Assembly: GCF_035084215.1 (NCBI RefSeq)
Contig: NC_090332.1
Span: 45,880,001-45,944,000 of the forward strand
Direction: 5' to 3'
Source of the DNA: Heptranchias perlo
Taxonomy: Eukaryota
DNA length: 64,000 bases
Positions 1-64,000 of this stretch are shown here, piece by piece. Positions within the stretch are counted from its first letter, which is position 1; the number at the start of each line of letters is the position of its first letter. The notes below the pieces were generated by a model, which worked only from the letters and a program-made list of their open reading frames with translations, did not search any database and was not told the origin of the DNA. The translations under genes and the position numbers were made by a program.

Positions 1-844
1 GTTAGAAGCTGAAAGGTTCAGAAATGTAACTGGACAGAACCACCAAATATTTTTAAATGTATCACATCATAATGTAGCAATTCAAGTTTGTGAGAATAGA
101 GAGATAGAAAGTGATGGTATAACAAAACCGAGACATTATATACATACAAGGTTGGAAACACTAGGACAAAAAGCAGACAACCAAAGAGAAGAGGAATACC
201 ACGTTTATGGATGGAAATTAATCTCGTAGGTACCCCTTGAGGTGACGAAGCTCCAGAGGGAGGCAGAGCTAACCAACTCCACCATCCTTAGATGAAGGAT
301 TGTATAAGGTTGTACATAAAGAAAGAATCTAACTATAAGGCAACTTGCTGAGCTTACGTTGATCTTGGGCATCAAGTATAATTGTTATGCTATATGAAGC
401 AGAGCCCAGCTAATGCTAAGATATGGTGATACACAAACTACTTTTGTGGAGTGACAATTTACACCATCAATTACTGATATATACATCCAGTTGCTTATTG
501 TAGCCTTCAGTGCTTAACCTTATATTAATTGAGTTTTCATGGATGTTAATAGTCATGTTAGTTTATGGATTTCTTCATCTGACTCCATCTTTGATTATTT
601 TAAGCGAGAGGTTGATCAGTTCACTCAATAGTGTACTGCATCTCCTAGATGGTTGGTTTGGTTTTTGCAGCAACATACTTTGGACAGGGTAATGCAAACA
701 ATCCAGAGGACAGCCATGACTCCAGACAGTTCTCTGAAGTGGAATTGAGAGAGAGGAGTTAATCATTTATCTGATACCTTTTGATTAATATTCCCAACAT
801 GGTTTACAGATTTACCAGCCACAGAATTATTATAATACTTTGCA

Positions 845-1210
845 CAAGCGACTTGCATTTGTGTAGTGACATTAGTGAAATGTCCCAGGGTACTTCAAAG
901 TTGGGTGCCAAACCTGGGTAGGAGGAGGAGGTGATGACCAGAATTGAAGTTAAAGAGGTAGGTTATAAAGATGATTTTGAAGGTGGGGAAAGATGTAGCA
1001 AGACAAAGGGTTTTAGTGAGGGAATTCCAGACTCTTAGGGCAAGATGGTTAAAAGTGCTGCCACCAATGGTGGAGCAGAGGGATTGGCAGTGAACCAGAG
1101 ATGGAAATGCAGAGGGTCCAGGTTGGAAGACAGGACTGGAGAGGTTAGAGTGAGAAAATGGTGGGGCTGTGGAGAGATTTGATGACAAGGATAAAGATTA
1201 TAAAATTAAT
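845..1210 (-). mobile_element. Old L2-like LINE 3' fragment
   Basis: Degenerate C-terminal peptide (IGGSTFNHLALRVWNSL...FPTFK) and the shared ACTTGCATTT tail motif. Confidence 0.6.
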
Positions 1211-1307
1211 GTTTGGACAAATGTAAAATACAATGTAATTTTTTTAAGAGGAGTTTTACTACCCATGTAGTTGAACTCTCTTAAATAAAAGAAAAACATC
1301 CAAAAAC

Positions 1308-1433
1308 CTTGCATGAAAGTCTGTATGTTGTCTGGATCCCTACACAACAGAATCTTAGTACACATCGAGGGCAGCATCCTGCACTAAGCAGCACCTGGAC
1401 CACTGTCCTGTCCTTCTCCTTCAATGGAAACAT
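1308..1433 (-). CDS. PUS10: PUS10 tRNA pseudouridine synthase, first coding exon (gene continues left of the window)
   Basis: Hand translation gives MFPLKEKDRTVVQVLLSAGCCPRCVLRFCCVGIQTTYRLSCK, matching the PUS10 N-terminus (human MFPLTEENKHVAQLLLNTGTCPRCIFRFCGV...). Phase-0 GT donor at 1307-1306; polypyrimidine tract and AG acceptor at 1446-1445. Head-to-head with PEX13 as in other vertebrates. Confidence 0.93.
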
Positions 1434-2532
1434 GACTTCTGATCCTATTCAACAAAGAGGCAGAAGCAGTAGTTTTATTAATGCTTAAAAGATTTTCACT
1501 TAAATGGTTATATTTTTGAATATTCTTCAAGAGCAATAATGTTCCATCAAAAACATTAAAAATGAACATGAAACAGTTTCAAAGGTTTCATTCTACTTCA
1601 ATTTGTTAAGTTTTTTCAGTTACATTTTTGTGCTACAATGTTGGGGAATAGGATACTTGTGAATTTCTCGTTCCTACACCACCCATCCTAGTGGCCTACC
1701 AAATGATGGAATCTGTGTCAAATCATTCTGTTTTGTGCTGTGAGCTCACATGCCTACTAGAAACTAATGAAATTGCCCAAAGTTATTTTACATAACACTA
1801 TTAGAATCATCGAATTGTGTATCACAGAAGGAGGACATTTAGCCTATGGCATTTATTCTAACTCAAAAGGACTATCCACTTAGTTCCAAATCTCCCATCC
1901 TTTCCCTATACATCCTCTCTTCTTTTTCAAATATTTATCCCCTTCACTTTTAAAGGCTATTATGGATTCTGCTTCCACCGCTGTTTCTGGTGGGTTGATA
2001 ACAACCCTCTGCATAAAGTCAAAGAAGAATGGAGATTTTTATCCTGATAGTTTGGGCTGCATTTGAACCTAATACACTCCCCTCCACACCAGCTTTAAGG
2101 TTCCTCACAAGCTATGGACAAAGTAGCTCGCTTTCGTTTTGCATCTCTTTCCATTCATGTTCAGAAAGTTGCTAGGTTGCCAAATTAAAGACATGGACCC
2201 GTATCTTACCACTGAACATACCAGCATCCTATACTACCTCATCATCATAATTGGTGTTTTTGAAGTGTTCAGTAACAATTACAATTTCAGCTAGTTAAAG
2301 TGAATTGTGATAGTCTAAGAGCTTATTTATTTAACAACGTTCTGCGTTCAAAGGTGATTCAAGTTTCTTACGTCTGACCACTCAAAGTATCTACAGTATA
2401 TTTCTTATATATATATATACATATATTCCAGCAACATCGTTAACCAACTCGTATTCGGTCCATTTTATTAATAATTTTACTTTCACCACAAAACAACTAA
2501 AATTTTAAAAATCGACCCATCTCTAAACTCAC

Positions 2533-2630
2533 ATTTCCTCAGCTACTGCCCACCTTGCACACACCAGTAACACCAGCTCCCGGAAGTGATTGTTCGCAAA
2601 TATAAAGCGACTCGGATCTTCATGCTTTCC
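2533..2630 (-). other. PUS10: Putative non-coding first exon of PUS10
   Basis: Minus-strand AAT|GTGAGT donor at 2532-2527 next to the promoter. The coding exon has an acceptor just upstream of its ATG, so a 5' exon is required. The TSS is not determined. Confidence 0.5.
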
Positions 2631-2992
2631 GTAAGCAACTATCTGTGTTCGGATGTATCTCTATGTCCCATTGGACGTTGTCTCCGTGTTCGGCTGTGTG
2701 TCTATGTTCCATTGGTTAGTGTCTCTGTGTTCGGCTGTGTCTCCGTGTTCCATTGGTTAGTGTCTCTGTGTTCGGATGTGTCTCCGTGTTCCATTGGTTA
2801 GTGTCTCCGTGTTCGGCTGTGTCTTTATGTTCCATTGGTTAGTATCTCTGTGTTCGGATGTGTCTCCGTGTTCCATTGGTTAGTGTCTCCGTGTTCGGCT
2901 GTGTCTCTATGTTCCATTGGCTAGCTCGGAATATGTGTGAAGCTGAAGTGCCGAGAAGTCATTATTGAGCGAATGATTTTGTAACGAGGATT
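2575..2992. promoter_or_regulatory. PUS10/PEX13 bidirectional promoter
   Basis: Lies between the divergent genes. ETS/GABP motif CCGGAAGTG at 2580-2588, seven inverted CCAAT boxes and locally elevated CpG. Confidence 0.8.
2638..2925. repeat. 41-bp minisatellite, 7 copies, each carrying a CCAAT box
   Basis: Unit approximately TGTCTCTGTGTTCGGCTGTGTCTCCGTGTTCCATTGGTTAG. ATTGG starts at 2670, 2711, 2752, 2793, 2834, 2875 and 2916. Confidence 0.95.
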
Positions 2993-3063
2993 ATGGGGTC
3001 ACAGCCGCCTCCTAAACCCTGGGAAAGACGGATCCCGGGAAATATGAGTACCCCCTCCTTCCA
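2993..3063 (+). CDS. PEX13: PEX13 exon 1
   Basis: MGSQPPPKPWERRIPGNMSTPSF(Q) contains the conserved PEX13 KPWE motif. CA|GTAAGT donor, phase 2. Confidence 0.95.
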
Positions 3064-3744
3064 GTAAGTCTTCAGTACATACTGTGTAATAGACTGGAAG
3101 CGAATTATCCCCTTGGACTGCTATGGCTCCCTGTGTAGCTCCAGGCTCCATGTACGTAGGGTTTGTGGGTTGAGTGAAGCGCCTCACCGACCTCTATCTC
3201 TGCTAAAAACGATTGGCACGTTTGTCTATTGAAAAGTATCATCGTCTTTAGAACTGAATTGCATTTCAAAGTAATATTTTGCCTTTTTCCAATTGGAGTA
3301 TGGTAATTGTTATTTGAGCTGTTTATCGGTAGCTTGTAACGAAAGTGAACCTGTTCTACAACTGTTTAGGATACGTCTTCAGAATTATTCAAAATACTGA
3401 CAAGTTATTCTACTGTATTTCATTTTAAAGTAGTTTGTTTTCCAAAGTAAATACACTAAACGACTCTCTAGAGTAAAAGTAATAAACATTAAATATTCCG
3501 GAAAGAAAATAATTGACAGGCCTAGTATAAAATGTGTTCAGATATGAGCTAACCAGACAGTGTCACAGCTTGTTATGCACCAACAAATTTTGGGCCACAT
3601 ACATTTATACCTGCAGTTAAACTGTGATTTCCTGTTGTCAGTTGTACTTTGGATAGATCCCTTTACAATCATTACTCAAGCTTGGTCATCCTTTTGATGA
3701 GGGTGCAATTTGTGACGTGTAGGATTTTTTTTAAAGATGAGTCG

Positions 3745-4210
3745 ACTATAAGACTCGTGCTTTAGGAGCTATGAGGAAAGATTGGATAGGCTGGGGTTGT
3801 TTTCCTTAGAACAGAGGATGTTGAGGGGTGATTTAATTGAGGTGTACAGAATTATGAGGGGCTGAGATAGAGTGGACAGGAAGGACCTATTTCCCTTAGC
3901 AGAGAGGTCAATAACCAGGGGGCATAGATTTGAAGTAATTGGTGGAAGGATTAGAGGGGAGCTGAAAAAAAATGTTTTCCCCCAGAGGGTGGTGGGTGTC
4001 TGGAACTCACTGCCTGAAAAGGTGGTAGAGGCAGAAACCCTCAACACATTTAAAAAGTACTTGGATATGCACTTGAAGTGCCGTAACCTACAGGGCTACA
4101 GACCAAGAGCTGGAGAGTGGGATTAGGCTGGGTAGCTCTTTTTCGACCGGCACGGACACGATGGGCCTAATGGCCTCCATCTGTGCCGTAAATTTTTCTA
4201 TGTTTCTATG
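3745..4210 (+). mobile_element. CR1 LINE 3' fragment
   Basis: ORF2 C-terminus (TRGHRF...FPQRVVGVWNSLP...FKKYLD) and TTTCTATG repeat tail. Confidence 0.9.
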
Positions 4211-4406
4211 CTCCTAATTGCTTGTACCTTGGGCTTTTTATTGAAGTCAGTTGAAAAGGGGAGTGGGTATTGCAATGTATTTTCGGAAACTGCAACAGAA
4301 CTATATAAAGAGAGTTGCTTTTAAATCACTGCACAGCAGGAAGTGCTTTAAGCGTGTATAAATCTTAGGCATCGACAAATTCTGTAGCACCACTAATATA
4401 TTCAAC

Positions 4407-7352
4407 TTTTTATTTATTTTTGTTCCTGGAATGTTGGTGATGCTGGCAAAGCTGGATTTATTGCCCTTCCCTACTTGACCTGAGAAGGTGGTGGTGAGCC
4501 GCCTTGAACCGCTGCAGTCCATGTGGTGAAGGTTCTCCCACAGTGCTGTTAGGAAGGGAGTTCCAGAATTTTGACCCAGCGACGATGAAGGAACTGCGAT
4601 ATATTTCCAAGTCAGGGTGATTTGTGACTTGGAGGGAAACATGCAGGCGGTGTTCCCGTGCACCTGCTGCCCTTGTCCTTCTAGGTGGTAGAGGTCACTA
4701 TGGTACACACTGCAGCCACGGTGCGCCAGTGGTAGAGGGAGTGAATGTTTAAGGTGGTGGATGGGCTGCCGATCAAGCGGGCTGCTTTGAACTGGATGAT
4801 TTTGAGCTTCTTGAGTGTTGTTGGAGCTGCACTCATCCGGGTAAGTGGAGAGTATTCCATCACACTCCTGAATTATGCCTTGTAGATGGTGGAAAGGCTT
4901 TGGGGAGTCAGGAGGTGAGTTACTTGCCGCAGAATACTCAGCCTCTGACCTGCTTTTGTAGCCACAGTATTTATGTGGCTGGTCCAGTTAAGTTTCTGGT
5001 CAATGGTGACCCCCAGGATGTTGATGGTGGGGGATTCGGCGATGGTAATGCCGTTGAATGTCAAGGGGAGGTGCTTAGACTCTCTCTTGTTGGAGATGGT
5101 CATTGCCTGGCACTTGTCTGGCGCGAATGTTACTTGCCACTTATCAGCCCAAGCCTGGATGTTGTCCTGGTCTTGTTGCATGTGGGCATGGACTGCTTCA
5201 TTATCTGAGGGGTTGCGAGTGGAACTGTACACTGTGGAATCATCAGCAAACATCGCCACTTCTGACCTTATGATGGAGGGAAGGTCATTGATGAAGCAGC
5301 TGAAGATGGTTGGGCCTAGCTCACTGCCCTGAGGAACTCCTGCAGCGATGTTCTGGGGCTGAGATGATTGGCCTCCAACTACCACTACCATCTTGTGCTA
5401 GGTATGACTCCAACCACTGGAGAGTTTTCCCCCTGATTCCCATTGACTTCAATTTTACTAGAGCTCCTTGGTGCCACACTCAGTCAAATGCTGCCTTGAT
5501 GTCAAGGGCAGTCACTCTCACCTCACCTCTGGAATTCAGCTCTTTTGTCCATGTTTGGACCGAGGCTGTAATGAGGTCTGGAGCCGAGTGGTCCTGGCGG
5601 AACCCAAACTGAGCATCGGTGAGCAGGTTATTGGTGAGTAAGTGCCGCTTGATAGCACTGTTGACGATACCTTCCATCTCTTTGCTGATGATTGAGAGTA
5701 GACTGATGGGGTGGTAATTGGCTGGATTGGATTTGTCCTGCTTTTTGTGGACAGTATATACCTGGGCAATTTTCCACATTGTCGGGTAGATGCCAGTGTT
5801 GTAGCTGTACTGGAACAGCTTGGCTCGAGGGGCAGCTAGTTCTGGAGCACAAGCCTTCAGCACGACAGCTGGGATGTCGTCGGGGCCCATAGCCTTTACT
5901 GTATCCAGTGCACTCAGCAGTTTCTTAATATCACGTGGAGTGAATCAAATTGGCTGAAGACTGGCTTCTGTGATGGTGGGGAACTCGAGAAGAGGCCAAG
6001 ATGGATCATCCACTCGGCACTTCTGGCTGAAGATGGTTGCAAACGCTTCAGCCTTGTCTTTTGCACTCACGTGCTGGACTCCGCCATCATTGAGGATGGG
6101 GATGATCACGGAGCCTCCTCCTCCCGTTAGTTGTTTAATTGTCCATCACCATTCACGACTGGATGTGGCAGGACTGCAGAGCTTTGATCTGATCTGTTGG
6201 TTGTGGAATCGCTTAGCTCTGTCTATAGCATGCTGCATCTGCTGTTTAGCATGCATGTTGTCCTGAGTTGTAGTTTCACCAGGTTGGCACCTCATTTTTA
6301 GGTACGCTTGGTGCTACTCCTGGCATGCTCTTCTACACTCCTCATTGAACCAGGGTTGATCCCCTGGCTTGTTGGTAATGGTAGAGTGAGGAATATGCTG
6401 GGCCATGAGGTTACAGATTGTGCTGGAATACAACTCTGCTGCTGCTAATGGCTCACAGCGCCTCATGGATGCCCAGTTTTGAGCTGCTAGATCTGTTCTG
6501 AATCTATCCCATTTAGCACAGTGGTAGTGCTACACAACACAATAGATGGTGTCCTCAGTGCGAAGACGAGACATCGTCTCCACAAGGACTGTGCGGTGGT
6601 CACTTCAATCAATACTGTCATGGACAGATGCATCTTCGAAAGGTAGATTGGTGAGGACAAGGTCAAGTCGGTTTTTCCCTCGTCTTGGTTCTCTCACCAC
6701 CTGCCGCACACCCAGTCTGGCAGCTATATCCTTTGGGACCTGGCCAACTTGGTCAGTATTGGTGTTACCGAGCCACTCTTGGTGATGGACATTGAAGTCC
6801 CCCACCCAGAGTACATTCTGTGCCCTTGCTACCCTCAGTGCTTCTTCCAAGTTGTGTTCAACATGGAGGAGTACTGATTCATCAGTTGAGGGAGGGCGGT
6901 AGGTGGTAATCAGCAGGAGGTTTCTTTGCCCATGTTTGACCTGATGCCATGAGATTTCATGGGGTCCGGAGTCAATGTTTAGGACTTCCAGGGCCACTCC
7001 CTCCTGACTGTATACCACTGTACTGCCACCGATGAAGCAGCTGAAGATAGTTTGGCTGAGGACATTTCCCTGATCAAATCCTGCAGTGATGTCCTGGGGT
7101 TGTGATGACTGACCTCCGACTACCACAACCATCTTCCTTTGTGTCAAGTGTGACTCCAACCATTGGAGGGTTTTCTTTTTGACCTCCATTGACTTCAGTT
7201 TTGCTAGAGTTCCTTGGTCCAATCTCAGTTGGATGCTGCCTTGATGTCGAGGGCTAACCTCGCCTCTGCTCTGGCTTACAGCTCTTGTATCGATGTCTGG
7301 ATTAAGGTTGTGATGAGGTCTGGAGCTGAGTGGTTCTGGCAGAACTCGAACT
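4407..7352 (-). mobile_element. Degenerate non-LTR retrotransposon (APE + RT), 5'-truncated; same family as 21693-25515
   Basis: EN motifs TYRPP and VGDFNVHH; RT motifs DIKAAFD, GVPQGS.LGP and FADD; frameshifted. 7031-7352 is a second, more diverged RT piece. Confidence 0.92.
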
Positions 7353-8619
7353 GTAGTGAAACTTCAGTATTCGCTCATTTCATATTCCTGCATCACTGAA
7401 GTGTGGATATTTAAGTTGTGACACTGCCCATCCTTTAACAATCATTTATATGAAAGAAAATTAAAGTTCTATCAAATTTTGACAAAACTTTACAAAGCAC
7501 CTGCAGTCTAATGTAAGTCTCATTTAATTTTTTCTTTAAAAAATTGTTAACCCTTTATCTTTCAGGCATCTAATCACAAACAATTGTATTGTTAATAATG
7601 AAAAATTTGGTAATAGTACGTAGTATAGTTGTTTATTATTTTGTTGTTCCTTCAAATCGAAATCTCTAGGCACAATACTTCAGTACTTGATTTTACAGTG
7701 TTTTTATAGAAACTGATATAATGCAATAATTCTACTCTAATCAAATGTAAGAAGATCCAAAACTACAGAAGACAGTTGTTAATAGAATAAATATTCACAT
7801 ATTTGGCTATATCACTGCTTCTCACATGCTTACTTTTCTGTAACAAAAGCAAGAGAGATACTACAAAAACAGAAAATATTTTTCAAACCTCAGAAAATAT
7901 CATTAAACCCTTTGTGATCCTCATAGCTATCAGTTTAAATTTGTGCAGAGTAAAAAGGCCATCCATCAGCTTGAATTTACTCAACGTGCAGTAGCCTGGT
8001 ATTTGCACGCCCTTAATGAAAGTCACTAAATCCAAAGGTTATGTTTACAGGAGAAGATAAAAAGAAAGAAATGTAATCCTGCAGGCTGTCTGTTAACAGT
8101 ATAGTACATGGTCTACTAGTCTGTAAGATATTGCTTGTAAAGATACAACTACAAAGAAGAAAACCAAGACAAATCATTTGTAACCCTAGACTTGTTTCGC
8201 GTTCAGATTCATCCGTGATGACAAAATCATATGGTAAAAAACTTTTCACAAGTGTTTATAGTTTTGAAATATCATGACTGAGGCTTTTTCTGCAGGGTCA
8301 CATTACAAAAACTGATTAAAGAAGGCCCACAAGATTTAATTTTGCAAAGTTGATCTGACCTGATTTACTAGTTGTAAACAAAACATGATCCAGATTTTTA
8401 ACTTTTTTTAATAATAATATTGTTCTAGCAAGACATATATTTTGTTAAGGCTCATGCAAGAACTATTAATGCTATTATCTTCATGAAAAGAAAATTCCTT
8501 GGCAAAGCTTTTCTCATTGTTTATAAGCAAACAGTGCTGTGGCATAAATTTCATAATGTGCATTACAGTAGCTAAATGTGATATAATTACAAAAATGACA
8601 CATGGCTCTCTCTCCAAAC

Positions 8620-9040
8620 ACTTTCTTCGAGAAAAGAGAAGGCTGAGGGGTGACCTGATAGAGTTCTTTAAGATAATGATAGGGTTTGATAGGTTAGATG
8701 TACAGAAAACATTTCAACTTGTGGGGGAGTCCAAAACTAGAGGTCATAAATATAAAATAGTCGCTAATAAATCCAATCGGGAATTCAGGAGAAACTTCTT
8801 TACCCAAAGAGTGGTAAGAATGTGGAATGCGCTATCACAAGGAGTAGTTGAGGCAAATAGCATAGGTGCATTTAAGGGGAAGCAAGATAAGCACATGAGG
8901 GAGAAAGGAATTGAAGGAAATGCTGATAGTGTTAGGTGAAGTAGAGAGGGAGGAGGCTCATGTGGGTACGTAAACACTGACATGGACCAGTTGAGCCAAA
9001 TGGCCTATTTCTGTGCTGTAGTTTCGTCGTCACTCAATGT
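8620..9040 (+). mobile_element. CR1 LINE 3' fragment
   Basis: EKRRLRGDLIE...TRGH...FFTQRVVRMWNAL. Confidence 0.88.
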
Positions 9041-9154
9041 AAGATAGTGTTCTTTTTAGATAAAAGTGTGTAATTATTCTTTTTCTCCATGCAGAGCAAG
9101 TATTTTTTATTTGGTTTTTGTTTTAAAATTGGATTTGTACTTCCTGTCTTTCAG

Positions 9155-9852
9155 ATCTGCTGAACTGTTATCTGGCCTACCTACGAGACAAGGACAGCGT
9201 GTACTTACAAGAATTCCACCACCTCTTCCCCCAAGATCAGCACAACCAACTGGAATTGGCAACCTCAGCACTTACAGATCTGCTTATGGCACCTTCTCTC
9301 CAGCATATACACCATATGGAAGCTCTTTGTATGGAAGCTATAGCCCTTATAGTTATGGATACGGAGGTCTTGGCCACAACAGATTTCGAACAGATAATGT
9401 ACCTCCCAGTAGGTTTGTACGCCAGGCTGAAGAAAGCAGTAGAGGAGCATTTCAGTCCATTGAAAGTATTGTTCATGCATTTGCTTCTGTCAGTATGATG
9501 CTTGAGGCTACTTTTTCAGCAGTGTACAACAGTTTCAGAGCCGTCTTGGATGTTGCTAATCACTTTTCCAGACTTCGAGTGCATTTTACCAAAGTTCTCT
9601 CGGCATTTGCATTGATCAGAACTTTGAAGTACATGTACAGGAAGCTACAAAGGTTACTAGGCCTGCGTAAGAATTCTGAGGTTGAGGATTTATGGGCAGA
9701 CATAAATGGTGGTGCTGTGGTCCCAGCCGGGGCTGAAGACAAAGTACCTGGGTCTGGCAAATCCTGGCCCATCTTTTTGTTCTTTGCAGTTGTTCTTGGA
9801 GGTCCGTATCTCATATGGAAATTATTAAGCTCAGCTACTTCTGAAGAACCAG
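9155..9852 (+). CDS. PEX13: PEX13 exon 2 (YG-rich region and Peroxin-13 N domain)
   Basis: TTTCAG acceptor. Encodes YGSYSPYSYGY and SRFVRQAEESSRGAFQSIESIVHAFASVSMM...KSWPIFLFFAVVLGGPYLIWKLL. CAG|GTGAGA donor, phase 1. Confidence 0.98.
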
Positions 9853-10480
9853 GTGAGAAAATCTCTGACCAATAAAGGCAGCTAAAATGTTACTGTAATC
9901 TCCCATCTTGTATCAAGATCCAGTGCCTAAATTTGTAAAGAGTCTATGATAGACTGGGGACAAACAATAAATGCAGTCAATGGTTAGGTCTTTAAGAATG
10001 ATACACAGTAATACTTCAGTGGTGCAATAATCATTTTAGGCATTTGGCTATTGAGGTGCTGAACATTTACTTACATTAGCTGTTCTTTTCCAAACTTTTT
10101 AATTGTTATCATCTTATGCTATAATGATTTTAACTGGAACAGATTAACACCACAGATGTACATTACAAATTTTATTGACTCCAATTTTACAAGTTTTATG
10201 TAGCCCTAATTTCCGTGCACGATTTTTCCACTCCTCCAGAATGCATTTTGGCTATTTGGTTGTGAAGTCAGCGAGGGATGGTTGAGTGCAGTTCAGCTGA
10301 ATCAATTCCAGTAGGCCCGGACTGGAGAGTGATGAGTAGGATTTGAACCATGTGAGGTTAGGATATTCTGCAAATGAATTAAAGTAGGGTCATAAGCAGC
10401 TAATGTTCTTATGTGAGAATATGCACTAAAATCTAAAACATTTCACGAGTAATATTCAATATCTGTTTATAATAAACTGC

Positions 10481-12151
10481 GGGGGAGAAAATTGGATAAG
10501 GCCTATTATTGAGCGCGAGTAGCGTGATCCGCTATTAACCTGCGCCCGATGGCCTCTGCGCAGGCAGGGCAAGATATTCGTCCGGCCTATGGACTTACCT
10601 TCAAGCAGCGTTGAAAAGTAGGCCTTACATGACAATTCAAGTCAATGCACACTTTCCACCAACAGGGGGAGCCCCAATCTCTTAAAGGGAGGATGTCTCT
10701 TAAAATCTCTTAAAGGTAGCCAGTACCTGTTTGCTAAAAAATAACAGTCTTCTGTCTGAATGGAGATCAGACTTCACACACGTACAACACAGATGCAGGT
10801 CCCGTTTCCTATGTTTAAAAACTGATGAATTATGTTAAAACATAATAAAGGTTCCGCACTACTAAATCCTCCAATCTGCATGCCAGACCTCACCAAACTG
10901 CCGATCTGAGTTTGTACCAGGCCTGCGAGAGCTCTTGCACCAAGGTTCTCTGCTGGCGCACTAGAGGCCTTGATGCAAGAGGTGGACAGGAGGTGGGAGA
11001 TCCTATATCTGCAGGGGTTGTGGGGGGGGGGGTTCGAGGCCCTCCAGTCATATGTTCAAAAGGCAGTGGGAGGCAGCGGGGGATGAAGTCAAGGCCAGGC
11101 ACAGAGCAGCACGAACATGGATGCAGTTCATGAAGAAGTTCAATGCTTTGACACGAGTGGTCAAGGTAAGTGAGGTCAACTGTCAAGTGGCGTCTCCGAC
11201 CAACTACACCTTTAGCCGCATCCACTGTTCCACACACTACACCCCCCCATCACCTACATACCAACAAACCCTTTCCATCAGTACTCAACTTTTCCATTCG
11301 AATGCTTCCTCTCACATTACCACTGTTGCAAGCCGCCTACCCACAACTCACAGGCCACACAAGCTGGCAGCTATTCAACCATGACAGGCACATCACCCAG
11401 ACACACGTCTTGCTTTCTTGCAGGAGAAGGTGGCGCATAACAGGAGGCAGCAAGTGGCAGTGGCATTTAGCCCTTGAGCATGTTTTGCCATTCAGTGAGG
11501 TCATGGTTGATCTGTGACCTAACTCCATATATCTGCCTTAGCCCCATATCCCTAAATGCACTTGGTTCACAGAAATCTATCAATCTCAGATTTAGAATTC
11601 ACAATTGAGCTAGCATCAGCTGCAATTCGCAGAAGAGCATTCCAAACTTCTCCCACCCTTTGCATGTAGCAGCATTTCCTAACTTCACTCCTGCAAATCT
11701 TGGCTTTAAATGTTAGGCTGTGTCCCCATGTCCTGGTGTTCAAGTATAGGAGACCTCCCAAAACAGTTACAAATGCATCAGCAGCCAGAAGCAATAATCC
11801 AGCCACTAACCTGTAAATCCTGCATGGTCCCTTTAAATAGCACTGGTGGGGGGGGTCCTCCAGGCACTCTAAGACACGTTCAGATGGTCGTGGTTAAGAC
11901 TGTGCATGGAGTTGAGCATTAAGTCCCAAAATGGTGTCTATCACTTTAAATCAGCATTGCACACTGATTGTATCCATTTTCTCCTTACTTTACATACTTC
12001 TGGTGTTCGTTATTTGCACATGCCAATACAAAGATGGCGTCTGGTGCATGTCACGCTGTAAATGTGCTTGCGCAGCCAAGATACCATCTTGGCACTTCAG
12101 GAGGCCGTGTAGCATCGAAACAACGGGCGTTACATGGCCCAATTTCTAGCC
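10481..12151 (+). mobile_element. Non-autonomous PIF/Harbinger derivative with a Myb/SANT-like gene remnant
   Basis: Imperfect TIRs GGGGGAGAAAATTGG and CCAATTTCTAGCC. Exon W...V...RTWMQFMKKFNALTRVVK|GTAAGT. 11740-12130 is similar to 49450-49820. Interrupted by a CR1 piece. Confidence 0.75.
11470..11735 (-). mobile_element. CR1 3' fragment nested in the Harbinger derivative
   Basis: TWGHSL...MQRVGEVWNAL...KSEIDRFL. Confidence 0.75.
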
Positions 12152-12184
12152 GTCGTGTTCCTCTCTGCGGTCTACTTTGTCGAT

Positions 12185-12700
12185 AGATATTGACACTTTA
12201 GATAGGGTGCAGAAAAGAGCAACATCAATGATACCTAAATTTAGAACTGTTAGTTATGAGGCTTAGAAAAGGTCAATTTCTTTGAAGAGTCGTAGGAGAT
12301 ATCTTAGAGGTTTACAAAATTATGAAACGACTAGATGTAGTGGATTTGGTTAAGATATTTGAAGTAGATGATAATTTTGCAACTAAAAGGTATGCCTATA
12401 AGTTACATATGATGTGGAGCATATGATAAGCCTCCGAAAGCTTGTGAATTTAAAATAAAATTGCTGGACTATAACTTGGTGTTGTAAAATTGTTTACAAT
12501 TATAAGTTACATAGGCAAAGAGTCAGGATAGATGGCGGGAAGTATTTCTCCTCTCAGGGTATCAGCCTCAAATACATTAATGGCAATTGTGGTAAGAATG
12601 GGTACGTTTTAAGAATGAACTTGACCAATTCCTGAGTGAGGACGATATTGCTGTATATCCGAGGGAGGGGTGAGATAAGCTTACCAAGTGATCTGATGTT
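12185..12700 (+). mobile_element. Old CR1 3' fragment with a small Penelope-tail insert at about 12428-12500
   Basis: Degenerate RVQKRA..MIP/RGD...YKIM sequence. The insert AAGCCTCCGAAAGCTTGTG... matches 22365-22440. Confidence 0.6.
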
Positions 12701-13213
12701 GGTAGTAATGAACTTCTGAAGCTTGTTTAATTGTCAAGAAGGAATTATCCAGAAGTTTTTGTGAAATTAGCTATAGTTTTTTCTCTCTTTTGAAACCTCC
12801 CTCTGGAGTTTGCATTACTGGGGTTTCAAAAGACCATGCATGACTTTAGTTAATAGAACGAGCATTGATTAGTGTGACTATCTTTTCCAGCCATTTTTTT
12901 TTGTATGTAACAATATATATGCCATCTTTTCCAATAAAAGTATATTGTATAATTAAAATGTGTCACTAAGCCAAATACTATCTTAAATCCAAATCAGAAC
13001 CACAAATTTTGTTTTACCTTATTTTAAAGTGGTGTTCTGTGCCAGGAGTCTGATTTGTGCAGTAACACTAATGGTGTGATAGTGGTGTAACCTGTGTGCT
13101 GAGACTCAATTGCCCAATGTGGAGAGTGCACAGGTGACAGAGCACACTCTATCCACCACTCTAAGGATTGCATTGCTCAGAAAGTTGAGTAATTAACTAC
13201 TCAGTCTTGAATG

Positions 13214-13216
<3 letters not shown>

Positions 13217-13267
<51 letters not shown>
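13217..13267. repeat. (AC)n microsatellite, about 25 units
   Basis: Read directly from the sequence. Confidence 0.98.
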
Positions 13268-13268
<1 letters not shown>

Positions 13269-14029
13269 TTTGCATGCTTATAAAAAGCAAAAGATCAAAA
13301 ACACTGCATATTTTTAACTGCACCATGGTGTAGAAAGAACATAGAAAAACACACTATATTCCTTATACTGATCGTTGTTTATAATGAGCTCAGGGATAAT
13401 TTCCATTCCCTTTCATTTTCACCCGTGGCCTTCAAAATACTTGCTGCTTCATTTGTTTCCAGATCTTCTGTCCATAGCCCATTACCTTAGGTGTTGCTGA
13501 GTCGGAGATATATGTGAAACAGATAGATATTAGGGCTGGATTCTTGTCAAACATTTAGTGAGAAATTCTGCTCTAAACCTTGTGGAGAATTATCAGCTGT
13601 AAGTGCATTGTTCTCAAACACAATTGGAATAATCAGTGAGTACTTTCTCACTGACTGCTTATACAAGTCGCGGTTGCTGGTAATATACTCAGTGTGTCCT
13701 CCATATAAGATATTCAGTTTTGCTGAAGCTCTGCACTCCCTGGAAACGATATCCTAGTGCTGTACGTGTTTGTATCTTTTGCTTTTTTGCCTCACTGTTT
13801 TTCTCCTCTCTTGGGCCTCCCCTGCATTCTGTAGCATTCCTCTGATTGAAAAGGTAGTTGGGTATCTTTCTTGCTGGACTCTGCCACTTGTGAGCTGCCA
13901 TTTGCAGATGCACAAGAGCAGCCCTCAGTATTTTGTGCACTGAGTTATTTAGGAACTGTACATATGATGTACACAGCAACACTTGGAGTTTCAGAGCATT
14001 GGCGCAGCCGGCGCTATAGTGTCATATGA

Positions 14030-15330
14030 ACATTGGAACAGGAATTCAGCCCCTCAAGCCTGTGCTAACATTCAGTTAGATCATGGCTGATCTGGACCTC
14101 AACTCCATTTACCTACTTTTGATCCATATCCCTTTATACCTTCACCTAATAAAAAAATCTATCGATCTCACTCTTGAAAATTTCAACACGCCCAGCATCC
14201 GCAGCCTTTTGGGAGAGAGAGTACGACATTTCCACTACCCCTTGGGTGAAGAAGTGCTTGCTGATTTCATTCCTGAATGGTCTGGCTCTAATTTTTAGAT
14301 TATGCCCTCTTGTTCTGGATTTCCCCACCAGAGGAAACAGTGTCTCTGTATCTATCCTATTGAATCATTTTATCATTTTTAAATACCTCAATTAGATCTC
14401 CTCTCAACCATCTATACTCCAGGGAATACAAGCCAAGCCATGCATCCTGTGCTCATAATTTAACTCTTTAGTTAATGAAATGAGTAAAAGTCATAGAATA
14501 ATAGTCATGGGAGATTTCAACCTACCCCCAAATAAACTGGCAAGGAGAGATAGGTAAAGGGGAAACAGGAATGGAGTTTTTACAGTGTGTTCAGGACTTT
14601 TTTTCTTACCCAATACGTAAGAAGCCCAACAAGAGAGCAATAGGAATCTAGTAATAGGAAATGAACCAGAGTAGAGAAGAGAAGCGTAGGGGAACATCCA
14701 GGCAATAGTGATCACAGTATAAGGTTTAAAATAATGATTGAGAAAGATATAAGTAAGACAAAGACCAAAAGCTAATTTTGAGGAGATAAAAATGGAACTG
14801 GGGAAAAAGTGACAGAGATAGAACAGCAGTGAGAAATATTTTAAAAGGTGATCAATAGAGTTCAGGAGAAATATATTCTGCCAATATCAAGAACAAACTA
14901 GCCAAGGAAAAAATACCACAAAAGCAATACATGCTAGCTCAATTAATAATTCTAAATCTGAGATTGATAAATTTTTGCTAACCATGGGTATTAAGGGATA
15001 AGGAGCCACGGTAGGTAAATGGAGTCAGGATACAGATCAGCCATGATCTCATTGAATGGCCTACTCCTGTTCCTATGTAACTTTAAGCCCCTGTTATCAT
15101 TCTGGTGAATCTACGCTACATTCCCTCCAAGCCCAACAAATCTTTCCTGATGTTCGGTGCCCAGAACTGAAGGCAGTACTTCTGGTGGGGTCTGACCAAG
15201 GCTCAATACAACTGAAGCACCACTTCCTCACTTTTAAATTCCAACCCCCTTGAGATAAGCCAACATTCCATTAGTCTTTTTGATTACATTTTTAACCTGT
15301 GCACTAGCTTTTAGTGATTTGTGTATGTGG
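14030..15330. mobile_element. Cluster of CR1 fragments in both orientations
   Basis: Minus-strand 3' end (TRGHNLKI...FFTQGVV); plus-strand EN piece (IVMGDFN); plus-strand tail near 15000-15075; minus-strand RT C-terminal piece. Confidence 0.75.
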
Positions 15331-16034
15331 CAGATTTGGGTTAAGAAAAACTATACCTTGTATAAATCTGGGAGTAAATAATCTGGGATGAATTTCCAGC
15401 ATTTGGTTGTTTCTGATTTGCGTGTCCCTGAGTAGAACCATCAAAACCAACTTGTGACTGCACTTATATCTGTAATACATATCTGACCACCCATAACTCT
15501 AAAGTAATATAGGAGATAAGCCCTAAATAGTATTTACAATCCAAATCAATCCAGATTAAATTCTTACCTTTTTTGCCTAATTTGGTTTAATATTTTTTTA
15601 AATTATTCTGTGATACCCAATAGTTTTTACCAGTTGTTGTGTGTTTTATGTATGTGGAATGCTCTGTTGGTGTAAATAATTCTGAGGCAGTGAAAACATG
15701 TTTTTAATTTGAATTTCTTTTTGTGGTGTTGGGCAATGTGATGATAGTGAAGGTGGAGTTCTAATGTGCAGTGTACAGAGTAGGATGGTCTTGGGTTCAA
15801 TTCCTCATTCTGCTCAGTTCCTCGTGTTAGCTGTCAGGAGGTGCCAGACAATGGCAATGTGGAGGGAAGATCAGGGAGGGAATGTGTGTCTGGATAGTAG
15901 ATGACCTAAAGGGGGCTCTGGTGGAAGTCAGGGAGCAGACCTCCTTCAGTGCCTGGCCCTTTGGGACATGAATCTGGATAGATCTGAAGGTAAAGGTATT
16001 AGGGAATTTTTTTTTAAAACTAGGATCCTCTTAT

Positions 16035-16670
16035 GGCTCATTGAGTTTATCCAGAAAGTAGGAAGGTTCCAGATTCAATTGCTCATCTGAATTAGCTGAT
16101 CTCAGCTAGGGTGCTACACTTGGCCTCAGTGTTTCTGGGAGGAGAAAATTCAGCCAGGGTTACTGCTCCTAGTAACTATCCAGTATGTGTGCGCACATGC
16201 TTGTCTATGTCACTATTACGAAGAAGATCAGGGGGTTCTCCCCGATGTCCTGGCCAATATTTATCCCTCAACCAACATCTCAAAACAGATTTTCTAGTCA
16301 TTATCACATTGCTGTTTGTGGGACCTTGCTGAGTGCAAATTGGCTGCTGCATTTCGTACATTACAACAGTGACCACACTTCAAAACGTACCTCATTGGTT
16401 GTGAAGTGCTTTGGTACATCCTGAAGACATGAAAGGTGCTATATTATTGCAAGTCTTTCTTCCTTTATGTTTAAGAACATTGGGTGAGGATAGATTCAGG
16501 CTTGGCTGTGATGGCCCATCTGGTTGAATAGCCTGCAGACACGCACTGTCAAGGGTCACACATAGATAATGGACAATTGATTGAGGTACTAGATGGCACC
16601 TCGTGCCTGTGAAACCATATCCCAGCCAGGAGTCACTGGCTCCAGGAGAGATGGGGAAGGGAGAAAAAAC
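16035..16670 (+). mobile_element. Old tRNA-derived SINE-like copy interrupted by a DeuSINE-type 3' half (about 16230-16465)
   Basis: Shares TTAGCTGATCTCAGC and GAATAGCCTG blocks with 31075-31390, 33105-33470 and 42500-42850. The inner piece matches 54865-55075. Confidence 0.55.
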
Positions 16671-17612
16671 AGCAAGGGTAAAAAAAGACAAAAATCCTTT
16701 TAATATTTGCTCTGTGCCATCAAGGAAAATTAGTTATGTGACCTATTGGGATGGTGCATCTAAGATGTTCTGTTTATTTCGTTCTCCTTCCCATTTTCTT
16801 CACATAGACAAACACCTATTTGTATCCTCTAATACTATATTTGTAAGTGGGGTCACTTTGGGACCAAGTTGGCTCCAAGATAACATGCCTGACAGTGGAA
16901 GATTGGAACCACCTCAACCCTCTGTAATCTGATACCCAAACCAGGTGGCTCTACAGCACTCCAGGATACTATTGATGATTGTCCTGTCAGTCTGGATCAT
17001 TAATGAAGGGATACATCTATCACTAGGGGCTGGTATTCTTCCCACTTGCTTGCAGATTTATCTGAAGCCAGGTTCTTTGACATGCAGGTTGCTACAGGCT
17101 GCACAAGCAGGGAGAAAACTACTAGTGCTCTGTGCTGGTAAGCAGTACAGTTTTACCTACTGAGACGCCTCTGTGCACTTTGGGGTCAGTGGGGTGGGCA
17201 CTAAACCTTTGCCAACCTGCAGCTAAGCTCTCTGGACTTGAATAGGTGGAATGTGTTCCTACAGGAGATGGACTGTGCACTTCACATCAAGCAAGTAACA
17301 TCTCTTTGTCGATTTCTCAGTAGTTTGGTTTGGGGATAAAGACATGATGTTGGATGTCAGCGAGCGTCAGACACCAGGCTGATCAAAAAAATAAAGCTGC
17401 TCAATGTCAGGGTTTGTTAATGAGTGGCTTTAACTTTTGACTTATAGACCACTTATTGCAACATTATTGTGTCCCTATTTTAGGTGTGTGTTTTAGACAT
17501 TTTATATTTTTTAAACACTTAAAATAACTCCAAAAATACACTTCATAAATCAGTTAGTAGTATTATTCAGGTGAAACAGCCTTCTATATGATTTAGCTCT
17601 GCAGCATCATTA

Positions 17613-17833
17613 GAAAGAGAAAGAAAGAACTTGCATTTACATAACAGCTGATTACACCCTCAGGCCATCTCAAACAATTTTACAGCTAATGAATTATTTT
17701 GAAGTGTAATCACTTATTATGTAGGCAACACAGCAGCCAATTTGTGCACAACAAGATCACACACCAAATGAGATAATGATCAGTTAATTTTTCTTTGGTG
17801 GTTGTGTCTGAGGAAGGAATGTTGGCCAGGACA
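17613..17833 (-). mobile_element. DeuSINE/SacSINE1-like SINE, 3' half (5' half at 21432-21600)
   Basis: Reverse complement of the 54640-55075 copy, split by the CR1 insertion. Confidence 0.75.
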
Positions 17834-20800
17834 GTAGCATTTCTGCGGCCACAACCGAGACTCCAGGATGGTGTGTTGCCTCCCTGGTGCAAGGATCAAG
17901 GACGTCTCGGAGCAGCTACAGAACATTTTGGAGGGGGAGGGCGAACAGCCAGCTGTCGTGGTGCACATAGGCACCAACGATATAGGTAAAAAAGGGGATG
18001 AGGTCCTAAAAGCAGAATATAGGGAGTTAGGAGGTAAATTAAGAAATAGGACCTCAAAGGTAGTAATCTCAGGATTGCTGCCAGTGCCACGTGCTAGTCA
18101 GAGTAGAAATAGGAGGATATTTCAAATGAATACGTGGCTCGAGGAATGGTGCAAGGGGGAGGGATTCAAATTCCTGGGACACTGGAAACGGTTCTGAGGG
18201 AGGTAGGACCAGTACAAACCGGACGGTCTGCACCTGGGCAGGGCCGGGACCGCTGTCCTAGGAGGAGTGTTTGCTAGTGCTGTTGGGGAGGGTTTAAACT
18301 AAAGTGGCAGGGGGTTGGGAACCTGAGCAGGGAGACAGAGGAAAGCGTAACAGGAAGGGACAGAAGGTATGGAGTAATAGGTAAAGTGTTAAAAAAGGAA
18401 AAAGCAGGAACTAAGCGTCACAAAACAGATTTGAAAGTTCTTTATCTGAATGCACGTAGCATTCGTAACAAAATGGACAAGTTAACGGCACAAATAACTA
18501 CATATGGGTATGATCTTGTGGCCATTACAGAAACATGGCTGCAGGGTGACAACGACTGGGAATTAAATATACCAGGGTATTTAACAATCAGGAAGGACAG
18601 GCAGGAAGGAAGGGGAGGTGGGGTGGCTATGTTAATAAAGGAAGGAATCACTGTAATACAGATAAATGATATTGGGACAAAGCATCAAGATAATGAAACA
18701 GTTTGGGTAGAGATAAGGAATAATAAGGGGAAAAAAACACTAGTGGGCATAGTATATAGGCCTCCTAATAGTTGCAACTCTGCTGGAAGAAGTATTAATC
18801 AGGAAATAGTCGGGGCAAGTAATAAGGGAACAGCTATAATTATGGGGGATTTTAACTATCATATTAACTGGACAAATCAAATTGGGCAAAGCAGCCTTGA
18901 GGAAGAGTTCATTGAGTGCATCAGGGAAGGATTTCTTGAGCAGTATGTAACTGATCCTACAAGGGGGCAGGCAACCTTGGACCTGGTCCTGTGTAATGAG
19001 TCAGGATTAATTAATAATGTCCTAGTTAAGGATCCCCTTGGAATGAGCGACCACAACATGGTTGAATTCCATATCCAATTAGAGGGTGAGAAGGTTGATT
19101 CTCAAACAAGCGTACTGAGCTTGAATAAAGGAGACTATGATGGTATGAGAGCGGAATTGATTAAAGTGGACTGGGAAAATAGATTAAAGGGTAAGACGGT
19201 ACATGAGCAGTGGTGTTCATTTAGGGAGTTATTTTACAACTTTCAAAATAAATATATTCCACTGAGGAAAAAAGGGTGTAAAAGAAATGACAGCCATCCG
19301 TGGCTAAGTAAAGAAATCAAGGATAGTATCCAACTAAAAACAAGGACATATAAGGTAGCCAAACTTAGTGGGAGGATAGAAGATTGGGAAGTCTTCAAAA
19401 GACAGCAAAAAGTAACTAAAGGATTGATTAAGAAAGGGAAGTTAGATTATGAAAAGAAATTAGCAAAAAATATAAAAACAGATAGCAAGAGTTTCTATAG
19501 TTATATAAAAAGAAAACGGGTGGCTAAGGCAAACGTCGGTCCCTTAGAGGATGAGACCGGGAAATTAATGGTGGGAAACATGGAGATGGCAAAAATGCTG
19601 AACAAATATTTTGTTTCAGTCTTTACGGTAGAGGATACTAAGAATATCCCAACACTGGACAAACAGGGGACTCTAGAGGGGGAGGAGCTAAATACGATTA
19701 AAATCACTCAGGAGATGGTACTCAGTAAAATAATGGGACTCAAAGCAGATAAATCCCCTGGACCTGATGGCTTACATCCTAGGGTCTTGAGGGAAGTGGC
19801 AGTAGGGATTGTGGATGCTTTGGTGATAGTTTTCCAAAATTCCCTGGACTCAGGAGAGGTCCCGGCAGATTGGAAAACTGCTAATGTAACACCGTTATTT
19901 GAAAAGGGTAGTAGGCAGAAGGCTGGAAATTATAGGCCAGTTAGCCTAACATCCGTGGTGGGTAAAATTTTGGAGTCTAATATTAAGGAGACAGTAACGG
20001 AACATTTAGATAAGCATAATTTAATAGGACAAAGTCAGCATGGCTTTATGAAGGGGAAGTCATGTCTGACAAATTTGCTTGAGTTCTTTGAGGATATAAC
20101 GTACAGGGTGGATAAAGGGGAACCAGTGGACGTAGTGTATTTAGACTTCCAGAAGGCATTTGACAAGGTGCCACATAAAAGATTAATACTTAAGATAAAA
20201 AATCACGGGATTGGGGGTAATATTCTGGCATGGGTGGAGGATTGGTTATCGAACAGGAAGCAGAGAGTTGGGATAAATGGTTCATTCTCGGACTGGCAAC
20301 CAGTAACCAGTGGTGTTCCACAGGGATCGGTGCTGGGTCCCCAACTCTTTACAATCTATATTAACGATTTGGAGGAGGGGACCGAGTGCAACATATCAAA
20401 ATTTGCAGATGATACAAAGATGGAAGGGAAAGTAGAGAGTGAGGAGGACATAAAAAACCTGCAAGGGGATATAGACAGGCTGGGTGAGTGGGCGGAGATT
20501 TGGCAGATGCAATATAATATTGGAAAATGTGAGGTTATGCATTTTGGCAGGAAAAATAAGAGAGCAAGTTATTTTCTTAATGGCGAGAGACTGGAAAGTA
20601 CTGCAGTACAAAGGGATCTGGGGGTCCTAGTGCAAGAAAATCAAAAAGTTAGTATGCAGGTGCAGCAGGTGATCAAGAAAGCCAACGGAATGTTGGCTTT
20701 TATTGCTAGGGGGATAGAATATAAAAACAGGGAGGTATTGCTGCAGTTATATAAGGTATTGGTGAGACCGCACCTGGAATACTGCATCCAGTTTTGGTGT

Positions 20801-21432
20801 CCACACTTAAGAAAAGACATACTTGCTCTCGAGGCAGTACAAAGAAGGTTCACTCGGCTAATCCCGGGGATGAGGGGGTGGACATATGAGGAGAGGTTGA
20901 GTAGATTGGAACTCTACTCATTGGAGTTCAGAAGAATGAGAGGCGATCTTATTGAAACATAAGATTGTGAAGGGGCTTGATCGGGTGGATGCAGTAAGGA
21001 TGTTCCCAAAGATGGGTGAAACTAGAACTAGGGGGCATAATCTTAGAATAAGGGGCTGCTCTTTCAAAACTGAGATGAGGAGAAACTTCTTCACTCAGAG
21101 GGTGGTAGGTCTGTGGAATTTGCTGCCCCAGGAAGCTGTGGAAGCTACATCATTAGATAAATTTAAAACAGAAATAGACAGTTTTCTAGAAGTAAAGGGA
21201 ATTAGGGGTTATGGGGAGCGGGCAGGAAATTGGACATGAAGCTGAGTTCGGATCGGTCAATCCCCTGTTGTGGCGGAGAGGGCCCAGGGGCTGAGTGGCT
21301 GGGTCCTGCTCCTACTTCTTGTGTTCTTTAGATTTGTGGTTGGGATCAGATCAGCCATGATCTTATTGAATGGCAGAGCAGGCTCGAGGGGCCGATTGGC
21401 CTACTCCTGCTCCTATTTCTTATGTTCTTATG
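17834..21432 (+). mobile_element. Young 5'-truncated CR1 LINE: ORF1 esterase remnant and near-intact ORF2
   Basis: SGNH esterase motif VVVHIGTND (17868-18197). 858-aa APE-RT ORF 18386-20962 (YLNARS, ETW, GDFN, SDH, LDFQKAFD, GVPQGS, FADD). One frameshift near 20960. TTCTTATG tail. Confidence 0.97.
18386..20962 (+). CDS. CR1 ORF2 endonuclease/reverse transcriptase (C-terminus continues frameshifted to 21239)
   Basis: ORF track with all APE and RT motifs present. Confidence 0.85.
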   Translation: MLKKEKAGTKRHKTDLKVLYLNARSIRNKMDKLTAQITTYGYDLVAITETWLQGDNDWELNIPGYLTIRKDRQEGRGGGVAMLIKEGITVIQINDIGTKHQDNETVWVEIRNNKGKKTLVGIVYRPPNSCNSAGRSINQEIVGASNKGTAIIMGDFNYHINWTNQIGQSSLEEEFIECIREGFLEQYVTDPTRGQATLDLVLCNESGLINNVLVKDPLGMSDHNMVEFHIQLEGEKVDSQTSVLSLNKGDYDGMRAELIKVDWENRLKGKTVHEQWCSFRELFYNFQNKYIPLRKKGCKRNDSHPWLSKEIKDSIQLKTRTYKVAKLSGRIEDWEVFKRQQKVTKGLIKKGKLDYEKKLAKNIKTDSKSFYSYIKRKRVAKANVGPLEDETGKLMVGNMEMAKMLNKYFVSVFTVEDTKNIPTLDKQGTLEGEELNTIKITQEMVLSKIMGLKADKSPGPDGLHPRVLREVAVGIVDALVIVFQNSLDSGEVPADWKTANVTPLFEKGSRQKAGNYRPVSLTSVVGKILESNIKETVTEHLDKHNLIGQSQHGFMKGKSCLTNLLEFFEDITYRVDKGEPVDVVYLDFQKAFDKVPHKRLILKIKNHGIGGNILAWVEDWLSNRKQRVGINGSFSDWQPVTSGVPQGSVLGPQLFTIYINDLEEGTECNISKFADDTKMEGKVESEEDIKNLQGDIDRLGEWAEIWQMQYNIGKCEVMHFGRKNKRASYFLNGERLESTAVQRDLGVLVQENQKVSMQVQQVIKKANGMLAFIARGIEYKNREVLLQLYKVLVRPHLEYCIQFWCPHLRKDILALEAVQRRFTRLIPGMRGWTYEERLSRLELYSLEFRRMRGDLIET

Positions 21433-21877
21433 GGATCCTTTACACCCACCTGAACAGGCAGGCAGGGCCTTGGTTTAAGTCTTATCCACTTCCGCAATGC
21501 AGCTCTCCCTCAGTACTGCACTGAAGTGTCAGCTTAGTGGGCTTGAAACCACAATCTTCTAATTCAGAGGTGAGAGAGCTTACCAATGAACCAAACTGAC
21601 ATCCCAATACAGGAATTTAATATTCCTTCCTCCATAATGGACTGCATGTGGGTTTAATGGTACAATCTTCAAATAAAGAACCTCAATTTGTCTTTTTTAA
21701 AATTCGTTCCTGGGATGTGGGCGTTGCTGGTGAGGCCCATCCCTAATTGCCATTGAGAAGGTGGTGGTGAGCCGCCACCTTGAACTGCTGCAGTCCGTGG
21801 TGAAGGTTCTCCCACAGTGCTGTTCGGTAGGGAGTTCCAGGATTTTGACCCAGCGACGATGAAGGAACGGCGATATA

Positions 21878-22474
21878 ACGGCGCAACAATAGCCAGACAG
21901 GAGGGTTCTCTCCCAGTCGGGGAACACTTCAGCAGTCAAGGACATTCAGCCACCGATCCTCGGGTAAGCGTTCTCCAAGGCGGCCTTCGAGACACACGAC
22001 AACGCAAAATCGTCGAGCAGAAATTGATAGCCAAGTTCCGCACCCATGAGGACGGCCTCAACCGGGATCTTGGGTTCATGTCACGCTACACGTAACCCCA
22101 CCAGCAGGGAAAAAGAGTTATCTATTTTTAATACAACTGGTCATTCTCTCTCTCTTCCTTTCGGCTGTTTCTCTCTCTCTCTCTGTCTTTGGGTCCTGAC
22201 CGTTTGTATATTCAGTAGTCCTGTATGTAATTTCTCTCTGTCTGAACACTTTGATTGCCTTGACAACGGGCAGTTGGAAAGATTATCTGTAATCACCAGG
22301 TATTGTTCTCTGACTATATATGCGGTAACCTTCATGGAATCCCACACTCACCTGACGAAGGAGAAAGCCTCCGAAAGCTTGTGATTTTCAAATAAAACTG
22401 TTGGACTATTACCTGATGTTGTAAGATTCCTTACATTTATCCACCCCAGTCCATCACTGTCATCTCCTCATCAT
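21878..22474 (+). mobile_element. Penelope-like element 3' fragment (GIY-YIG C-terminus and pseudo-LTR) nested in the LINE
   Basis: PVGEHFSSQGHS...RKIVEQKLIAKFRTHEDGLN. Flanked by a GATATA duplication at 21872-21877 and 22475-22480. Confidence 0.85.
22348..22384 (+). ncRNA. Minimal type I hammerhead ribozyme
   Basis: TCAC-CTGACGA-A-GGAG(AAAGC)CTCC-GAAA-GC-TT-GTGA: core boxes, stem II, stem I TCAC/GTGA and palindromic AAGCTT at stem III, as in Penelope-associated hammerheads. Confidence 0.8.
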
Positions 22475-25400
22475 GATATATTTCCAAGTCAGGATGGTGT
22501 ATGACTTGGAGGGGAACGTGCAGGTGGTGTTGTTCCCATGTGCCTGCTGCCCTTGTCCTTTTAGGTGGTAGAGGTCGTGGGTTTGGGAGGTGCAGTCGAA
22601 GAAGCCTTGGCGAGTTGTTGCAGTGCATCCTGTGGATGGTGCACACTGCAGCTACAGTGCGCTGGTGGTGAAGGGAGTGAATGTTTAGGGTGGTGGATGG
22701 GCTGCCAATCAAGCGGGCTGCTTTTTCCTGGATGGTGTCGAGCTTTTTGAGTGTTGTTGGAGCTGCACTCATCCAGGCAAGTGGAGAGTATTCCATCACA
22801 CTCCTGAATTGTGCCTTGTAGATGGTGGAAAGGCTTTGGGGAGTCAGGAGGTGAGTCACTTGCCTCAGAATACCCAGCCTCTGACCTGCTCTTGTAGCCA
22901 CAGTTAAGTTTCTGGTCAATGGTGACCCCCCCCCAGGATGTTGATGGTGGGGAATTCGGCGATGGTAATGCCGTTGAATGTCAAGGGGAGGTGGGTAGAC
23001 CCTCTCTTGTTAGAGATGGTCATTGCCTGGTGCTAATGTTACTTGCCACTTATCAACCAAGCCTGGATGTTGTCCAGGTCTTGCTGCATGCGGGCACGGA
23101 CTGCTTCATTGACTGAGGGGTTGTGAATGGAACTGAACATTGTGCAATCATCAGTGAACATCCCCAATTCTGACCTTATGATGGAGGGAAGGTCATTGAT
23201 GAAGCAGCTGAAGATGGTTGGGCCTTGGACACTGCCCTGAGGAACTCCTGCAGCAATGTCCTGGGGCTGAGATGATTGGCCTCCAACAACCACTACCATC
23301 CTCCTTTGTGCTCGGTATGACTCCAGCCACTGGAGAGTTTTCCCCCTGATTCCCATTGACTTCAATTTTACTAGGGCTCCTTGGTGCCACATTCGGTCAA
23401 ATGCTGCCTTGATGTCAAGGGCAGTCACTCTCACCTCAGCTCTGGAATTCAGCTCTTTTGTCCATGTCTGGACCAAGGCTGTAATGAGGTCTGGAGCTGA
23501 TTGGTCCTGGCGGAACCCAAACTGAGCATCAGCGATTCGGTTATTGGTGAGTAAGTGCCGCTTGATAGCACTGTCGACAACACTTTCCATTACTTTGCTG
23601 ATGATTGAGAGTAGACTGATGGGGCGGTAATTGGCCAGATTGGATTTGTCCTTTTTGTGGACAGGACATACCTGGGCAATTTTCCATATTGTCGGGTAGA
23701 TGCCAGTGTTGTGGCTGTACTGGAACAGTTTGGCTAGAGGCGTGGCTAGTTCTGGAGCACAAGGCTTCAGCACTACAGCCGGATGTTGTCGGGGCTCATA
23801 GCCTTTGCTGTATCCAGTGCACTCAGCCGTTTCTTGATATCACGTGGAGTGAATCGAATTGGCTGAAGACTGGCTTCTGTGACGGTGTGGATATCGGGAG
23901 GAGGTCGAGACGGATCATCCACTCGGCACTTCTGGCTGAAGATGGTTGCAAACGCTTCAGCCTTGTCTTTTGCACTCACGTGCTGGACTCCGCCACCATT
24001 GAGGATGGGGATGTTTACAGAGCCGCCTCCTCCCGTTAATTGTCCACCAGCATTCACGACTGGATGTGGCAGGACTGCAGAGCTTTGATCTCATTCGTTG
24101 GTTGTGGAATCGCTTAGCTCTGTCTATAGCATGTTGCTTCTGCTGTTTAGCATGCATGTAGTCCTGAGTTGTAGCTTCACCAGGTTGGCACCTCATTTTT
24201 AGATGCACCTGGTGCTGGTCCTGGCATGCTCTTCTACACTCCTCATCGAACCAGGGTTGATCCCCTGGCTTGTTGGTAATGGTAAAGTGAGGAATGTGCC
24301 GGGCCAAGAGGTTACAGATTGTGCTGGATTACAATTCTGCTGCTGCTGATGGGCCACAGTGCTTCATGGATGCCCAGTTTTGAGCTGCTCGATCTGATCT
24401 GAATCTATCCTATTTAGCACAGTGATAGTGCCACACAACACGTTGGATGGTGTCCTTCGTGCGAAGACGGGACTTTGTCTCCACGAGCACTGTGCAGTGG
24501 TCACTCTTGCCAATACTGTCATGGACAGATGCATCTGCAACAGGTAGATTGGTGAGGACGAGGTCAAGTAGGTTTTTCCCTCATGTTGGTTCGCTCACCA
24601 CCTGCCGCAGGCTCAGTCTGGCAGCTATGTCCTTCAGGACTCGGCCAGCTTGGTTAGTAGTGGTGCTACTGAGCCACCCTTGGTGATGGACATTAAAGTC
24701 CCCCACCCAGACTACATTCTGTGCCCTTGCTACCCTCGATGCTTCCTCCAAGTGGTGCTCAACATGGAGGAGGACTGATTCATCAGCTGAGGGAGGACGG
24801 TAGGTGGTAATCAACAGGAGGTTTCCTTGCCCATGTTTGACCTGCTGCCATGTGATTTCATGGGGTCCTGAGTCAATGTTGAGGACTCCGAGGGCCACTC
24901 CCTCCTGACTGTATATCACTGCCGGCGGGACAGGACATACCCAGGAATGGTGATAGAAGATTCTGGGACGTTGGCTGAAAGGTATGATTCTGTGAGTATG
25001 GCTATATCAGGCTGTTGCTTGACTAGTCTGTGGGACAGTTCTCCCAATTTTGGCACAAGTCCCCAGATGTTGGTGAGGAGGACTTTGCAGGGTCGACCCG
25101 GCTTGGTTTGCCTTTGTCGTGTCCAGCGCCTTGTGGTCCGATACCGCTTGGTCCATCCGGTTTTATTCTTATGACTTTTTTTAGCGAGATTGTAATAGTG
25201 AGTGGCTTGCTAGGCCATTTCAGAGGGCAATTAAGAATCAACCACATTGCTGTGGGTCTGGAATCACATATAGGCCAGACCAGGTAAAGACGGCAGGTTT
25301 CCTTCCCTAAAGGACATCAGTGAACCAGATGGGTTTTTACGACATTCTGGTAGTTTCATGGCCACCATTGCTGATACTAGTTTTTTAAAATTTAATTCAT

Positions 25401-26072
25401 TGAATTTAAATTCCCCAGCTGCCGTGGCGGGATTTGAACTCATGACTCCGGATTATTAGTCTAGGCCTCTGGATTACTAGTCCAGTAACATAACCACCAT
25501 GTTACCATACCCGAGATCTTAGTAATTTCCTTTTCGTATTTTGCATAACAAATGACAATTGGATTGCATGTGACCTGTGTGTGTGTGTGGATTATAATTG
25601 TGGCAATGTCTAGCCAGATGGAAGGAATTACTTTTTAAATTTATGTCAAATGTTTTCCACAAATTGAATTCTTCATAATTTTGCCAGGATTCCTCTTTTA
25701 CAAAAGTATTTAATTCAAGCACTGTTTTAAAAGAAATACAACTGACAAATCTTTTGTCATCTTGAGAATAATGAGTCAATAAAAGATGTAGGAAGAAACA
25801 GAATTGAATGACAGTCCGATAGAAGAGGTGCCTCTGCTCCCCTGAAAGGTGATCAGTACTTTGCTCATTATTCGCTGGCAACGAGGGCTCTGTTATTGCA
25901 CATCCGCTGTATTTTCTACCTGCATGGGATGATACCAATAGTGATAACCATAGTCTGAATTACAGAATGCTTGTATTTTTTGTTGTCTTGAGCTACCATC
26001 CGTTTTCATGGCTGCTTATTGTGCATGTTAATTTGTAACATTAATATGTACTTTCCTCCATTTTCAAATAAG

Positions 26073-26198
26073 AATCAACAAGCTGGGCAAATGGAGAAGA
26101 TGATCATGTTGTCGCAAGGGCAGAATATGATTTCACTGCTGGCTCTGAAGAAGAGCTCTCATTTCGTTCAAGTGATATGCTGAACCTGGCTCCCAAAG
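26073..26198 (+). CDS. PEX13: PEX13 exon 3 (start of SH3 domain)
   Basis: 126 nt encoding (E)STSWANGEDDHVVARAEYDFTAGSEEELSFRSSDMLNLAPK. AAG acceptor and G|GTCAGT donor; phases agree with neighbouring exons. Confidence 0.96.
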
Positions 26199-26734
26199 GT
26201 CAGTTGCTCAACTATATTTCCAAACCATCAAACCAATAGAGTAAAATATACAAATTATTAAATCTATATATTAGAATGCTGATAAAATTAAAACTCAGTG
26301 CAGCAAACACTGAGGTTTATTTTCTTCCATCCGCTAACGTTAGCAAAAATAGTTGGCATGAATATAAAGTGGGTTTTAGTGAATGGAAGAAAATTTACCA
26401 ATGGTATTGTTTAATAAGAATTGCACATTATTTTACCACAAGAATAATTCTGTCTACAAAATCAATAAAATGGGCTAAACACTTGTCAAGTTACTTTTAC
26501 AGACTGGGAGAATGAATCCCATCCGACTGCAATGCATGACTTTTGCTGAATATAAACTGGACTTGGAAACCAACCTTAGCAGCCAGTTTAAAACTAGAGA
26601 TAGAAATTGCCAGTTTATATTGAATGGTCAGCTTCTCCCACAAAGTAACTCTTCATCACAATAAATCTTCAAGGGATTGCCCAGCAGTCTAGCACTAAAC
26701 TCCCATTTATTGGAAGCGTTTCAAATCGGTTTGA

Positions 26735-26850
26735 ATGCAGCTGTTCAAGAAGGCGGCTCACCACCACCTTCTCAAGGGCAATTAGGGATGGGCAATAAAT
26801 GCTGGCCTTGCCAGCGACGCCCACATCCCATGAACGAATAAACAAAAAAA
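26735..26850 (+). mobile_element. Isolated 3' tail of the 4407/21693 LINE-SINE family
   Basis: GCTCACCACCACCTTCTCAAGGGCAATTAGGGATGGGC...GCCCACATCCC followed by an A-rich tail. Confidence 0.85.
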
Positions 26851-27297
26851 ATTATAGCCCCAACAGGCCTTCAAACCTGATTACTTTTGTGGCTAAGGGA
26901 GTAGTCATTGATTGTTTGCTGGATCAATAAGTGCAGCATTTGTCTCGATTAAAAATCTATAAAGTTATCTGACCTGTACTTCTCCTTTTGTAATAAGCAT
27001 AACATCCACAAGGGCAGTGCGGAAATACAATATGTGTTGTTTTTCCTCCCTTCCCTCGTAAAAGATAAATAACAAAAGAAGACAACTGGGACTAAATTTA
27101 CCGTTTTGAAGATTACTACTGGATGAAAAACAAACTAGTTTCAGAATTTTTTTTTCCCCTCTCAGAAGGCAATCACTCATATTGGGACATGGTTCCATAC
27201 GCACCAGCAACTGTGCAGGTGCATCACCTATGTGGCCATTTTTCATGTATGACTCTAAACAACAACTTGCATTTATATAGCGCCTTTTTCGTAATAA

Positions 27298-27965
27298 AAC
27301 CCAACCCTAATCCTAACTACTACCCTGGACCTCAATCTCACCCTAATGACACCGAACCCCATCTCTACACCCCATCACTTATCTTAACTATCCCGGAATC
27401 CAACCTCACCCCTAATCCTAACTACACCGGACCCAAAGCTCAACCCCAACCCCAATCCTAACTACTGTCTAGGACCCAATCCCACTCCTAATCCTAACTA
27501 CCCCAGTGTCCCACCACCATCTCCAACCCTAATCACAGCTTCTGCCCCGGACCCCAACCCTAACCCTAACTACCCTGGACATTAACGCCAACTACGCTGG
27601 AATGCAAACCCACCCCCAAACCTAATCAATACTGCCCCAGATCCCAACCTCATCCCCAACCCTAATCCTAACTACCCCGGACCCCAATCCTAACTACTAC
27701 CCCTGACCCCAATCCTAACCCTAATCTGAACTACCCCGGAGCCCAATCCCAACCCAACCCTAATCCTAACTATCATGGACCCTAACCCCAATCCTAACTA
27801 CTACCTCAGACCCCAACCCCAACCCTAACCCCAATCCTAAATACCCCGGACCACATCCACAACCCTAATCCTACATAACCTGGACCCTGACCTGTACCCG
27901 GACCTAACCCAAAACCCTCACCCTAAAATACCCCCAACCATGATCCTTATCCTGATCCTAACTAA
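27298..27965. repeat. Degenerate telomere-like (CCCTAA/TCCTAA/CCCCAA) satellite
   Basis: Many CCCTAA variants within a recurring unit like AACCCTAATCCTAACTACCCCGGACCCC. Confidence 0.85.
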
Positions 27966-29064
27966 ACCAGATTTAATCTCTTTCAAGAATTCAACGTATG
28001 CCTCGAATCCCCAACTCTTAATGCTAAAGCCAACTCACAACATTCAAATAAATGATACCAACGGAGCAAACAACCCTAATACAGGAAGTCACAGTTTAAT
28101 GGGGACCAAAATCAACCCCACTACCAAAACCCCAGCCGGGGATAAGAAAATCTACCAAAAAAAAGGATAATGGTAAGTTGAATGGGACAAAAAGCAATAG
28201 AAAGCATGAGCCAAAGTGTCAGGCCCCAGTGAACTTGAGGAATGAGAATACAAGCACAAGAAGGGACAACCACCCTCCTGCCCACACCCCCTAGACAGTG
28301 AGAGTTGGTAGGATGGTTGTCCATATAGGGCATTACAGCTGGCCCTGACCTTATCTTGAATATTTATTTCCACCAGCATACCAACATGTCAGTTTATACA
28401 AAATGTCTACATTAATTCATAGATAAAACTTTTTCTCTCAGCTTTAAAGACATGCTTTTCTTCCCTTTTTCCATAGAGATGGGATGGTTCATGGATAATA
28501 GATTGATAATATCCATCTAGTCCATGGCTTGCCTTTGTACAAATTCAAATTTACCTTAGAAAACAGAGAGTAATGAAGGAAGACAGACCATGATGGATAG
28601 AAAAAAGTTTAGGACGATGACAGAATTTGGGACTGAGTGTGCAAAGGAGAGGTGGTGGGTGAGTGTGTATAAAGAGGTCAATGAGCAGGGAAAAAGTGAA
28701 GAGAAGAAATATAACTAGAAGAAAACGATTGGTGGAGATATCAGACTTCAAGAGTGAGCGAACAGGGAAAGCCAGGCAAATGAAACAAATCAAAATAGGA
28801 GAAAAGTGATTGGTAGGCCTGTGTAAGCTGATGAGCAATATTTGAAGTCCTTACTGTTGAAAAGAAGGACCAGATTGCACGCACAAATGTTTCTAAAGTA
28901 GTGTAACACATTTAATCATCATTACTTGTATGTTATAAAACTAGTGATGATATTGGAAGTTTAAACATGTTGTATAGCAATCTTAATGGGTTTATATTTA
29001 AATTGTTAAAACCTGATCTACAGTCAGTGCCTATTCGCAGTGGAATGTGAATTTTATCACATCT

Positions 29065-29200
29065 TATAATATCATAGTAGGTGCAGCATAGGAGGAGGCC
29101 ATTGGGCCCATCGTGCCTGTGCCGGCTCTTTGAAAGAGCTATCCAATTAGTCGCATTCCCCTGCTCTTTCCCCATAGACCTGTAAATCTTTTCCTTTTGC
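29065..29200 (-). mobile_element. CR1 3' tail
   Basis: Reverse-complement similarity to 4100-4200. Confidence 0.7.
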
Positions 29201-29382
29201 CAAAATGCAGAAAGCATTGGAAACATTTCCCATGAATTGAAATTTGAATAAGGCTTTTCAACACTTTTAGGAGCTAATTCATCAAGCTCTTGGTTATTAT
29301 ATGACCCAGTCCAAAATGCTATGTTTGAGGTGAATTTGGTACTGATGTAAAACATGCTTAATTGTTTTGCTTCTCTTTTCAG

Positions 29383-29693
29383 AACAACAGCCCAAAGTAC
29401 GTGGATGGTTGCTGGCCAGTTTGGATGGTCAAACAACTGGATTAGTGCCAGCCAATTATGTCAGAATTTTAGGTAAAAGACGGGGCAGAAGGCAAGCAGA
29501 GCTGGAACGCATTACAGAGAAACAGCCACAAACACATGGAGGTTCAGCAACTGCAGAAGGAGCTACTGCCATAGAGTCACTGGAGGAACAAGAGGCAGCC
29601 TTTGAATCTGTTTTCACTGAAACACCAGAACATAATAAGGATTCTGTCACTATAGAATCCATAACTACTGGGAAAGATGTAGTGAATGTCTGA
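29383..29693 (+). CDS. PEX13: PEX13 exon 4 (end of SH3 domain, C-terminus)
   Basis: TTTTCAG acceptor; (E)QQPKVRGWLLASLDGQTTGLVPANYVRILGKR...EQEAAFESVF...stop. Joined CDS is 71+698+126+311 = 1206 nt, 401 aa. Confidence 0.98.
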
Positions 29694-29974
29694 CAACACT
29701 AATATTAATAACAGGGAGAAACCTTTCCTTTCTGTAATTCTGGTGTATTAAATGATATTCATAGCTTTTAAGCTTCTATTGTACCAAATTATGATTCTTT
29801 CATCCTTAACTCAGCAACATATTCTTTGAAAAATGATTCAGGTACATAAAAATTTTAATTTTTTTGCCACCTACTAGTGAGTATCCATATCCTTGGCCCA
29901 CATAGACCAGGTAATTCATATCCTTGGCCTATATAGAACAGATAATTATCAGTTACTAAAATCTTTGGATCTTT

Positions 29975-29980
29975 AATAAA
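29975..29980 (+). terminator. Candidate PEX13 polyadenylation signal
   Basis: First AATAAA after the stop codon. Other AATAAA hexamers occur further downstream. Confidence 0.35.
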
Positions 29981-31074
29981 AAGTCCTGAGATTTCAACAA
30001 CTTTGACAATTGACCCATAAGCTTAGTCTGTGTGTTGGTCTGTCTGTAAATAAACTTCTTCTTGGGGGACTTGGATTTTTTTTCAACAAAATTGGCTACT
30101 GTTGGTTATATTGATGTAATTCAAAGTATATTGCAAAGCTGTATCCATCCCTAAAATTTGAATACTCAGGTTTTTTTGTATTTGTGTAACTGGTGGCATT
30201 CTGGTAAGTTTGGTAGTAAACCTGTAGCTGGTGATGCGACTGCTGCTTGATGACGTTAATTAGATCATTATACTACAATGTGTATTAACTCAAAAACACA
30301 TCGGTTATAGCAAACATTTGAAGCAAACGAGATTTTTTAAAAACTGTTCACATTATCCATCAATAATAGTTTCACGAGTGAAATTAATATACGTCTGACA
30401 TGACGCCCCTAATTAATTGGATAACCATGGAACTGGTACTAGTTTACTATTGGTTTACTAGAATGTTATGATTTGTAAAGTAATCCCGACAAGGAGAAAT
30501 AGTCAAACTGTAGCAATGGCAGCTGAGTAAAATTGTAGAATCCGATAAAGAGTGAATTTAATGTCCAACCCAGTGTGACAATTTGGATGTTACCTGATGA
30601 AGGTAATAAATAGTGAAACATAATTGTAAAGTAAGAATGTAGGAAGTCTGCTGAATAGTTATTTGCATAATTTAATATTAACTGATATTTTCATGTGGGT
30701 ACATAAATTTCTTAACCAATTCTCTTCAAAGATTATTACAATAATATCAGTCAATAAAATATACAGAGAATGGGAAGTTTCCATTCAGAGTGCTCATTGC
30801 ATTGTGAAAATTTGTACATTTTGTTGATTTAATATAATGCTTCCTCCTCATAATGTTCCATACCTCTGTGCTACATGTATTTTCAAGGGGGCGAGTGAAT
30901 GGATCATTGCCCTAGAGATGAATAAATAAGGCAACTAAGTCTCTTAAATTAGGCCTGTGCAATTATTTAAATAATTTATAATAATCTGTGTAAATAATTG
31001 CAGGTGTATAAATTGCTTCCATATAGTGGATTTAATTTTTTCTCCACTTTATGATCCCTGTGACTCTGAATAAA

Positions 31075-31390
31075 TACACCTGCACCCAGTGTGGTATTGA
31101 GCCTGTAGATCAGGAGAGTCCCAGGTTCAATCCCTGGTCTGCACTGAGTTAGCTGATTTTAGCTGGGGTGGTAATGTGGTAGAATTGACCTCTGAGCCCC
31201 TTCAATGAGCCAAGGATCACACTCGAGGTTAAAAAAAAATGTTTTGTAGATGTCATTTTAAGGGTGTGCTGCATTCATGGTTCAATAGCCTACTGGTGTA
31301 CTTGAAGAATAGCCACAAGGCCAAGGAGAGCTGTCAGTGCCAATGAGGATCAAATCCCAGTATAAGATTTCCATCAGAAAAGCAGAGGGA
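31075..31390 (+). mobile_element. Old tRNA-derived SINE-like copy
   Basis: B-box-like GGTTCAATCCC followed by CTGAGTTAGCTGAT. Related copies at 33105-33470 (-), 42500-42850 (+) and 43400-43750 (-). Confidence 0.55.
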
Positions 31391-32551
31391 AATTATAACA
31401 ATAAAAAAAAATTCATAATTTCTGATAGGTAACAGTTCCATGGTAAAATATTGTCCAGTGTCGATCTCAATTCCTAAGGTGAAATTGAAGAATGCGGATC
31501 AAATGGGGAGCAAGTGGTACAATGGGTTCAGCAGTGTCCCATCACCTTTAGGGGCCTGGATTTGAATCTAGAATTAATTCTATTGGCTGTTAAGGCATTG
31601 TAAGTGAAATGATTTTGAAGCTATTTTAGTCCAGTTCCAATGAACATAAATCCAAAAAAGTAATCTACCCTCCAATTTCCACATAATTTCAATTAACTTG
31701 GAATAGACAGTTCGGAGGGTTTTTTTGGTGGGTGGGGGGTGGTGTTGGGAGTCTGTGAGGTTAGATTGTAAACACCTTGTCAATGTGGGTGGGGGAATTC
31801 AGAGTTGACTCTTGGTAGATCTGATGACTAAACGAAAAGTAGACTGCAAAATTATTGTCCTTCACTAGTTATATACTGGATCCAGAAAGTTTGAACTTTG
31901 GAGATCTTACAAGCAAACGAGATCAAGTGGTTTTCTTTTTAATTAATACAATGGCCTGTTGAATCAATCATCTTGTATAATTTAACATTTTAAGAAGTGT
32001 TCTATGTGGTGTATATATTTATTTATATGCAGCTTAGTTTTAGCAGTGGTTTCCTACCACAAACAAACGATCCAACTGTGGTGGATGTGTGCTCATAACC
32101 CCCGAGGGGTGACATTAGGTACTACAGAAAGGATCCAGGCTATCAATATAGTAAATTTAAATGTTTTCAATTAACCCCTTTAGGACATATATGCTATTAT
32201 AGCTACTATTTCAAAAGATGTTTAGGGCAGCATGTCATACCTTGTTCTCAGTTTGATTCTCTAAACTTAGTATCAGATTCCAGAAAGCTGGTCATGAGAA
32301 TTTGATTCAAATTCTAGATCTAACCACCATAGAATCAAGTCAAAATTGCCACTGCTCAAAGTAAAATAAAAATACATCTCAATTTTTTGTACCTATAGTT
32401 TTCTGCAAATATAAAAGTTCTCTATGAAATGTTGGACCAGGTAGCTTACCATCAGTGTTCAGTTATATGGAAATAAGTTTCCAAGAAAGGCGATCGGAGC
32501 AAATAATGAGTTCAAAAGATAAGGTTCAGATTTGCCAAAAAAGATTGAGGC

Positions 32552-32940
32552 TTTTTTTTCTATTTGTTCTTGGGATGTGGGCGACTGGCAAGGCCGTTTT
32601 TATTGCCTATCTCTAGTGGCCCTGAGAAAGTGGTTATGGACATTGTTCTTGAACTGCTGCAGTCCTTGTAGTAATGGTGCTCCCTAAATTGTGCTAAGTA
32701 AGGAATTCCAGGATATTGACCCAGCACGATGAAGAAATGGCGATATATATCTATGTCACGGTGGTGTGTGACTTTGAGGGGAACTTGGATGTGAAGGTAC
32801 TTCTAAGACGTTGGTTCTTTTCTCCTTCTTAGTGGTAGAGGTCACGGGAGGGAATTGTAATGCGTCCTGTAGGTTGTACAAAATGCAGCCACAATATGCT
32901 GGTGATGGAGGGGGTGGATATTAAGCTGGTGACAGGAGTG
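32552..32940 (-). mobile_element. Old 3' fragment of the 4407/21693 LINE family
   Basis: Colinear similarity with 4410-4760. Confidence 0.8.
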
Positions 32941-35429
32941 ATATTTGTTACAACAAATGGCCTTTTCCTAACGTTTTCTCTGTTGCTTTGATTTGTGGCT
33001 ATGATATAGAGTAGAAAGGTGCATTAAATTTGATCTGATCCCCTACTTCTGGCAGGGGACATGTAGGACTTCGTTTACAAAACAAAAAAGTGTGCTTGTG
33101 TATTTGTCCCTAATTTTCTCTCCTGAAAGCATCCATTCCTTGTTTGGCGTACAGTTCCATGGGCACCAGGCAGCCTCTCTTACATTGCCCTAGTCACCAT
33201 TATTTATGTGTGAATCTGGACCGTGTCAGTGGGCTATTCAATTACAGCCAGGTGTGATCCTGCCTTCACCCTTCTTCCACACACACGCATTTACATCTGA
33301 CATCCCTGTACAGTGTTAGGAAAGGAACCCTGGTGTTGAGGCTAGTTGTAGTGGGTCAAGTGTCACTCTGGCTAAGATCAGTGAACTCAGCACAGACCAA
33401 GGACAGAACGTAGACCTTTCTGGTCTGTAAGGCTCCGCTTAGATAAACTTGATGAGTCGTCACGAGAGCCAAAATTGTTCCTGAATAGAAGCCGTTCATT
33501 TATAGTTGTCATTTTCACAACAGCAGGAATAGTTTAGCAAGGTTCAACCCTCTGTTTACCTACGTATACGATGATTAGTTTATCACGTGCTGTATGGTTT
33601 TGAGATGGTGAACAAAAGAGGTGAAAATTGTGGGTGCTTTGAACTTCCATTGGGACTTGTATAAATTTTTGGGATCATAAATCTTTCAGGCTAAAATTGT
33701 GTAGGGCAGTTTTTTGCTGTATCTCAACACTCACCTCCAGAAATCAACTGTTCTAGGTGTTTTTGTAGAAATGGCTTATATGATTCTAGACCATTTTACA
33801 ATTATCAGTATGGTACATATATTAAATGTCTGTTACACAATGAACAAATTGGGGCTGGAAGCTGCACAGGACTGGTGCAAGAAATTGAGAACAGCTTGAT
33901 CGAGAATTGAATACCTTGTGATTGAAATAACACTGACTTATTAGGGAGTTCAATAGAGCGCACTTGGATCTATCTTAAAGGGTATAAAAGTAACTGAAAA
34001 CTGGCTACATTCATGTGAATCATTTTCTCAACTTTTGAGAGAACTTGAATTTCTAGTTGAAGCTGTGAAATGATAGTGAGTGAACCATATTCTATGCATA
34101 AACTATATAGGTAAACAGGAACATTGGTGTGACTATATGTTTACTTCAGCCAATTTAGAAAATAACATCTAACATATTTAGAAAATAATATCCATAGGTA
34201 TGTAAAAAAACATTTTTCAAAGAATATTTTTCTATCTTTTTGTGCAGTCACATACTAAAGCAATGTTGAGGCATCTTTTACTGCTAATTTGCAGAAAAAT
34301 TCTGAATCTCTTCATGAAAACATTTTGTTAATGCATGAAATTGTAGCTATTTACAAAGCAATGTTAAGAGTAAAAAACTATTTCAAGCCATTTTTTAAGG
34401 AGACACATCAGCCATAGACGAACTGGAGAATATATTGTATTGTCCACAAGCTGCATTTGCCAGCATCTGATGTCACTTAAATATTTTAATGGTAATCATC
34501 AAGTTACACGTACGGACATCGTAGCTATGCTTTGAACAGTTGTGTATTACAGGTTAAGAGTATATTTATCACTGCATGAGCATAACTTATGTGGATTATC
34601 TAGAAGCCATTTTAGAGAACTTGATAAACTATGCACTTATTTTTGTAATAAAATTAGTTTTGCCACAAAAATTAGTTTTTTTGAATTACAAACTGTACTT
34701 CTAAAAGTTCACAATGTAGTTTTGATTTGAAGTTACGTAATTCAAATCTTTTAGGAAAAAAGGTAAATGCTATTTTAATTGTGTTGCTTAATTGGAATTA
34801 CTAGATAACTCAATTTTTTGTGCAAAAATGACAGAATTAACAGGAATAGTCTGTACTGTGTAAATTACAGTTTCACCTTGACCTTCAAAGTCTATGGAGA
34901 GATATTTGTGCTTTTAAAATGACACATTTTAAATTCCATAACATTGGTAATTATGCTTTTATTTTAAATAGTTTATATTGAGTATTATTAATGTAAAACT
35001 TGAACTTTTTTAAAGCCTTTTTTGAGGTCTCAATTGAGGTAGAAGTAACTTGGGTAAACTTGGCAGTCAAAGGAAAGAGCCACCTTAGTATTAGTGCTAC
35101 ATTGAGCACCATTATCATGTTCTGAAAAGTTAGTAGACATAATAGCTTACAAATTAATTATACTTCCCACAACATGCTACATATGCTGTGATATTGATGA
35201 AGATAATTATTTGTAATTTCAAAAATAAACGGCCCAAGTCATCACCTAATCATTGTGGCAGAGAAGTGTGTGTCCCAGACCAGCACAGTCTCCAGGCTGA
35301 AGTTGTAAGATTGGAAGCAGGCAATAGTATTTGTTTCTTTTATTACAATAAAAATACATATTGATCATTTTTTGTTCAGTCTTTTGCTGCAGAAACTGCA
35401 GTCCTCGAAGTGTTAAAATGAAGGTTGAA

Positions 35430-35510
35430 CTACCTTAAGATGGAATGATAAAACAGTGGCTGGTTGTAGATTATGAATGATTTTTTTGACAAATAGGAAA
35501 ATGCTTGTTC
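35430..35510 (-). other. Candidate terminal exon of the coiled-coil gene (coding only if the upstream TGA is bypassed or spliced out)
   Basis: Strong acceptor CTTTTGTTTTGTTGTAACAG|G, in phase with the CAA|GTAAAT donor at 35605. Encodes EQAFSYLSKKSFIIYNQPLFYHSILR then TAG. Minus-strand AATAAA at 35344-35339. Confidence 0.5.
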
Positions 35511-35650
35511 CTGTTACAACAAAACAAAAGCAATATATGTTAAAGTGTTATGGATGTTCCACTTAGAATCATTTGAAAATACAGAAACTGCGAAAGACAA
35601 TTTACTTGCAATGTGTTCCGATGTACTTGCTGCATACGCTGCTGTTCAAA

Positions 35651-35755
35651 TCATCGGTGGATGTTCTGTAGTTCATCAATTGTTTTATCTTTAAGTCTTA
35701 CTAGTAGGATCTTCTCTTCAAGTTTCAATGTCAGGGATTTACAGCTTTTACATTC
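35651..35755 (-). CDS. Unknown coiled-coil gene, coding exon 6 up to the first stop (TGA)
   Basis: TTTAG acceptor; ECKSCKSLTLKLEEKILLVRLKDKTIDELQNIHR then TGA. The joined protein to this stop is 297 aa. Confidence 0.8.
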   Translation of the reverse strand, partial: ECKSCKSLTLKLEEKILLVRLKDKTIDELQNIHR

Positions 35756-36829
35756 CTAAAGAAAACCAGCAATCTGCATAATAACTTACAATTTAATGCA
35801 GTAGCAACTGTATGACTACCAAAACTTTTTTCACTGGTATGCAAAATATACAAATTACAAGCTTATAATTTTTTTTTGGTTACCAATTTTCTCTCCTCCT
35901 CCTCTCGAACGATATCGTTCGAGTGCCAGTCCCCCTCTGGCCATTGTTCATGTGTAAGCCTAAAAAGTGACTTCTGGTAGCCTATTCTGTAATTGGGACA
36001 GCACAGCTGATCCTTCTCCTGTCCTCACGTAACATCGGCTGTTTCCTGTGGGGTCACTGTATAGTGTCAGCCGTGCACTTTTTTCTCATTGTGCTATCTC
36101 TATAATTCTGTCTGACTTCTTTCATTGTTTCTGTCCCATTCTGTACTTTTCTCCAACCTTTGTCTCATATCTCTTTTGTATCTCAGCTCTCCGTGTGACT
36201 CTCACACATTCCTTCACTGATGTACTCTATATCTATCTCTTACCTTTTTTGAGGCTTAGTGTTCACAGAGAGATAGAAGACAGCATATACTGAGCTAAGA
36301 TGTGGAGATGCCGGTGATGGACTGGGGTGGACAAATGTAAGGAATCTTAAAGCTAAAGGTGAGGATAGGAAGACGCTGCTGGAAAAGTGCGATAACACGA
36401 ATGGTTCAGTGAGAAAATGGATCTAAGGCTCAGGCCAGGAGGAACTGGGGAAAAGGGTTGCAACCAAGTAGAAACAAAGGGTCAGGGTTGGAGTATGGGA
36501 GGAAGTAGGTGAAGAAGGTTACAGCTTAGAGGAGAGTGCGTGGAAGGCTGGACCCATAAGTAATGGGGTGTGGGACTACTATGGTTAGAGAACAATAGGA
36601 TTGTGGTCTGGGACGAGCGATGACTTTTGGGGTGGGTTGGCTCTGGCAGGGGACAGGGGCTGAGGCATAGCAGTACTTATAAGGTGGTGTGTGAGGCCTG
36701 GGACCATTTGGGTGGTGGGTCAGACTAGTACCTGGGTATACTGGAGAGGAGGGAAATGTATGGGAGCACTTGAGTCTGAAATCTAAGGTGGGGTGGCATG
36801 CATAGCAAAGGGTATCACAGAAAAATCTA

Positions 36830-37350
36830 GAGAGATAAATTTAAAAATATATTTGGCCCTGGTAAGACCACATCTGCATGTGGTTTTAGTCTCCCTATTT
36901 CAAAAAAGGATATTGTTATTGGAGGGGTTACAGAGAAAGTTACACAATTGATCTCAGAATTTAAGAGAATAACATGAGAAAAGGTTGACTACCCTGGGTC
37001 TTTTCTCTCTTGATAAATGAAGACAGGGTGAACATGATAGAAGTGTTTAAAATTATTAAAGATTTGAACAAATTAGATCCAAGTAAGCTTTTCTGTCACG
37101 GACAAAATTTAAGCACATGGGGTCATATTTACAAGTTAAAGACAACAAAAGAAAATAGGAAATGCAGGAGGAACTTTTTTACTAAATGGATGGTAAGTAT
37201 GTGGAACAATAAACCTTAATGGGTCTCAAAAAGGAACTAGCTCGGTTCTGGTCAACAAATGAGATTTAGGGTTATTAGAAATGCATCGATGAAATACTGT
37301 GAATTGTGGGCTAAATGGACCGACGGTCGTCTTCTGCCTAAAACTGTTAC
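36830..37350 (+). mobile_element. Old CR1 3' fragment
   Basis: LVRPHL...MIEVFKII...TWGH...RRNFFT. Confidence 0.75.
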
Positions 37351-37377
37351 TATGTTGTGTAGTCACTTGTAATGTGA

Positions 37378-38620
37378 AAAACCTACTGGAGTTTTTTGAG
37401 GATGTAACTGGTAGAATAGATAATGGAGAACCAGTGGATGTGGTTTATTTGGATTTTCAGAGGGCCTTTAATAAAGTCCCACAAGAGGTTAGTGTGCAAA
37501 ATTAAAGCACATGGGTTTGGGGGTAATATACTGGCATAGGTTGAAAATTGGTTAACAGACAGGAAACAGAGAGTAGGAATAAATGGGTCTTTTTCGGGGT
37601 GGCAGGCAGTGACTAGTGGGGTACCGCAGGGATCAGTGCTTGGGTCCCAGTTATTCACAATATATATCAATGATTTGGATGAGGGAAACAAATATAATAT
37701 TTCCAAGTTTGCTGACGACACAATACCAGGTGGGATCATGAGTTATGAGGAGGATGCAAAGAGGCTTCAAGGCGATTTAGACAAGTTGAGTGAGTGGGCA
37801 AATACATGGCAGATGCAGTATAATGTGGATAAATGTGAAGTTATCCACTTCGGAAGGAAAAACAGAAAGGCAGAGTGTTATTTAAATGGTGATAGATTGG
37901 GAAATGTTGATGTACAAAGGGGCCTGGGTGTCCTTGTACACCAGTCACTGAAAGCAAACAATCAGGTGCAGCAAGCAGTTAGGAAGGCAAATGGTATGTT
38001 GGCCTTCATTGCAAGAGGATTTGAGTACAGGAGCAAGGATGTCTTACTGCAGTTATACAGGGCCTTGGTGAGACCACACCTGGAGTATTGTGTGCAGTTT
38101 TGGTCTCCTTATCTAAGAAAGGATATACTTGCCATAGAGGGAATGCAGCGAAGGTTCACCAGACTGATGGCAGGACTGTCATAGGAGGAGAGATTGGGTC
38201 GACTCAGCCTGTATTCACTCAAGTTTAGAAGAATGAGAGGGGATCTCATTGAAACATATAAAATTCTGACAGGGCTAGACAGACTGGATGCAGGGAGGAT
38301 ATTTCCTCTGGCTGGGGGGTCCAGAACAAGAGGTCACAGTCTCATGATATGGGGTAGGACATTCAGGACTGAGATGAGGAGAAATCTCTTCACTCAGAGG
38401 GTGGTGAACCTGTGGAATTCTCTACCACAGAAGGCTGTGGAGGCCAAGTCAATGAATGCATTTAAGAAGGAGCTAGATAGATTTCTAGACACAAAAGGCA
38501 TCAAGGGGTATGGGGAGACATCGGGAATATGGTATTGAGATAGAGGATCAGCCATGATCATATTGAATGGCGGAGCAGACTCGAAGAGCCGAATGCTCCT
38601 ATTTTCTATGTTTCTATGTA
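37378..38620 (+). mobile_element. CR1 LINE RT and 3' end
   Basis: LDFQRAF, SGVPQGSVLG, FADD and VRPHLEYC motifs; TTTCTATG tail. Confidence 0.95.
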
Positions 38621-38940
38621 AGGAAACAACACTGCCAATTTGCGCGCAGCAAGGTCTCACAAAGAGCAATGAGATGATCTGTTTTTTGTGGTGTTAGTTG
38701 AGGGATAAATGTTGGCCAAGACACTGGGAGAACTCTCCTCTTCTTTGAATGGTGCCATGGGATCTTTTACATCCGCCTGAGGGCAGACAGGGCTTTGGTT
38801 TAAGGACTCATCCAAAAGATGGCAACTCCAACAGTGAAGCACCAGCCTAAATTATGTGCTCGAGTCTCTGGAATGTGGCTTGAACCCGCAACCACCTGAC
38901 TCAGGCGAGAGTGCTATCACTGAGCCAAGACTGACACTTA
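38620..38940 (-). mobile_element. DeuSINE/SacSINE1-like SINE (split by the CR1; short remnant at about 37357-37375)
   Basis: Reverse complement of 54640-54975. Confidence 0.8.
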
Positions 38941-39619
38941 TAGGTATAGAACTTCAGGAGAAATAATGGGAGTGTGGGCTAGAATTGACATGGATCACAG
39001 CCGATCACAGCAATCAAGGCATTTGCAGAAAAGAAACTGGCAACAAAATCCAATCTAATAATTAAAACTCCAGCCCCATGCTCCCAATACAGGAATAAGC
39101 CTCTTCAAGAAAACAGATTCCATGGATTTAAACACTGTACATGCAACTCTGAGTAAGAATAAGCATTTTATTCTGAATTGTTTAATTTTTGATGGGTGTT
39201 GTATTTTATAAATGCTACTTTTACCAGTTTAGTGGAAAAAGTCAATTATCGCAGCTCAAATGAACTTCACAAAATTAATTTGGTGGTTTGATTGGTTGAT
39301 TCTTGCAACTTGTCAATTTGAAATTGGTAGCCGTTGATCTAAAAAATCAATTTTCTTCTGGCCTCTTATTTGTATTTGTTCAATGAATCAAACTACTTTT
39401 GATTTGTTGATGTTTAGTCAACTGAAAATGTAACTGGTGACTTAACAGGTAAGTTCTCATTTCAGCTATTCACTAATTTATGCTTTATGGATGCATAACA
39501 TTTTTAGGTGCAATGCTTTGAAAGGCATGATGTGAAGGACACATGCTAGATGCAAGACCTTTAATTATATAGATGATCCTATCCAAACCCTTAACTGTAA
39601 CACATATAGCCAGTTATTG

Positions 39620-40250
39620 TTTTCTATATATCAAGATTGTTATTAAAAATATTATATACTTCAACCTTTATGTACACAAGCTTATAATGAACATTTTTAA
39701 GAGAAGTGGTACCATTTTTACAACACAGTAAGTATGTGACGTCTCTGAGAAAAAGCTGATGACTGGGCCTGTGATGATTTTGTCTGTTTGGAACTGAAGG
39801 ATTGACTTTGAAGAAATCAGGAATTTGAAACATGGACTTTTTGACATCTACTGAGCGTATCAGACTGATACAAGAACCAATGTATCTTAAGCGTTGGTCA
39901 TGGAAAGAACTGATGGAAAGAGTGGTGAAGGCAGTTAGGATGCTTTGGTCACATGGAGAAAGGAAATGGTAATGAATTCTCAAATATTTGCTAAAAGTTA
40001 CAAGGAAAAGATTGTGTTAGCCAAAGAGAACATGGAATAATGGCATCAGAAGTTGGATGTGCAAGAGTAACACCGAGCACAAGACAATGATTTGTTTTTT
40101 GGGAGGTGGGGGGAAATGGAAGATGTTGGGGGTAAGTTTTACAGTCTCTAACCCTCTCATCAGACGAGAATATTGATGATGATATAATTTCATTCAACCA
40201 TTTATCAATGGTTGACAAGACCTATCTTGAAAGTCAAAAGCTACTATGAG
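39620..40250 (-). mobile_element. Highly decayed Penelope-like relic
   Basis: Fragmentary peptides resembling the PLE RT-to-GIY-YIG linker (VL..HP, SF.D..LR..LV.S, TY.LCC). Confidence 0.4.
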
Positions 40251-40291
40251 TCAGTAATAATATCCTGTACTTGCATATTTATGAAGTTTAC

Positions 40292-40397
40292 CTGTTTGAG
40301 AGATTTTTGCAACTTAAGTTCTCTATGAAGTGTACTGGCTTCCTCTGATAACCTCTTTACTTCCTTTTTCAGTTCATGCAACTGTTGTTGTCGTTCC
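40292..40397 (-). CDS. Unknown coiled-coil gene, coding exon 5
   Basis: AAAG|G acceptor completes the split TGG codon. ERQQQLHELKKEVKRLSEEASTLHRELKLQKSLKQ; CAG|GTAAAC donor. Confidence 0.85.
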
Positions 40398-42872
40398 CTT
40401 TTTGGATCAGGAAAACAAATGTACAGTACTTAAATTGCAATGGTAAAGGACCACGATGTAGTTAATGACGCTGCTATTCCATTTGAAACTAAGTAACTCA
40501 AAACAGAAATGGAGCTCATATAGCCAGGGAAACAGTGCGTTTATATGCTTGGTTGAATATATCCCAAATAGGTATTTTGAGTATAAATAGTGGTGTCTCC
40601 ATAAATTGTTCAACTTTTCTTGTGCAGTGTTTCCTGTATTTATGAAGTATTTTCGGTCTGTTTTTCGTATGAAGACACACAGGAATACACTAAAAAGTAT
40701 ACAAACAATGAAACATTTGTCATGCTTTTTTTTTCCATATCTTGTTATTCATTTACATAAAATAAAAATATTGGATATGATATTACAATTGTTTACTTTT
40801 TCTCTTGGCTTCCTTCTCACTCTCTGCTTTTGTTTTATTGATGCTGTTAAATTTATATTCCATTTGCATTTCTTTATATCTGTTCTCTCTCACACACTTT
40901 CCTGTCTAATTCTTTCTTCTTCATTCTGTTTTATCCTGCTCCCCAAACTTTGAGATAATAAGTATATGGCCATTAATGTGGTATTGAGATGCAATTAATA
41001 GCCCATAGACATGGGCATTCTTGGGGATTCCACGTAGTTGGAAATAATGATTGTGACACTACATTAAATTCAATCTCTTGTGGATCTCAGGAGCCAGTTT
41101 ATTTGTTATAACCAGATATGTGTTATCACACCAACATTAGTAGTGCAACTGAGTGCAGGGATAGATGTTTCATTTTACCACTCTATTGAGTTCCTAATTT
41201 CTGCTGTACAGAGAGGTCCTGAACATAGCATATCCCTGGTGAGCAGAGAAGAGAAAAATTTCATGGGAAGTTTCCACTGGATTGCTTTGATGCAGCCAGA
41301 CAAACATTTCATTGGCTACTGGTGGTAGGAAGAAGGTGCAGCAAGGCACATAACGTTAAAAAACGAGGTGAATGCCTCTTAGTACAGCATAAATATAACC
41401 TGAAATGTCAGGAGCCAAATGTGAGAAAATGTAGTATTTTGTCCATGGTGCATGTTTTGTTCCGTCTTTTCATTACCTGTACCTTCAGGGTTGAAACCAG
41501 GTTTGCTTAAAGAAATAACCAAGTCTGGGAACTACATAATTCATTATGCCACTGTATCGCTCCCAGAGACAAACTGGCTGGGGTGTGACCAGTTGGCTTT
41601 TATGTGATAATGGGTAAAATACAAAATCGTTTGAGTTGATATCACCAGAAGAACCTTCTGTTAGCTGCTTGCTTTACAGATAGTCTATTAAGAAAATAGG
41701 AATTTTACAGTCAGGTCTCAAATGAATTCAGGTCTGATACCTATTAGATGGACATTATTGACACTCCATGCAGTCGAACTGCAGATGTGCTCTTTGTCTT
41801 CAATTATGTGTATGATTGGCAGTTTTATTGTTTTGAAAGATAAATTTTTGATTTATTTTATTCTTGGTTGAACTTAGAAGGTACTAAGTATACGTCAGGA
41901 ACGTACTCCCAGTTCAGCAGTTCTTCTGAGGACATCAACAGAGAGGCAGGAGACTCTGTGCGTGAATAAGAACCTCATGTAAATTGTCAAGGAGTTCTAT
42001 CTCTGGTCCAGTATTAATAAAAGCATTAGCAAAAGGTTGTGGCTGTTTATTATTTTCTGTATTGGAGGAGGAAAGTACTTAAAGCTGATGTGTTTGCTAT
42101 TACTTATATTATTAATAAATCTGTTATGTGACTTGTAGCCTAGAAATATTTATTCTACCATCTTCTGAGGTCTTCAAAGATCGTGAGATGCCGGGACATA
42201 GCCAATAAGCTAAATACAGTGTAATGGGTGACCCCCTCTGTTTGACCCCTAAGCTCATACATGATCAGATATTAATCATATAAAGGCACACTCGCTTATA
42301 GGAGTAGTGGTCTTTTGTGCTGAAAAGAAAAAAATACCTGAGTTAAACATAATATTAAGTATCCTGACAACACAGTGTAATAATGGTGAGCGTAATAAGG
42401 AACCAGGTTCTCTATGTAATACTTTTCTAATCACTGATTTTGAGCATTGTCTGAAGAAAAATGAAACAAAAAATATCAAAATTCAGTGAATGAATGCACC
42501 ATGCTGTATGGTAGTGAGTCATACAAACTAGGAAGGGCCCTATCAGATCCTGCTCTATTTACCTGATCTCCACTGGAACAATAGTGGAGATGTGACAATT
42601 GGCTTGGTGTCTCCATGCAAGGGAAGGCAATAAATGAACTGGGGTTCCTGCTCACGTGTGTGTGTCTACATACCATGAGCAAAGGAAGCATTGGGCTCGA
42701 TAGTGATGTCTCCAACTTCATTGACCTACTGGCATTTACTGTCTAGCCTCACATATGAAGAATAGCCGCTTAAGCCAGATACCAGAGGATTGCTGATACC
42801 TGTGAAAATGCACCCCAGCGTGACTGACTAACTTCAGAAGGGGAAGGAAAAAACTTGCAGGAAAAAAAGTAC

Positions 42873-42988
42873 CAAGATTTCCCTTGTAAGATTTCTGAAA
42901 CTTGCTGCTTCAACTTGCTGATCTTCTCATCTCTGCAACTGATTTCTGATGTGCTTCCTCTTAGCAATGTGGCTAATTTTTCCTCATG
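42873..42988 (-). CDS. Unknown coiled-coil gene, coding exon 4
   Basis: Follows a 90-bp intron. TACAG acceptor; HEEKLATLLRGSTSEISCRDEKISKLKQQVSEILQGKS(W); TG|GTACTT donor, phase 2. Confidence 0.85.
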
Positions 42989-43078
42989 CTGTATTAAGCA
43001 AAACAAAAGCATAGTAAGGTTTGGAATAGGCAAAATCCTACCAAATACTTATAAAAAGCTGCTGTGAAAATTACTAAC

Positions 43079-43237
43079 CAACTTTTTGAGGTGCTCAGTT
43101 TTTTCTTCAAATTCCTTTCTACTCTCATGAAGTATCTGCAACTTTTCTGCTGCTAACATTTCCACTTGTTTTAATTTGTCTTGTGTCCATTCATGGGATT
43201 GTTGCTCGTCTTTAACCAACTGACTGTATTCTAAAAT
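43079..43237 (-). CDS. Unknown coiled-coil gene, coding exon 3
   Basis: TTTTCCACAG acceptor; 159 nt encoding ILEYSQLVKDEQQSHEWTQDKLKQVEMLAAEKLQILHESRKEFEEKTEHLKKL; TTG|GTTAGT donor. Confidence 0.85.
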
Positions 43238-46200
43238 CTGTGGAAAATATTAACAGATACTAATTTGTTTCTAAAGAATATCTCAAGTAGCCAAAAGTGT
43301 TTTACCACTGATAGACTGTGGGATACAAGTTGTATTTATTAGCTTCCGTCTTGTGAAGTATTGTTTTTTATATATATATATAAATGGCTCTCTTTGATTT
43401 TGTCCCTTTATTCTTGGTTTCCTGAGGGTAATGACTCAGAATGGGAAATGGTTCTGAGTACCTCCCCAGAGTTCTGAGTTTAGGTGAGTGTTGGCAGCTA
43501 TTTGACTGTGGGGCCATCACAGTTGTGACTGACTTATCCTCACATATTTTGTTTACCAGCAGGAAGCCCTAATCCTTTCCCCCATCTTCCCTAGCATAGG
43601 ATACTAAAGCCTGTTGTGGTACCCTACTACAAACCACAGAGCTGTGATTTATTAAAGCTGCACTGACCAAGAATTGAAACTGCAATTTTTCTGGGTCTAT
43701 ATGAATTAGTACTTTATTGCACAGTACATTCACCCACTTAAACCATTGGGGAAACCTTCCTGATGTTGCTTTTGTTTATTCAATAAACATAACTACAAAG
43801 CAGTTAGAGAGGCAGCTTCTTAAAATCAGTTTTCTTATTTAACACAGAAAAAGTCTATCTACAGCTTCCCTCTGTGCCTCGCTTGGCATCCTCCGAACGG
43901 CCCATCAATGCACTAGTCGCTGCCTCCTTACGAGCCGCAATCCCAACTGCCTATCCTATTCTCTCACCAACTTTCCTGCCCAGCGCGCCTGCTGGGAGCT
44001 AACCTTGCCCATTACTTCCCATCTGCTGACCCTGTGGACTCTGCCAGCAGATCAGCTATCACTGCCTCTCACCGCATCTCCCTCCAGAATGTCCGTTCAT
44101 TTGTGAACAAGGCCCATATGCCATCCACGGGCTTACTGTGGATGACTGCATCAACATCATGGTCTCGACAGAAAATTGACTGACGGGTGATGACACCTTC
44201 CCTCTTAATGAAGCCTCCCTGCCTGGCTATATCTTCCACCACTTGCCCCACCCAGACCGCCATGGTGGCGATGTGGCCCTCATCACCAAATCACACCTTG
44301 GTCTGTCCCCCTACTTCTCTGGCACCGTCCCCTCCTTTGAGCATCTCAACTTGTTCCACCCCTCTTACCTCCTTTAAAATCCTCGTTCTCTATTGCCCAC
44401 CCGAGTACCATGCCAAGTTTCTCTCAGATATCTTCACTACTTTCCTCCTTCAGCCTCTGCACAGAGCAACTTCTTATCCTCAGTGATTTCAACTCCCATC
44501 TCAACTCATCAAGCCCTCTCTCCTCTGAGTGCACTGCCCTCCTATCCTCCCTTAATCTCTCCCTTCATATAAATTACCCATATTCACAGTCACACCCTCG
44601 ACCTTGCCATCTCATGTGGCCTCTCTACTCCCATTGTATCAATCACCGATAAGGTCATCTCTGATCAATTCCTTGTATCCCTCTCCACTCACATCCTCCT
44701 TTCCCCTCCCAACCCCACTTCTTTCTGTGTTCACCCCTAGAAAAAAAACTATTCTCCAAGTCACTTACAGCGGCACTCGGAAATTCCTAATTGTCTAGCC
44801 TAGGCCCTCCATTCACCACGACATTTCTGCAGCTACCGATCTGCTCATTCACACCCTCAACTCTACCTTTGATGCCCTTGTCCCCATTAAAACCATTACT
44901 CTCTCTCACCCTGGTATGGCCCTCATCTCCGCTCCCTTAAGTCCAAGGGACGCAGACTTGAACTTTTATGGCGAACAACTGGTTTAGCCATTCATCGCCA
45001 GGTCTGGCTGGACCACATAAAGCACTATCGGGTCCTACTCTCCTCTGCCAAAACTGCTCACTATTCCAGGATCATCCTGGAATGCAAAGATAACCCCCAG
45101 CTTCTCTTCTCCAAACTGTCTTCTGAAATCCCTCTCCCCCAACAAATGCGAGGAGCTCATGGACTAGTTTGTCACTAAGATTGAGACCATCCGTTCAGCT
45201 GCCTCTGCCGTTTCCCTCCCTTCCCCTAGCCCACCAAACCAAACTTTCCCTACAGGTCCTCCCTGCCCTAGCTCTGAACTTGCATCCTTCTCTAGTTTCT
45301 CTCCTATCTCCCCTCATGCCCGCTCCAAGCTCATCTTGACCATGAGACCTACCTCCTGCTCCCTCGACCCTATTCCCACCAAACTGCTGACCATCCAACT
45401 TCCCTTCCTGGCCCCCATGTTAGCCGATATTGTTAACATTTTCCTCTCCTCATGTACTGTCCTCCTTGCCTTCAAATCTGCTGTCATCACCCCCCTCCTC
45501 AAAAAACTTACTTTTGACCCCTCTGCCCCTGAAAACTAGCACCCCATCTCCAACCTCCTTTTCCTCTCCAAAGTCATTGAACGTGTTGTCGTCTCCCAAA
45601 TCCATGCCCATCTTTCCTGCAGCTCCATGTTTGAATCCCTCCGATCAGGTTTCCGTCCCTGCTACAGTACTGAAGCGGCCCTTATCAAAGTCGCAAAAGA
45701 CATCCTATGTGACTGTGACCGATGTAAACTATCCCTCTCCATCTTTCTCGACCTGTCTGCAGCCTTTGACATGGTTGAGCACACTACCGTTGTTCAGCTG
45801 GGTGGGACTGCGCTAACCTGGTTCCAATTCTTATCTATCCAGTCGTGGCCAGGGAATCATCTGCAATGGATTCTCTTCCCACTTCCGCACTGTTACCTCT
45901 GGACTCCCCCAAGAATCTATCCTTGGCCCCCTCCTATTTCTCATCTACATGCAGTCCCTCAGCAACATCATCTAAAAATATAATGGGGGTTAAATTCAAC
46001 CGGGCATGGGGGTCGCAGTGTGCGATTAACCCGCCCCGGTCGTTGAGATGCAGGCAGCACATGAGATCCGTGTCGCCTGCGGAGTTCCACAATTTCTGCG
46101 TGCAGCCAGCGCTACTTGCGCTGTTGAGTGGCTGCTGCACCAGCAGGGGGCTCGACATGGGACATGGCCAACACTACTTAAAAGCAGCCTGCACCTCTTA

Positions 46201-46247
46201 AATGGGAGGTGCACTGTCAATGCAATCGGTGGAGGAAGGCAACTGGA

Positions 46248-48103
46248 ATGGCTGGACCTGTAAAAGAGTGTGCACCGAGGTTCTTCGATGACACACCGGA
46301 GGCCTTGGTGGAGGAGGTGTACGCACGGAGAACCTTCCGTACCCGCAGGGTGGCAGGAGACCCTCCTGACACCAGCTGCGGAGGTAGTGGGAGGAAATGG
46401 CCCTGGAGGTGAATGCCAGGAGCACTGCATCATGCTCATGGATAAAGTGCAGGAAAAAGTTCAATGGTTTGACACGAGTGGTCAAGGTGAGTGACTGCAA
46501 GTGTCAAGTGGCACATTGTACCAACTGCACCACTGCTCCATGCACAACACCCCCCACAGTCACCCACCCATGCTTTCCATCTGTACGCAACACTGCACTT
46601 TCGATGCTGCATCTCACCCTCACATAGTACCACTCTTGCAATCCACACACCCACAACTCATGGGTCACACACACTAGCAGCTATTCGACCTTGACCGGCA
46701 CAATCGCCCAAACATCTTGCAGGACACCCACTGACACACTTCCCTCTGTCTTGCAGGAGAAGGTGGCGCGTAACAGCCGGCAGCAGGAAAGAATGGACAG
46801 AGGACAGGCACGTCTACACGTCCTCACCCGCATGGAGGAGACTGTGGTGGGGGTCATAGGGCGGGCCGTCGCAGGGGCTGTGGTCACTGGAGGCACCGAA
46901 GAGGAGGGTCTCTGCATACCTAATCCTCCTTTTTGTTTCCCACATCTCCCTCATCCCACAATATTTTCTGACTCGCATGCTGCAGATGGTGTCAGTGCAC
47001 ACGTCTTACTTGCTCCTCTCCCCGCTCCACAATTTGATCCGTCTCCCTTTGTCATTGCAGATACCCAAGAACTGAAGCCAGCACCGTCCGAGCTGGAGGA
47101 GCAAGACACTGACACACCGTCACTTGATCTGACACTTGCCTCCACTGACACTGCACGTCTTTTAGGGGCTAGGTCAGCGGAGGGATCTGCACGTGGTGAG
47201 ACACCGGGTACAAATGCGCAGGAGCCGGGGCAGGGGGAATGGATATTGCAGGTGCCAGTTGCGGGAGGGCGAGGTTGCACAATAGTTCTGCTGCCGAGGA
47301 GTCAGGTGATGACTTTGATGGGCCAGATTACAGAAGGCAGAGGATGGGCAATCACACCCAAATGCTTGGTGCACTGGAAAGCCTGCCAGAAAGCCTGCGC
47401 ACAAAGTCAGGGGGCATGGAGGAGGCCAACTCCAACTTGGCACAGGGCTTTGCGCAGAGCTTGGAGCCCACATGGAACGGGTGGTCACCTCCATCAGCAC
47501 ATCTGTGGAACCCACCATGATGCAGCGTCTGATGACCAATATCTCAGCTTCCTTTGCAGTACAAATAGATGTCGTCAAAGGTCTGCACGCTTCATTTGGA
47601 GCTCAGACTGCTGCTTTGGAAGCTCAGTCTGCTGCGTTACAGGCACAGACTGCTGCTATCATGGCTCTACATACCACAGTGGAACGGGGCCTGCCAGGGC
47701 ATCACAGCAGACCAGCAATCTGTTCTCCAGCAGATCACCAGGATTGCTGCGGCATGCCCTGTGCGAGTGGCAGTGGTGCCATGGCAGTCGAACCTGCTGT
47801 CCTTTCAGGAAGACAGCATTCCTGCTCCCACCCTTGCCACTCCGCCAGTACTCTTGCTGTTGCTGTCAACCTGCCAGGCCAGACTGCTGTAGCCTATGCC
47901 AAGATGGTGCAGTCTGAAGCTGGGCCCTCCTGCTCCAGAACTGCTTGAGGTCGTCCTCCATGGCCATCTGCACACTCCTCAGTTGAAGGTCAGCAGCCTT
48001 CCACCAACCGTGCTTTAGCCACTGGGTATGCATCTCGTAGGAGCATCAGGAAAAGGAAAAGCACACGAACAACAGACACTAAGGGAATGCACAAGGGTGA
48101 ATA
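46248..48103 (+). pseudogene. Harbinger Myb/SANT-like DNA-binding protein gene, spliced and decayed
   Basis: APRFFDD..EALVEEV...VNARS...SWIKCRKKFNGLTRVVK|GTGAGT, then acceptor TTGCAG|GAGAAGGTG. Confidence 0.75.
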
Positions 48104-48299
48104 GTGTAATGTTGAATACATGATTTCATGTGTAAGTTTATAAATTTGTATTTGAAGTCGCAGTTGGTGGTGGTTTTTATTTACGCGATGAGCTGCGGGA
48201 AGAAGTAACGTGTAATCATAAGGAGGACAATTTGATGGTCATGTGGGAAAGGAAAGGTGAGGAGTGTGGGACTGTTGATGACTTGGGAGGTGTCATTAA

Positions 48300-49354
48300 G
48301 GTTACTGATATTGCTCATGAATAAGGTGAGCACACAGAGCCCTGGCAGACAGGGTCTGTGCACTTTGTTGCCTCCTTGCCTTTTCCTCCACTTCCTCCTC
48401 TGTCTCCTCCTCCTCCCCTTCTTCTGCCTCTGGCTCAGGGTCTTGCCAGATAGGCGGTGCAAGGGTTGTCCTCTCATTAGGGCGAGGTTGGGCAGCATGC
48501 AACGATGAACCTTGACACCTGCTCAGCGGAGTACTACAGGGCTCCTCCAGAACAGTCCAGGCAGTGGAAGCATTGCTTTAGCTGGTCTATGGTGTGCTCG
48601 ATCACGTTCTGTGTGGCCGCTTGGCTCTCATTGTAGAACTGCTCTGCACGTATGCGTGCGTTCCTGACCGGAGTCATGAGCCATTTCATGAGAGGATAAT
48701 CCCTTGTCGGCCAGTAGCCAGCCTTTGACTTGCCGTGCTGATTGAAAGATGGACTGCTGCATAATGAAGGCGTCAATACTGCTGCCAGGATAGCAGGTAT
48801 TGACCTGCATGATGCACTGCGTGTGGTTGCGCACCAGTTGCACGTTGAGGGAGTGGAACCCCTTTCTGTTCATAAAGATGGCTGAGTTGAGATGTGGAGC
48901 ACGCATGGCTATAAGCGTGCAGTCAATGGCACCCTGCACCATAGGGAAGCCTGCAATGCGAGCAAACCCTCGTGCTCGCTCATTCTGCTTCTCTTGGTCA
49001 AGCGGGAACGTTATGAATCTGATGCGCAGCTCGTACAATGCCTCAGTGACCTCCCTTAGGCAGCAGCTGAGATGCTATCCTTGCCCTGCTCTGAGGCTGC
49101 AGTTGTGGCTGCAGCAGTTGACATATCTCCATCACAACTTCTTTTGTGAACTGCAGCCGTCGGATGTACTGATCTTTGCTCAGGCTGAGGTAAAAGAATT
49201 GGTCCCTGAAGGCCCTCATTGGATATAACCTCCTGCTCAGTGCCCTGCGCCTCCTCCTCCTCCCTCTCCTCGCAGCCTGACGTGCTCTGCGTGGCCCCTC
49301 TGCATGCTCCCAGTCATGTTCAATGCCCAGCGGGAGCCCTAGCAGGCCACTCAT
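48300..49354 (-). pseudogene. HARBI1-like DDE transposase, frameshifted
   Basis: GFPMVQGAIDCT, NRKGFHSLNVQ, YPGSSIDA, WLLADKG and NVIE.TI..LK motifs, followed by an acidic tail. Confidence 0.9.
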
Positions 49355-50529
49355 GGTTGCCAGAAATATTGTTCAGCACACTGTTGTAAATGCCATCAAC
49401 AGTAATGCAGGACCTGCCACACCACTCTCTATATACTATTGCAACTTTCTCCAAGTATAGGCAGCTTCAACAAACACATACAAATGCATCAGCAGCCAGA
49501 AGCAATAATCCAGCAACTAACCTGTATGATCACTTTAAATAATGCTGGTGGGGAGTCCTCCAGGCCATCTAATACCTGTTCAGCTGTGCGTGGTTAAGAC
49601 AGTGCGTTGAATTCCAAAATCATATCTGTCCCTTTCAATCAGAATTGCACACTGATCTAATGCATATTCTCCTTGCTTTACATGCTGCCGGTGCTCGTTA
49701 TTTGCGTGTGCACAAACGCCTTTACGAAGATGGCATCCGGCGCACATCACGCTAGAAGCGTGCACGCGCATTCTGAATGCCATTTTGGGTCCTTAGGAGG
49801 CCGTGCAGCGCCTACAAAACAGGCGTGTTCAATATGAACACTGACAACACCCAGCTCTGCCTCACCACCACCTCCCTCGACCCCTCCACTGTCTCTTATT
49901 TGTCACACTGCTTGTCTGACATCCAGTACTGGATGAGCAAAAATTTCCTCCAACTAAATACTGGGAAGACCGAAGCCATTATCTTCGGTCCCCGCTACAA
50001 ACTCTGTTCCCTGGCCACCGACTCCATCCCTCTCTCTGGCAACTGTTTGAGGCTGAACCAGACCGTTCGCAACCTTGGCGTCCTATTTGACCAAAATGAT
50101 CTTCCAACCACGTATCCGCTCCATCACCAAGACCACTTACTTCCACTTCCATAACAACTCTTTACCTCCTTTTAATATTTCCTTCCTCTAATAATCTTCA
50201 GGATTTTAAAACCGAAGCTTGGTTTCACCTAATCACTGCATCCAGATTCACCACATCATCTTTTTTAATCTTTCCAATCTTGGTTGTATCCTGCACAATG
50301 TTGTTGCATTGCCCCCAAACTTTGGTTTCTCACTAATAGAGAAAAACAAGCAAAAGAGTGATGGTTTGATTAGCAAAAGCAATTAGACAGGACCCAGTGC
50401 TTGGACAGCAAAAGCATCTATATCAGAAGCTAGGCTTTGAAGCAACCGTACTTGGACCACAACCAAAGCTCACATAGCACCAACTATGACCAGGACCCAG
50501 GAATTTAAAAAACAGGAAATGGGCTCAGA

Positions 50530-50730
50530 CAACACCAACAACTAGCATTTATATAGCGCCTTTAACGTAGTAAAACTTCAAGGTGCTTCACAGGAGTGTG
50601 ATCAAACAAAATTTGACACCGAGCCACGTAAGGAGACATTAGGACAAGTGACCAAAAGCTTGGTCAGAGGTCGGTTTTAAGGAGCATCTTAAAAGGAGGA
50701 GAGAGGCGCAGAGAGGCGGACAGGTTTAAG
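50530..50730 (-). mobile_element. L2 3' tail
   Basis: GCATTTATATAGCGCCTTTAACGTAGTAAAAC motif; similar to 57583-57800. Confidence 0.75.
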
Positions 50731-50999
50731 AATTAAGCCAGCCAGCATTTGGAAAGGGTTTAAACAGCACAGCATCTGAACTGAGGGCTAGGATTTGGTC
50801 AACAACAAAACCTGAAGCAGCAACCAGGACTTGGACAGCACCAGCCCCTGGCGGAGGAACTGGAGCTCAGACAGCATCCAGTGTCTGGGACTCAACTCCC
50901 CCTGAACTAGTGGCCAGGATCTGGGTAATAACAGCACCTCATTCGGATTACAAGATGAGATCACAAAATACAGATGAGTAATGTCATTTTACCCATCTT

Positions 51000-53920
51000 A
51001 CTTAGCTGATCAATCTAGAACATTCTTCAGACCCCATCATAAAATCTGTTTCTTCAATTACTAAGCTTTTGCCTCCACTACCCAGCCTATAAGTCTATTT
51101 CAAGTGTTAATTGTTTTATCTGGAGAACAATTTCCTGACATCAGCCTAAATTTGCCTTTCACCAGTTTGAACTTGTCAAATGTGCTATGGTCAAGATTTA
51201 CCTCAAATTAGAGCTCTGGATATCCTTTTCTATATTGTTTAATATCTAATATACGCTCTATTAGGTCCCAAGTTAACTCCTTTCAAGGCCAAAGAGCCCA
51301 ACTTTTGCCAGTCTTCATAGTACAATCTTTTGACTCAATGAATTATCTTTGTGGTTCTGCTCTGCACCATTTTCCCTGTGTCTTGGTGACCAAAACTTGA
51401 CATAGCATGCAAGGTGCAAGTCTGACCAAAGCACTATACAGTTTCAGTATGACATCCTCCAACTTATACTCTACTGATTTAGCACATAATACAGTATTCT
51501 ATTATCTTTGTTGATTGCTGCATCAGTGACTAGTCCTATTAAGTGCCATGTCTACTAACACTCATAGGTCTCTTTCAATTTCTTCCTTAACTAGTTCAAT
51601 ATGTTGCCCATTTTTCTTCCATTGTGCTTGTCTGTGTTGAACTTCATCTGCCACTGTTCTGCCCATTTACAGATTTTACCTAGCTCCTTTTGTAGGTCCT
51701 TGGCTACCTCATCAGATTCACTTGCATTCCCCCTCAGTTTAGTGTCATGTGCAAATTTGACCACCCTGCAATGTCACTGCTGTAAATTAGAAACAGTGGG
51801 GGCTCAACAATGTTCCTTGATGCACTCCACTTTGTACTTCCCATCTTTTTTTGAAATAAAGTATATTTTGAAATTTTAAAAGGTACACACAGTTCAAAGT
51901 AAATATCACAATTCTAAACCAGTACATTTCAAACCAAGAACATTACAGATCGTACACAAAGCGATCTCATTATTACAATTCAAACACAGTATTTCTTTTG
52001 ACTTATGGTGTACAATACAAGGTGGGGTGGCCTTACATCAGTTATGTAACAAGTACACTCTACTTTCTATTCTTCACCATTTTTTAAAATCCCTATTCAA
52101 TTCCCACTCCTTTAAGCTTATGTAGCAGTCTATTATGAGGATTTTTTCAAAGGCTTTCTGGAAGTTTAGGTACACCATGTTATAAAATATTCTAAAGCAC
52201 ATTTAAACTAGCATTTCCTCAAAGCAAAGAAGGATTTGGGCCAATGGTCTGATTACCTGCGCAGCACAATGACAAAGACCAGGATTCTGATAACAAAAGC
52301 AACACAAAGTCCAGAACTCTGACAGCATCATTTGCATATGACTGTGACCCTGACAGCTCTGGCTGCAGCACCATCAACATTAGGTTGAGAGCAGTTTCCA
52401 ATAGCAGTGCCAGGGTCAAGCAGGGATTGAGAAGCATAAGATAGTTTGACAGGACAAGCTGAGTTAGGTAGGCTACTTGTAGAATGGGGCAAACGAAGGC
52501 AGTGTTCAGTGTAAAAGTCGAAGAGCTGGGCACGTCCCTTTATTCAGTAACAGAAATCTGTTTTATTTTTGTCGGCAAGGATGGATATACCCAGACTGAG
52601 TTATAAGCAATGTATCACTTCTAGTTTGCACTCAGGGTGGGAATGTAATGAGCAAATGGAGTTGTGATTAGTTCACAATGTGATGGTATGCAACAATAAT
52701 TCCAATTTTTCAACCTCACATTTTTGACTGTGGCCCTTCATGAAGGGTGGCAAGTGATAAATATATGTATATTCTCATTCTGAACAGTAAGATAAGAGTG
52801 CTCTTTTAAAATAAAACTAAGCTAAGTATTGATGAACATTGTTGATTGACATACATTACCTTATCTTGCATTAGTTTAGTGACATTGGTTATGGTTCTAT
52901 CCTTTTCCTTTAGCTGCGTTTTCAGCTGTGCAGTTTCTTTCTCCAGCATACTTATTCTTTCCATCAGTTGTTTTCGATCATATAAGGACATCTGCAGATA
53001 TGCATGTTATAAAAGTTGTAATAAAATGTACTGAACACATCATTTATACGCAATAGATTTTTCAAATTATCAGGATATTTGAATGAATGATTCTCTGCAA
53101 CACATGAACGTGTGTAAGGTTTACCAGTCTGCAGTCCAAGATAACAATCGTGACTAAAATCATGTTGATGTTTAACTACATAACAATAGTTGCTGCATTT
53201 CATAAAAATGATTGCACCAACGCAGACCATTCAGTCCATCATGCCTCTACCCTTTCCCCATATCCTTTTGTATTCTTTCTTTTCAAATACTTATCCAGTT
53301 CCCTTTAAATTATGCTATAGTGTGTGCCTCAACAGCCACGTAGTCAAGCATTCCATGTTCCACTAAATCTGTTTGAAAAAATATCTTCCAACTTCCCCTT
53401 TTCTCTTAGTGATAATACTGAATCTTTGCCCTTGCTATTGATTCATCACTAGTAGAAACAATCTTTCACTACCTTTTCAAAACATTTCATAACTTTGAAA
53501 ACTTCTATTAGATCCTCCTTAACTTATTCTATTTCAGTGTAAAATCCACAATTTCTCAAATCTTTCTTTATAAATATAACTGCTCATTCTTGATATCATT
53601 CTAGTGAATCTTCACTGTACCCATCCAAGGTTTTACGTAAAAGTGCCCACAACTGTACGCAATACTCCACCTTCAGCCTCACCCGTGTGTTGTACAAATT
53701 CAATATTATTGTAATATTACAGCAATATTACAATGCTGCTATGCATAAAAGCCAGAATTCCATTTATGTTTTTATAGTCTTTTCTACCTTCTCGTTCACT
53801 GTTAAAGATCTATGATTCAGCTCCCCAAGATCTCTCCATTCCTCCACTCTGTTACGTCTTACCATTAGAACATACTTCAGTTTCACTGTTATTTTTCCCA
53901 AAACATACTACTGCATACTC
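51000..53920 (-). mobile_element. Several decayed CR1 fragments (about 51000-51830, 52070-52185 and 53210-53920) flanking a host exon
   Basis: Reverse-strand similarity to the CR1 RT C-terminus and tail. Confidence 0.55.
52860..52991 (-). CDS. Unknown coiled-coil gene, coding exon 2
   Basis: TGCAG acceptor; 132 nt encoding MSLYDRKQLMERISMLEKETAQLKTQLKEKDRTITNVTKLMQDK; AAG|GTAATG donor. Confidence 0.85.
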
Positions 53921-54639
53921 TGCTAAACTGTCTAAGTGCTTCTGCAATCTTCATCATTTCTCCTCACAATTTGGTATCTTCAGCAAACTTTTCTAGTTGC
54001 AAAAGTTTGGGAGTTATTCTTACAAATTCCAGTCAGAGTGACCATTCTTCTTGCCAATGAAGTGCAGGAGAAGACTATAAGTTTCTTTAATTATTCAGTG
54101 GCCCATAATGCTTTGGCTCACCATTGCATAAAATACAGTTTTGAAGCAAGGTGTGTCAGATCACTAGCAATACTACACCATATGGGTACATTTTTGACTA
54201 TTATTGATAAACATTATATGAAAATAATATTTTGGATGTATGCAATTTGAAGGAAGGTAATGAATGCAGAGTGAACTCACCAGCAGTGGAATGAATTTGG
54301 ATGGATGATCTGTGATAAAGGTTATTGATAGGGAGAATAATAGTGTGAGAGAGCCCTCCTGAGTTGATGGAAAAGATTCAGAGGTTGAATCACAAACCAC
54401 AGCACAGGTAAGAGTGATATGAGAGGAAACAAGATAGCCGTTGCTATAATGAAAGACTTTTGATGATAACTTGTTTAGAGGCAAATAGTGCCTGACTTCA
54501 TCAAAGGCTTTGAAGATATCCAAGACAATGACAAATGATTCGCCAAAGTGCTCAAGATAATATTCCAGGGGCGTACAATATAATAACGAGATCACCTGCG
54601 GAAAGGCAGTACTAAAAACTATACTGGTTATTGTGTTAA

Positions 54640-55075
54640 CCGTAGCTCAATGGTGGCACTCTCGCATCTGAGTCAGCAGATTGTTGGCTCAAGTCTCGCT
54701 CCAGAGACTTGAGCACAAAATCCAGGCTGACACTCCAGTACTGATGGAGTGCTACAATGTCAGAGGTGCCGTCTTTCAGATGAGACGTTAAACCGAGGCC
54801 TTGTCTGCCCCCTCATTTGGAAGTAAAAGGTTCCAGGATACTATTTCGAAGAACAGAAGGGAAGTTCTCCTTGGTGTCCTGGCCAATATTTAGCCCTCAA
54901 CCAACATCACCAAAAAACAGATTATCTGATCTTGATCACATTACTGTTTATGGAACCTTGCTGTGTACAAATTGCAACTGTAATTAAACTTCAAAAGTAT
55001 TTCATTTGCTGTAAAGCACTTTGGGATGACCTGAGGTCATGAAAGGCACTATATAAATGCAAGTCTTTCTTTCTT
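54640..55075 (+). mobile_element. Full-length DeuSINE/SacSINE1-like tRNA-derived SINE inserted in an old RT relic (about 54170-55340, minus)
   Basis: A-box TAGCTCAATGG, B-box-like GGCTCAAGTC, core CCTGGCCAATATTT..CCCTCAACCAAC, tail TATATAAATGCAAGTCTTTCTTTC. The family name is from recall, not a search. Confidence 0.8.
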
Positions 55076-55362
55076 TAGGGCACCACTTTCAAGATGATAA
55101 ATAATTTGAGAGTTAATAGCAACTTTCATAACTTTGGAAAGCACATATATAACAGCAACATAGTAATAGTTGGAAGAGTAAGAGGGAACACCATTCTGAG
55201 GGATGTGGTGAACAGGAGCAAATTTCCAAGAAGAAGGGAAGACACATTTGCAGATACTGATGAGACAGCATAGAACAGGAATAAGTTTGAAGGCAAACAT
55301 CTTAAGGACAATTGAACGCAATATTGCTAATAAGTCAGGATATGAAGAGAATTTCATCTTAC

Positions 55363-55638
55363 TTTAATTGAGGTATCTTTGGCAGAAAGATCATGTTTTT
55401 CTCCACCAAAGTGAATTTTCTTTGATAGTCCCAACTTCTGTACTTTAACAGCATCAAAATGTATGGTCAATGATTTTGCTTCTGGTATGGACATGGCAAT
55501 ACCAGTTATACCAGTAAAAACTGGAGGTTCTTTAGTCGGTGTATCAGGTCCTGAGGCTGCACTGTTGTGTTTCAGGTTACCAGTTGGTCGCATTGCTTCT
55601 ACTTTCACCCTGGACACTTTAGATTTGATGTCAGACAT
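55363..55638 (-). CDS. Unknown coiled-coil gene, first coding exon
   Basis: Acceptor CTAG|G at 55697/55696 and ATG at 55638. MSDIKSKVSRVKVE...KDTSIK (92 aa), then AAA|GTAAGA donor, phase 0. Confidence 0.65.
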
Positions 55639-56239
55639 TTGTCCACTAACAGCCCAGATGATATGAAGCAGCAATGTCTTTTTTTTTTGTTTATTCCTAG
55701 TTTGCAAGAGAATCAGGACAATGGTCAATAAAAATAAGCACCATAATGGTCAAGTTTTAAGTAGACATTTCTTGCTTAACTAGTTATAAAGTTTTGTTCT
55801 GTATTTAACATATTGATTGCTTTGATTAGACAATACACACACTTGTTGCAAAATGGACGATTGGGGTGACTAGTGCTTCAGTAATTAAGTTTTGTCCTTT
55901 CATCCAGAAGGGCATGTTTTACCAATTTTCAGTTCCGGTGTGGTAGCTAAGCAGTTCGCCATGGGAACACGCAGAAGTTAAAATTAGTCGGATAAGTCCT
56001 GCTCTGCAAAGCTATACCACTTGTCTGCTGCCCACTGAGCTGACATGCTTGTCTACCCGCTTAAAGGAGGTAGTACGCTAGCCAAGCCTCAAAGTGGGAA
56101 AAAAGAGTTAAACAAATAAATAAATGTTATTTTCTTTGTAAGAAAGCTTTTGATATTATTTGCATCACTGAGAATTAACGAACTTAAAGAAACACCCCCG
56201 TGCCCAAATTTGCTGAGCTCCTTCCATGATGATATGTCA

Positions 56240-56680
56240 TGTTGGGATGAAATTTCTTGGGTACCAACAGCTCTCCAGTATCTTATCCAAGAAGCAAGAA
56301 GATGATGCCATGATAGTTACCACACATAATGTGTATTCCTCTTATGTTTGTATATGGTAAGAATGGTTGCACCTTCAAGATTCAAAGGAACTACATTATC
56401 TATTGAGTTTCACCAAAAAAAAACAAATGTAGGTGTACAACTAGCACACATATTCATTCCATCAGGACCAGACGTTTTTCCATTCTTCATCATCCTGATG
56501 GCCTTGTTAGTTTCTTCAATCAAGGAGGGGGATGTTTCTGCATTATATTTGTTGAACCAATCCTGTTGTCTTTTCTTGAAAAAGTCAGCAGTGTCAGCTG
56601 GAGTGTAATACATGTTGTCACAAAAAATTATCCACTCAGTCTTGTATATCCTATCATTGTACAATGACACAATTAATTAG
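56240..56680 (-). mobile_element. Decayed RTE-like RT relic
   Basis: EETNKAIRMMKNGKTSGPDG and CGNYHGI peptides. Confidence 0.5.
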
Positions 56681-56699
56681 GTACCAAGGGTTTATAAAC

Positions 56700-58730
56700 A
56701 TATGGAAAAGAGGACTAGGAAACACCATGTAGCCTGTTCCATTCAGACATGGTGTTGCCAATGTGCACCAATCAAGCCGCAGTCATACAAACTCCCAGGA
56801 GAGGTGAAAACATTCTGTTAAATTTCCCTCTGACCCCTGAAAGCAATCAAGCAAGCTCCAGGAGACTATCATAACTGCCAACGCTAATCATTGCTAGCCC
56901 CATCTACCTTCTATGATTCAAGATTTATTCTACTCATAGGAACTCGTCTGGCTTCCTTTTGAAGACCTGTAGCAAATCCATACTCACCGCAAGTTCTGGC
57001 AATCTGTTCCAGAAGTCAATGATTCTCTGTGAATAGAAGTACTGCCTAGTGTTGAACCTAACTCTTTGTTTTCTTCTTTTGTCCTGATGCCCCTTAGTCC
57101 TTCTTTATCCGGCTCAAATATCCTATCCATCCAAACAGGACCTATTCCTTTCATAATTTTGAAGATCTCAATTATATCCCCATAAGTCTATGTTTCTCTA
57201 GTGAAACAGGTCACAGATCCCTGGGCCTGAACTGACAACTAAGTGTCCTAAGGCTCAGTATCAATCTGGTGGCCCGCCTCTGGATTTTTGCCAGGGCCTC
57301 GATATCCCTCAACATACGTGGGGACAGAACTGGGCACAGTTCCCAAGATGGGGGCCATACCAGTGTCTTATAAAGGGCAGGTATTGTATTTCTGGTTATA
57401 TATTTCACCGTTTTGGCTATACGTCCTAATACCCTATTTGTCTTCTCTACAGCCTCATGACACTGGTCATGGACCGTCAGAGTTTTATAACCAGTCCCGT
57501 GTCTGTTCCACAGTCTCTAGAACCCAGCATGGCATGTGCCTGAAATTATCATGATTATTCAAATGCATCACTCTACATTTACAACAACAATCTGCAATTA
57601 TATAGCTCCTTTAATGTAGAAAAAATGTCCCAAGGCACTTCACAGACGCATAAGGAAAAAATGAATGCTGAACCAAAGAAGGAGATATTAGGAGGGGTAA
57701 CCAAAAGCTTGCTCAAAGATATGGGTCAGGAGGGTCTTGGAGGAGGACAGGGAGGTGAAAAGATGGAGGGGTTCAGGGGGAATTCCATTGCCTGAGGCCT
57801 AGGCAACTAAAGGCACAGCCACCAATGGCAAAGGGATGCACAGGGAAAATGTAGTCTCTTTGAACAAGAGGCATTAGGGAACTGGGAGCCAATATAGGTC
57901 AGTGAGGACAGGGGTGATGGGTGAGTGGATTTTGGTGCTGGATAGGCAACAGAGTTTTGGATGAGCTGATGTTTAGCATGAAGCTGAAGGATAGTAGGCT
58001 GGCCAGAGAGTATTGAAATAGTCAAGTCTGGAGCTGACAAAGGCATGAATGAGGATTTCAGCAGCAGATGGGCTGAGGCAGGGGTGGGGCAGGCAATGTT
58101 ATAGAGGTGTAAGTAGGCGGTCACAGTTATCGACATTGTAGGACCTATGCTTCAATCACCCAATGTATCTAAATCAGCCTGCAATCTATTTACTTTGTAC
58201 AAAGTCGTAACTCCAACATACACATTTGTGTCATTGGCAAATTGAAGGATTGGACTGCCAATGCCATCATCCAAATCATTGATAAAGATGGTGAACAGCA
58301 ATGGTCTTAACATGGATATCTGGCAGGGCTCCACTAGTAACCAACCCCATGCAAAGCTGCTACCATTAAGAAGTACCCTCTGCCTACGTGAATAAAGCCA
58401 ATTTGCAATCCAGCGTAAAATTTGACCACGGAACTCAAAACTTACTTAACAACCTTTTGTACAACACTTTTTTGAAGGTTTTTTGGAAATCCAAATAACA
58501 ATGTCTACCCAGTCTACAATTGTAGACCAAGTTTGTGATTTCTTCAAAAACTCAACTAAGTTAGTGAGAGATGGCCTCTGCTTCCAAAAACCATGTTGAA
58601 AATCCCAAATAACTACTGCTCTTTCCAAACGCTCATACAGCACTCCTCGGGTAATTCCTTCAAGCAACTTTCCAATAACTGACGTCAAACTCACTGCCCT
58701 ATGTGGTCTTTGATCTCTCACTGACTCCTA
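56700..58730 (-). mobile_element. Decayed CR1 (56700-57580, 58140-58730) with a nested L2 3' fragment (57583-58135)
   Basis: CR1 motifs VSLTSVIGKLLE, LFTIFINDLD...FANDT and LYKTLV. The L2 piece carries the TATATAGCTCCTTT tail. Confidence 0.8.
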
Positions 58731-59544
58731 ACATAACTAAAAAAGTTTTGCTATTACTGCCACATCTATCAATGAATGTAGATGGAACCAACACATCTAA
58801 TATTTATGGTGAAAGATTATGCTCATGATGACATTTTCTGAGAAATCCAGTCATTTCACTTTGATCAATTCTTCTGAGTCAGGTAAAGTTGACTGTGAAA
58901 CTCACACTTTGACATTGCCCATGACAATAACAGAGTCTACTGCAAGAGTTTTAGCTATATTATCCTCAAGATCACTATGAAACTGTTTCTTTGTCATACC
59001 GTGATTGGTCATAATTAGTGCACAGACACCGATAATAACAAATAGCTTACTTTGTAACAGCATCCCATTTTCATGAGGTACTCATTTATACATTTTGGCA
59101 CACTCTCAACCTTTGCAAAAGTTTGTTATAGGTTGAAAAATCCATATTGATGATGCAAAGTTCCTTGGTAACCACCAAGCCAGAGGAATAAGCATCCAGT
59201 TCCAACTTGTATCAGATGTACATCATCAATCAACCTGACTTCAATCATTTCAGCAATGTTCACACTATATCAATTGATTTGTGTGTTAATCAGTACCATC
59301 TTTTACTCAGAGCTAGAGTCTTCTTAATGATCCTAAAGTGTTTTGATGTTCAATGATGCAACAGTTAGGTGCTGTTTCTAAATCCAACATCAAGTGGCCA
59401 GCTACATGATGGATTATCTTTGCGCATAGCCACAACTCTCAGTACCCACTGCGTCACTAGGCTGTATTTCCCAGTATATTTAATCAGGGTGTTAATGTGT
59501 CAAATGTGTTAATTTCTTTTTTATTTCTTAATATACCTGTATAG

Positions 59545-59826
59545 GTGTCAGCCTTAGCTCAGTGATAGCACTTTCACCTCTGGGTCAGAAGGTTTTGGGT
59601 TCATGCCTCACTCCAGAGACTTGAGCACATAATCTAGACTAACATTTGAGTGCAGTGCTGAAGGAGTGCTTCACTGTAGGTAGTGTCATCCTTCAGATGA
59701 GACATTTGCTACATTTCCTTACAATTACAACAGTGACTACATTTTAAAATACTTCTGTTGGCTGTAAAGTACTTTAGGATGCCCTGAGGTTGTGAAAGGC
59801 GCTATATAAATACAAGTTCTTTCTTT
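59545..59826 (+). mobile_element. Internally deleted DeuSINE/SacSINE1-like SINE
   Basis: Head and tail match 54640-55075; the middle is missing. Confidence 0.8.
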
Positions 59827-60676
59827 ATGTGCACCATAAAGGATACCTGATATGCACCAAAATATGGCTGACTTCAATTCAATTTTTTGTCTCACTGACC
59901 AGTGTTAAGTTGCATATGTGTTTTGCTATGCAACTACAAATTCGAACTACAAGTTTATCTAAATTATATTCTTCACACAATTAACTTGACTACAGTAAAA
60001 AGTTCAAATCTCTTCAGAGATAGAAAAATATGTTCTTCCATTTTCTTCATCCAAACAATAAATAGTCATAGATAATGCCCCGCTGCTACTTTTTCACCAA
60101 ACTAATCTAGTTTTCAGCATAAATGCAACACCAAATGAGAGTGTGGACCCACGCAATATGAATGAAGTTGAGGCAACAATAATATTATTGGCACAAGTCC
60201 ATTCCTTGCGTCCCTCACCACGCCCCATAGACGGATGCGCGCGCCCTCGCGCGGAGGCAAATCTCGTGCACAGTGCTCTCCACTCACATCGGAAACTTGT
60301 TTCGGACAAAATGTGAAGCAGATAGTGTAAAAATCCAGGTGAGAACGAAGCAGCGTGGCTTTAATGTCATAACGATGTTAGATTATTCTTACAGTATGAC
60401 AACTAAAAGTTATAAGAATCTGAATATATAAGAAAGAAAAAACGAAAGTTGGAAATTAGAAATAAACAGAAAATTCTGGAAATGCACAATGTTTGAAAGG
60501 GGGTTTAACATTCGCAGTGACTATTGACAACGATACGGCACTAAACGCATCCTTTAACACTTCGGTAGAGACCCGCCCTCAAACTGAGTTAAAAGTTCCG
60601 TTGAAGGGTCTCTCAAAGCGTTTTACTTGAGCAGGTGTATATTTTGAGAACTTTCTACAAATTTGTTTTATTTTAC

Positions 60677-60880
60677 CTGGAAGGTAGACTTTTCCCCCCT
60701 TAAATAGAACTACTAATTGGAGTTTCTTTGTGCTCCCGGCCCATTCCCGCACTGAGCTCCTCTGGCAGACTCACAACGGTGCGGTTGCCTAGTTACGTGG
60801 ACGCCGGCCTTGCTGCACTGCGGCGCCGGCCCGCAGAGCGCGCGAGGGAGGGAAACTAAATACTGCGACACGAAAACTGC
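60677..60880 (-). other. Putative non-coding first exon of the coiled-coil gene
   Basis: CCAG|GTAAAA donor at 60676 at the edge of the CpG-rich promoter. TSS unknown. Confidence 0.55.
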
Positions 60881-61080
60881 CTTCGCCACCAATCGACCGC
60901 CGGCCCGGAACACCCGCCCACTTCCTGCGCGCCGATTGGACAACTGCCGTCCTTTCGCGCGCCGACTCTTACGTTGCTGGAGCGAACGAGCCCGTTGATT
61001 GGCGATTAGGGATGTCAACCACAAAAAGTAGTTGCCCCTCCCGTCCCTGCTCTATCGGGTGGGTGTTATGACTCATGGTC
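60780..61080. promoter_or_regulatory. CpG-rich bidirectional promoter
   Basis: High CpG density; CCAAT at 60889; ATTGG at 60935 and 60998; ETS CACTTCCTG at 60919; GC-box-like CCCGCCC. Divergent splice donors on both sides. Confidence 0.75.
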
Positions 61081-61252
61081 GCTGGAGGCGTTGTGGGGGA
61101 ATGGCTGGAACCGGGCTACAGCACGAGGAAGATGCGGCTCTTTTAAAATTATTATAGGAGCAACAATGCGACTTTAAAGGAGTGCATTGTGGCGGCGGTC
61201 TGTAGCCGGCATATCTACTGCAGCACGAACAGGAAAGACGAGGAGAAATCCA
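61060..61252 (+). other. Putative non-coding first exon of a plus-strand gene (possibly SANBR/KIAA1841, by synteny only)
   Basis: CCA|GTGAGT donor at 61253. All ATGs in the exon meet stops before the donor. Identity rests only on the human PUS10-PEX13-SANBR order. Confidence 0.45.
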
Positions 61253-61880
61253 GTGAGTGGTTTCCCTTTAGCCGCTGCTTTAAGTCACTTTGTCGCCGAG
61301 GTGAAGGGTAGAGTATCTCCTGGGCAAACACTGGCTGCACTGAACAAATAGTTTTGAGTGAATTAGGGTGTACAGTACAAGGTCCAATTCCACATTACAC
61401 CCACCGCTCTAAGCAAGGAGTCCCAGTAAAACCGCAGCAATCTAGACTTTTGGTTTCAATCCTATTGTCAGATTGTCGGCGCTCCTGTGAGGTCCCGCCA
61501 GTCGAGTCCCCAGTGTCTAGTTCTAGTCTACTGGTCGCAGCTCGGGTTAGTGTAAACATGACAACGGGAGCGTCTTATGCTTTCATCCCATATATTTGTA
61601 GAACTCCAAAATATATTTGTGTGAGTCATAGCTTGTGAATTTTTAAGACCACCTTAACAATGCATAATTATTGTTAAAAAACACGAGTTTAAAATGGGAT
61701 CAAAGTGTGCGTGTGGTCCTCGAATAAGGAAAAATACAGTTTCAGGTTTGAGAACAACACGAAAATCACCTGATCCCCTTTTTAACACTTGGCCCCGTTT
61801 ACAACAAAATTGCAATCTAATCTTCAAATGCATGGAAACTCTACTTATAATGTAGCATGAAAGTACACTGAAATATATTT

Positions 61881-62290
61881 TAATTCATTCTCGGGATGTG
61901 GGTGTTGCTGGCAAGGTGAAGGGCAGGGAGCCTCCTGGTCAATTATTGGCCGCACTGAACAAATAGTTTGAGTAGTGAGTAGTGGTTTGATACAGCCGAG
62001 TGGCTTACCAGGCCAAGTCAGAGGGCAATTAAGAGTCAACCACACTAGTGTGGGACTGGAGTAACGTATAAGCCAGACCGGGAAAGGACGGCAGGTTTCC
62101 TCTCCTAAAAGACATTAGTGAACCAGTTGGGTTTTTATGATGATCCGACAACTTCTTGGTCACTTTTACTGATGATTATTTCCAGATTTTTAAACTGAAT
62201 TCAACTTCTCAAACTGCCATGGTGGGATTTGAACTTGTGTTCTCCAGATTATTAGTGCAGGCCTCTGGATTACTACTAGTCCAGTGGTTA
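61881..62290 (-). mobile_element. tRNA-headed SINE sharing its 5' part and 3' tail with the LINE at 21693-25515
   Basis: B box at 62236-62225 and core CTGGTTCACTAATGTC...GGAAACCTGCCGTCC...GTGGTTGACTCTTAATTGCCCTCTGA, colinear with 25490-25200. Tail CCCACATCCC. Confidence 0.85.
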
Positions 62291-62399
62291 GTATATAATG
62301 TCATGCAGTATGCTAAAATTTATAATTCTAATTTTAAACTATCACTTAGGCTATAATAACTTATTCAATTTTCTGTTGCTAATTTAACACATCATAGTA

Positions 62400-62960
62400 G
62401 TTTGAGTTTTATAAATAGAGGTAATGATAGCCAAGCACTGGTGAGACCACAGACTACTATATGTGGTTTTTGGGACATATTAGAGAAAGGACATTAAAGC
62501 CATAGAGAATATACAAAGTAGAATGACCAGGATGATGCCAGGGATGGGAAAATATAGTTATGAGGAAAGACTTGAGATACAGGAACTTTCACTGGAGCAG
62601 AGAAGGGTTAGAGGAGATTGAAGCAGTTTACAAAATGATGACTGTTCATAGAGTGAATAGTGAAATACCAATTCCCCTGGTTAGGGAGTCAATTTAAAAT
62701 CATCAGTAAGAATGAGGAGAGTGATCAGGAGAAATTTATTTAGAGTTTGAGAGAGTAGAATGCTTTGCCACAGGGAGTAGTTGAGGCAGAGATTATTGAA
62801 TCGTTTAAGGGAAAAGTGGATACATATTTGAAGCAGAGGAAGATAGTAGGCTATGGGGAGAGGGCAGGGCACTGGGATTAGTTGTGGATTTCTCTAGTAA
62901 AGAACCAGCACACACAAAATGGGCTGAATGGCCTCCTGTGCATTAAATGTCTATGGTTAA
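62400..62960 (+). mobile_element. Old CR1 3' fragment
   Basis: LVRP...MPGMG..SYEERL...EQRR.RGD. Confidence 0.75.
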
Positions 62961-63279
62961 ACATATTTTGGAGCTCTGTGTATATGGCCAATGGCAATAT
63001 AAACTACTGTGGCTGCAAGAAAAGTCCGTGTTTAATAGTCTAGTCACAGAAAACAAACAATGGTAGGAGGCTTATTGTGCTGTTAATATATTTAAAGTAT
63101 CTAAATATTGGTAACACTTTTAAAATTAATATGAAGATTGCTATAAATATGATTTATGTAAATGAAAATTATAATCCCAACAGTAGGTTTTGAACTTTGG
63201 ATCACAATTTAAAACTCCAATGCTTTATCAGCTTTCTTGTCCAGATACTAATAATCCACTCACAGAGCAACACAGGCTA

Positions 63280-64000
63280 GGTAGACAGGTTAGTAATTCC
63301 CCAGGGGTCAGTGCTGGGACCATTGCTTTTCTTGATATGTATTAATGACTTGGACTTGGGTGTACAGGGCACAATTTCCAAATTTGCAAATGTGCAAAAC
63401 TTAGAAGGGTAGTAAACAGTGAGGAGGATAGTGATAGACTTCAAGAGGATATAGACAGGCTGGTGGCATGGGCAGACATGCGGCAGATGAAATCTAACAT
63501 AGAAAAATGCGAAGTGATACATTTTGGTAGGAAGAACGAGGAGAGGCAATATAAACTAGAGGGCACAACTCTAAAAGGGATACAGGAACACAGAGATCCT
63601 GGGGTATATGTGCACAATTCATTGAAGGTGGCAGGGCATGTTGAGAAAGTGGTTAAAAAAGTATATGGAATCCTGGGCTTTATAAATAAAGGCATAGAGT
63701 AGAAAAGTATGGAAGTCATGATGAACCTTCATAAAACACTGGTTCAACCGCAACTGAAGTATTGTGTCCAGTTCTGGGCACCGCACTTTAGGAAAGATGT
63801 GAAGGCCTTAGAAAAGGTGCAGAAGAGATTTACTAGAATGATTCCAGGGATGAGGGACTTTAGTTATGCGGGTAGACTGGAGAGCTGAGTTGTTCTCCTT
63901 GGAACAGAGATGGTTGTGAGGAGATTTGATCGAGGTATTCAAAATCATGAAAGGTCTAGACAGAGTAGGTAGAGAGAAAGTGTTCCCGTTGGCAGAAGGG
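63280..64000 (+). mobile_element. CR1 RT/C-terminal fragment running off the window
   Basis: PQGSVLGP, KCEVIHFGRKN and YCVQFWAP motifs. Confidence 0.9.

Follow-up and report, generated by a model that had tools for sequence, protein, structure and literature searches.

A tRNA-headed Zenon LINE in Heptranchias perlo, probably transcribed by RNA polymerase III, and its SINE-sized, probable internal-deletion derivatives

LINEs are taken to be RNA polymerase II (Pol II) units, and Pol III to be a maker of short non-coding RNA. In the window analysed here, a stretch of 64,000 nucleotides of the Heptranchias perlo genome, a minus-strand element opens with the A and B boxes of a tRNA-type promoter and runs on into the endonuclease and reverse transcriptase (EN-RT) of a LINE, which raises the question of whether the two parts belong together, which polymerase would transcribe them and how shorter elements with the same head arose. 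The reading that we prefer, with a probability of roughly 0.6, is that of an autonomous Zenon LINE transcribed by Pol III, probably translated independently of a cap from a non-AUG start, with SINE-sized relatives produced by repeated internal deletion. The significance of the family is that one high-copy, recently active LINE combines A and B boxes with the lack of both a start codon and, along its 3.3 kb, any terminator.

Anatomy of the element

Sequence comparison identifies the element as a decayed full-length copy of the tRNA-headed elasmobranch Zenon LINE of the CR1 group (Table 1). As the first-pass annotation had described, the A/B-box head and the leader continue on the minus strand into the start of the endonuclease at 25086 with no tail, A-tract or ORF1 between them, and the element then proceeds through the reverse transcriptase to its A-tail at 21693. 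ARAGORN called a tRNA-Thr at 25420-25511 within the head, and the A-box motif is retained in 40 of 57 full-length copies. Pfam recovered RVT_1 (E = 2e-28) and Exo_endo_phos_2 (E = 1e-8) in the window copy, which is 94.5% identical to the majority sequence of the intact copies and carries 12 deletions, several of them frame-shifting. The lone EN-RT frame originally ascribed to the element is a property of the intact family; the window copy itself is broken by these deletions and by a 597-bp insert (21878-22474) that is absent from the copy at 4407-7020 and from 20/20 intact copies. The insert is presumably the 3' fragment of a Penelope-like element, and its frame had no Pfam match. The sole internal TTTT of the window copy lies at its 29-nt deletion. 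A search for target-site duplications in 19 copies found none above the cross-locus background.

Table 1. Features of the Zenon copy and of related elements in the window, in window positions.
Feature	Position	Strand	Remarks
tRNA-headed Zenon LINE copy	21693..25513	-	Intact family length ~3,335 nt; leader matches published Zenon consensus rows
tRNA-derived head	25420..25513	-	Pile-up of family 5' ends; ARAGORN
A-box	25494..25504	-	Two changes from the family form in the window copy
B-box	25430..25441	-	Motif retained in 45/57 full-length copies
AT-rich leader segment, variable length	25345..25419	-	29 nt deleted in the window copy
Leader core ("SINE-like body"), conserved	25186..25344	-	171 nt long in 68/86 copies
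11-nt segment complementary to the ORF's last codons and stop	25223..25233	-	Possible 5'-3' pairing
Bulged hairpin with 7-nt anticodon-like loop	25199..25223	-	AGC at the anticodon position; in-frame AUG, then GCC and UAG
GCT codon, conserved	25183..25185	-	Complementary to the loop; shares the EN-RT frame, which it may set
Basic N-terminal linker without AUG	25087..25182	-	Frequent length variants are multiples of three
APE endonuclease coding region	24480..25086	-	Pfam; frameshifted in the window copy
Reverse transcriptase core	23081..23659	-	Pfam RVT_1
597-bp later insertion	21878..22474	+	Interrupts the end of the ORF
ORF's last codons and stop	21743..21877	-	21743-21754 would form the 3' arm if the 5'-3' pairing exists
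Short 3' UTR and A-tail	21693..21742	-	TTTT before the A-tail in the window copy
Second copy of the LINE, 5'-truncated	4407..7020	-	89% identical; without insert and without TTTT
Short element, old-type internal-deletion derivative	61878..62290	-	Head lacking the A-box, then leader, a foreign piece of ~60 nt and ~40 nt of tail

The 5' end of the family

A genome search across the junction returned many copies with distinct flanks, bearing out the supposition of a repeat family: with 25000-25300 as the query, 40/40 scored matches (from 5,268 candidates) covered it at 92-100%, and the genome holds 5,361 exact leader-ORF junctions. The 29 non-self junction matches divide into eight that start within positions 3-15 of the head and 21 that are truncated in the leader. 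Copies selected by their protein alone gave the same picture: the 30 chosen by the endonuclease comprise 17 full copies and 13 cut in the leader (30/30 reach it), and the 20 long-frame copies chosen by RT comprise 11 full, 6 cut in the leader and 3 cut further in, so that the leader is reached in 17/20. No alternative upstream sequence is shared among 49 flanks examined with the endonuclease set, and an alternative 5' UTR or ORF1, absent from every protein-selected copy (30 endonuclease, 20 RT), was rejected. Upstream of the 973-codon frame there is only a 350-nt leader, the 5' end of the family consisting of the tRNA head and 260 nt of leader. The long element encodes EN-RT (Exo_endo_phos and RVT_1), with many copies open, and 20/20 intact copies carry A-tails. 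That a SINE and a 5'-truncated LINE merely came to lie side by side here by chance, an idea with nothing more in its favour than the high density of both repeat kinds, has a likelihood close to nil; it is refuted by the exact junctions, by the entry of all 30 endonuclease-selected copies into the leader and by the presence of the same head in five published consensus rows.

Those five elasmobranch rows start with this head, and their A-boxes vary at free positions alone (by eye). Counting against the preferred reading, Rfam scored the head of an intact copy as a tRNA at 18.7 bits, under the 29-bit cut-off, and ARAGORN called tRNAs at 2/18 loci. The family leader has a predicted fold with z = -5.1, in which its AT-rich 3' part pairs with the head in a long rod, and the same rod is predicted for the majority sequence of the short elements; taken by itself, the leader core shows no unusual stability (z = -0.8).

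Today the core behaves as a conserved LINE leader, and its origin in a free SINE captured by a LINE would be speculative. The chimera and the deletion product, originally offered as alternatives, are parts of one answer, a LINE of autonomous type with a tRNA head as its normal 5' end and with short elements as its likely deletion products. We take the leader core to be unlike the CORE and V domains, and by eye it is also unlike the printed Deu alignment, so that a DeuSINE body was rejected. The tRNA-derived head itself is shared with MetaSINEs and DeuSINEs (PMC4824008, PMC7245038), the heads of MetaSINEs having been compared with tRNA-Thr in these papers; the suggestion that the body resembles a MetaSINE core did not survive comparison, by eye, with the printed Meta-domain consensus (PMC7245038 Fig. 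S4). One consequence for annotation is that, in sharks and rays, a LINE's 5' end makes up part of what is currently masked as SINE.

Identity with elasmobranch Zenon

By its sequence this family has been published already, as the elasmobranch Zenon LINE of Stuart et al. (2026, PMC13343379), whose consensus carries the head. Zenon there has the same head and leader in its first 400 nt, a length of ~3.3 kb and APE and RT domains, lacks ORF1 and ends in a poly-A tail, as in the window family, and this tail is stated to be unique to Zenon among CR1-group elements. We compared the first 400 nt of the rows CarCar, HypSab, RhiTyp, ScyCan and SquAca by eye; motifs from the window element match six Zenon rows. 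The same family figures as a "CR1-Zenon like LINE" in a preprint on the whale shark (10.1101/443036). Although the consensus carries the tRNA head, the paper never mentions it: "tRNA", "promoter" and "polymerase III" do not occur in the main text, nor "tRNA" in the supplement, and its passages on the element do not mention the missing AUG, the avoidance of T-runs or the short derivatives. The hagfish and coelacanth Zenon rows start, over the first 400 nt, without this head. The best phmmer relatives are 33-40% identical, one of them from amphioxus; viral contigs yielded no relative, and 80 metagenome loci no tRNA gene and no leader match.

T-runs and the polymerase

We consider it likely that the A and B boxes drive Pol III transcription of the full 3.3-kb LINE and that the message is protein-coding, because the element joins a tRNA-type promoter to the absence of a normal start codon and of T-runs that would stop the enzyme. 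Pol III would cross the 3.3 kb and terminate, as it does on SINEs, in the tail or the flanking DNA; it could do so because terminators appear to have been selected against. The first-pass annotation had cautioned that T-runs should stop Pol III, a caveat that is reversed by the intact copies: sense-strand TTTT is found in 1/20 of them (19/20 have none), against ~20 AAAA each. The interrupted forms T3VT2 and T2VT3, which are weak terminators (PMC3141230), do not occur on the sense strand of the family. With protein and codon use held, 5 TTT were observed against 18.3 expected (P = 0.0003) and TTTT is depleted at P = 0.04; under codon shuffling the absence of TTTT has P = 0.08 and is weak alone once codon use is held, and Phe codon bias alone is not significant (P = 0.19). 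As controls, the CR1 of this genome shows no depletion, with TTTT at 3.3 per kb, and 35 metagenome relatives have a median TTTT observed/expected of 1.18, their lowest TTT ratio being 0.64 versus 0.28 in the Zenon element; one relative of 1.5 kb (L200) likewise lacks TTTT. At 59 3' ends, a single T precedes the A-tail in 47 and at least four T in 4. The AATAAA near the 3' end and, in a minority of copies, the variable T-run before the A-tail recall T+ SINEs such as Can SINE (PMC9599045), which are short non-coding RNAs; the window family mostly has the single T.

The most serious competitor assigns the LINE to Pol II: its tRNA head, captured once and now a relic or put to another use, would be retained for the structure of the RNA or to support Pol II, and T-poverty would be a general composition bias. 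We hold it to be unlikely, but it accounts for several observations. The predicted fold makes the head part of a rod with the downstream leader, not a cloverleaf, so that conservation could act on the RNA; T accounts for 20% of the element, and C-ending codons are generally preferred; LINEs are described as Pol II units in PMC5786205; and lepidopteran Zenon derivatives have no Pol III promoter (PMC6740152). However, the A and B boxes stay consensus in the five published elasmobranch rows, the TTT depletion holds under the codon-use null while AAAA is not avoided, and the four A(A/T)TAAA signals within the first 380 nt, together with nine leader AUGs, would be awkward for a capped message.

Translation start

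In intact copies a single EN-RT frame spans 973 codons, with its first AUG at codon ~249, and none of the nine leader AUGs opens this frame in the majority sequence; the linker length preserves the frame in 80/101 copies. On the Pol III reading, the uncapped RNA would be translated via its structured leader. More tentatively, and with the odds somewhat against it, the hairpin loop UAGC may pair with the in-frame GCUA as a mimic of tRNA and codon, by analogy with PKI of the dicistrovirus intergenic region (IGR) IRES (PMC4132737), which likewise has a bulged stem, an anticodon-like loop, a variable single-stranded spacer and a complementary in-frame codon without AUG. The family's leader offers 3-4 possible pairs and no covariation, and the likeness is one of resemblance, not membership; IAPV is reported to need at least four pairs (PMC4132737). 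The hairpin and GCUA are invariant across the published Zenon rows while the spacer between them varies, and in four other organisms they have no listed change except at loop position 2, which varies in 19/101 copies here; one-base spacer deletions in the other-organism contigs were excluded as possible alignment artefacts. As the 3-4 bp loop-GCUA pairing is invariant, it shows no covariation, and within-genome covariation has little power because a search of the same genome for the old subfamily, using the old-type long copy L107, recovered almost only copies of 90-98% identity. With regard to a ribosome-binding domain of the PKII/PKIII kind, the leader core has one compensated pair between young and old types, and Rfam gave no IRES family at E up to 10. 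In the dogfish consensus as printed, the frame is one base off after GCT. Two further candidates were rejected: a -1 frameshift at an A7 run, out of the 75-codon frame that overlaps from upstream, because the young subfamily has no such run, and a near-cognate ACG start, which is AAA or ACA in other copies and species. IGR-IRES-like initiation has been raised as a possibility for non-LTR elements (PMC3894237), and the family, whose intact copies can be cloned, offers a direct test case for it and for whether a natural Pol III transcript can serve as mRNA.

A rival account, which we find rather improbable, has the protein start at the in-frame hairpin AUG and read through UAG-CAA, plus a second stop in young copies; the hairpin would then be no tRNA mimic and the polymerase irrelevant. 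UAG-CAA is a leaky stop context. This AUG has a good Kozak context, lies in frame at position 324 of the majority sequence and is present in ~99/101 copies; both stop positions are polymorphic with 5/101 copies lacking both, and several published rows lack the second stop; yet both stops are retained in 62/101 copies, UAA-A is kept by the youngest intact copies, and in the whale-shark row a spacer one base shorter (possibly a consensus error) puts the AUG out of frame but leaves GCT in frame.

Short elements

The short element at 61878-62290 was first described as the same head and body joined to the same tail. Its head and body do match the LINE at 77-78%, but the first ~25 nt including the A-box are missing, and ~40 nt of the tail are common while the rest is not shared; the stretch of ~60 nt that separates its body from its tail (61914-61973) is instead similar to window positions 61299-61359. 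It carries the old-type letter at 27/37 diagnostic sites.

In the genome at large, a tail piece follows the leader in 26/30 loci found with the short query, and an exact pattern search gave 145 short junctions. They join the leader to the tail at many points, with differing lengths of ORF start; of 100 junctions listed, 24 contain the youngest LINE spacer, and these 24 come in at least a dozen junction forms (counted by eye). The short elements are likely to be repeated internal-deletion products of the LINE, because they bear the diagnostic letters of its successive old, middle and young subfamilies at many breakpoints, and the earlier suggestion of a SINE family derived by internal deletion from a tRNA-headed LINE agrees with this. 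The alternative, which we judge improbable, gives them a single origin, in an ancient SINE or in one founding deletion event, the LINE having taken its head from that SINE and the variety being later trimming. At some time a tRNA or tRNA-SINE must have supplied the head, LINE leaders in other species are similar to the old short type, and 5/26 old short copies have a common tail start. Against this, short junctions contain young, middle and old LINE spacers with ORF starts of varying length, an old-type long copy (L107) exists, and the main short junctions differ in other organisms (the eight public runs covered all being assembled contigs). A single origin is already contradicted where the young short copies are concerned.

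The breakpoints fall within ~70 nt of the 11-bp complement between leader end and ORF end. Pairing of the two would bring both ends of the RNA together, and with the ends held together reverse transcription could skip the ORF, giving a SINE with promoter and tail; a 12-bp complement is present elsewhere in the ORF, however, and the 11-bp pairing was therefore picked after the fact. The full combination, a 3.3-kb Pol III mRNA without cap or AUG that starts at a tRNA-mimicking pseudoknot and whose clasped ends spawn SINEs in each generation, is in our view unlikely as a whole; if true, an autonomous LINE would be a SINE factory, reversing the usual order of SINE birth. The route by plain deletion from a head-bearing LINE would in itself make SINE births datable by subfamily markers.

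As in a short internally deleted element (SIDE), the short elements consist only of the 5' and 3' ends of the partner LINE, the window's short copy having the extra foreign piece. The family has the A/B-box tRNA-like head of a SINE2; "short, non-coding, non-autonomous" is true of the short derivatives alone. Persaeus, a SIDE of lepidopteran Zenon (PMC6740152), is likewise built from a Zenon LINE's two ends and had several births, but has no tRNA head or Pol III promoter, whereas here the deletion product is already a tRNA-headed SINE and births recur in one genome. The bipartite tRNA SINEs of Kojima 2018 (PMC5786205) have, like our short elements, a tRNA head with LINE 5' and 3' parts; in the account given there the head was added to an already deleted RTE or Vingi LINE, whereas in the window family the coding CR1-group parent itself bears it. 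The same paper mentions briefly a sequence resembling a tRNA, present in the LINE RTE-1_DAn and in elements related to it.

Organisation and distribution of the tRNA-headed LINE family

The endonuclease frame of the long element opens about 330 nt downstream of the element's start, leaving no room for an ORF1 between the tRNA-derived head and this frame, and Pfam recognised both its endonuclease and RT domains. Rfam returned a tRNA match below threshold only, and ARAGORN called tRNAs in 2 of 18 other loci.

Coordinates of the long element and of its tRNA-like features
Feature	Position	Strand	Source
Long LINE element	25513-21693	minus	
tRNA-Thr call	first 92 nt of long element	minus	ARAGORN
A-box	25494-25504	minus (long element)	
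B-box	25430-25441	minus (long element)	

Searching the genome with 25000-25300 yielded 5,268 candidates, and the 40 scored (40/40) cover the query at 92-100%. Of 29 non-self loci, 8 start within head positions 3-15 and the other 21 are truncated at positions 47-213, within the leader (the 5' stretch ahead of the EN-RT ORF); their flanks differ, as when a single transcript is truncated from its 5' end. Two tests independent of the head used copies chosen through RT (the 20 longest open frames out of 150 matches) or through the endonuclease (the first 30 of 150 matches, query locus included). Eleven of the 20 RT-chosen copies begin at position 3-20, 6 are cut within the leader and 3 further in; the endonuclease-chosen copies are full in 17/30 cases and cut within the leader in 13/30. 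Pairwise identity among the 20 intact copies is 96-99%. An exact pattern spanning the leader-ORF junction matched 5,361 times in the genome (control 0), and with these varied flanks the fusion of a tRNA head to an EN-RT frame, proposed in the first-pass annotation, stands as a family. The same annotation had allowed for a normal 5' UTR and ORF1 in other copies; the protein-chosen copies run into the leader instead (30/30 chosen through the endonuclease, 17/20 through RT), and no alternative 5' region abutting the family was common to 49 upstream flanks. We are nearly certain that the anatomy is real and family-wide (probability about 0.97).

Stuart et al. (2026; PMC13343379) reported Zenon elements from sharks and rays that lack ORF1 and end in poly-A, and motifs of the long element match Zenon rows in their supplement. 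Within the first 400 nt of these rows, head and leader are common to the starts from five elasmobranchs, whereas the hagfish and coelacanth rows begin differently. At the protein level, the best relatives reach 33-40% identity. The main text of PMC13343379 contains none of the terms "tRNA", "promoter" and "polymerase III", and no tRNA-headed or Pol III-driven Zenon was found in the text consulted of PMC4824008, PMC5499810, PMC11481361, PMC3747384, PMC9599045 and preprint 10.1101/443036 or elsewhere in the literature covered; one may be described in Repbase, Dfam or subscription journals. The SINE-like body had been thought to recall MetaSINE-type cores, but by eye it is unlike the Meta and Deu domains printed in the supplement of PMC7245038, and both were rejected.

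Short elements as probable internal-deletion products

With the short element of the window (the SINE-sized relative at 61878-62290) as query, a tail piece was found behind the leader in 26 of 30 loci, with 19 apparent start points from 3197 to 3293 on the family majority sequence; one of the loci holds an old long copy. Short elements share on average 88% identity with their own majority and 80% with the young LINE. The leader-to-tail pattern has 145 exact matches in the genome. Among the 100 matches listed, judged by eye, the youngest LINE subfamily's spacer is present in 24, which fall into at least a dozen junction forms; one of these young forms was seen 6 times, on different contigs, and other junctions have a middle or old spacer. 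Deletion products therefore arise repeatedly and some amplify, and these successive subfamily spacers bear out the suggestion that the short family derives from the tRNA-headed LINE by internal deletion. The window's short element does belong to this head-bearing family but is of the old type (27/37 diagnostic sites), so that, contrary to what had been supposed, it does not derive from the subfamily of the long copy. Persaeus, derived from lepidopteran Zenon according to the portion of PMC6740152 consulted, is a parallel case, although the shark deletion product retains the Pol III head.

The breakpoints flank an 11-bp complement between leader positions 309-319 and ORF end 3261-3271, a proposed clasp (P about 0.004 against shuffles; 18 other windows give 6-9 bp), and a longer, 12-bp match is present elsewhere in the ORF. 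Skipping is not confined to this region, because four long copies (L003, L028, L023, L020) have large internal deletions at other places, e.g. 539 to 2828 and 582 to 2317.

A foreign piece within the window's short element (61914-61973) is 82% identical to 61299-61359, 600 bp off, and is possibly a locally templated insertion. Fourteen identical short-element junctions lie inside 2.3 Mb (G000:C9:5660224-7999793), probably in a large array of a repeated gene or segment.

Transcription

The first-pass annotation expected T-runs that should stop Pol III, yet sense-strand TTTT is missing from 19/20 intact copies, as compared with about 20 AAAA, 6 GGGG and 12 CCCC per copy. The interrupted terminators T3VT2 and T2VT3, described as such in the section consulted of PMC3141230, are likewise absent from the intact-element sense strand. 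The strength of the TTTT absence depends on the null model: P was 0.011 with base shuffling, 0.08 with codon shuffling and 0.04 with a null that holds protein and codon use and lets Phe follow the general C/T bias. Under the latter, 5 TTT were observed versus 18.3 expected (P = 0.0003); Phe codon bias by itself was not significant. A young CR1 of the same genome showed no depletion; across 20 loci, TTTT occurs 3.3 times per kb. This control is a canonical LINE at 17780-21239 (plus strand) with an 894-codon open ORF2 and an esterase ORF1 fragment (Lipase_GDSL_2), and the genome holds many of its 987-codon copies. In 35 of 80 metagenome relatives, picked because their matches were long or close, TTTT observed/expected had a median of 1.18 and the TTT ratio was never below 0.64, versus 0.28 in the shark LINE; one of them (L200:137-1625, 37% identical, its 5' end beyond the contig) likewise lacks sense-strand TTTT over 1.5 kb.

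Of 57 full-length copies, 40 preserve the A-box motif and 45 the B-box; by eye, both are also preserved in the published Zenon rows, the printed stingray B-box being one base short. We consider Pol III transcription of the LINE likely, with appreciable doubt. The leader is predicted to fold as a rod in which the head pairs with positions about 140-190 (z = -5.1); such a rod could protect the RNA from tRNA processing and also offers an RNA-level reason for head conservation. In 59 copies AATAAA lies about 45 nt from the 3' end, and 2-5 T precede the A-tail in 10/59, ends similar to those of T+ SINEs.

Translation start

The 973-codon frame of intact copies opens right behind a TAA, and its first Met lies near codon 249, past the endonuclease. 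The linker ahead of the endonuclease is in frame in 80/101 copies (usual lengths 87, 90, 99, 102, 105 and 108 nt) and is therefore probably translated. A bulged hairpin closed by a 7-nt loop lies immediately upstream. In a less likely, rival reading the protein begins at the in-frame AUG within this hairpin, followed by read-through of the stops, which are both present in 62/101 copies, one in 34 and neither in 5; against this, the youngest intact copies retain the TAA. Non-AUG, cap-independent translation would instead follow if the element is transcribed by Pol III. The loop UAGC is the complement of a GCUA that lies in frame beyond a variable spacer, a layout similar to PKI of the IGR IRES as shown in the part of PMC4132737 consulted, and IGR-IRES-like initiation in non-LTR elements is raised as a possibility in a passage of PMC3894237. 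Rfam gave no IRES family match. The layout is conserved in the Zenon rows consulted and in four further organisms, and GCT is in frame in the rows of four out of five species (PMC13343379); the loop-GCUA pairing is short and invariant, and a tRNA-mimic step is a fair but unproven lead. A 75-codon frame that starts with AUG spans majority positions 295-522 (about 25247-25025 in the window); it lies across the end of the leader and the beginning of the endonuclease in a different frame, with no sign of a role.

Related copies in the window

The long copy in the window is dead, sharing 94.5% identity with the intact-copy majority and carrying 12 deletions. A 597-bp insertion at 21878-22474 is missing from the second, 5'-truncated long copy (4407-7020) and from 20/20 intact copies. 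Its plus-strand frame, which we take to resemble the end of a Penelope-type GIY-YIG protein, had no Pfam match, and part of the insertion also matches 12428-12503 and 36299-36349. An RT fragment of an older relative (7031-7353, 79% identical) abuts the 5' end of the 4407-7020 copy in the same orientation, and the fragments at 26733-26853 and 32552-32925 preserve only the tail, either of the same Zenon family or of an older one.

What the first reader, a model, noticed from the sequence alone, without database searches (positions are those of the whole stretch)
35430..60880. Unrecognised multi-exon coiled-coil gene between PEX13 and the next plus-strand gene
Seen: six minus-strand exons with canonical GT-AG sites and matching phases (0,0,0,2,0, including a Trp codon split across an intron) join into 297 aa. 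A 92-aa non-helical N-terminus is followed by long E/K/Q/L heptad segments and a CKSC motif between two coiled-coil runs. It has a candidate 5' exon at a CpG promoter and a polyA signal. I do not recognise the protein, and I know of no such gene between human PEX13 and SANBR. Inference: an ancient gene lost in some lineages. A CxxC within a coiled coil is reminiscent of a zinc hook or clasp.
Basis: partly seen in the sequence, partly recalled or inferred. Interest (0 to 1): 0.7.

Follow-up and report, generated by a model that had tools for sequence, protein, structure and literature searches.

The report
Unnamed ancient zinc-hinge coiled-coil gene
This shark has a real, spliced but unnamed gene, with relatives from corals to lizards, whose protein is predicted to pair into a long rod with a likely zinc hinge and probably serves cilia, and it has probably escaped study because humans appear to lack it.

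Summary
The six exons join into 297 aa, identical to an uncharacterised RefSeq model (XP_067845164.1). An RNA-type contig shows three of the five coding joints plus a 5' exon; a seventh, non-coding exon exists. The intron that splits the Trp codon was not seen spliced.

The gene is single-copy and lies head to head with SANBR, tail to tail with PEX13. It belongs to an undescribed family with no consistent Pfam match: 94 profile hits, named members from coral, acoel, flatworm, rotifer, annelids, molluscs, echinoderms, hemichordates, a tunicate, cartilaginous and basal bony fishes, amphibians and a lizard. Its marks are K-x10-SWERQxQLxEL and a CxxC about 38 residues later.

Models give a parallel in-register homodimer whose helix breaks at the CxxC, like the CtIP zinc hinge, not the Rad50 hook; homology to CtIP was not found. 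The shark copy ends at a stop inside the ancestral frame and lacks an LC8-like motif kept in bony vertebrates.

A role at cilia or basal bodies is the best guess (about 45%), on indirect evidence only. Loss in mammals and ecdysozoans is suggested, not shown: 68 of the 94 hits carry no species name here.

The parts
60677..60768 (-). 5' non-coding exon (5' end at least 60768); holds a 14-codon upstream ORF
   Evidence: X1 contig joint; donor context and uORF
60769..61069 (.). CpG-rich two-way promoter shared with SANBR; four CCAAT boxes, one E2F-like, three MYB-like sites
   Evidence: CpG o/e 1.14 in 60001-61000; motif counts against 1000 shuffles; consensus motifs recalled
60784..60796 (.). RFX X-box-like site, one mismatch, just upstream of the contig's 5' end; weak
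   Evidence: 19% of shuffles reach it (3% with a stricter, after-the-fact pattern); 20 such sites in the window
55363..55696 (-). Exon 1; coding from ATG at 55638; residues 1-92, disordered, with the conserved RPxG and G[IV]xGxAMx[VI]P motifs
52860..52991 (-). Exon 2, residues 93-136, start of the coiled coil
43079..43237 (-). Exon 3, residues 137-189, coiled coil
42873..42988 (-). Exon 4, residues 190-228; first half of the family motif (K216, S227); weak donor TG|GTACTT
   Evidence: acceptor seen spliced, donor seen read through
40292..40397 (-). Exon 5, residues 228-263; ERQQQLHEL and E247
   Evidence: donor use inferred from bin depths; acceptor not seen used in X1
35606..35755 (-). Exon 6; CKSC (265-268), second helix, TGA ending at 35651; the ancestral frame continues past the stop
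   Evidence: (lungfish protein matches through the TGA)
35100..35510 (-). Exon 7, now 3' untranslated; AATAAA at 35344; runs on below 35100, end not fixed
   Evidence: contigs of X1 and X2 start at 35510
9060..29693 (+). PEX13 coding exons seen (9.1-9.9, 26.1-26.2, 29.3-29.7 kb), the tail-to-tail neighbour
   Evidence: PF04088 E 3.8e-48, SH3 pieces
61070..61252 (+). Probable first exon of SANBR (KIAA1841), the head-to-head neighbour
   Evidence: contigs in X1, X4, X5; BTB_SANBR PF11822 E 1.9e-27 in L003, 21 kb further on; the link between the two is inferred

Best explanation
This is a transcribed, single-copy member of an undescribed animal-wide family whose protein is predicted to form a parallel two-chain coiled-coil rod, likely kinked by one zinc ion shared between the two CxxC motifs, and it likely works as a scaffold or adaptor at cilia or basal bodies. 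How it would work: the disordered first 90 residues dock through short conserved motifs (inferred); residues 95-223 form a spacer rod (predicted); the near-invariant polar patch K216...SWERQxQLxEL...E247 sits at a heptad irregularity and would bind a partner (inferred); C265 and C268 of both chains would hold zinc and let the last helix swing, as in CtIP (analogy). In this shark the last arm is about 25 residues shorter than in most relatives. Rough odds per step: real gene 0.99, family 0.98, parallel dimer 0.85, zinc hinge 0.65, cilium or centriole role 0.45.
For: Gene and family. Conservation: S227 70 of 70, K216 and Q233 69 of 70, E247 68 of 70, C265 67 of 69, C268 68 of 69 in a hand-picked set of mostly full-length rows. 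Unpicked count: of 94 hits, 69 reach far enough and the script found CxxC in 59; four of the ten misses are parsing errors by eye, so 63 of 69. Fold: helix 90-260, break, helix 266-296; the same in the lungfish orthologue. Dimer: score 0.44, best of 3 controls 0.00; runs agree in at least 60% of contacts, partner pLDDT at least 70; contacts are in register (151-151, 158-158) and include 265, 267, 268. That mark was reached by 21 of 30 solved pairs and 0 of 23 single chains in microbes, and in eukaryotes by 17 of 29 pairs (animals 7 of 16; 1 of 7 without an older solved relative) and 0 of 30 single chains. Precedent: CtIP shares one zinc between C89/C92 of two parallel chains and is kinked there (PMC8205527). 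Cilia, all indirect: the promoter partner KIAA1841 is one of 11 multiciliation candidates, in a cluster of MCIDAS/E2F4 and Foxj1/Foxn4 targets (PMC8470418); multiciliated cells are absent from Ecdysozoa and a lost-in-Ecdysozoa module is tied to microtubules and centrosomes (PMC8470418, PMC5850483), and no named hit is an ecdysozoan; 7 of 10 Atlas rows are proteins I recall as centriolar or ciliary; X-box-like and E2F-like sites at the promoter.
Against: No localisation, tissue or binding data exist here. Zinc was not scored, and a long coiled coil may pass from likeness to solved coils. Atlas neighbours disagree on family and share only 107-146 of 256 features; coiled coils drift to centrosomal names anyway. 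The X-box and E2F matches are not significant (19% and 14% of shuffles). Ecdysozoa lost many non-ciliary genes too (PMC5850483). Mammals and most teleosts have motile cilia yet gave no named hit. No homologue appears among solved structures, which include axonemal doublets. The head-to-head link is shown in this genome only. The joint that completes the motif was not seen spliced. The lizard orthologue, one stingray model and at least one long unnamed member lack the CxxC.
Confidence: 0.45

Rival explanations
1. The rod is a general cytoskeletal or trafficking adaptor, dimerised with help from LC8 in bony vertebrates, with no special tie to cilia.
For: An LC8-like [SAG][TVI]Q[TVAN] motif occurs in the first 150 residues of 16 of 19 bony-vertebrate orthologues against 1.4 expected, mostly just before the coil (pattern written after seeing the sequences; motif rules from PMC6607443). 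All three Macrostomum copies are classed 'Non-Specific' by body region (PMC7336406 supplement). Four CCAAT boxes (0.2% of shuffles) fit a broadly active promoter.
Against: The motif is missing at that place in the 8 cartilaginous-fish rows and is at chance level in invertebrates (3 of 48, 2.75 expected). The Macrostomum label may be a default, since the other columns are empty. Patchy loss is unusual for a housekeeping adaptor (inference).
Confidence: 0.22
2. It is a germ-line or chromosome scaffold that bridges partners as the CtIP N-terminus does, in meiosis or DNA repair.
For: Same predicted architecture as the CtIP coiled coil. Three MYB-like and one E2F-like site at the promoter (5% and 14% of shuffles). 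Two-way promoters are common for repair genes (recalled).
Against: No CtIP_N match among the 13 families listed for 12 members; profile against the shark's own CtIP exon gives probability 3.2% over 20 columns; the genome has CtIP_N loci elsewhere. No nuclease or DNA-binding domain. The Macrostomum copies carry no testis, ovary or germ-line label.
Confidence: 0.18
3. The family is real, but the shark copy is decaying: most transcripts keep intron 4 and would give a 261-aa product without the motif's second half or the CxxC.
For: Intron 4 was read through in X1, with weak splice sites. The stop cuts the ancestral frame. Other sharks and rays keep only 1-15 residues after the CxxC or lose it, against mostly 49-60 in other animals. 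Skate records also end at this intron.
Against: Identity to catshark is 69 of 92, 81 of 112 and 47 of 56 by segment, including exon 5; the branch is short (0.077). The stop is 45 nt above the last joint, inside the usual escape range for nonsense-mediated decay (rule recalled). Contigs drop rare forms, and one sample of unknown tissue was seen.
Confidence: 0.15

Closest known systems
CtIP/RBBP8 N-terminal coiled coil (PF10482; PDB 7BGF)
   Same: Parallel two-chain coiled coil interrupted by a CxxC, one zinc per two chains, acting as a hinge (PMC8205527, passages); here the dimer and the break are predicted.
   Different: No detectable homology. The CxxC lies near the C-terminus after a 170-residue rod; the SWERQ motif is this family's own; no Sae2-type C-terminal domain.
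Rad50 zinc hook (features recalled)
   Same: CxxC between two coiled-coil runs, zinc shared between two molecules.
   Different: Rad50 folds back as an antiparallel hairpin with an ABC ATPase head. Here the model has no hairpin, the dimer is parallel and in register, and there is no ATPase domain.
Centriolar and ciliary coiled-coil proteins (CCDC77, LRRCC1, CEP162, SDCCAG8, SCLT1, ODF2, ninein, CEP128)
   Same: Nearest by language-model features, score 0.92-0.94; long E/K/Q/L rods.
   Different: The hits disagree with each other, share few features and give no alignment; no Pfam family is hit by more than 6 of 54 members.
LC8 (DYNLL1) clients
   Same: TQT-like motif in a disordered stretch next to a coiled coil, in bony-vertebrate orthologues.
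   Different: The shark protein has KDTSIK there, without the anchor glutamine; invertebrates show no enrichment.
RefSeq XP_067845164.1, 'uncharacterized protein PF3D7_1120000-like'
   Same: Identical sequence.
   Different: The name is automatic; orthologues carry unrelated automatic names (myosin-7-like, golgin-like, CEP83-like, KIF3A-like), so the family is not recognised as one.

Membership tests
CtIP/RBBP8 N-terminal domain | Sequence homology to CtIP_N (PF10482) | tested here: not met
   Not among the 13 families listed for 12 members; hhalign probability 3.2% against the shark CtIP exon. Searches show only their first 25 families.
CtIP/RBBP8 N-terminal domain | Parallel dimeric coiled coil | tested here: met
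   Predicted only: score 0.44, best control 0.00, in-register contacts.
CtIP/RBBP8 N-terminal domain | CxxC that interrupts the helix between two coiled-coil segments | tested here: met
   AlphaFold: H90-260, H266-296; lungfish H105-271, H275-316.
CtIP/RBBP8 N-terminal domain | One zinc bound per two chains | not testable with these tools
   Zinc rode along but was not scored.
Rad50 zinc hook | Intramolecular antiparallel coiled coil with the CxxC at the hairpin tip | tested here: not met
   Dimer contacts are parallel and in register on both sides of the CxxC; feature recalled.
Rad50 zinc hook | Split ABC ATPase head at the chain ends | tested here: not met
   No such Pfam match; N-terminus disordered.
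LC8 client | TQT-type anchor with invariant Gln in a disordered region | tested here: not met
   Not in the shark protein; present by pattern in 16 of 19 bony-vertebrate orthologues. Binding untested.
Named centriolar or ciliary coiled-coil families | Family-level profile match shared by the members | tested here: not met
   Best shared family ATG16, 6 of 54 members; Lebercilin 3 of 54; generic coil matches.
Named centriolar or ciliary coiled-coil families | Shared fold with a solved member | tested here: inconclusive
   Foldseek none; VIA-align best Z 8.9, rmsd 7.7, 209 aligned, tied with lamins and tropomyosin.
Named centriolar or ciliary coiled-coil families | Localisation at centriole, basal body or axoneme | not testable with these tools
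   No data found in the paper searches.

The most novel reading that the evidence does not exclude
An eumetazoan-age basal-body or ciliary component with its own zinc hinge, kept for over 600 million years from corals to amphibians, eroded in sharks, rays and lizards and lost in mammals, flies and worms, so that it marks a ciliary substructure that human, mouse, fly and nematode genetics cannot see.
Probability: 0.3. Interest if true: 0.75.

Novelty: new member of a known kind. Interest (0 to 1): 0.52.

Why it matters
The family has a sharp signature, one copy per genome in most named animals and no name, Pfam model or paper that my searches found. It is present in tractable animals (frogs, newt, flatworm, tunicate, coral), so function can be tested directly. 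If the zinc hinge is real it is a second family, unrelated to CtIP, that uses this device. If the cilia link is real it names a part that mammals dropped. The stepwise loss of the C-terminal arm in sharks, rays and lizards gives a natural deletion series.

Tried and rejected
Known-gene match: no consistent Pfam family for exons, members or C-terminal fragments; solved-structure sequence hits are generic coils; fold searches gave nothing specific. CtIP homology rejected. Rad50 hook rejected on geometry.

Selenocysteine at the TGA rejected: it aligns with Arg or Lys, not with the family's third Cys, which aligns with H296. A minor-spliceosome intron 4 was considered and dropped, as the donor does not fit the recalled consensus.

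No listed run is on record as RNA. X5 and X2 showed no coding-exon contig at 99% likeness; this says nothing on expression. Whether the stop is shared by organism B or by the X1 reads could not be read, because 224 difference rows were hidden.

dN/dS was not computed: no orthologous coding DNA was available. Synteny outside this genome was not testable. A scan of metagenome contigs gave no result.

Paper searches with no hit: PEX13 + KIAA1841 + synteny; twelve orthologue identifiers; supplements of PMC5730564, PMC5816591 and PMC12960093. The catshark organ atlas supplement (PMC11979771) and a Capitella single-cell paper could not be read; they and closed bioRxiv supplements may hold tissue data. 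The tree is the quick version; fragments under 190 aa, isoform duplicates and rows whose motif the script did not parse (P0051 among them) were left out. Earlier findings of the scan: none in 4 look-ups.
Full report
Observation. Exon 1 alone found 3 proteins among 143 candidates, one identical over its full length: RefSeq XP_067845164.1, labelled Heptranchias perlo, uncharacterised. Exon 1 DNA and a lungfish orthologue each match only this locus in the genome. The neighbours are PEX13 (PF04088, E 3.8e-48) and SANBR (PF11822, E 1.9e-27).

Transcript. Five runs were listed, all Logan contigs only guessed to be RNA; four were laid in each of two calls. One 890-nt X1 contig joins a 5' exon (60768-60677) to exons 1, 2, 3 and 4 at GT-AG joints, with one other letter; X4 repeats the 2-3 joint. 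SANBR's probable first exon begins about 300 bases away on the other strand. Contigs of X1 and X2 start exactly at 35510, a seventh exon; bin depths fit a donor at 35606 and a 5-6 joint (arithmetic, not a listed joint). Against the model: in X1 one contig runs through the exon 4 donor and another through the exon 5 acceptor, so intron 4 was not seen removed. Its splice sites are weak, and reading through would end the protein 33 residues later. High depth below 35510 may partly come from a long PEX13 3' end, since contigs carry no strand and plus-strand AATAAA sites lie at 35224 and 35347.

Family. The full protein found 13 relatives among 1668 candidates: sharks, rays and skates at 62-76% and gar at 38-44%. 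A six-sequence profile over 1.84 billion representatives gave 94 hits, 65 at E below 1e-10. A 54-sequence profile gave 28 among 7994 scored. Named members include Pocillopora, Convolutriloba, Macrostomum, Rotaria, Capitella, Owenia, Tubulanus, many molluscs, Acanthaster, Asterias, Saccoglossus, Glandiceps, Styela, Acipenser, Lepisosteus, Albula, Latimeria, Protopterus, Pleurodeles, two frogs and Sceloporus. Only 26 of the 94 were named. None is a mammal, bird, arthropod or nematode, and Albula is the only named teleost. Two unnamed lizard-like proteins (P0051, P0062) could stand for other amniotes. The quick tree of 89 rows groups cartilaginous fishes, tetrapods, hemichordates and rotifers at 95 or more; the lizard and Albula branches are long.

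Signature. In 70 hand-picked rows the fixed positions are K216, S227, E229, R230, Q231, Q233, E236, L237, E247, C265 and C268; a third Cys (41 of 64) is His in this shark. Unpicked, 63 of 69 long-enough hits have the CxxC (59 by script, 4 more by eye); 18 end too early and 7 were not parsed. The disordered N-terminus keeps two short motifs (R17/G20 in 41 and 43 of about 59 rows; G46 in 59 of 68). Bony vertebrates add an LC8-like motif before the coil (16 of 19, 1.4 expected, pattern written afterwards) that sharks lack at that place. No Pfam family covers the group and no solved homologue was found.

The shark C-terminus. Gar, coelacanth, newt and most invertebrates have 49-60 residues after the CxxC; this shark has 29, catsharks and bamboo shark 11, sawfish 15, a skate 1. 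The window frame continues past the TGA as FEQQRMQQ, matching gar FEKQLTQQ, and the lungfish protein aligns through the stop. The stop stands where relatives have Arg or Lys, so a CGA-to-TGA change is likely (inference). It lies 45 nt above the last joint. Exons 1-5 remain 72-84% identical to catshark, so the gene looks maintained while its tail erodes.

Structure. AlphaFold gives disorder to residue 89, one helix 90-260, a break, and a helix 266-296 that starts at the CxxC (mean pLDDT 81); the lungfish model agrees. Two copies of residues 95-297 score 0.44 against 0.00 for the best of three controls, parallel and in register, with 265, 267 and 268 at the interface and 224-232 unnamed (calibration counts are given under the best explanation; the alignment was not used and zinc was not scored). 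This is the arrangement described for CtIP, where C89 and C92 of two chains share one zinc and kink the coil (PMC8205527; I saw the abstract and 12 passages). Homology to CtIP was tested and not found. Fold searches are uninformative for a long helix.

Function. Nothing here shows it directly. For cilia: the promoter partner KIAA1841 is among 11 multiciliation candidates and in a cluster of MCIDAS/E2F4 and Foxj1/Foxn4 targets (PMC8470418; passages and tables); the named range avoids Ecdysozoa, which lack multiciliated cells and lost a centrosome-linked gene set, though they lost many other genes too (PMC5850483; passages); Atlas neighbours are mostly centriolar but inconsistent; X-box-like and E2F-like sites are present but not significant. 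Against a gonad-only role, weakly: the three Macrostomum copies are 'Non-Specific' (PMC7336406; passages and supplement rows). LC8 motif rules are from PMC6607443 (passages). I put cilia or basal body at 0.45, general adaptor at 0.22, germ-line or chromosome scaffold at 0.18, and a decaying shark copy at 0.15.

Novelty. The gene model is already in RefSeq, and coiled-coil adaptors with a shared CxxC are a known kind. The family as a family appears undescribed: no paper held any of twelve orthologue identifiers or the neighbour terms (full texts only, most supplements unseen), and the scan's own notes held nothing. Verdict: real, ancient, unnamed; new member of a known kind; interest 0.52.

Noticed in passing
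window 18278-20962 (+): Open frame of 894 aa with endonuclease and reverse-transcriptase domains, a well-preserved LINE inside a PEX13 intron.
   Followed up: partly
window 46000-49400: GC-rich insert in intron 2 with a DDE_Tnp_4 (Harbinger-type) transposase piece on the minus strand at 48631-49074, nested among LINE fragments.
   Followed up: partly
window 37540-38540 and 45540-45980: LINE reverse-transcriptase fragments in introns 5 and 2; they dominate the contig depth.
   Followed up: partly
window 35100-35510: Contig depth here (22-95) exceeds that of the coding exons (about 10); the PEX13 3' end may overlap this gene's last exon tail to tail.
   Followed up: no
window 55460: One T>C difference (plus strand) in the X1 contig within exon 1, possibly an allele.
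   Followed up: no
G000:C22:14519352-14522493 and G000:C3:87466387-87473129 (L012-L015): Two CtIP_N loci in this genome, presumably RBBP8 and its paralogue.
   Followed up: no
window 42777-42872: A catshark isoform (P0014) extends exon 4 by 32 residues into this intron; the matching stretch here is similar but reads on to a stop.
   Followed up: partly
P0033 (unnamed, frog-like): The CxxC helix segment is tandemly duplicated in this model.
   Followed up: no
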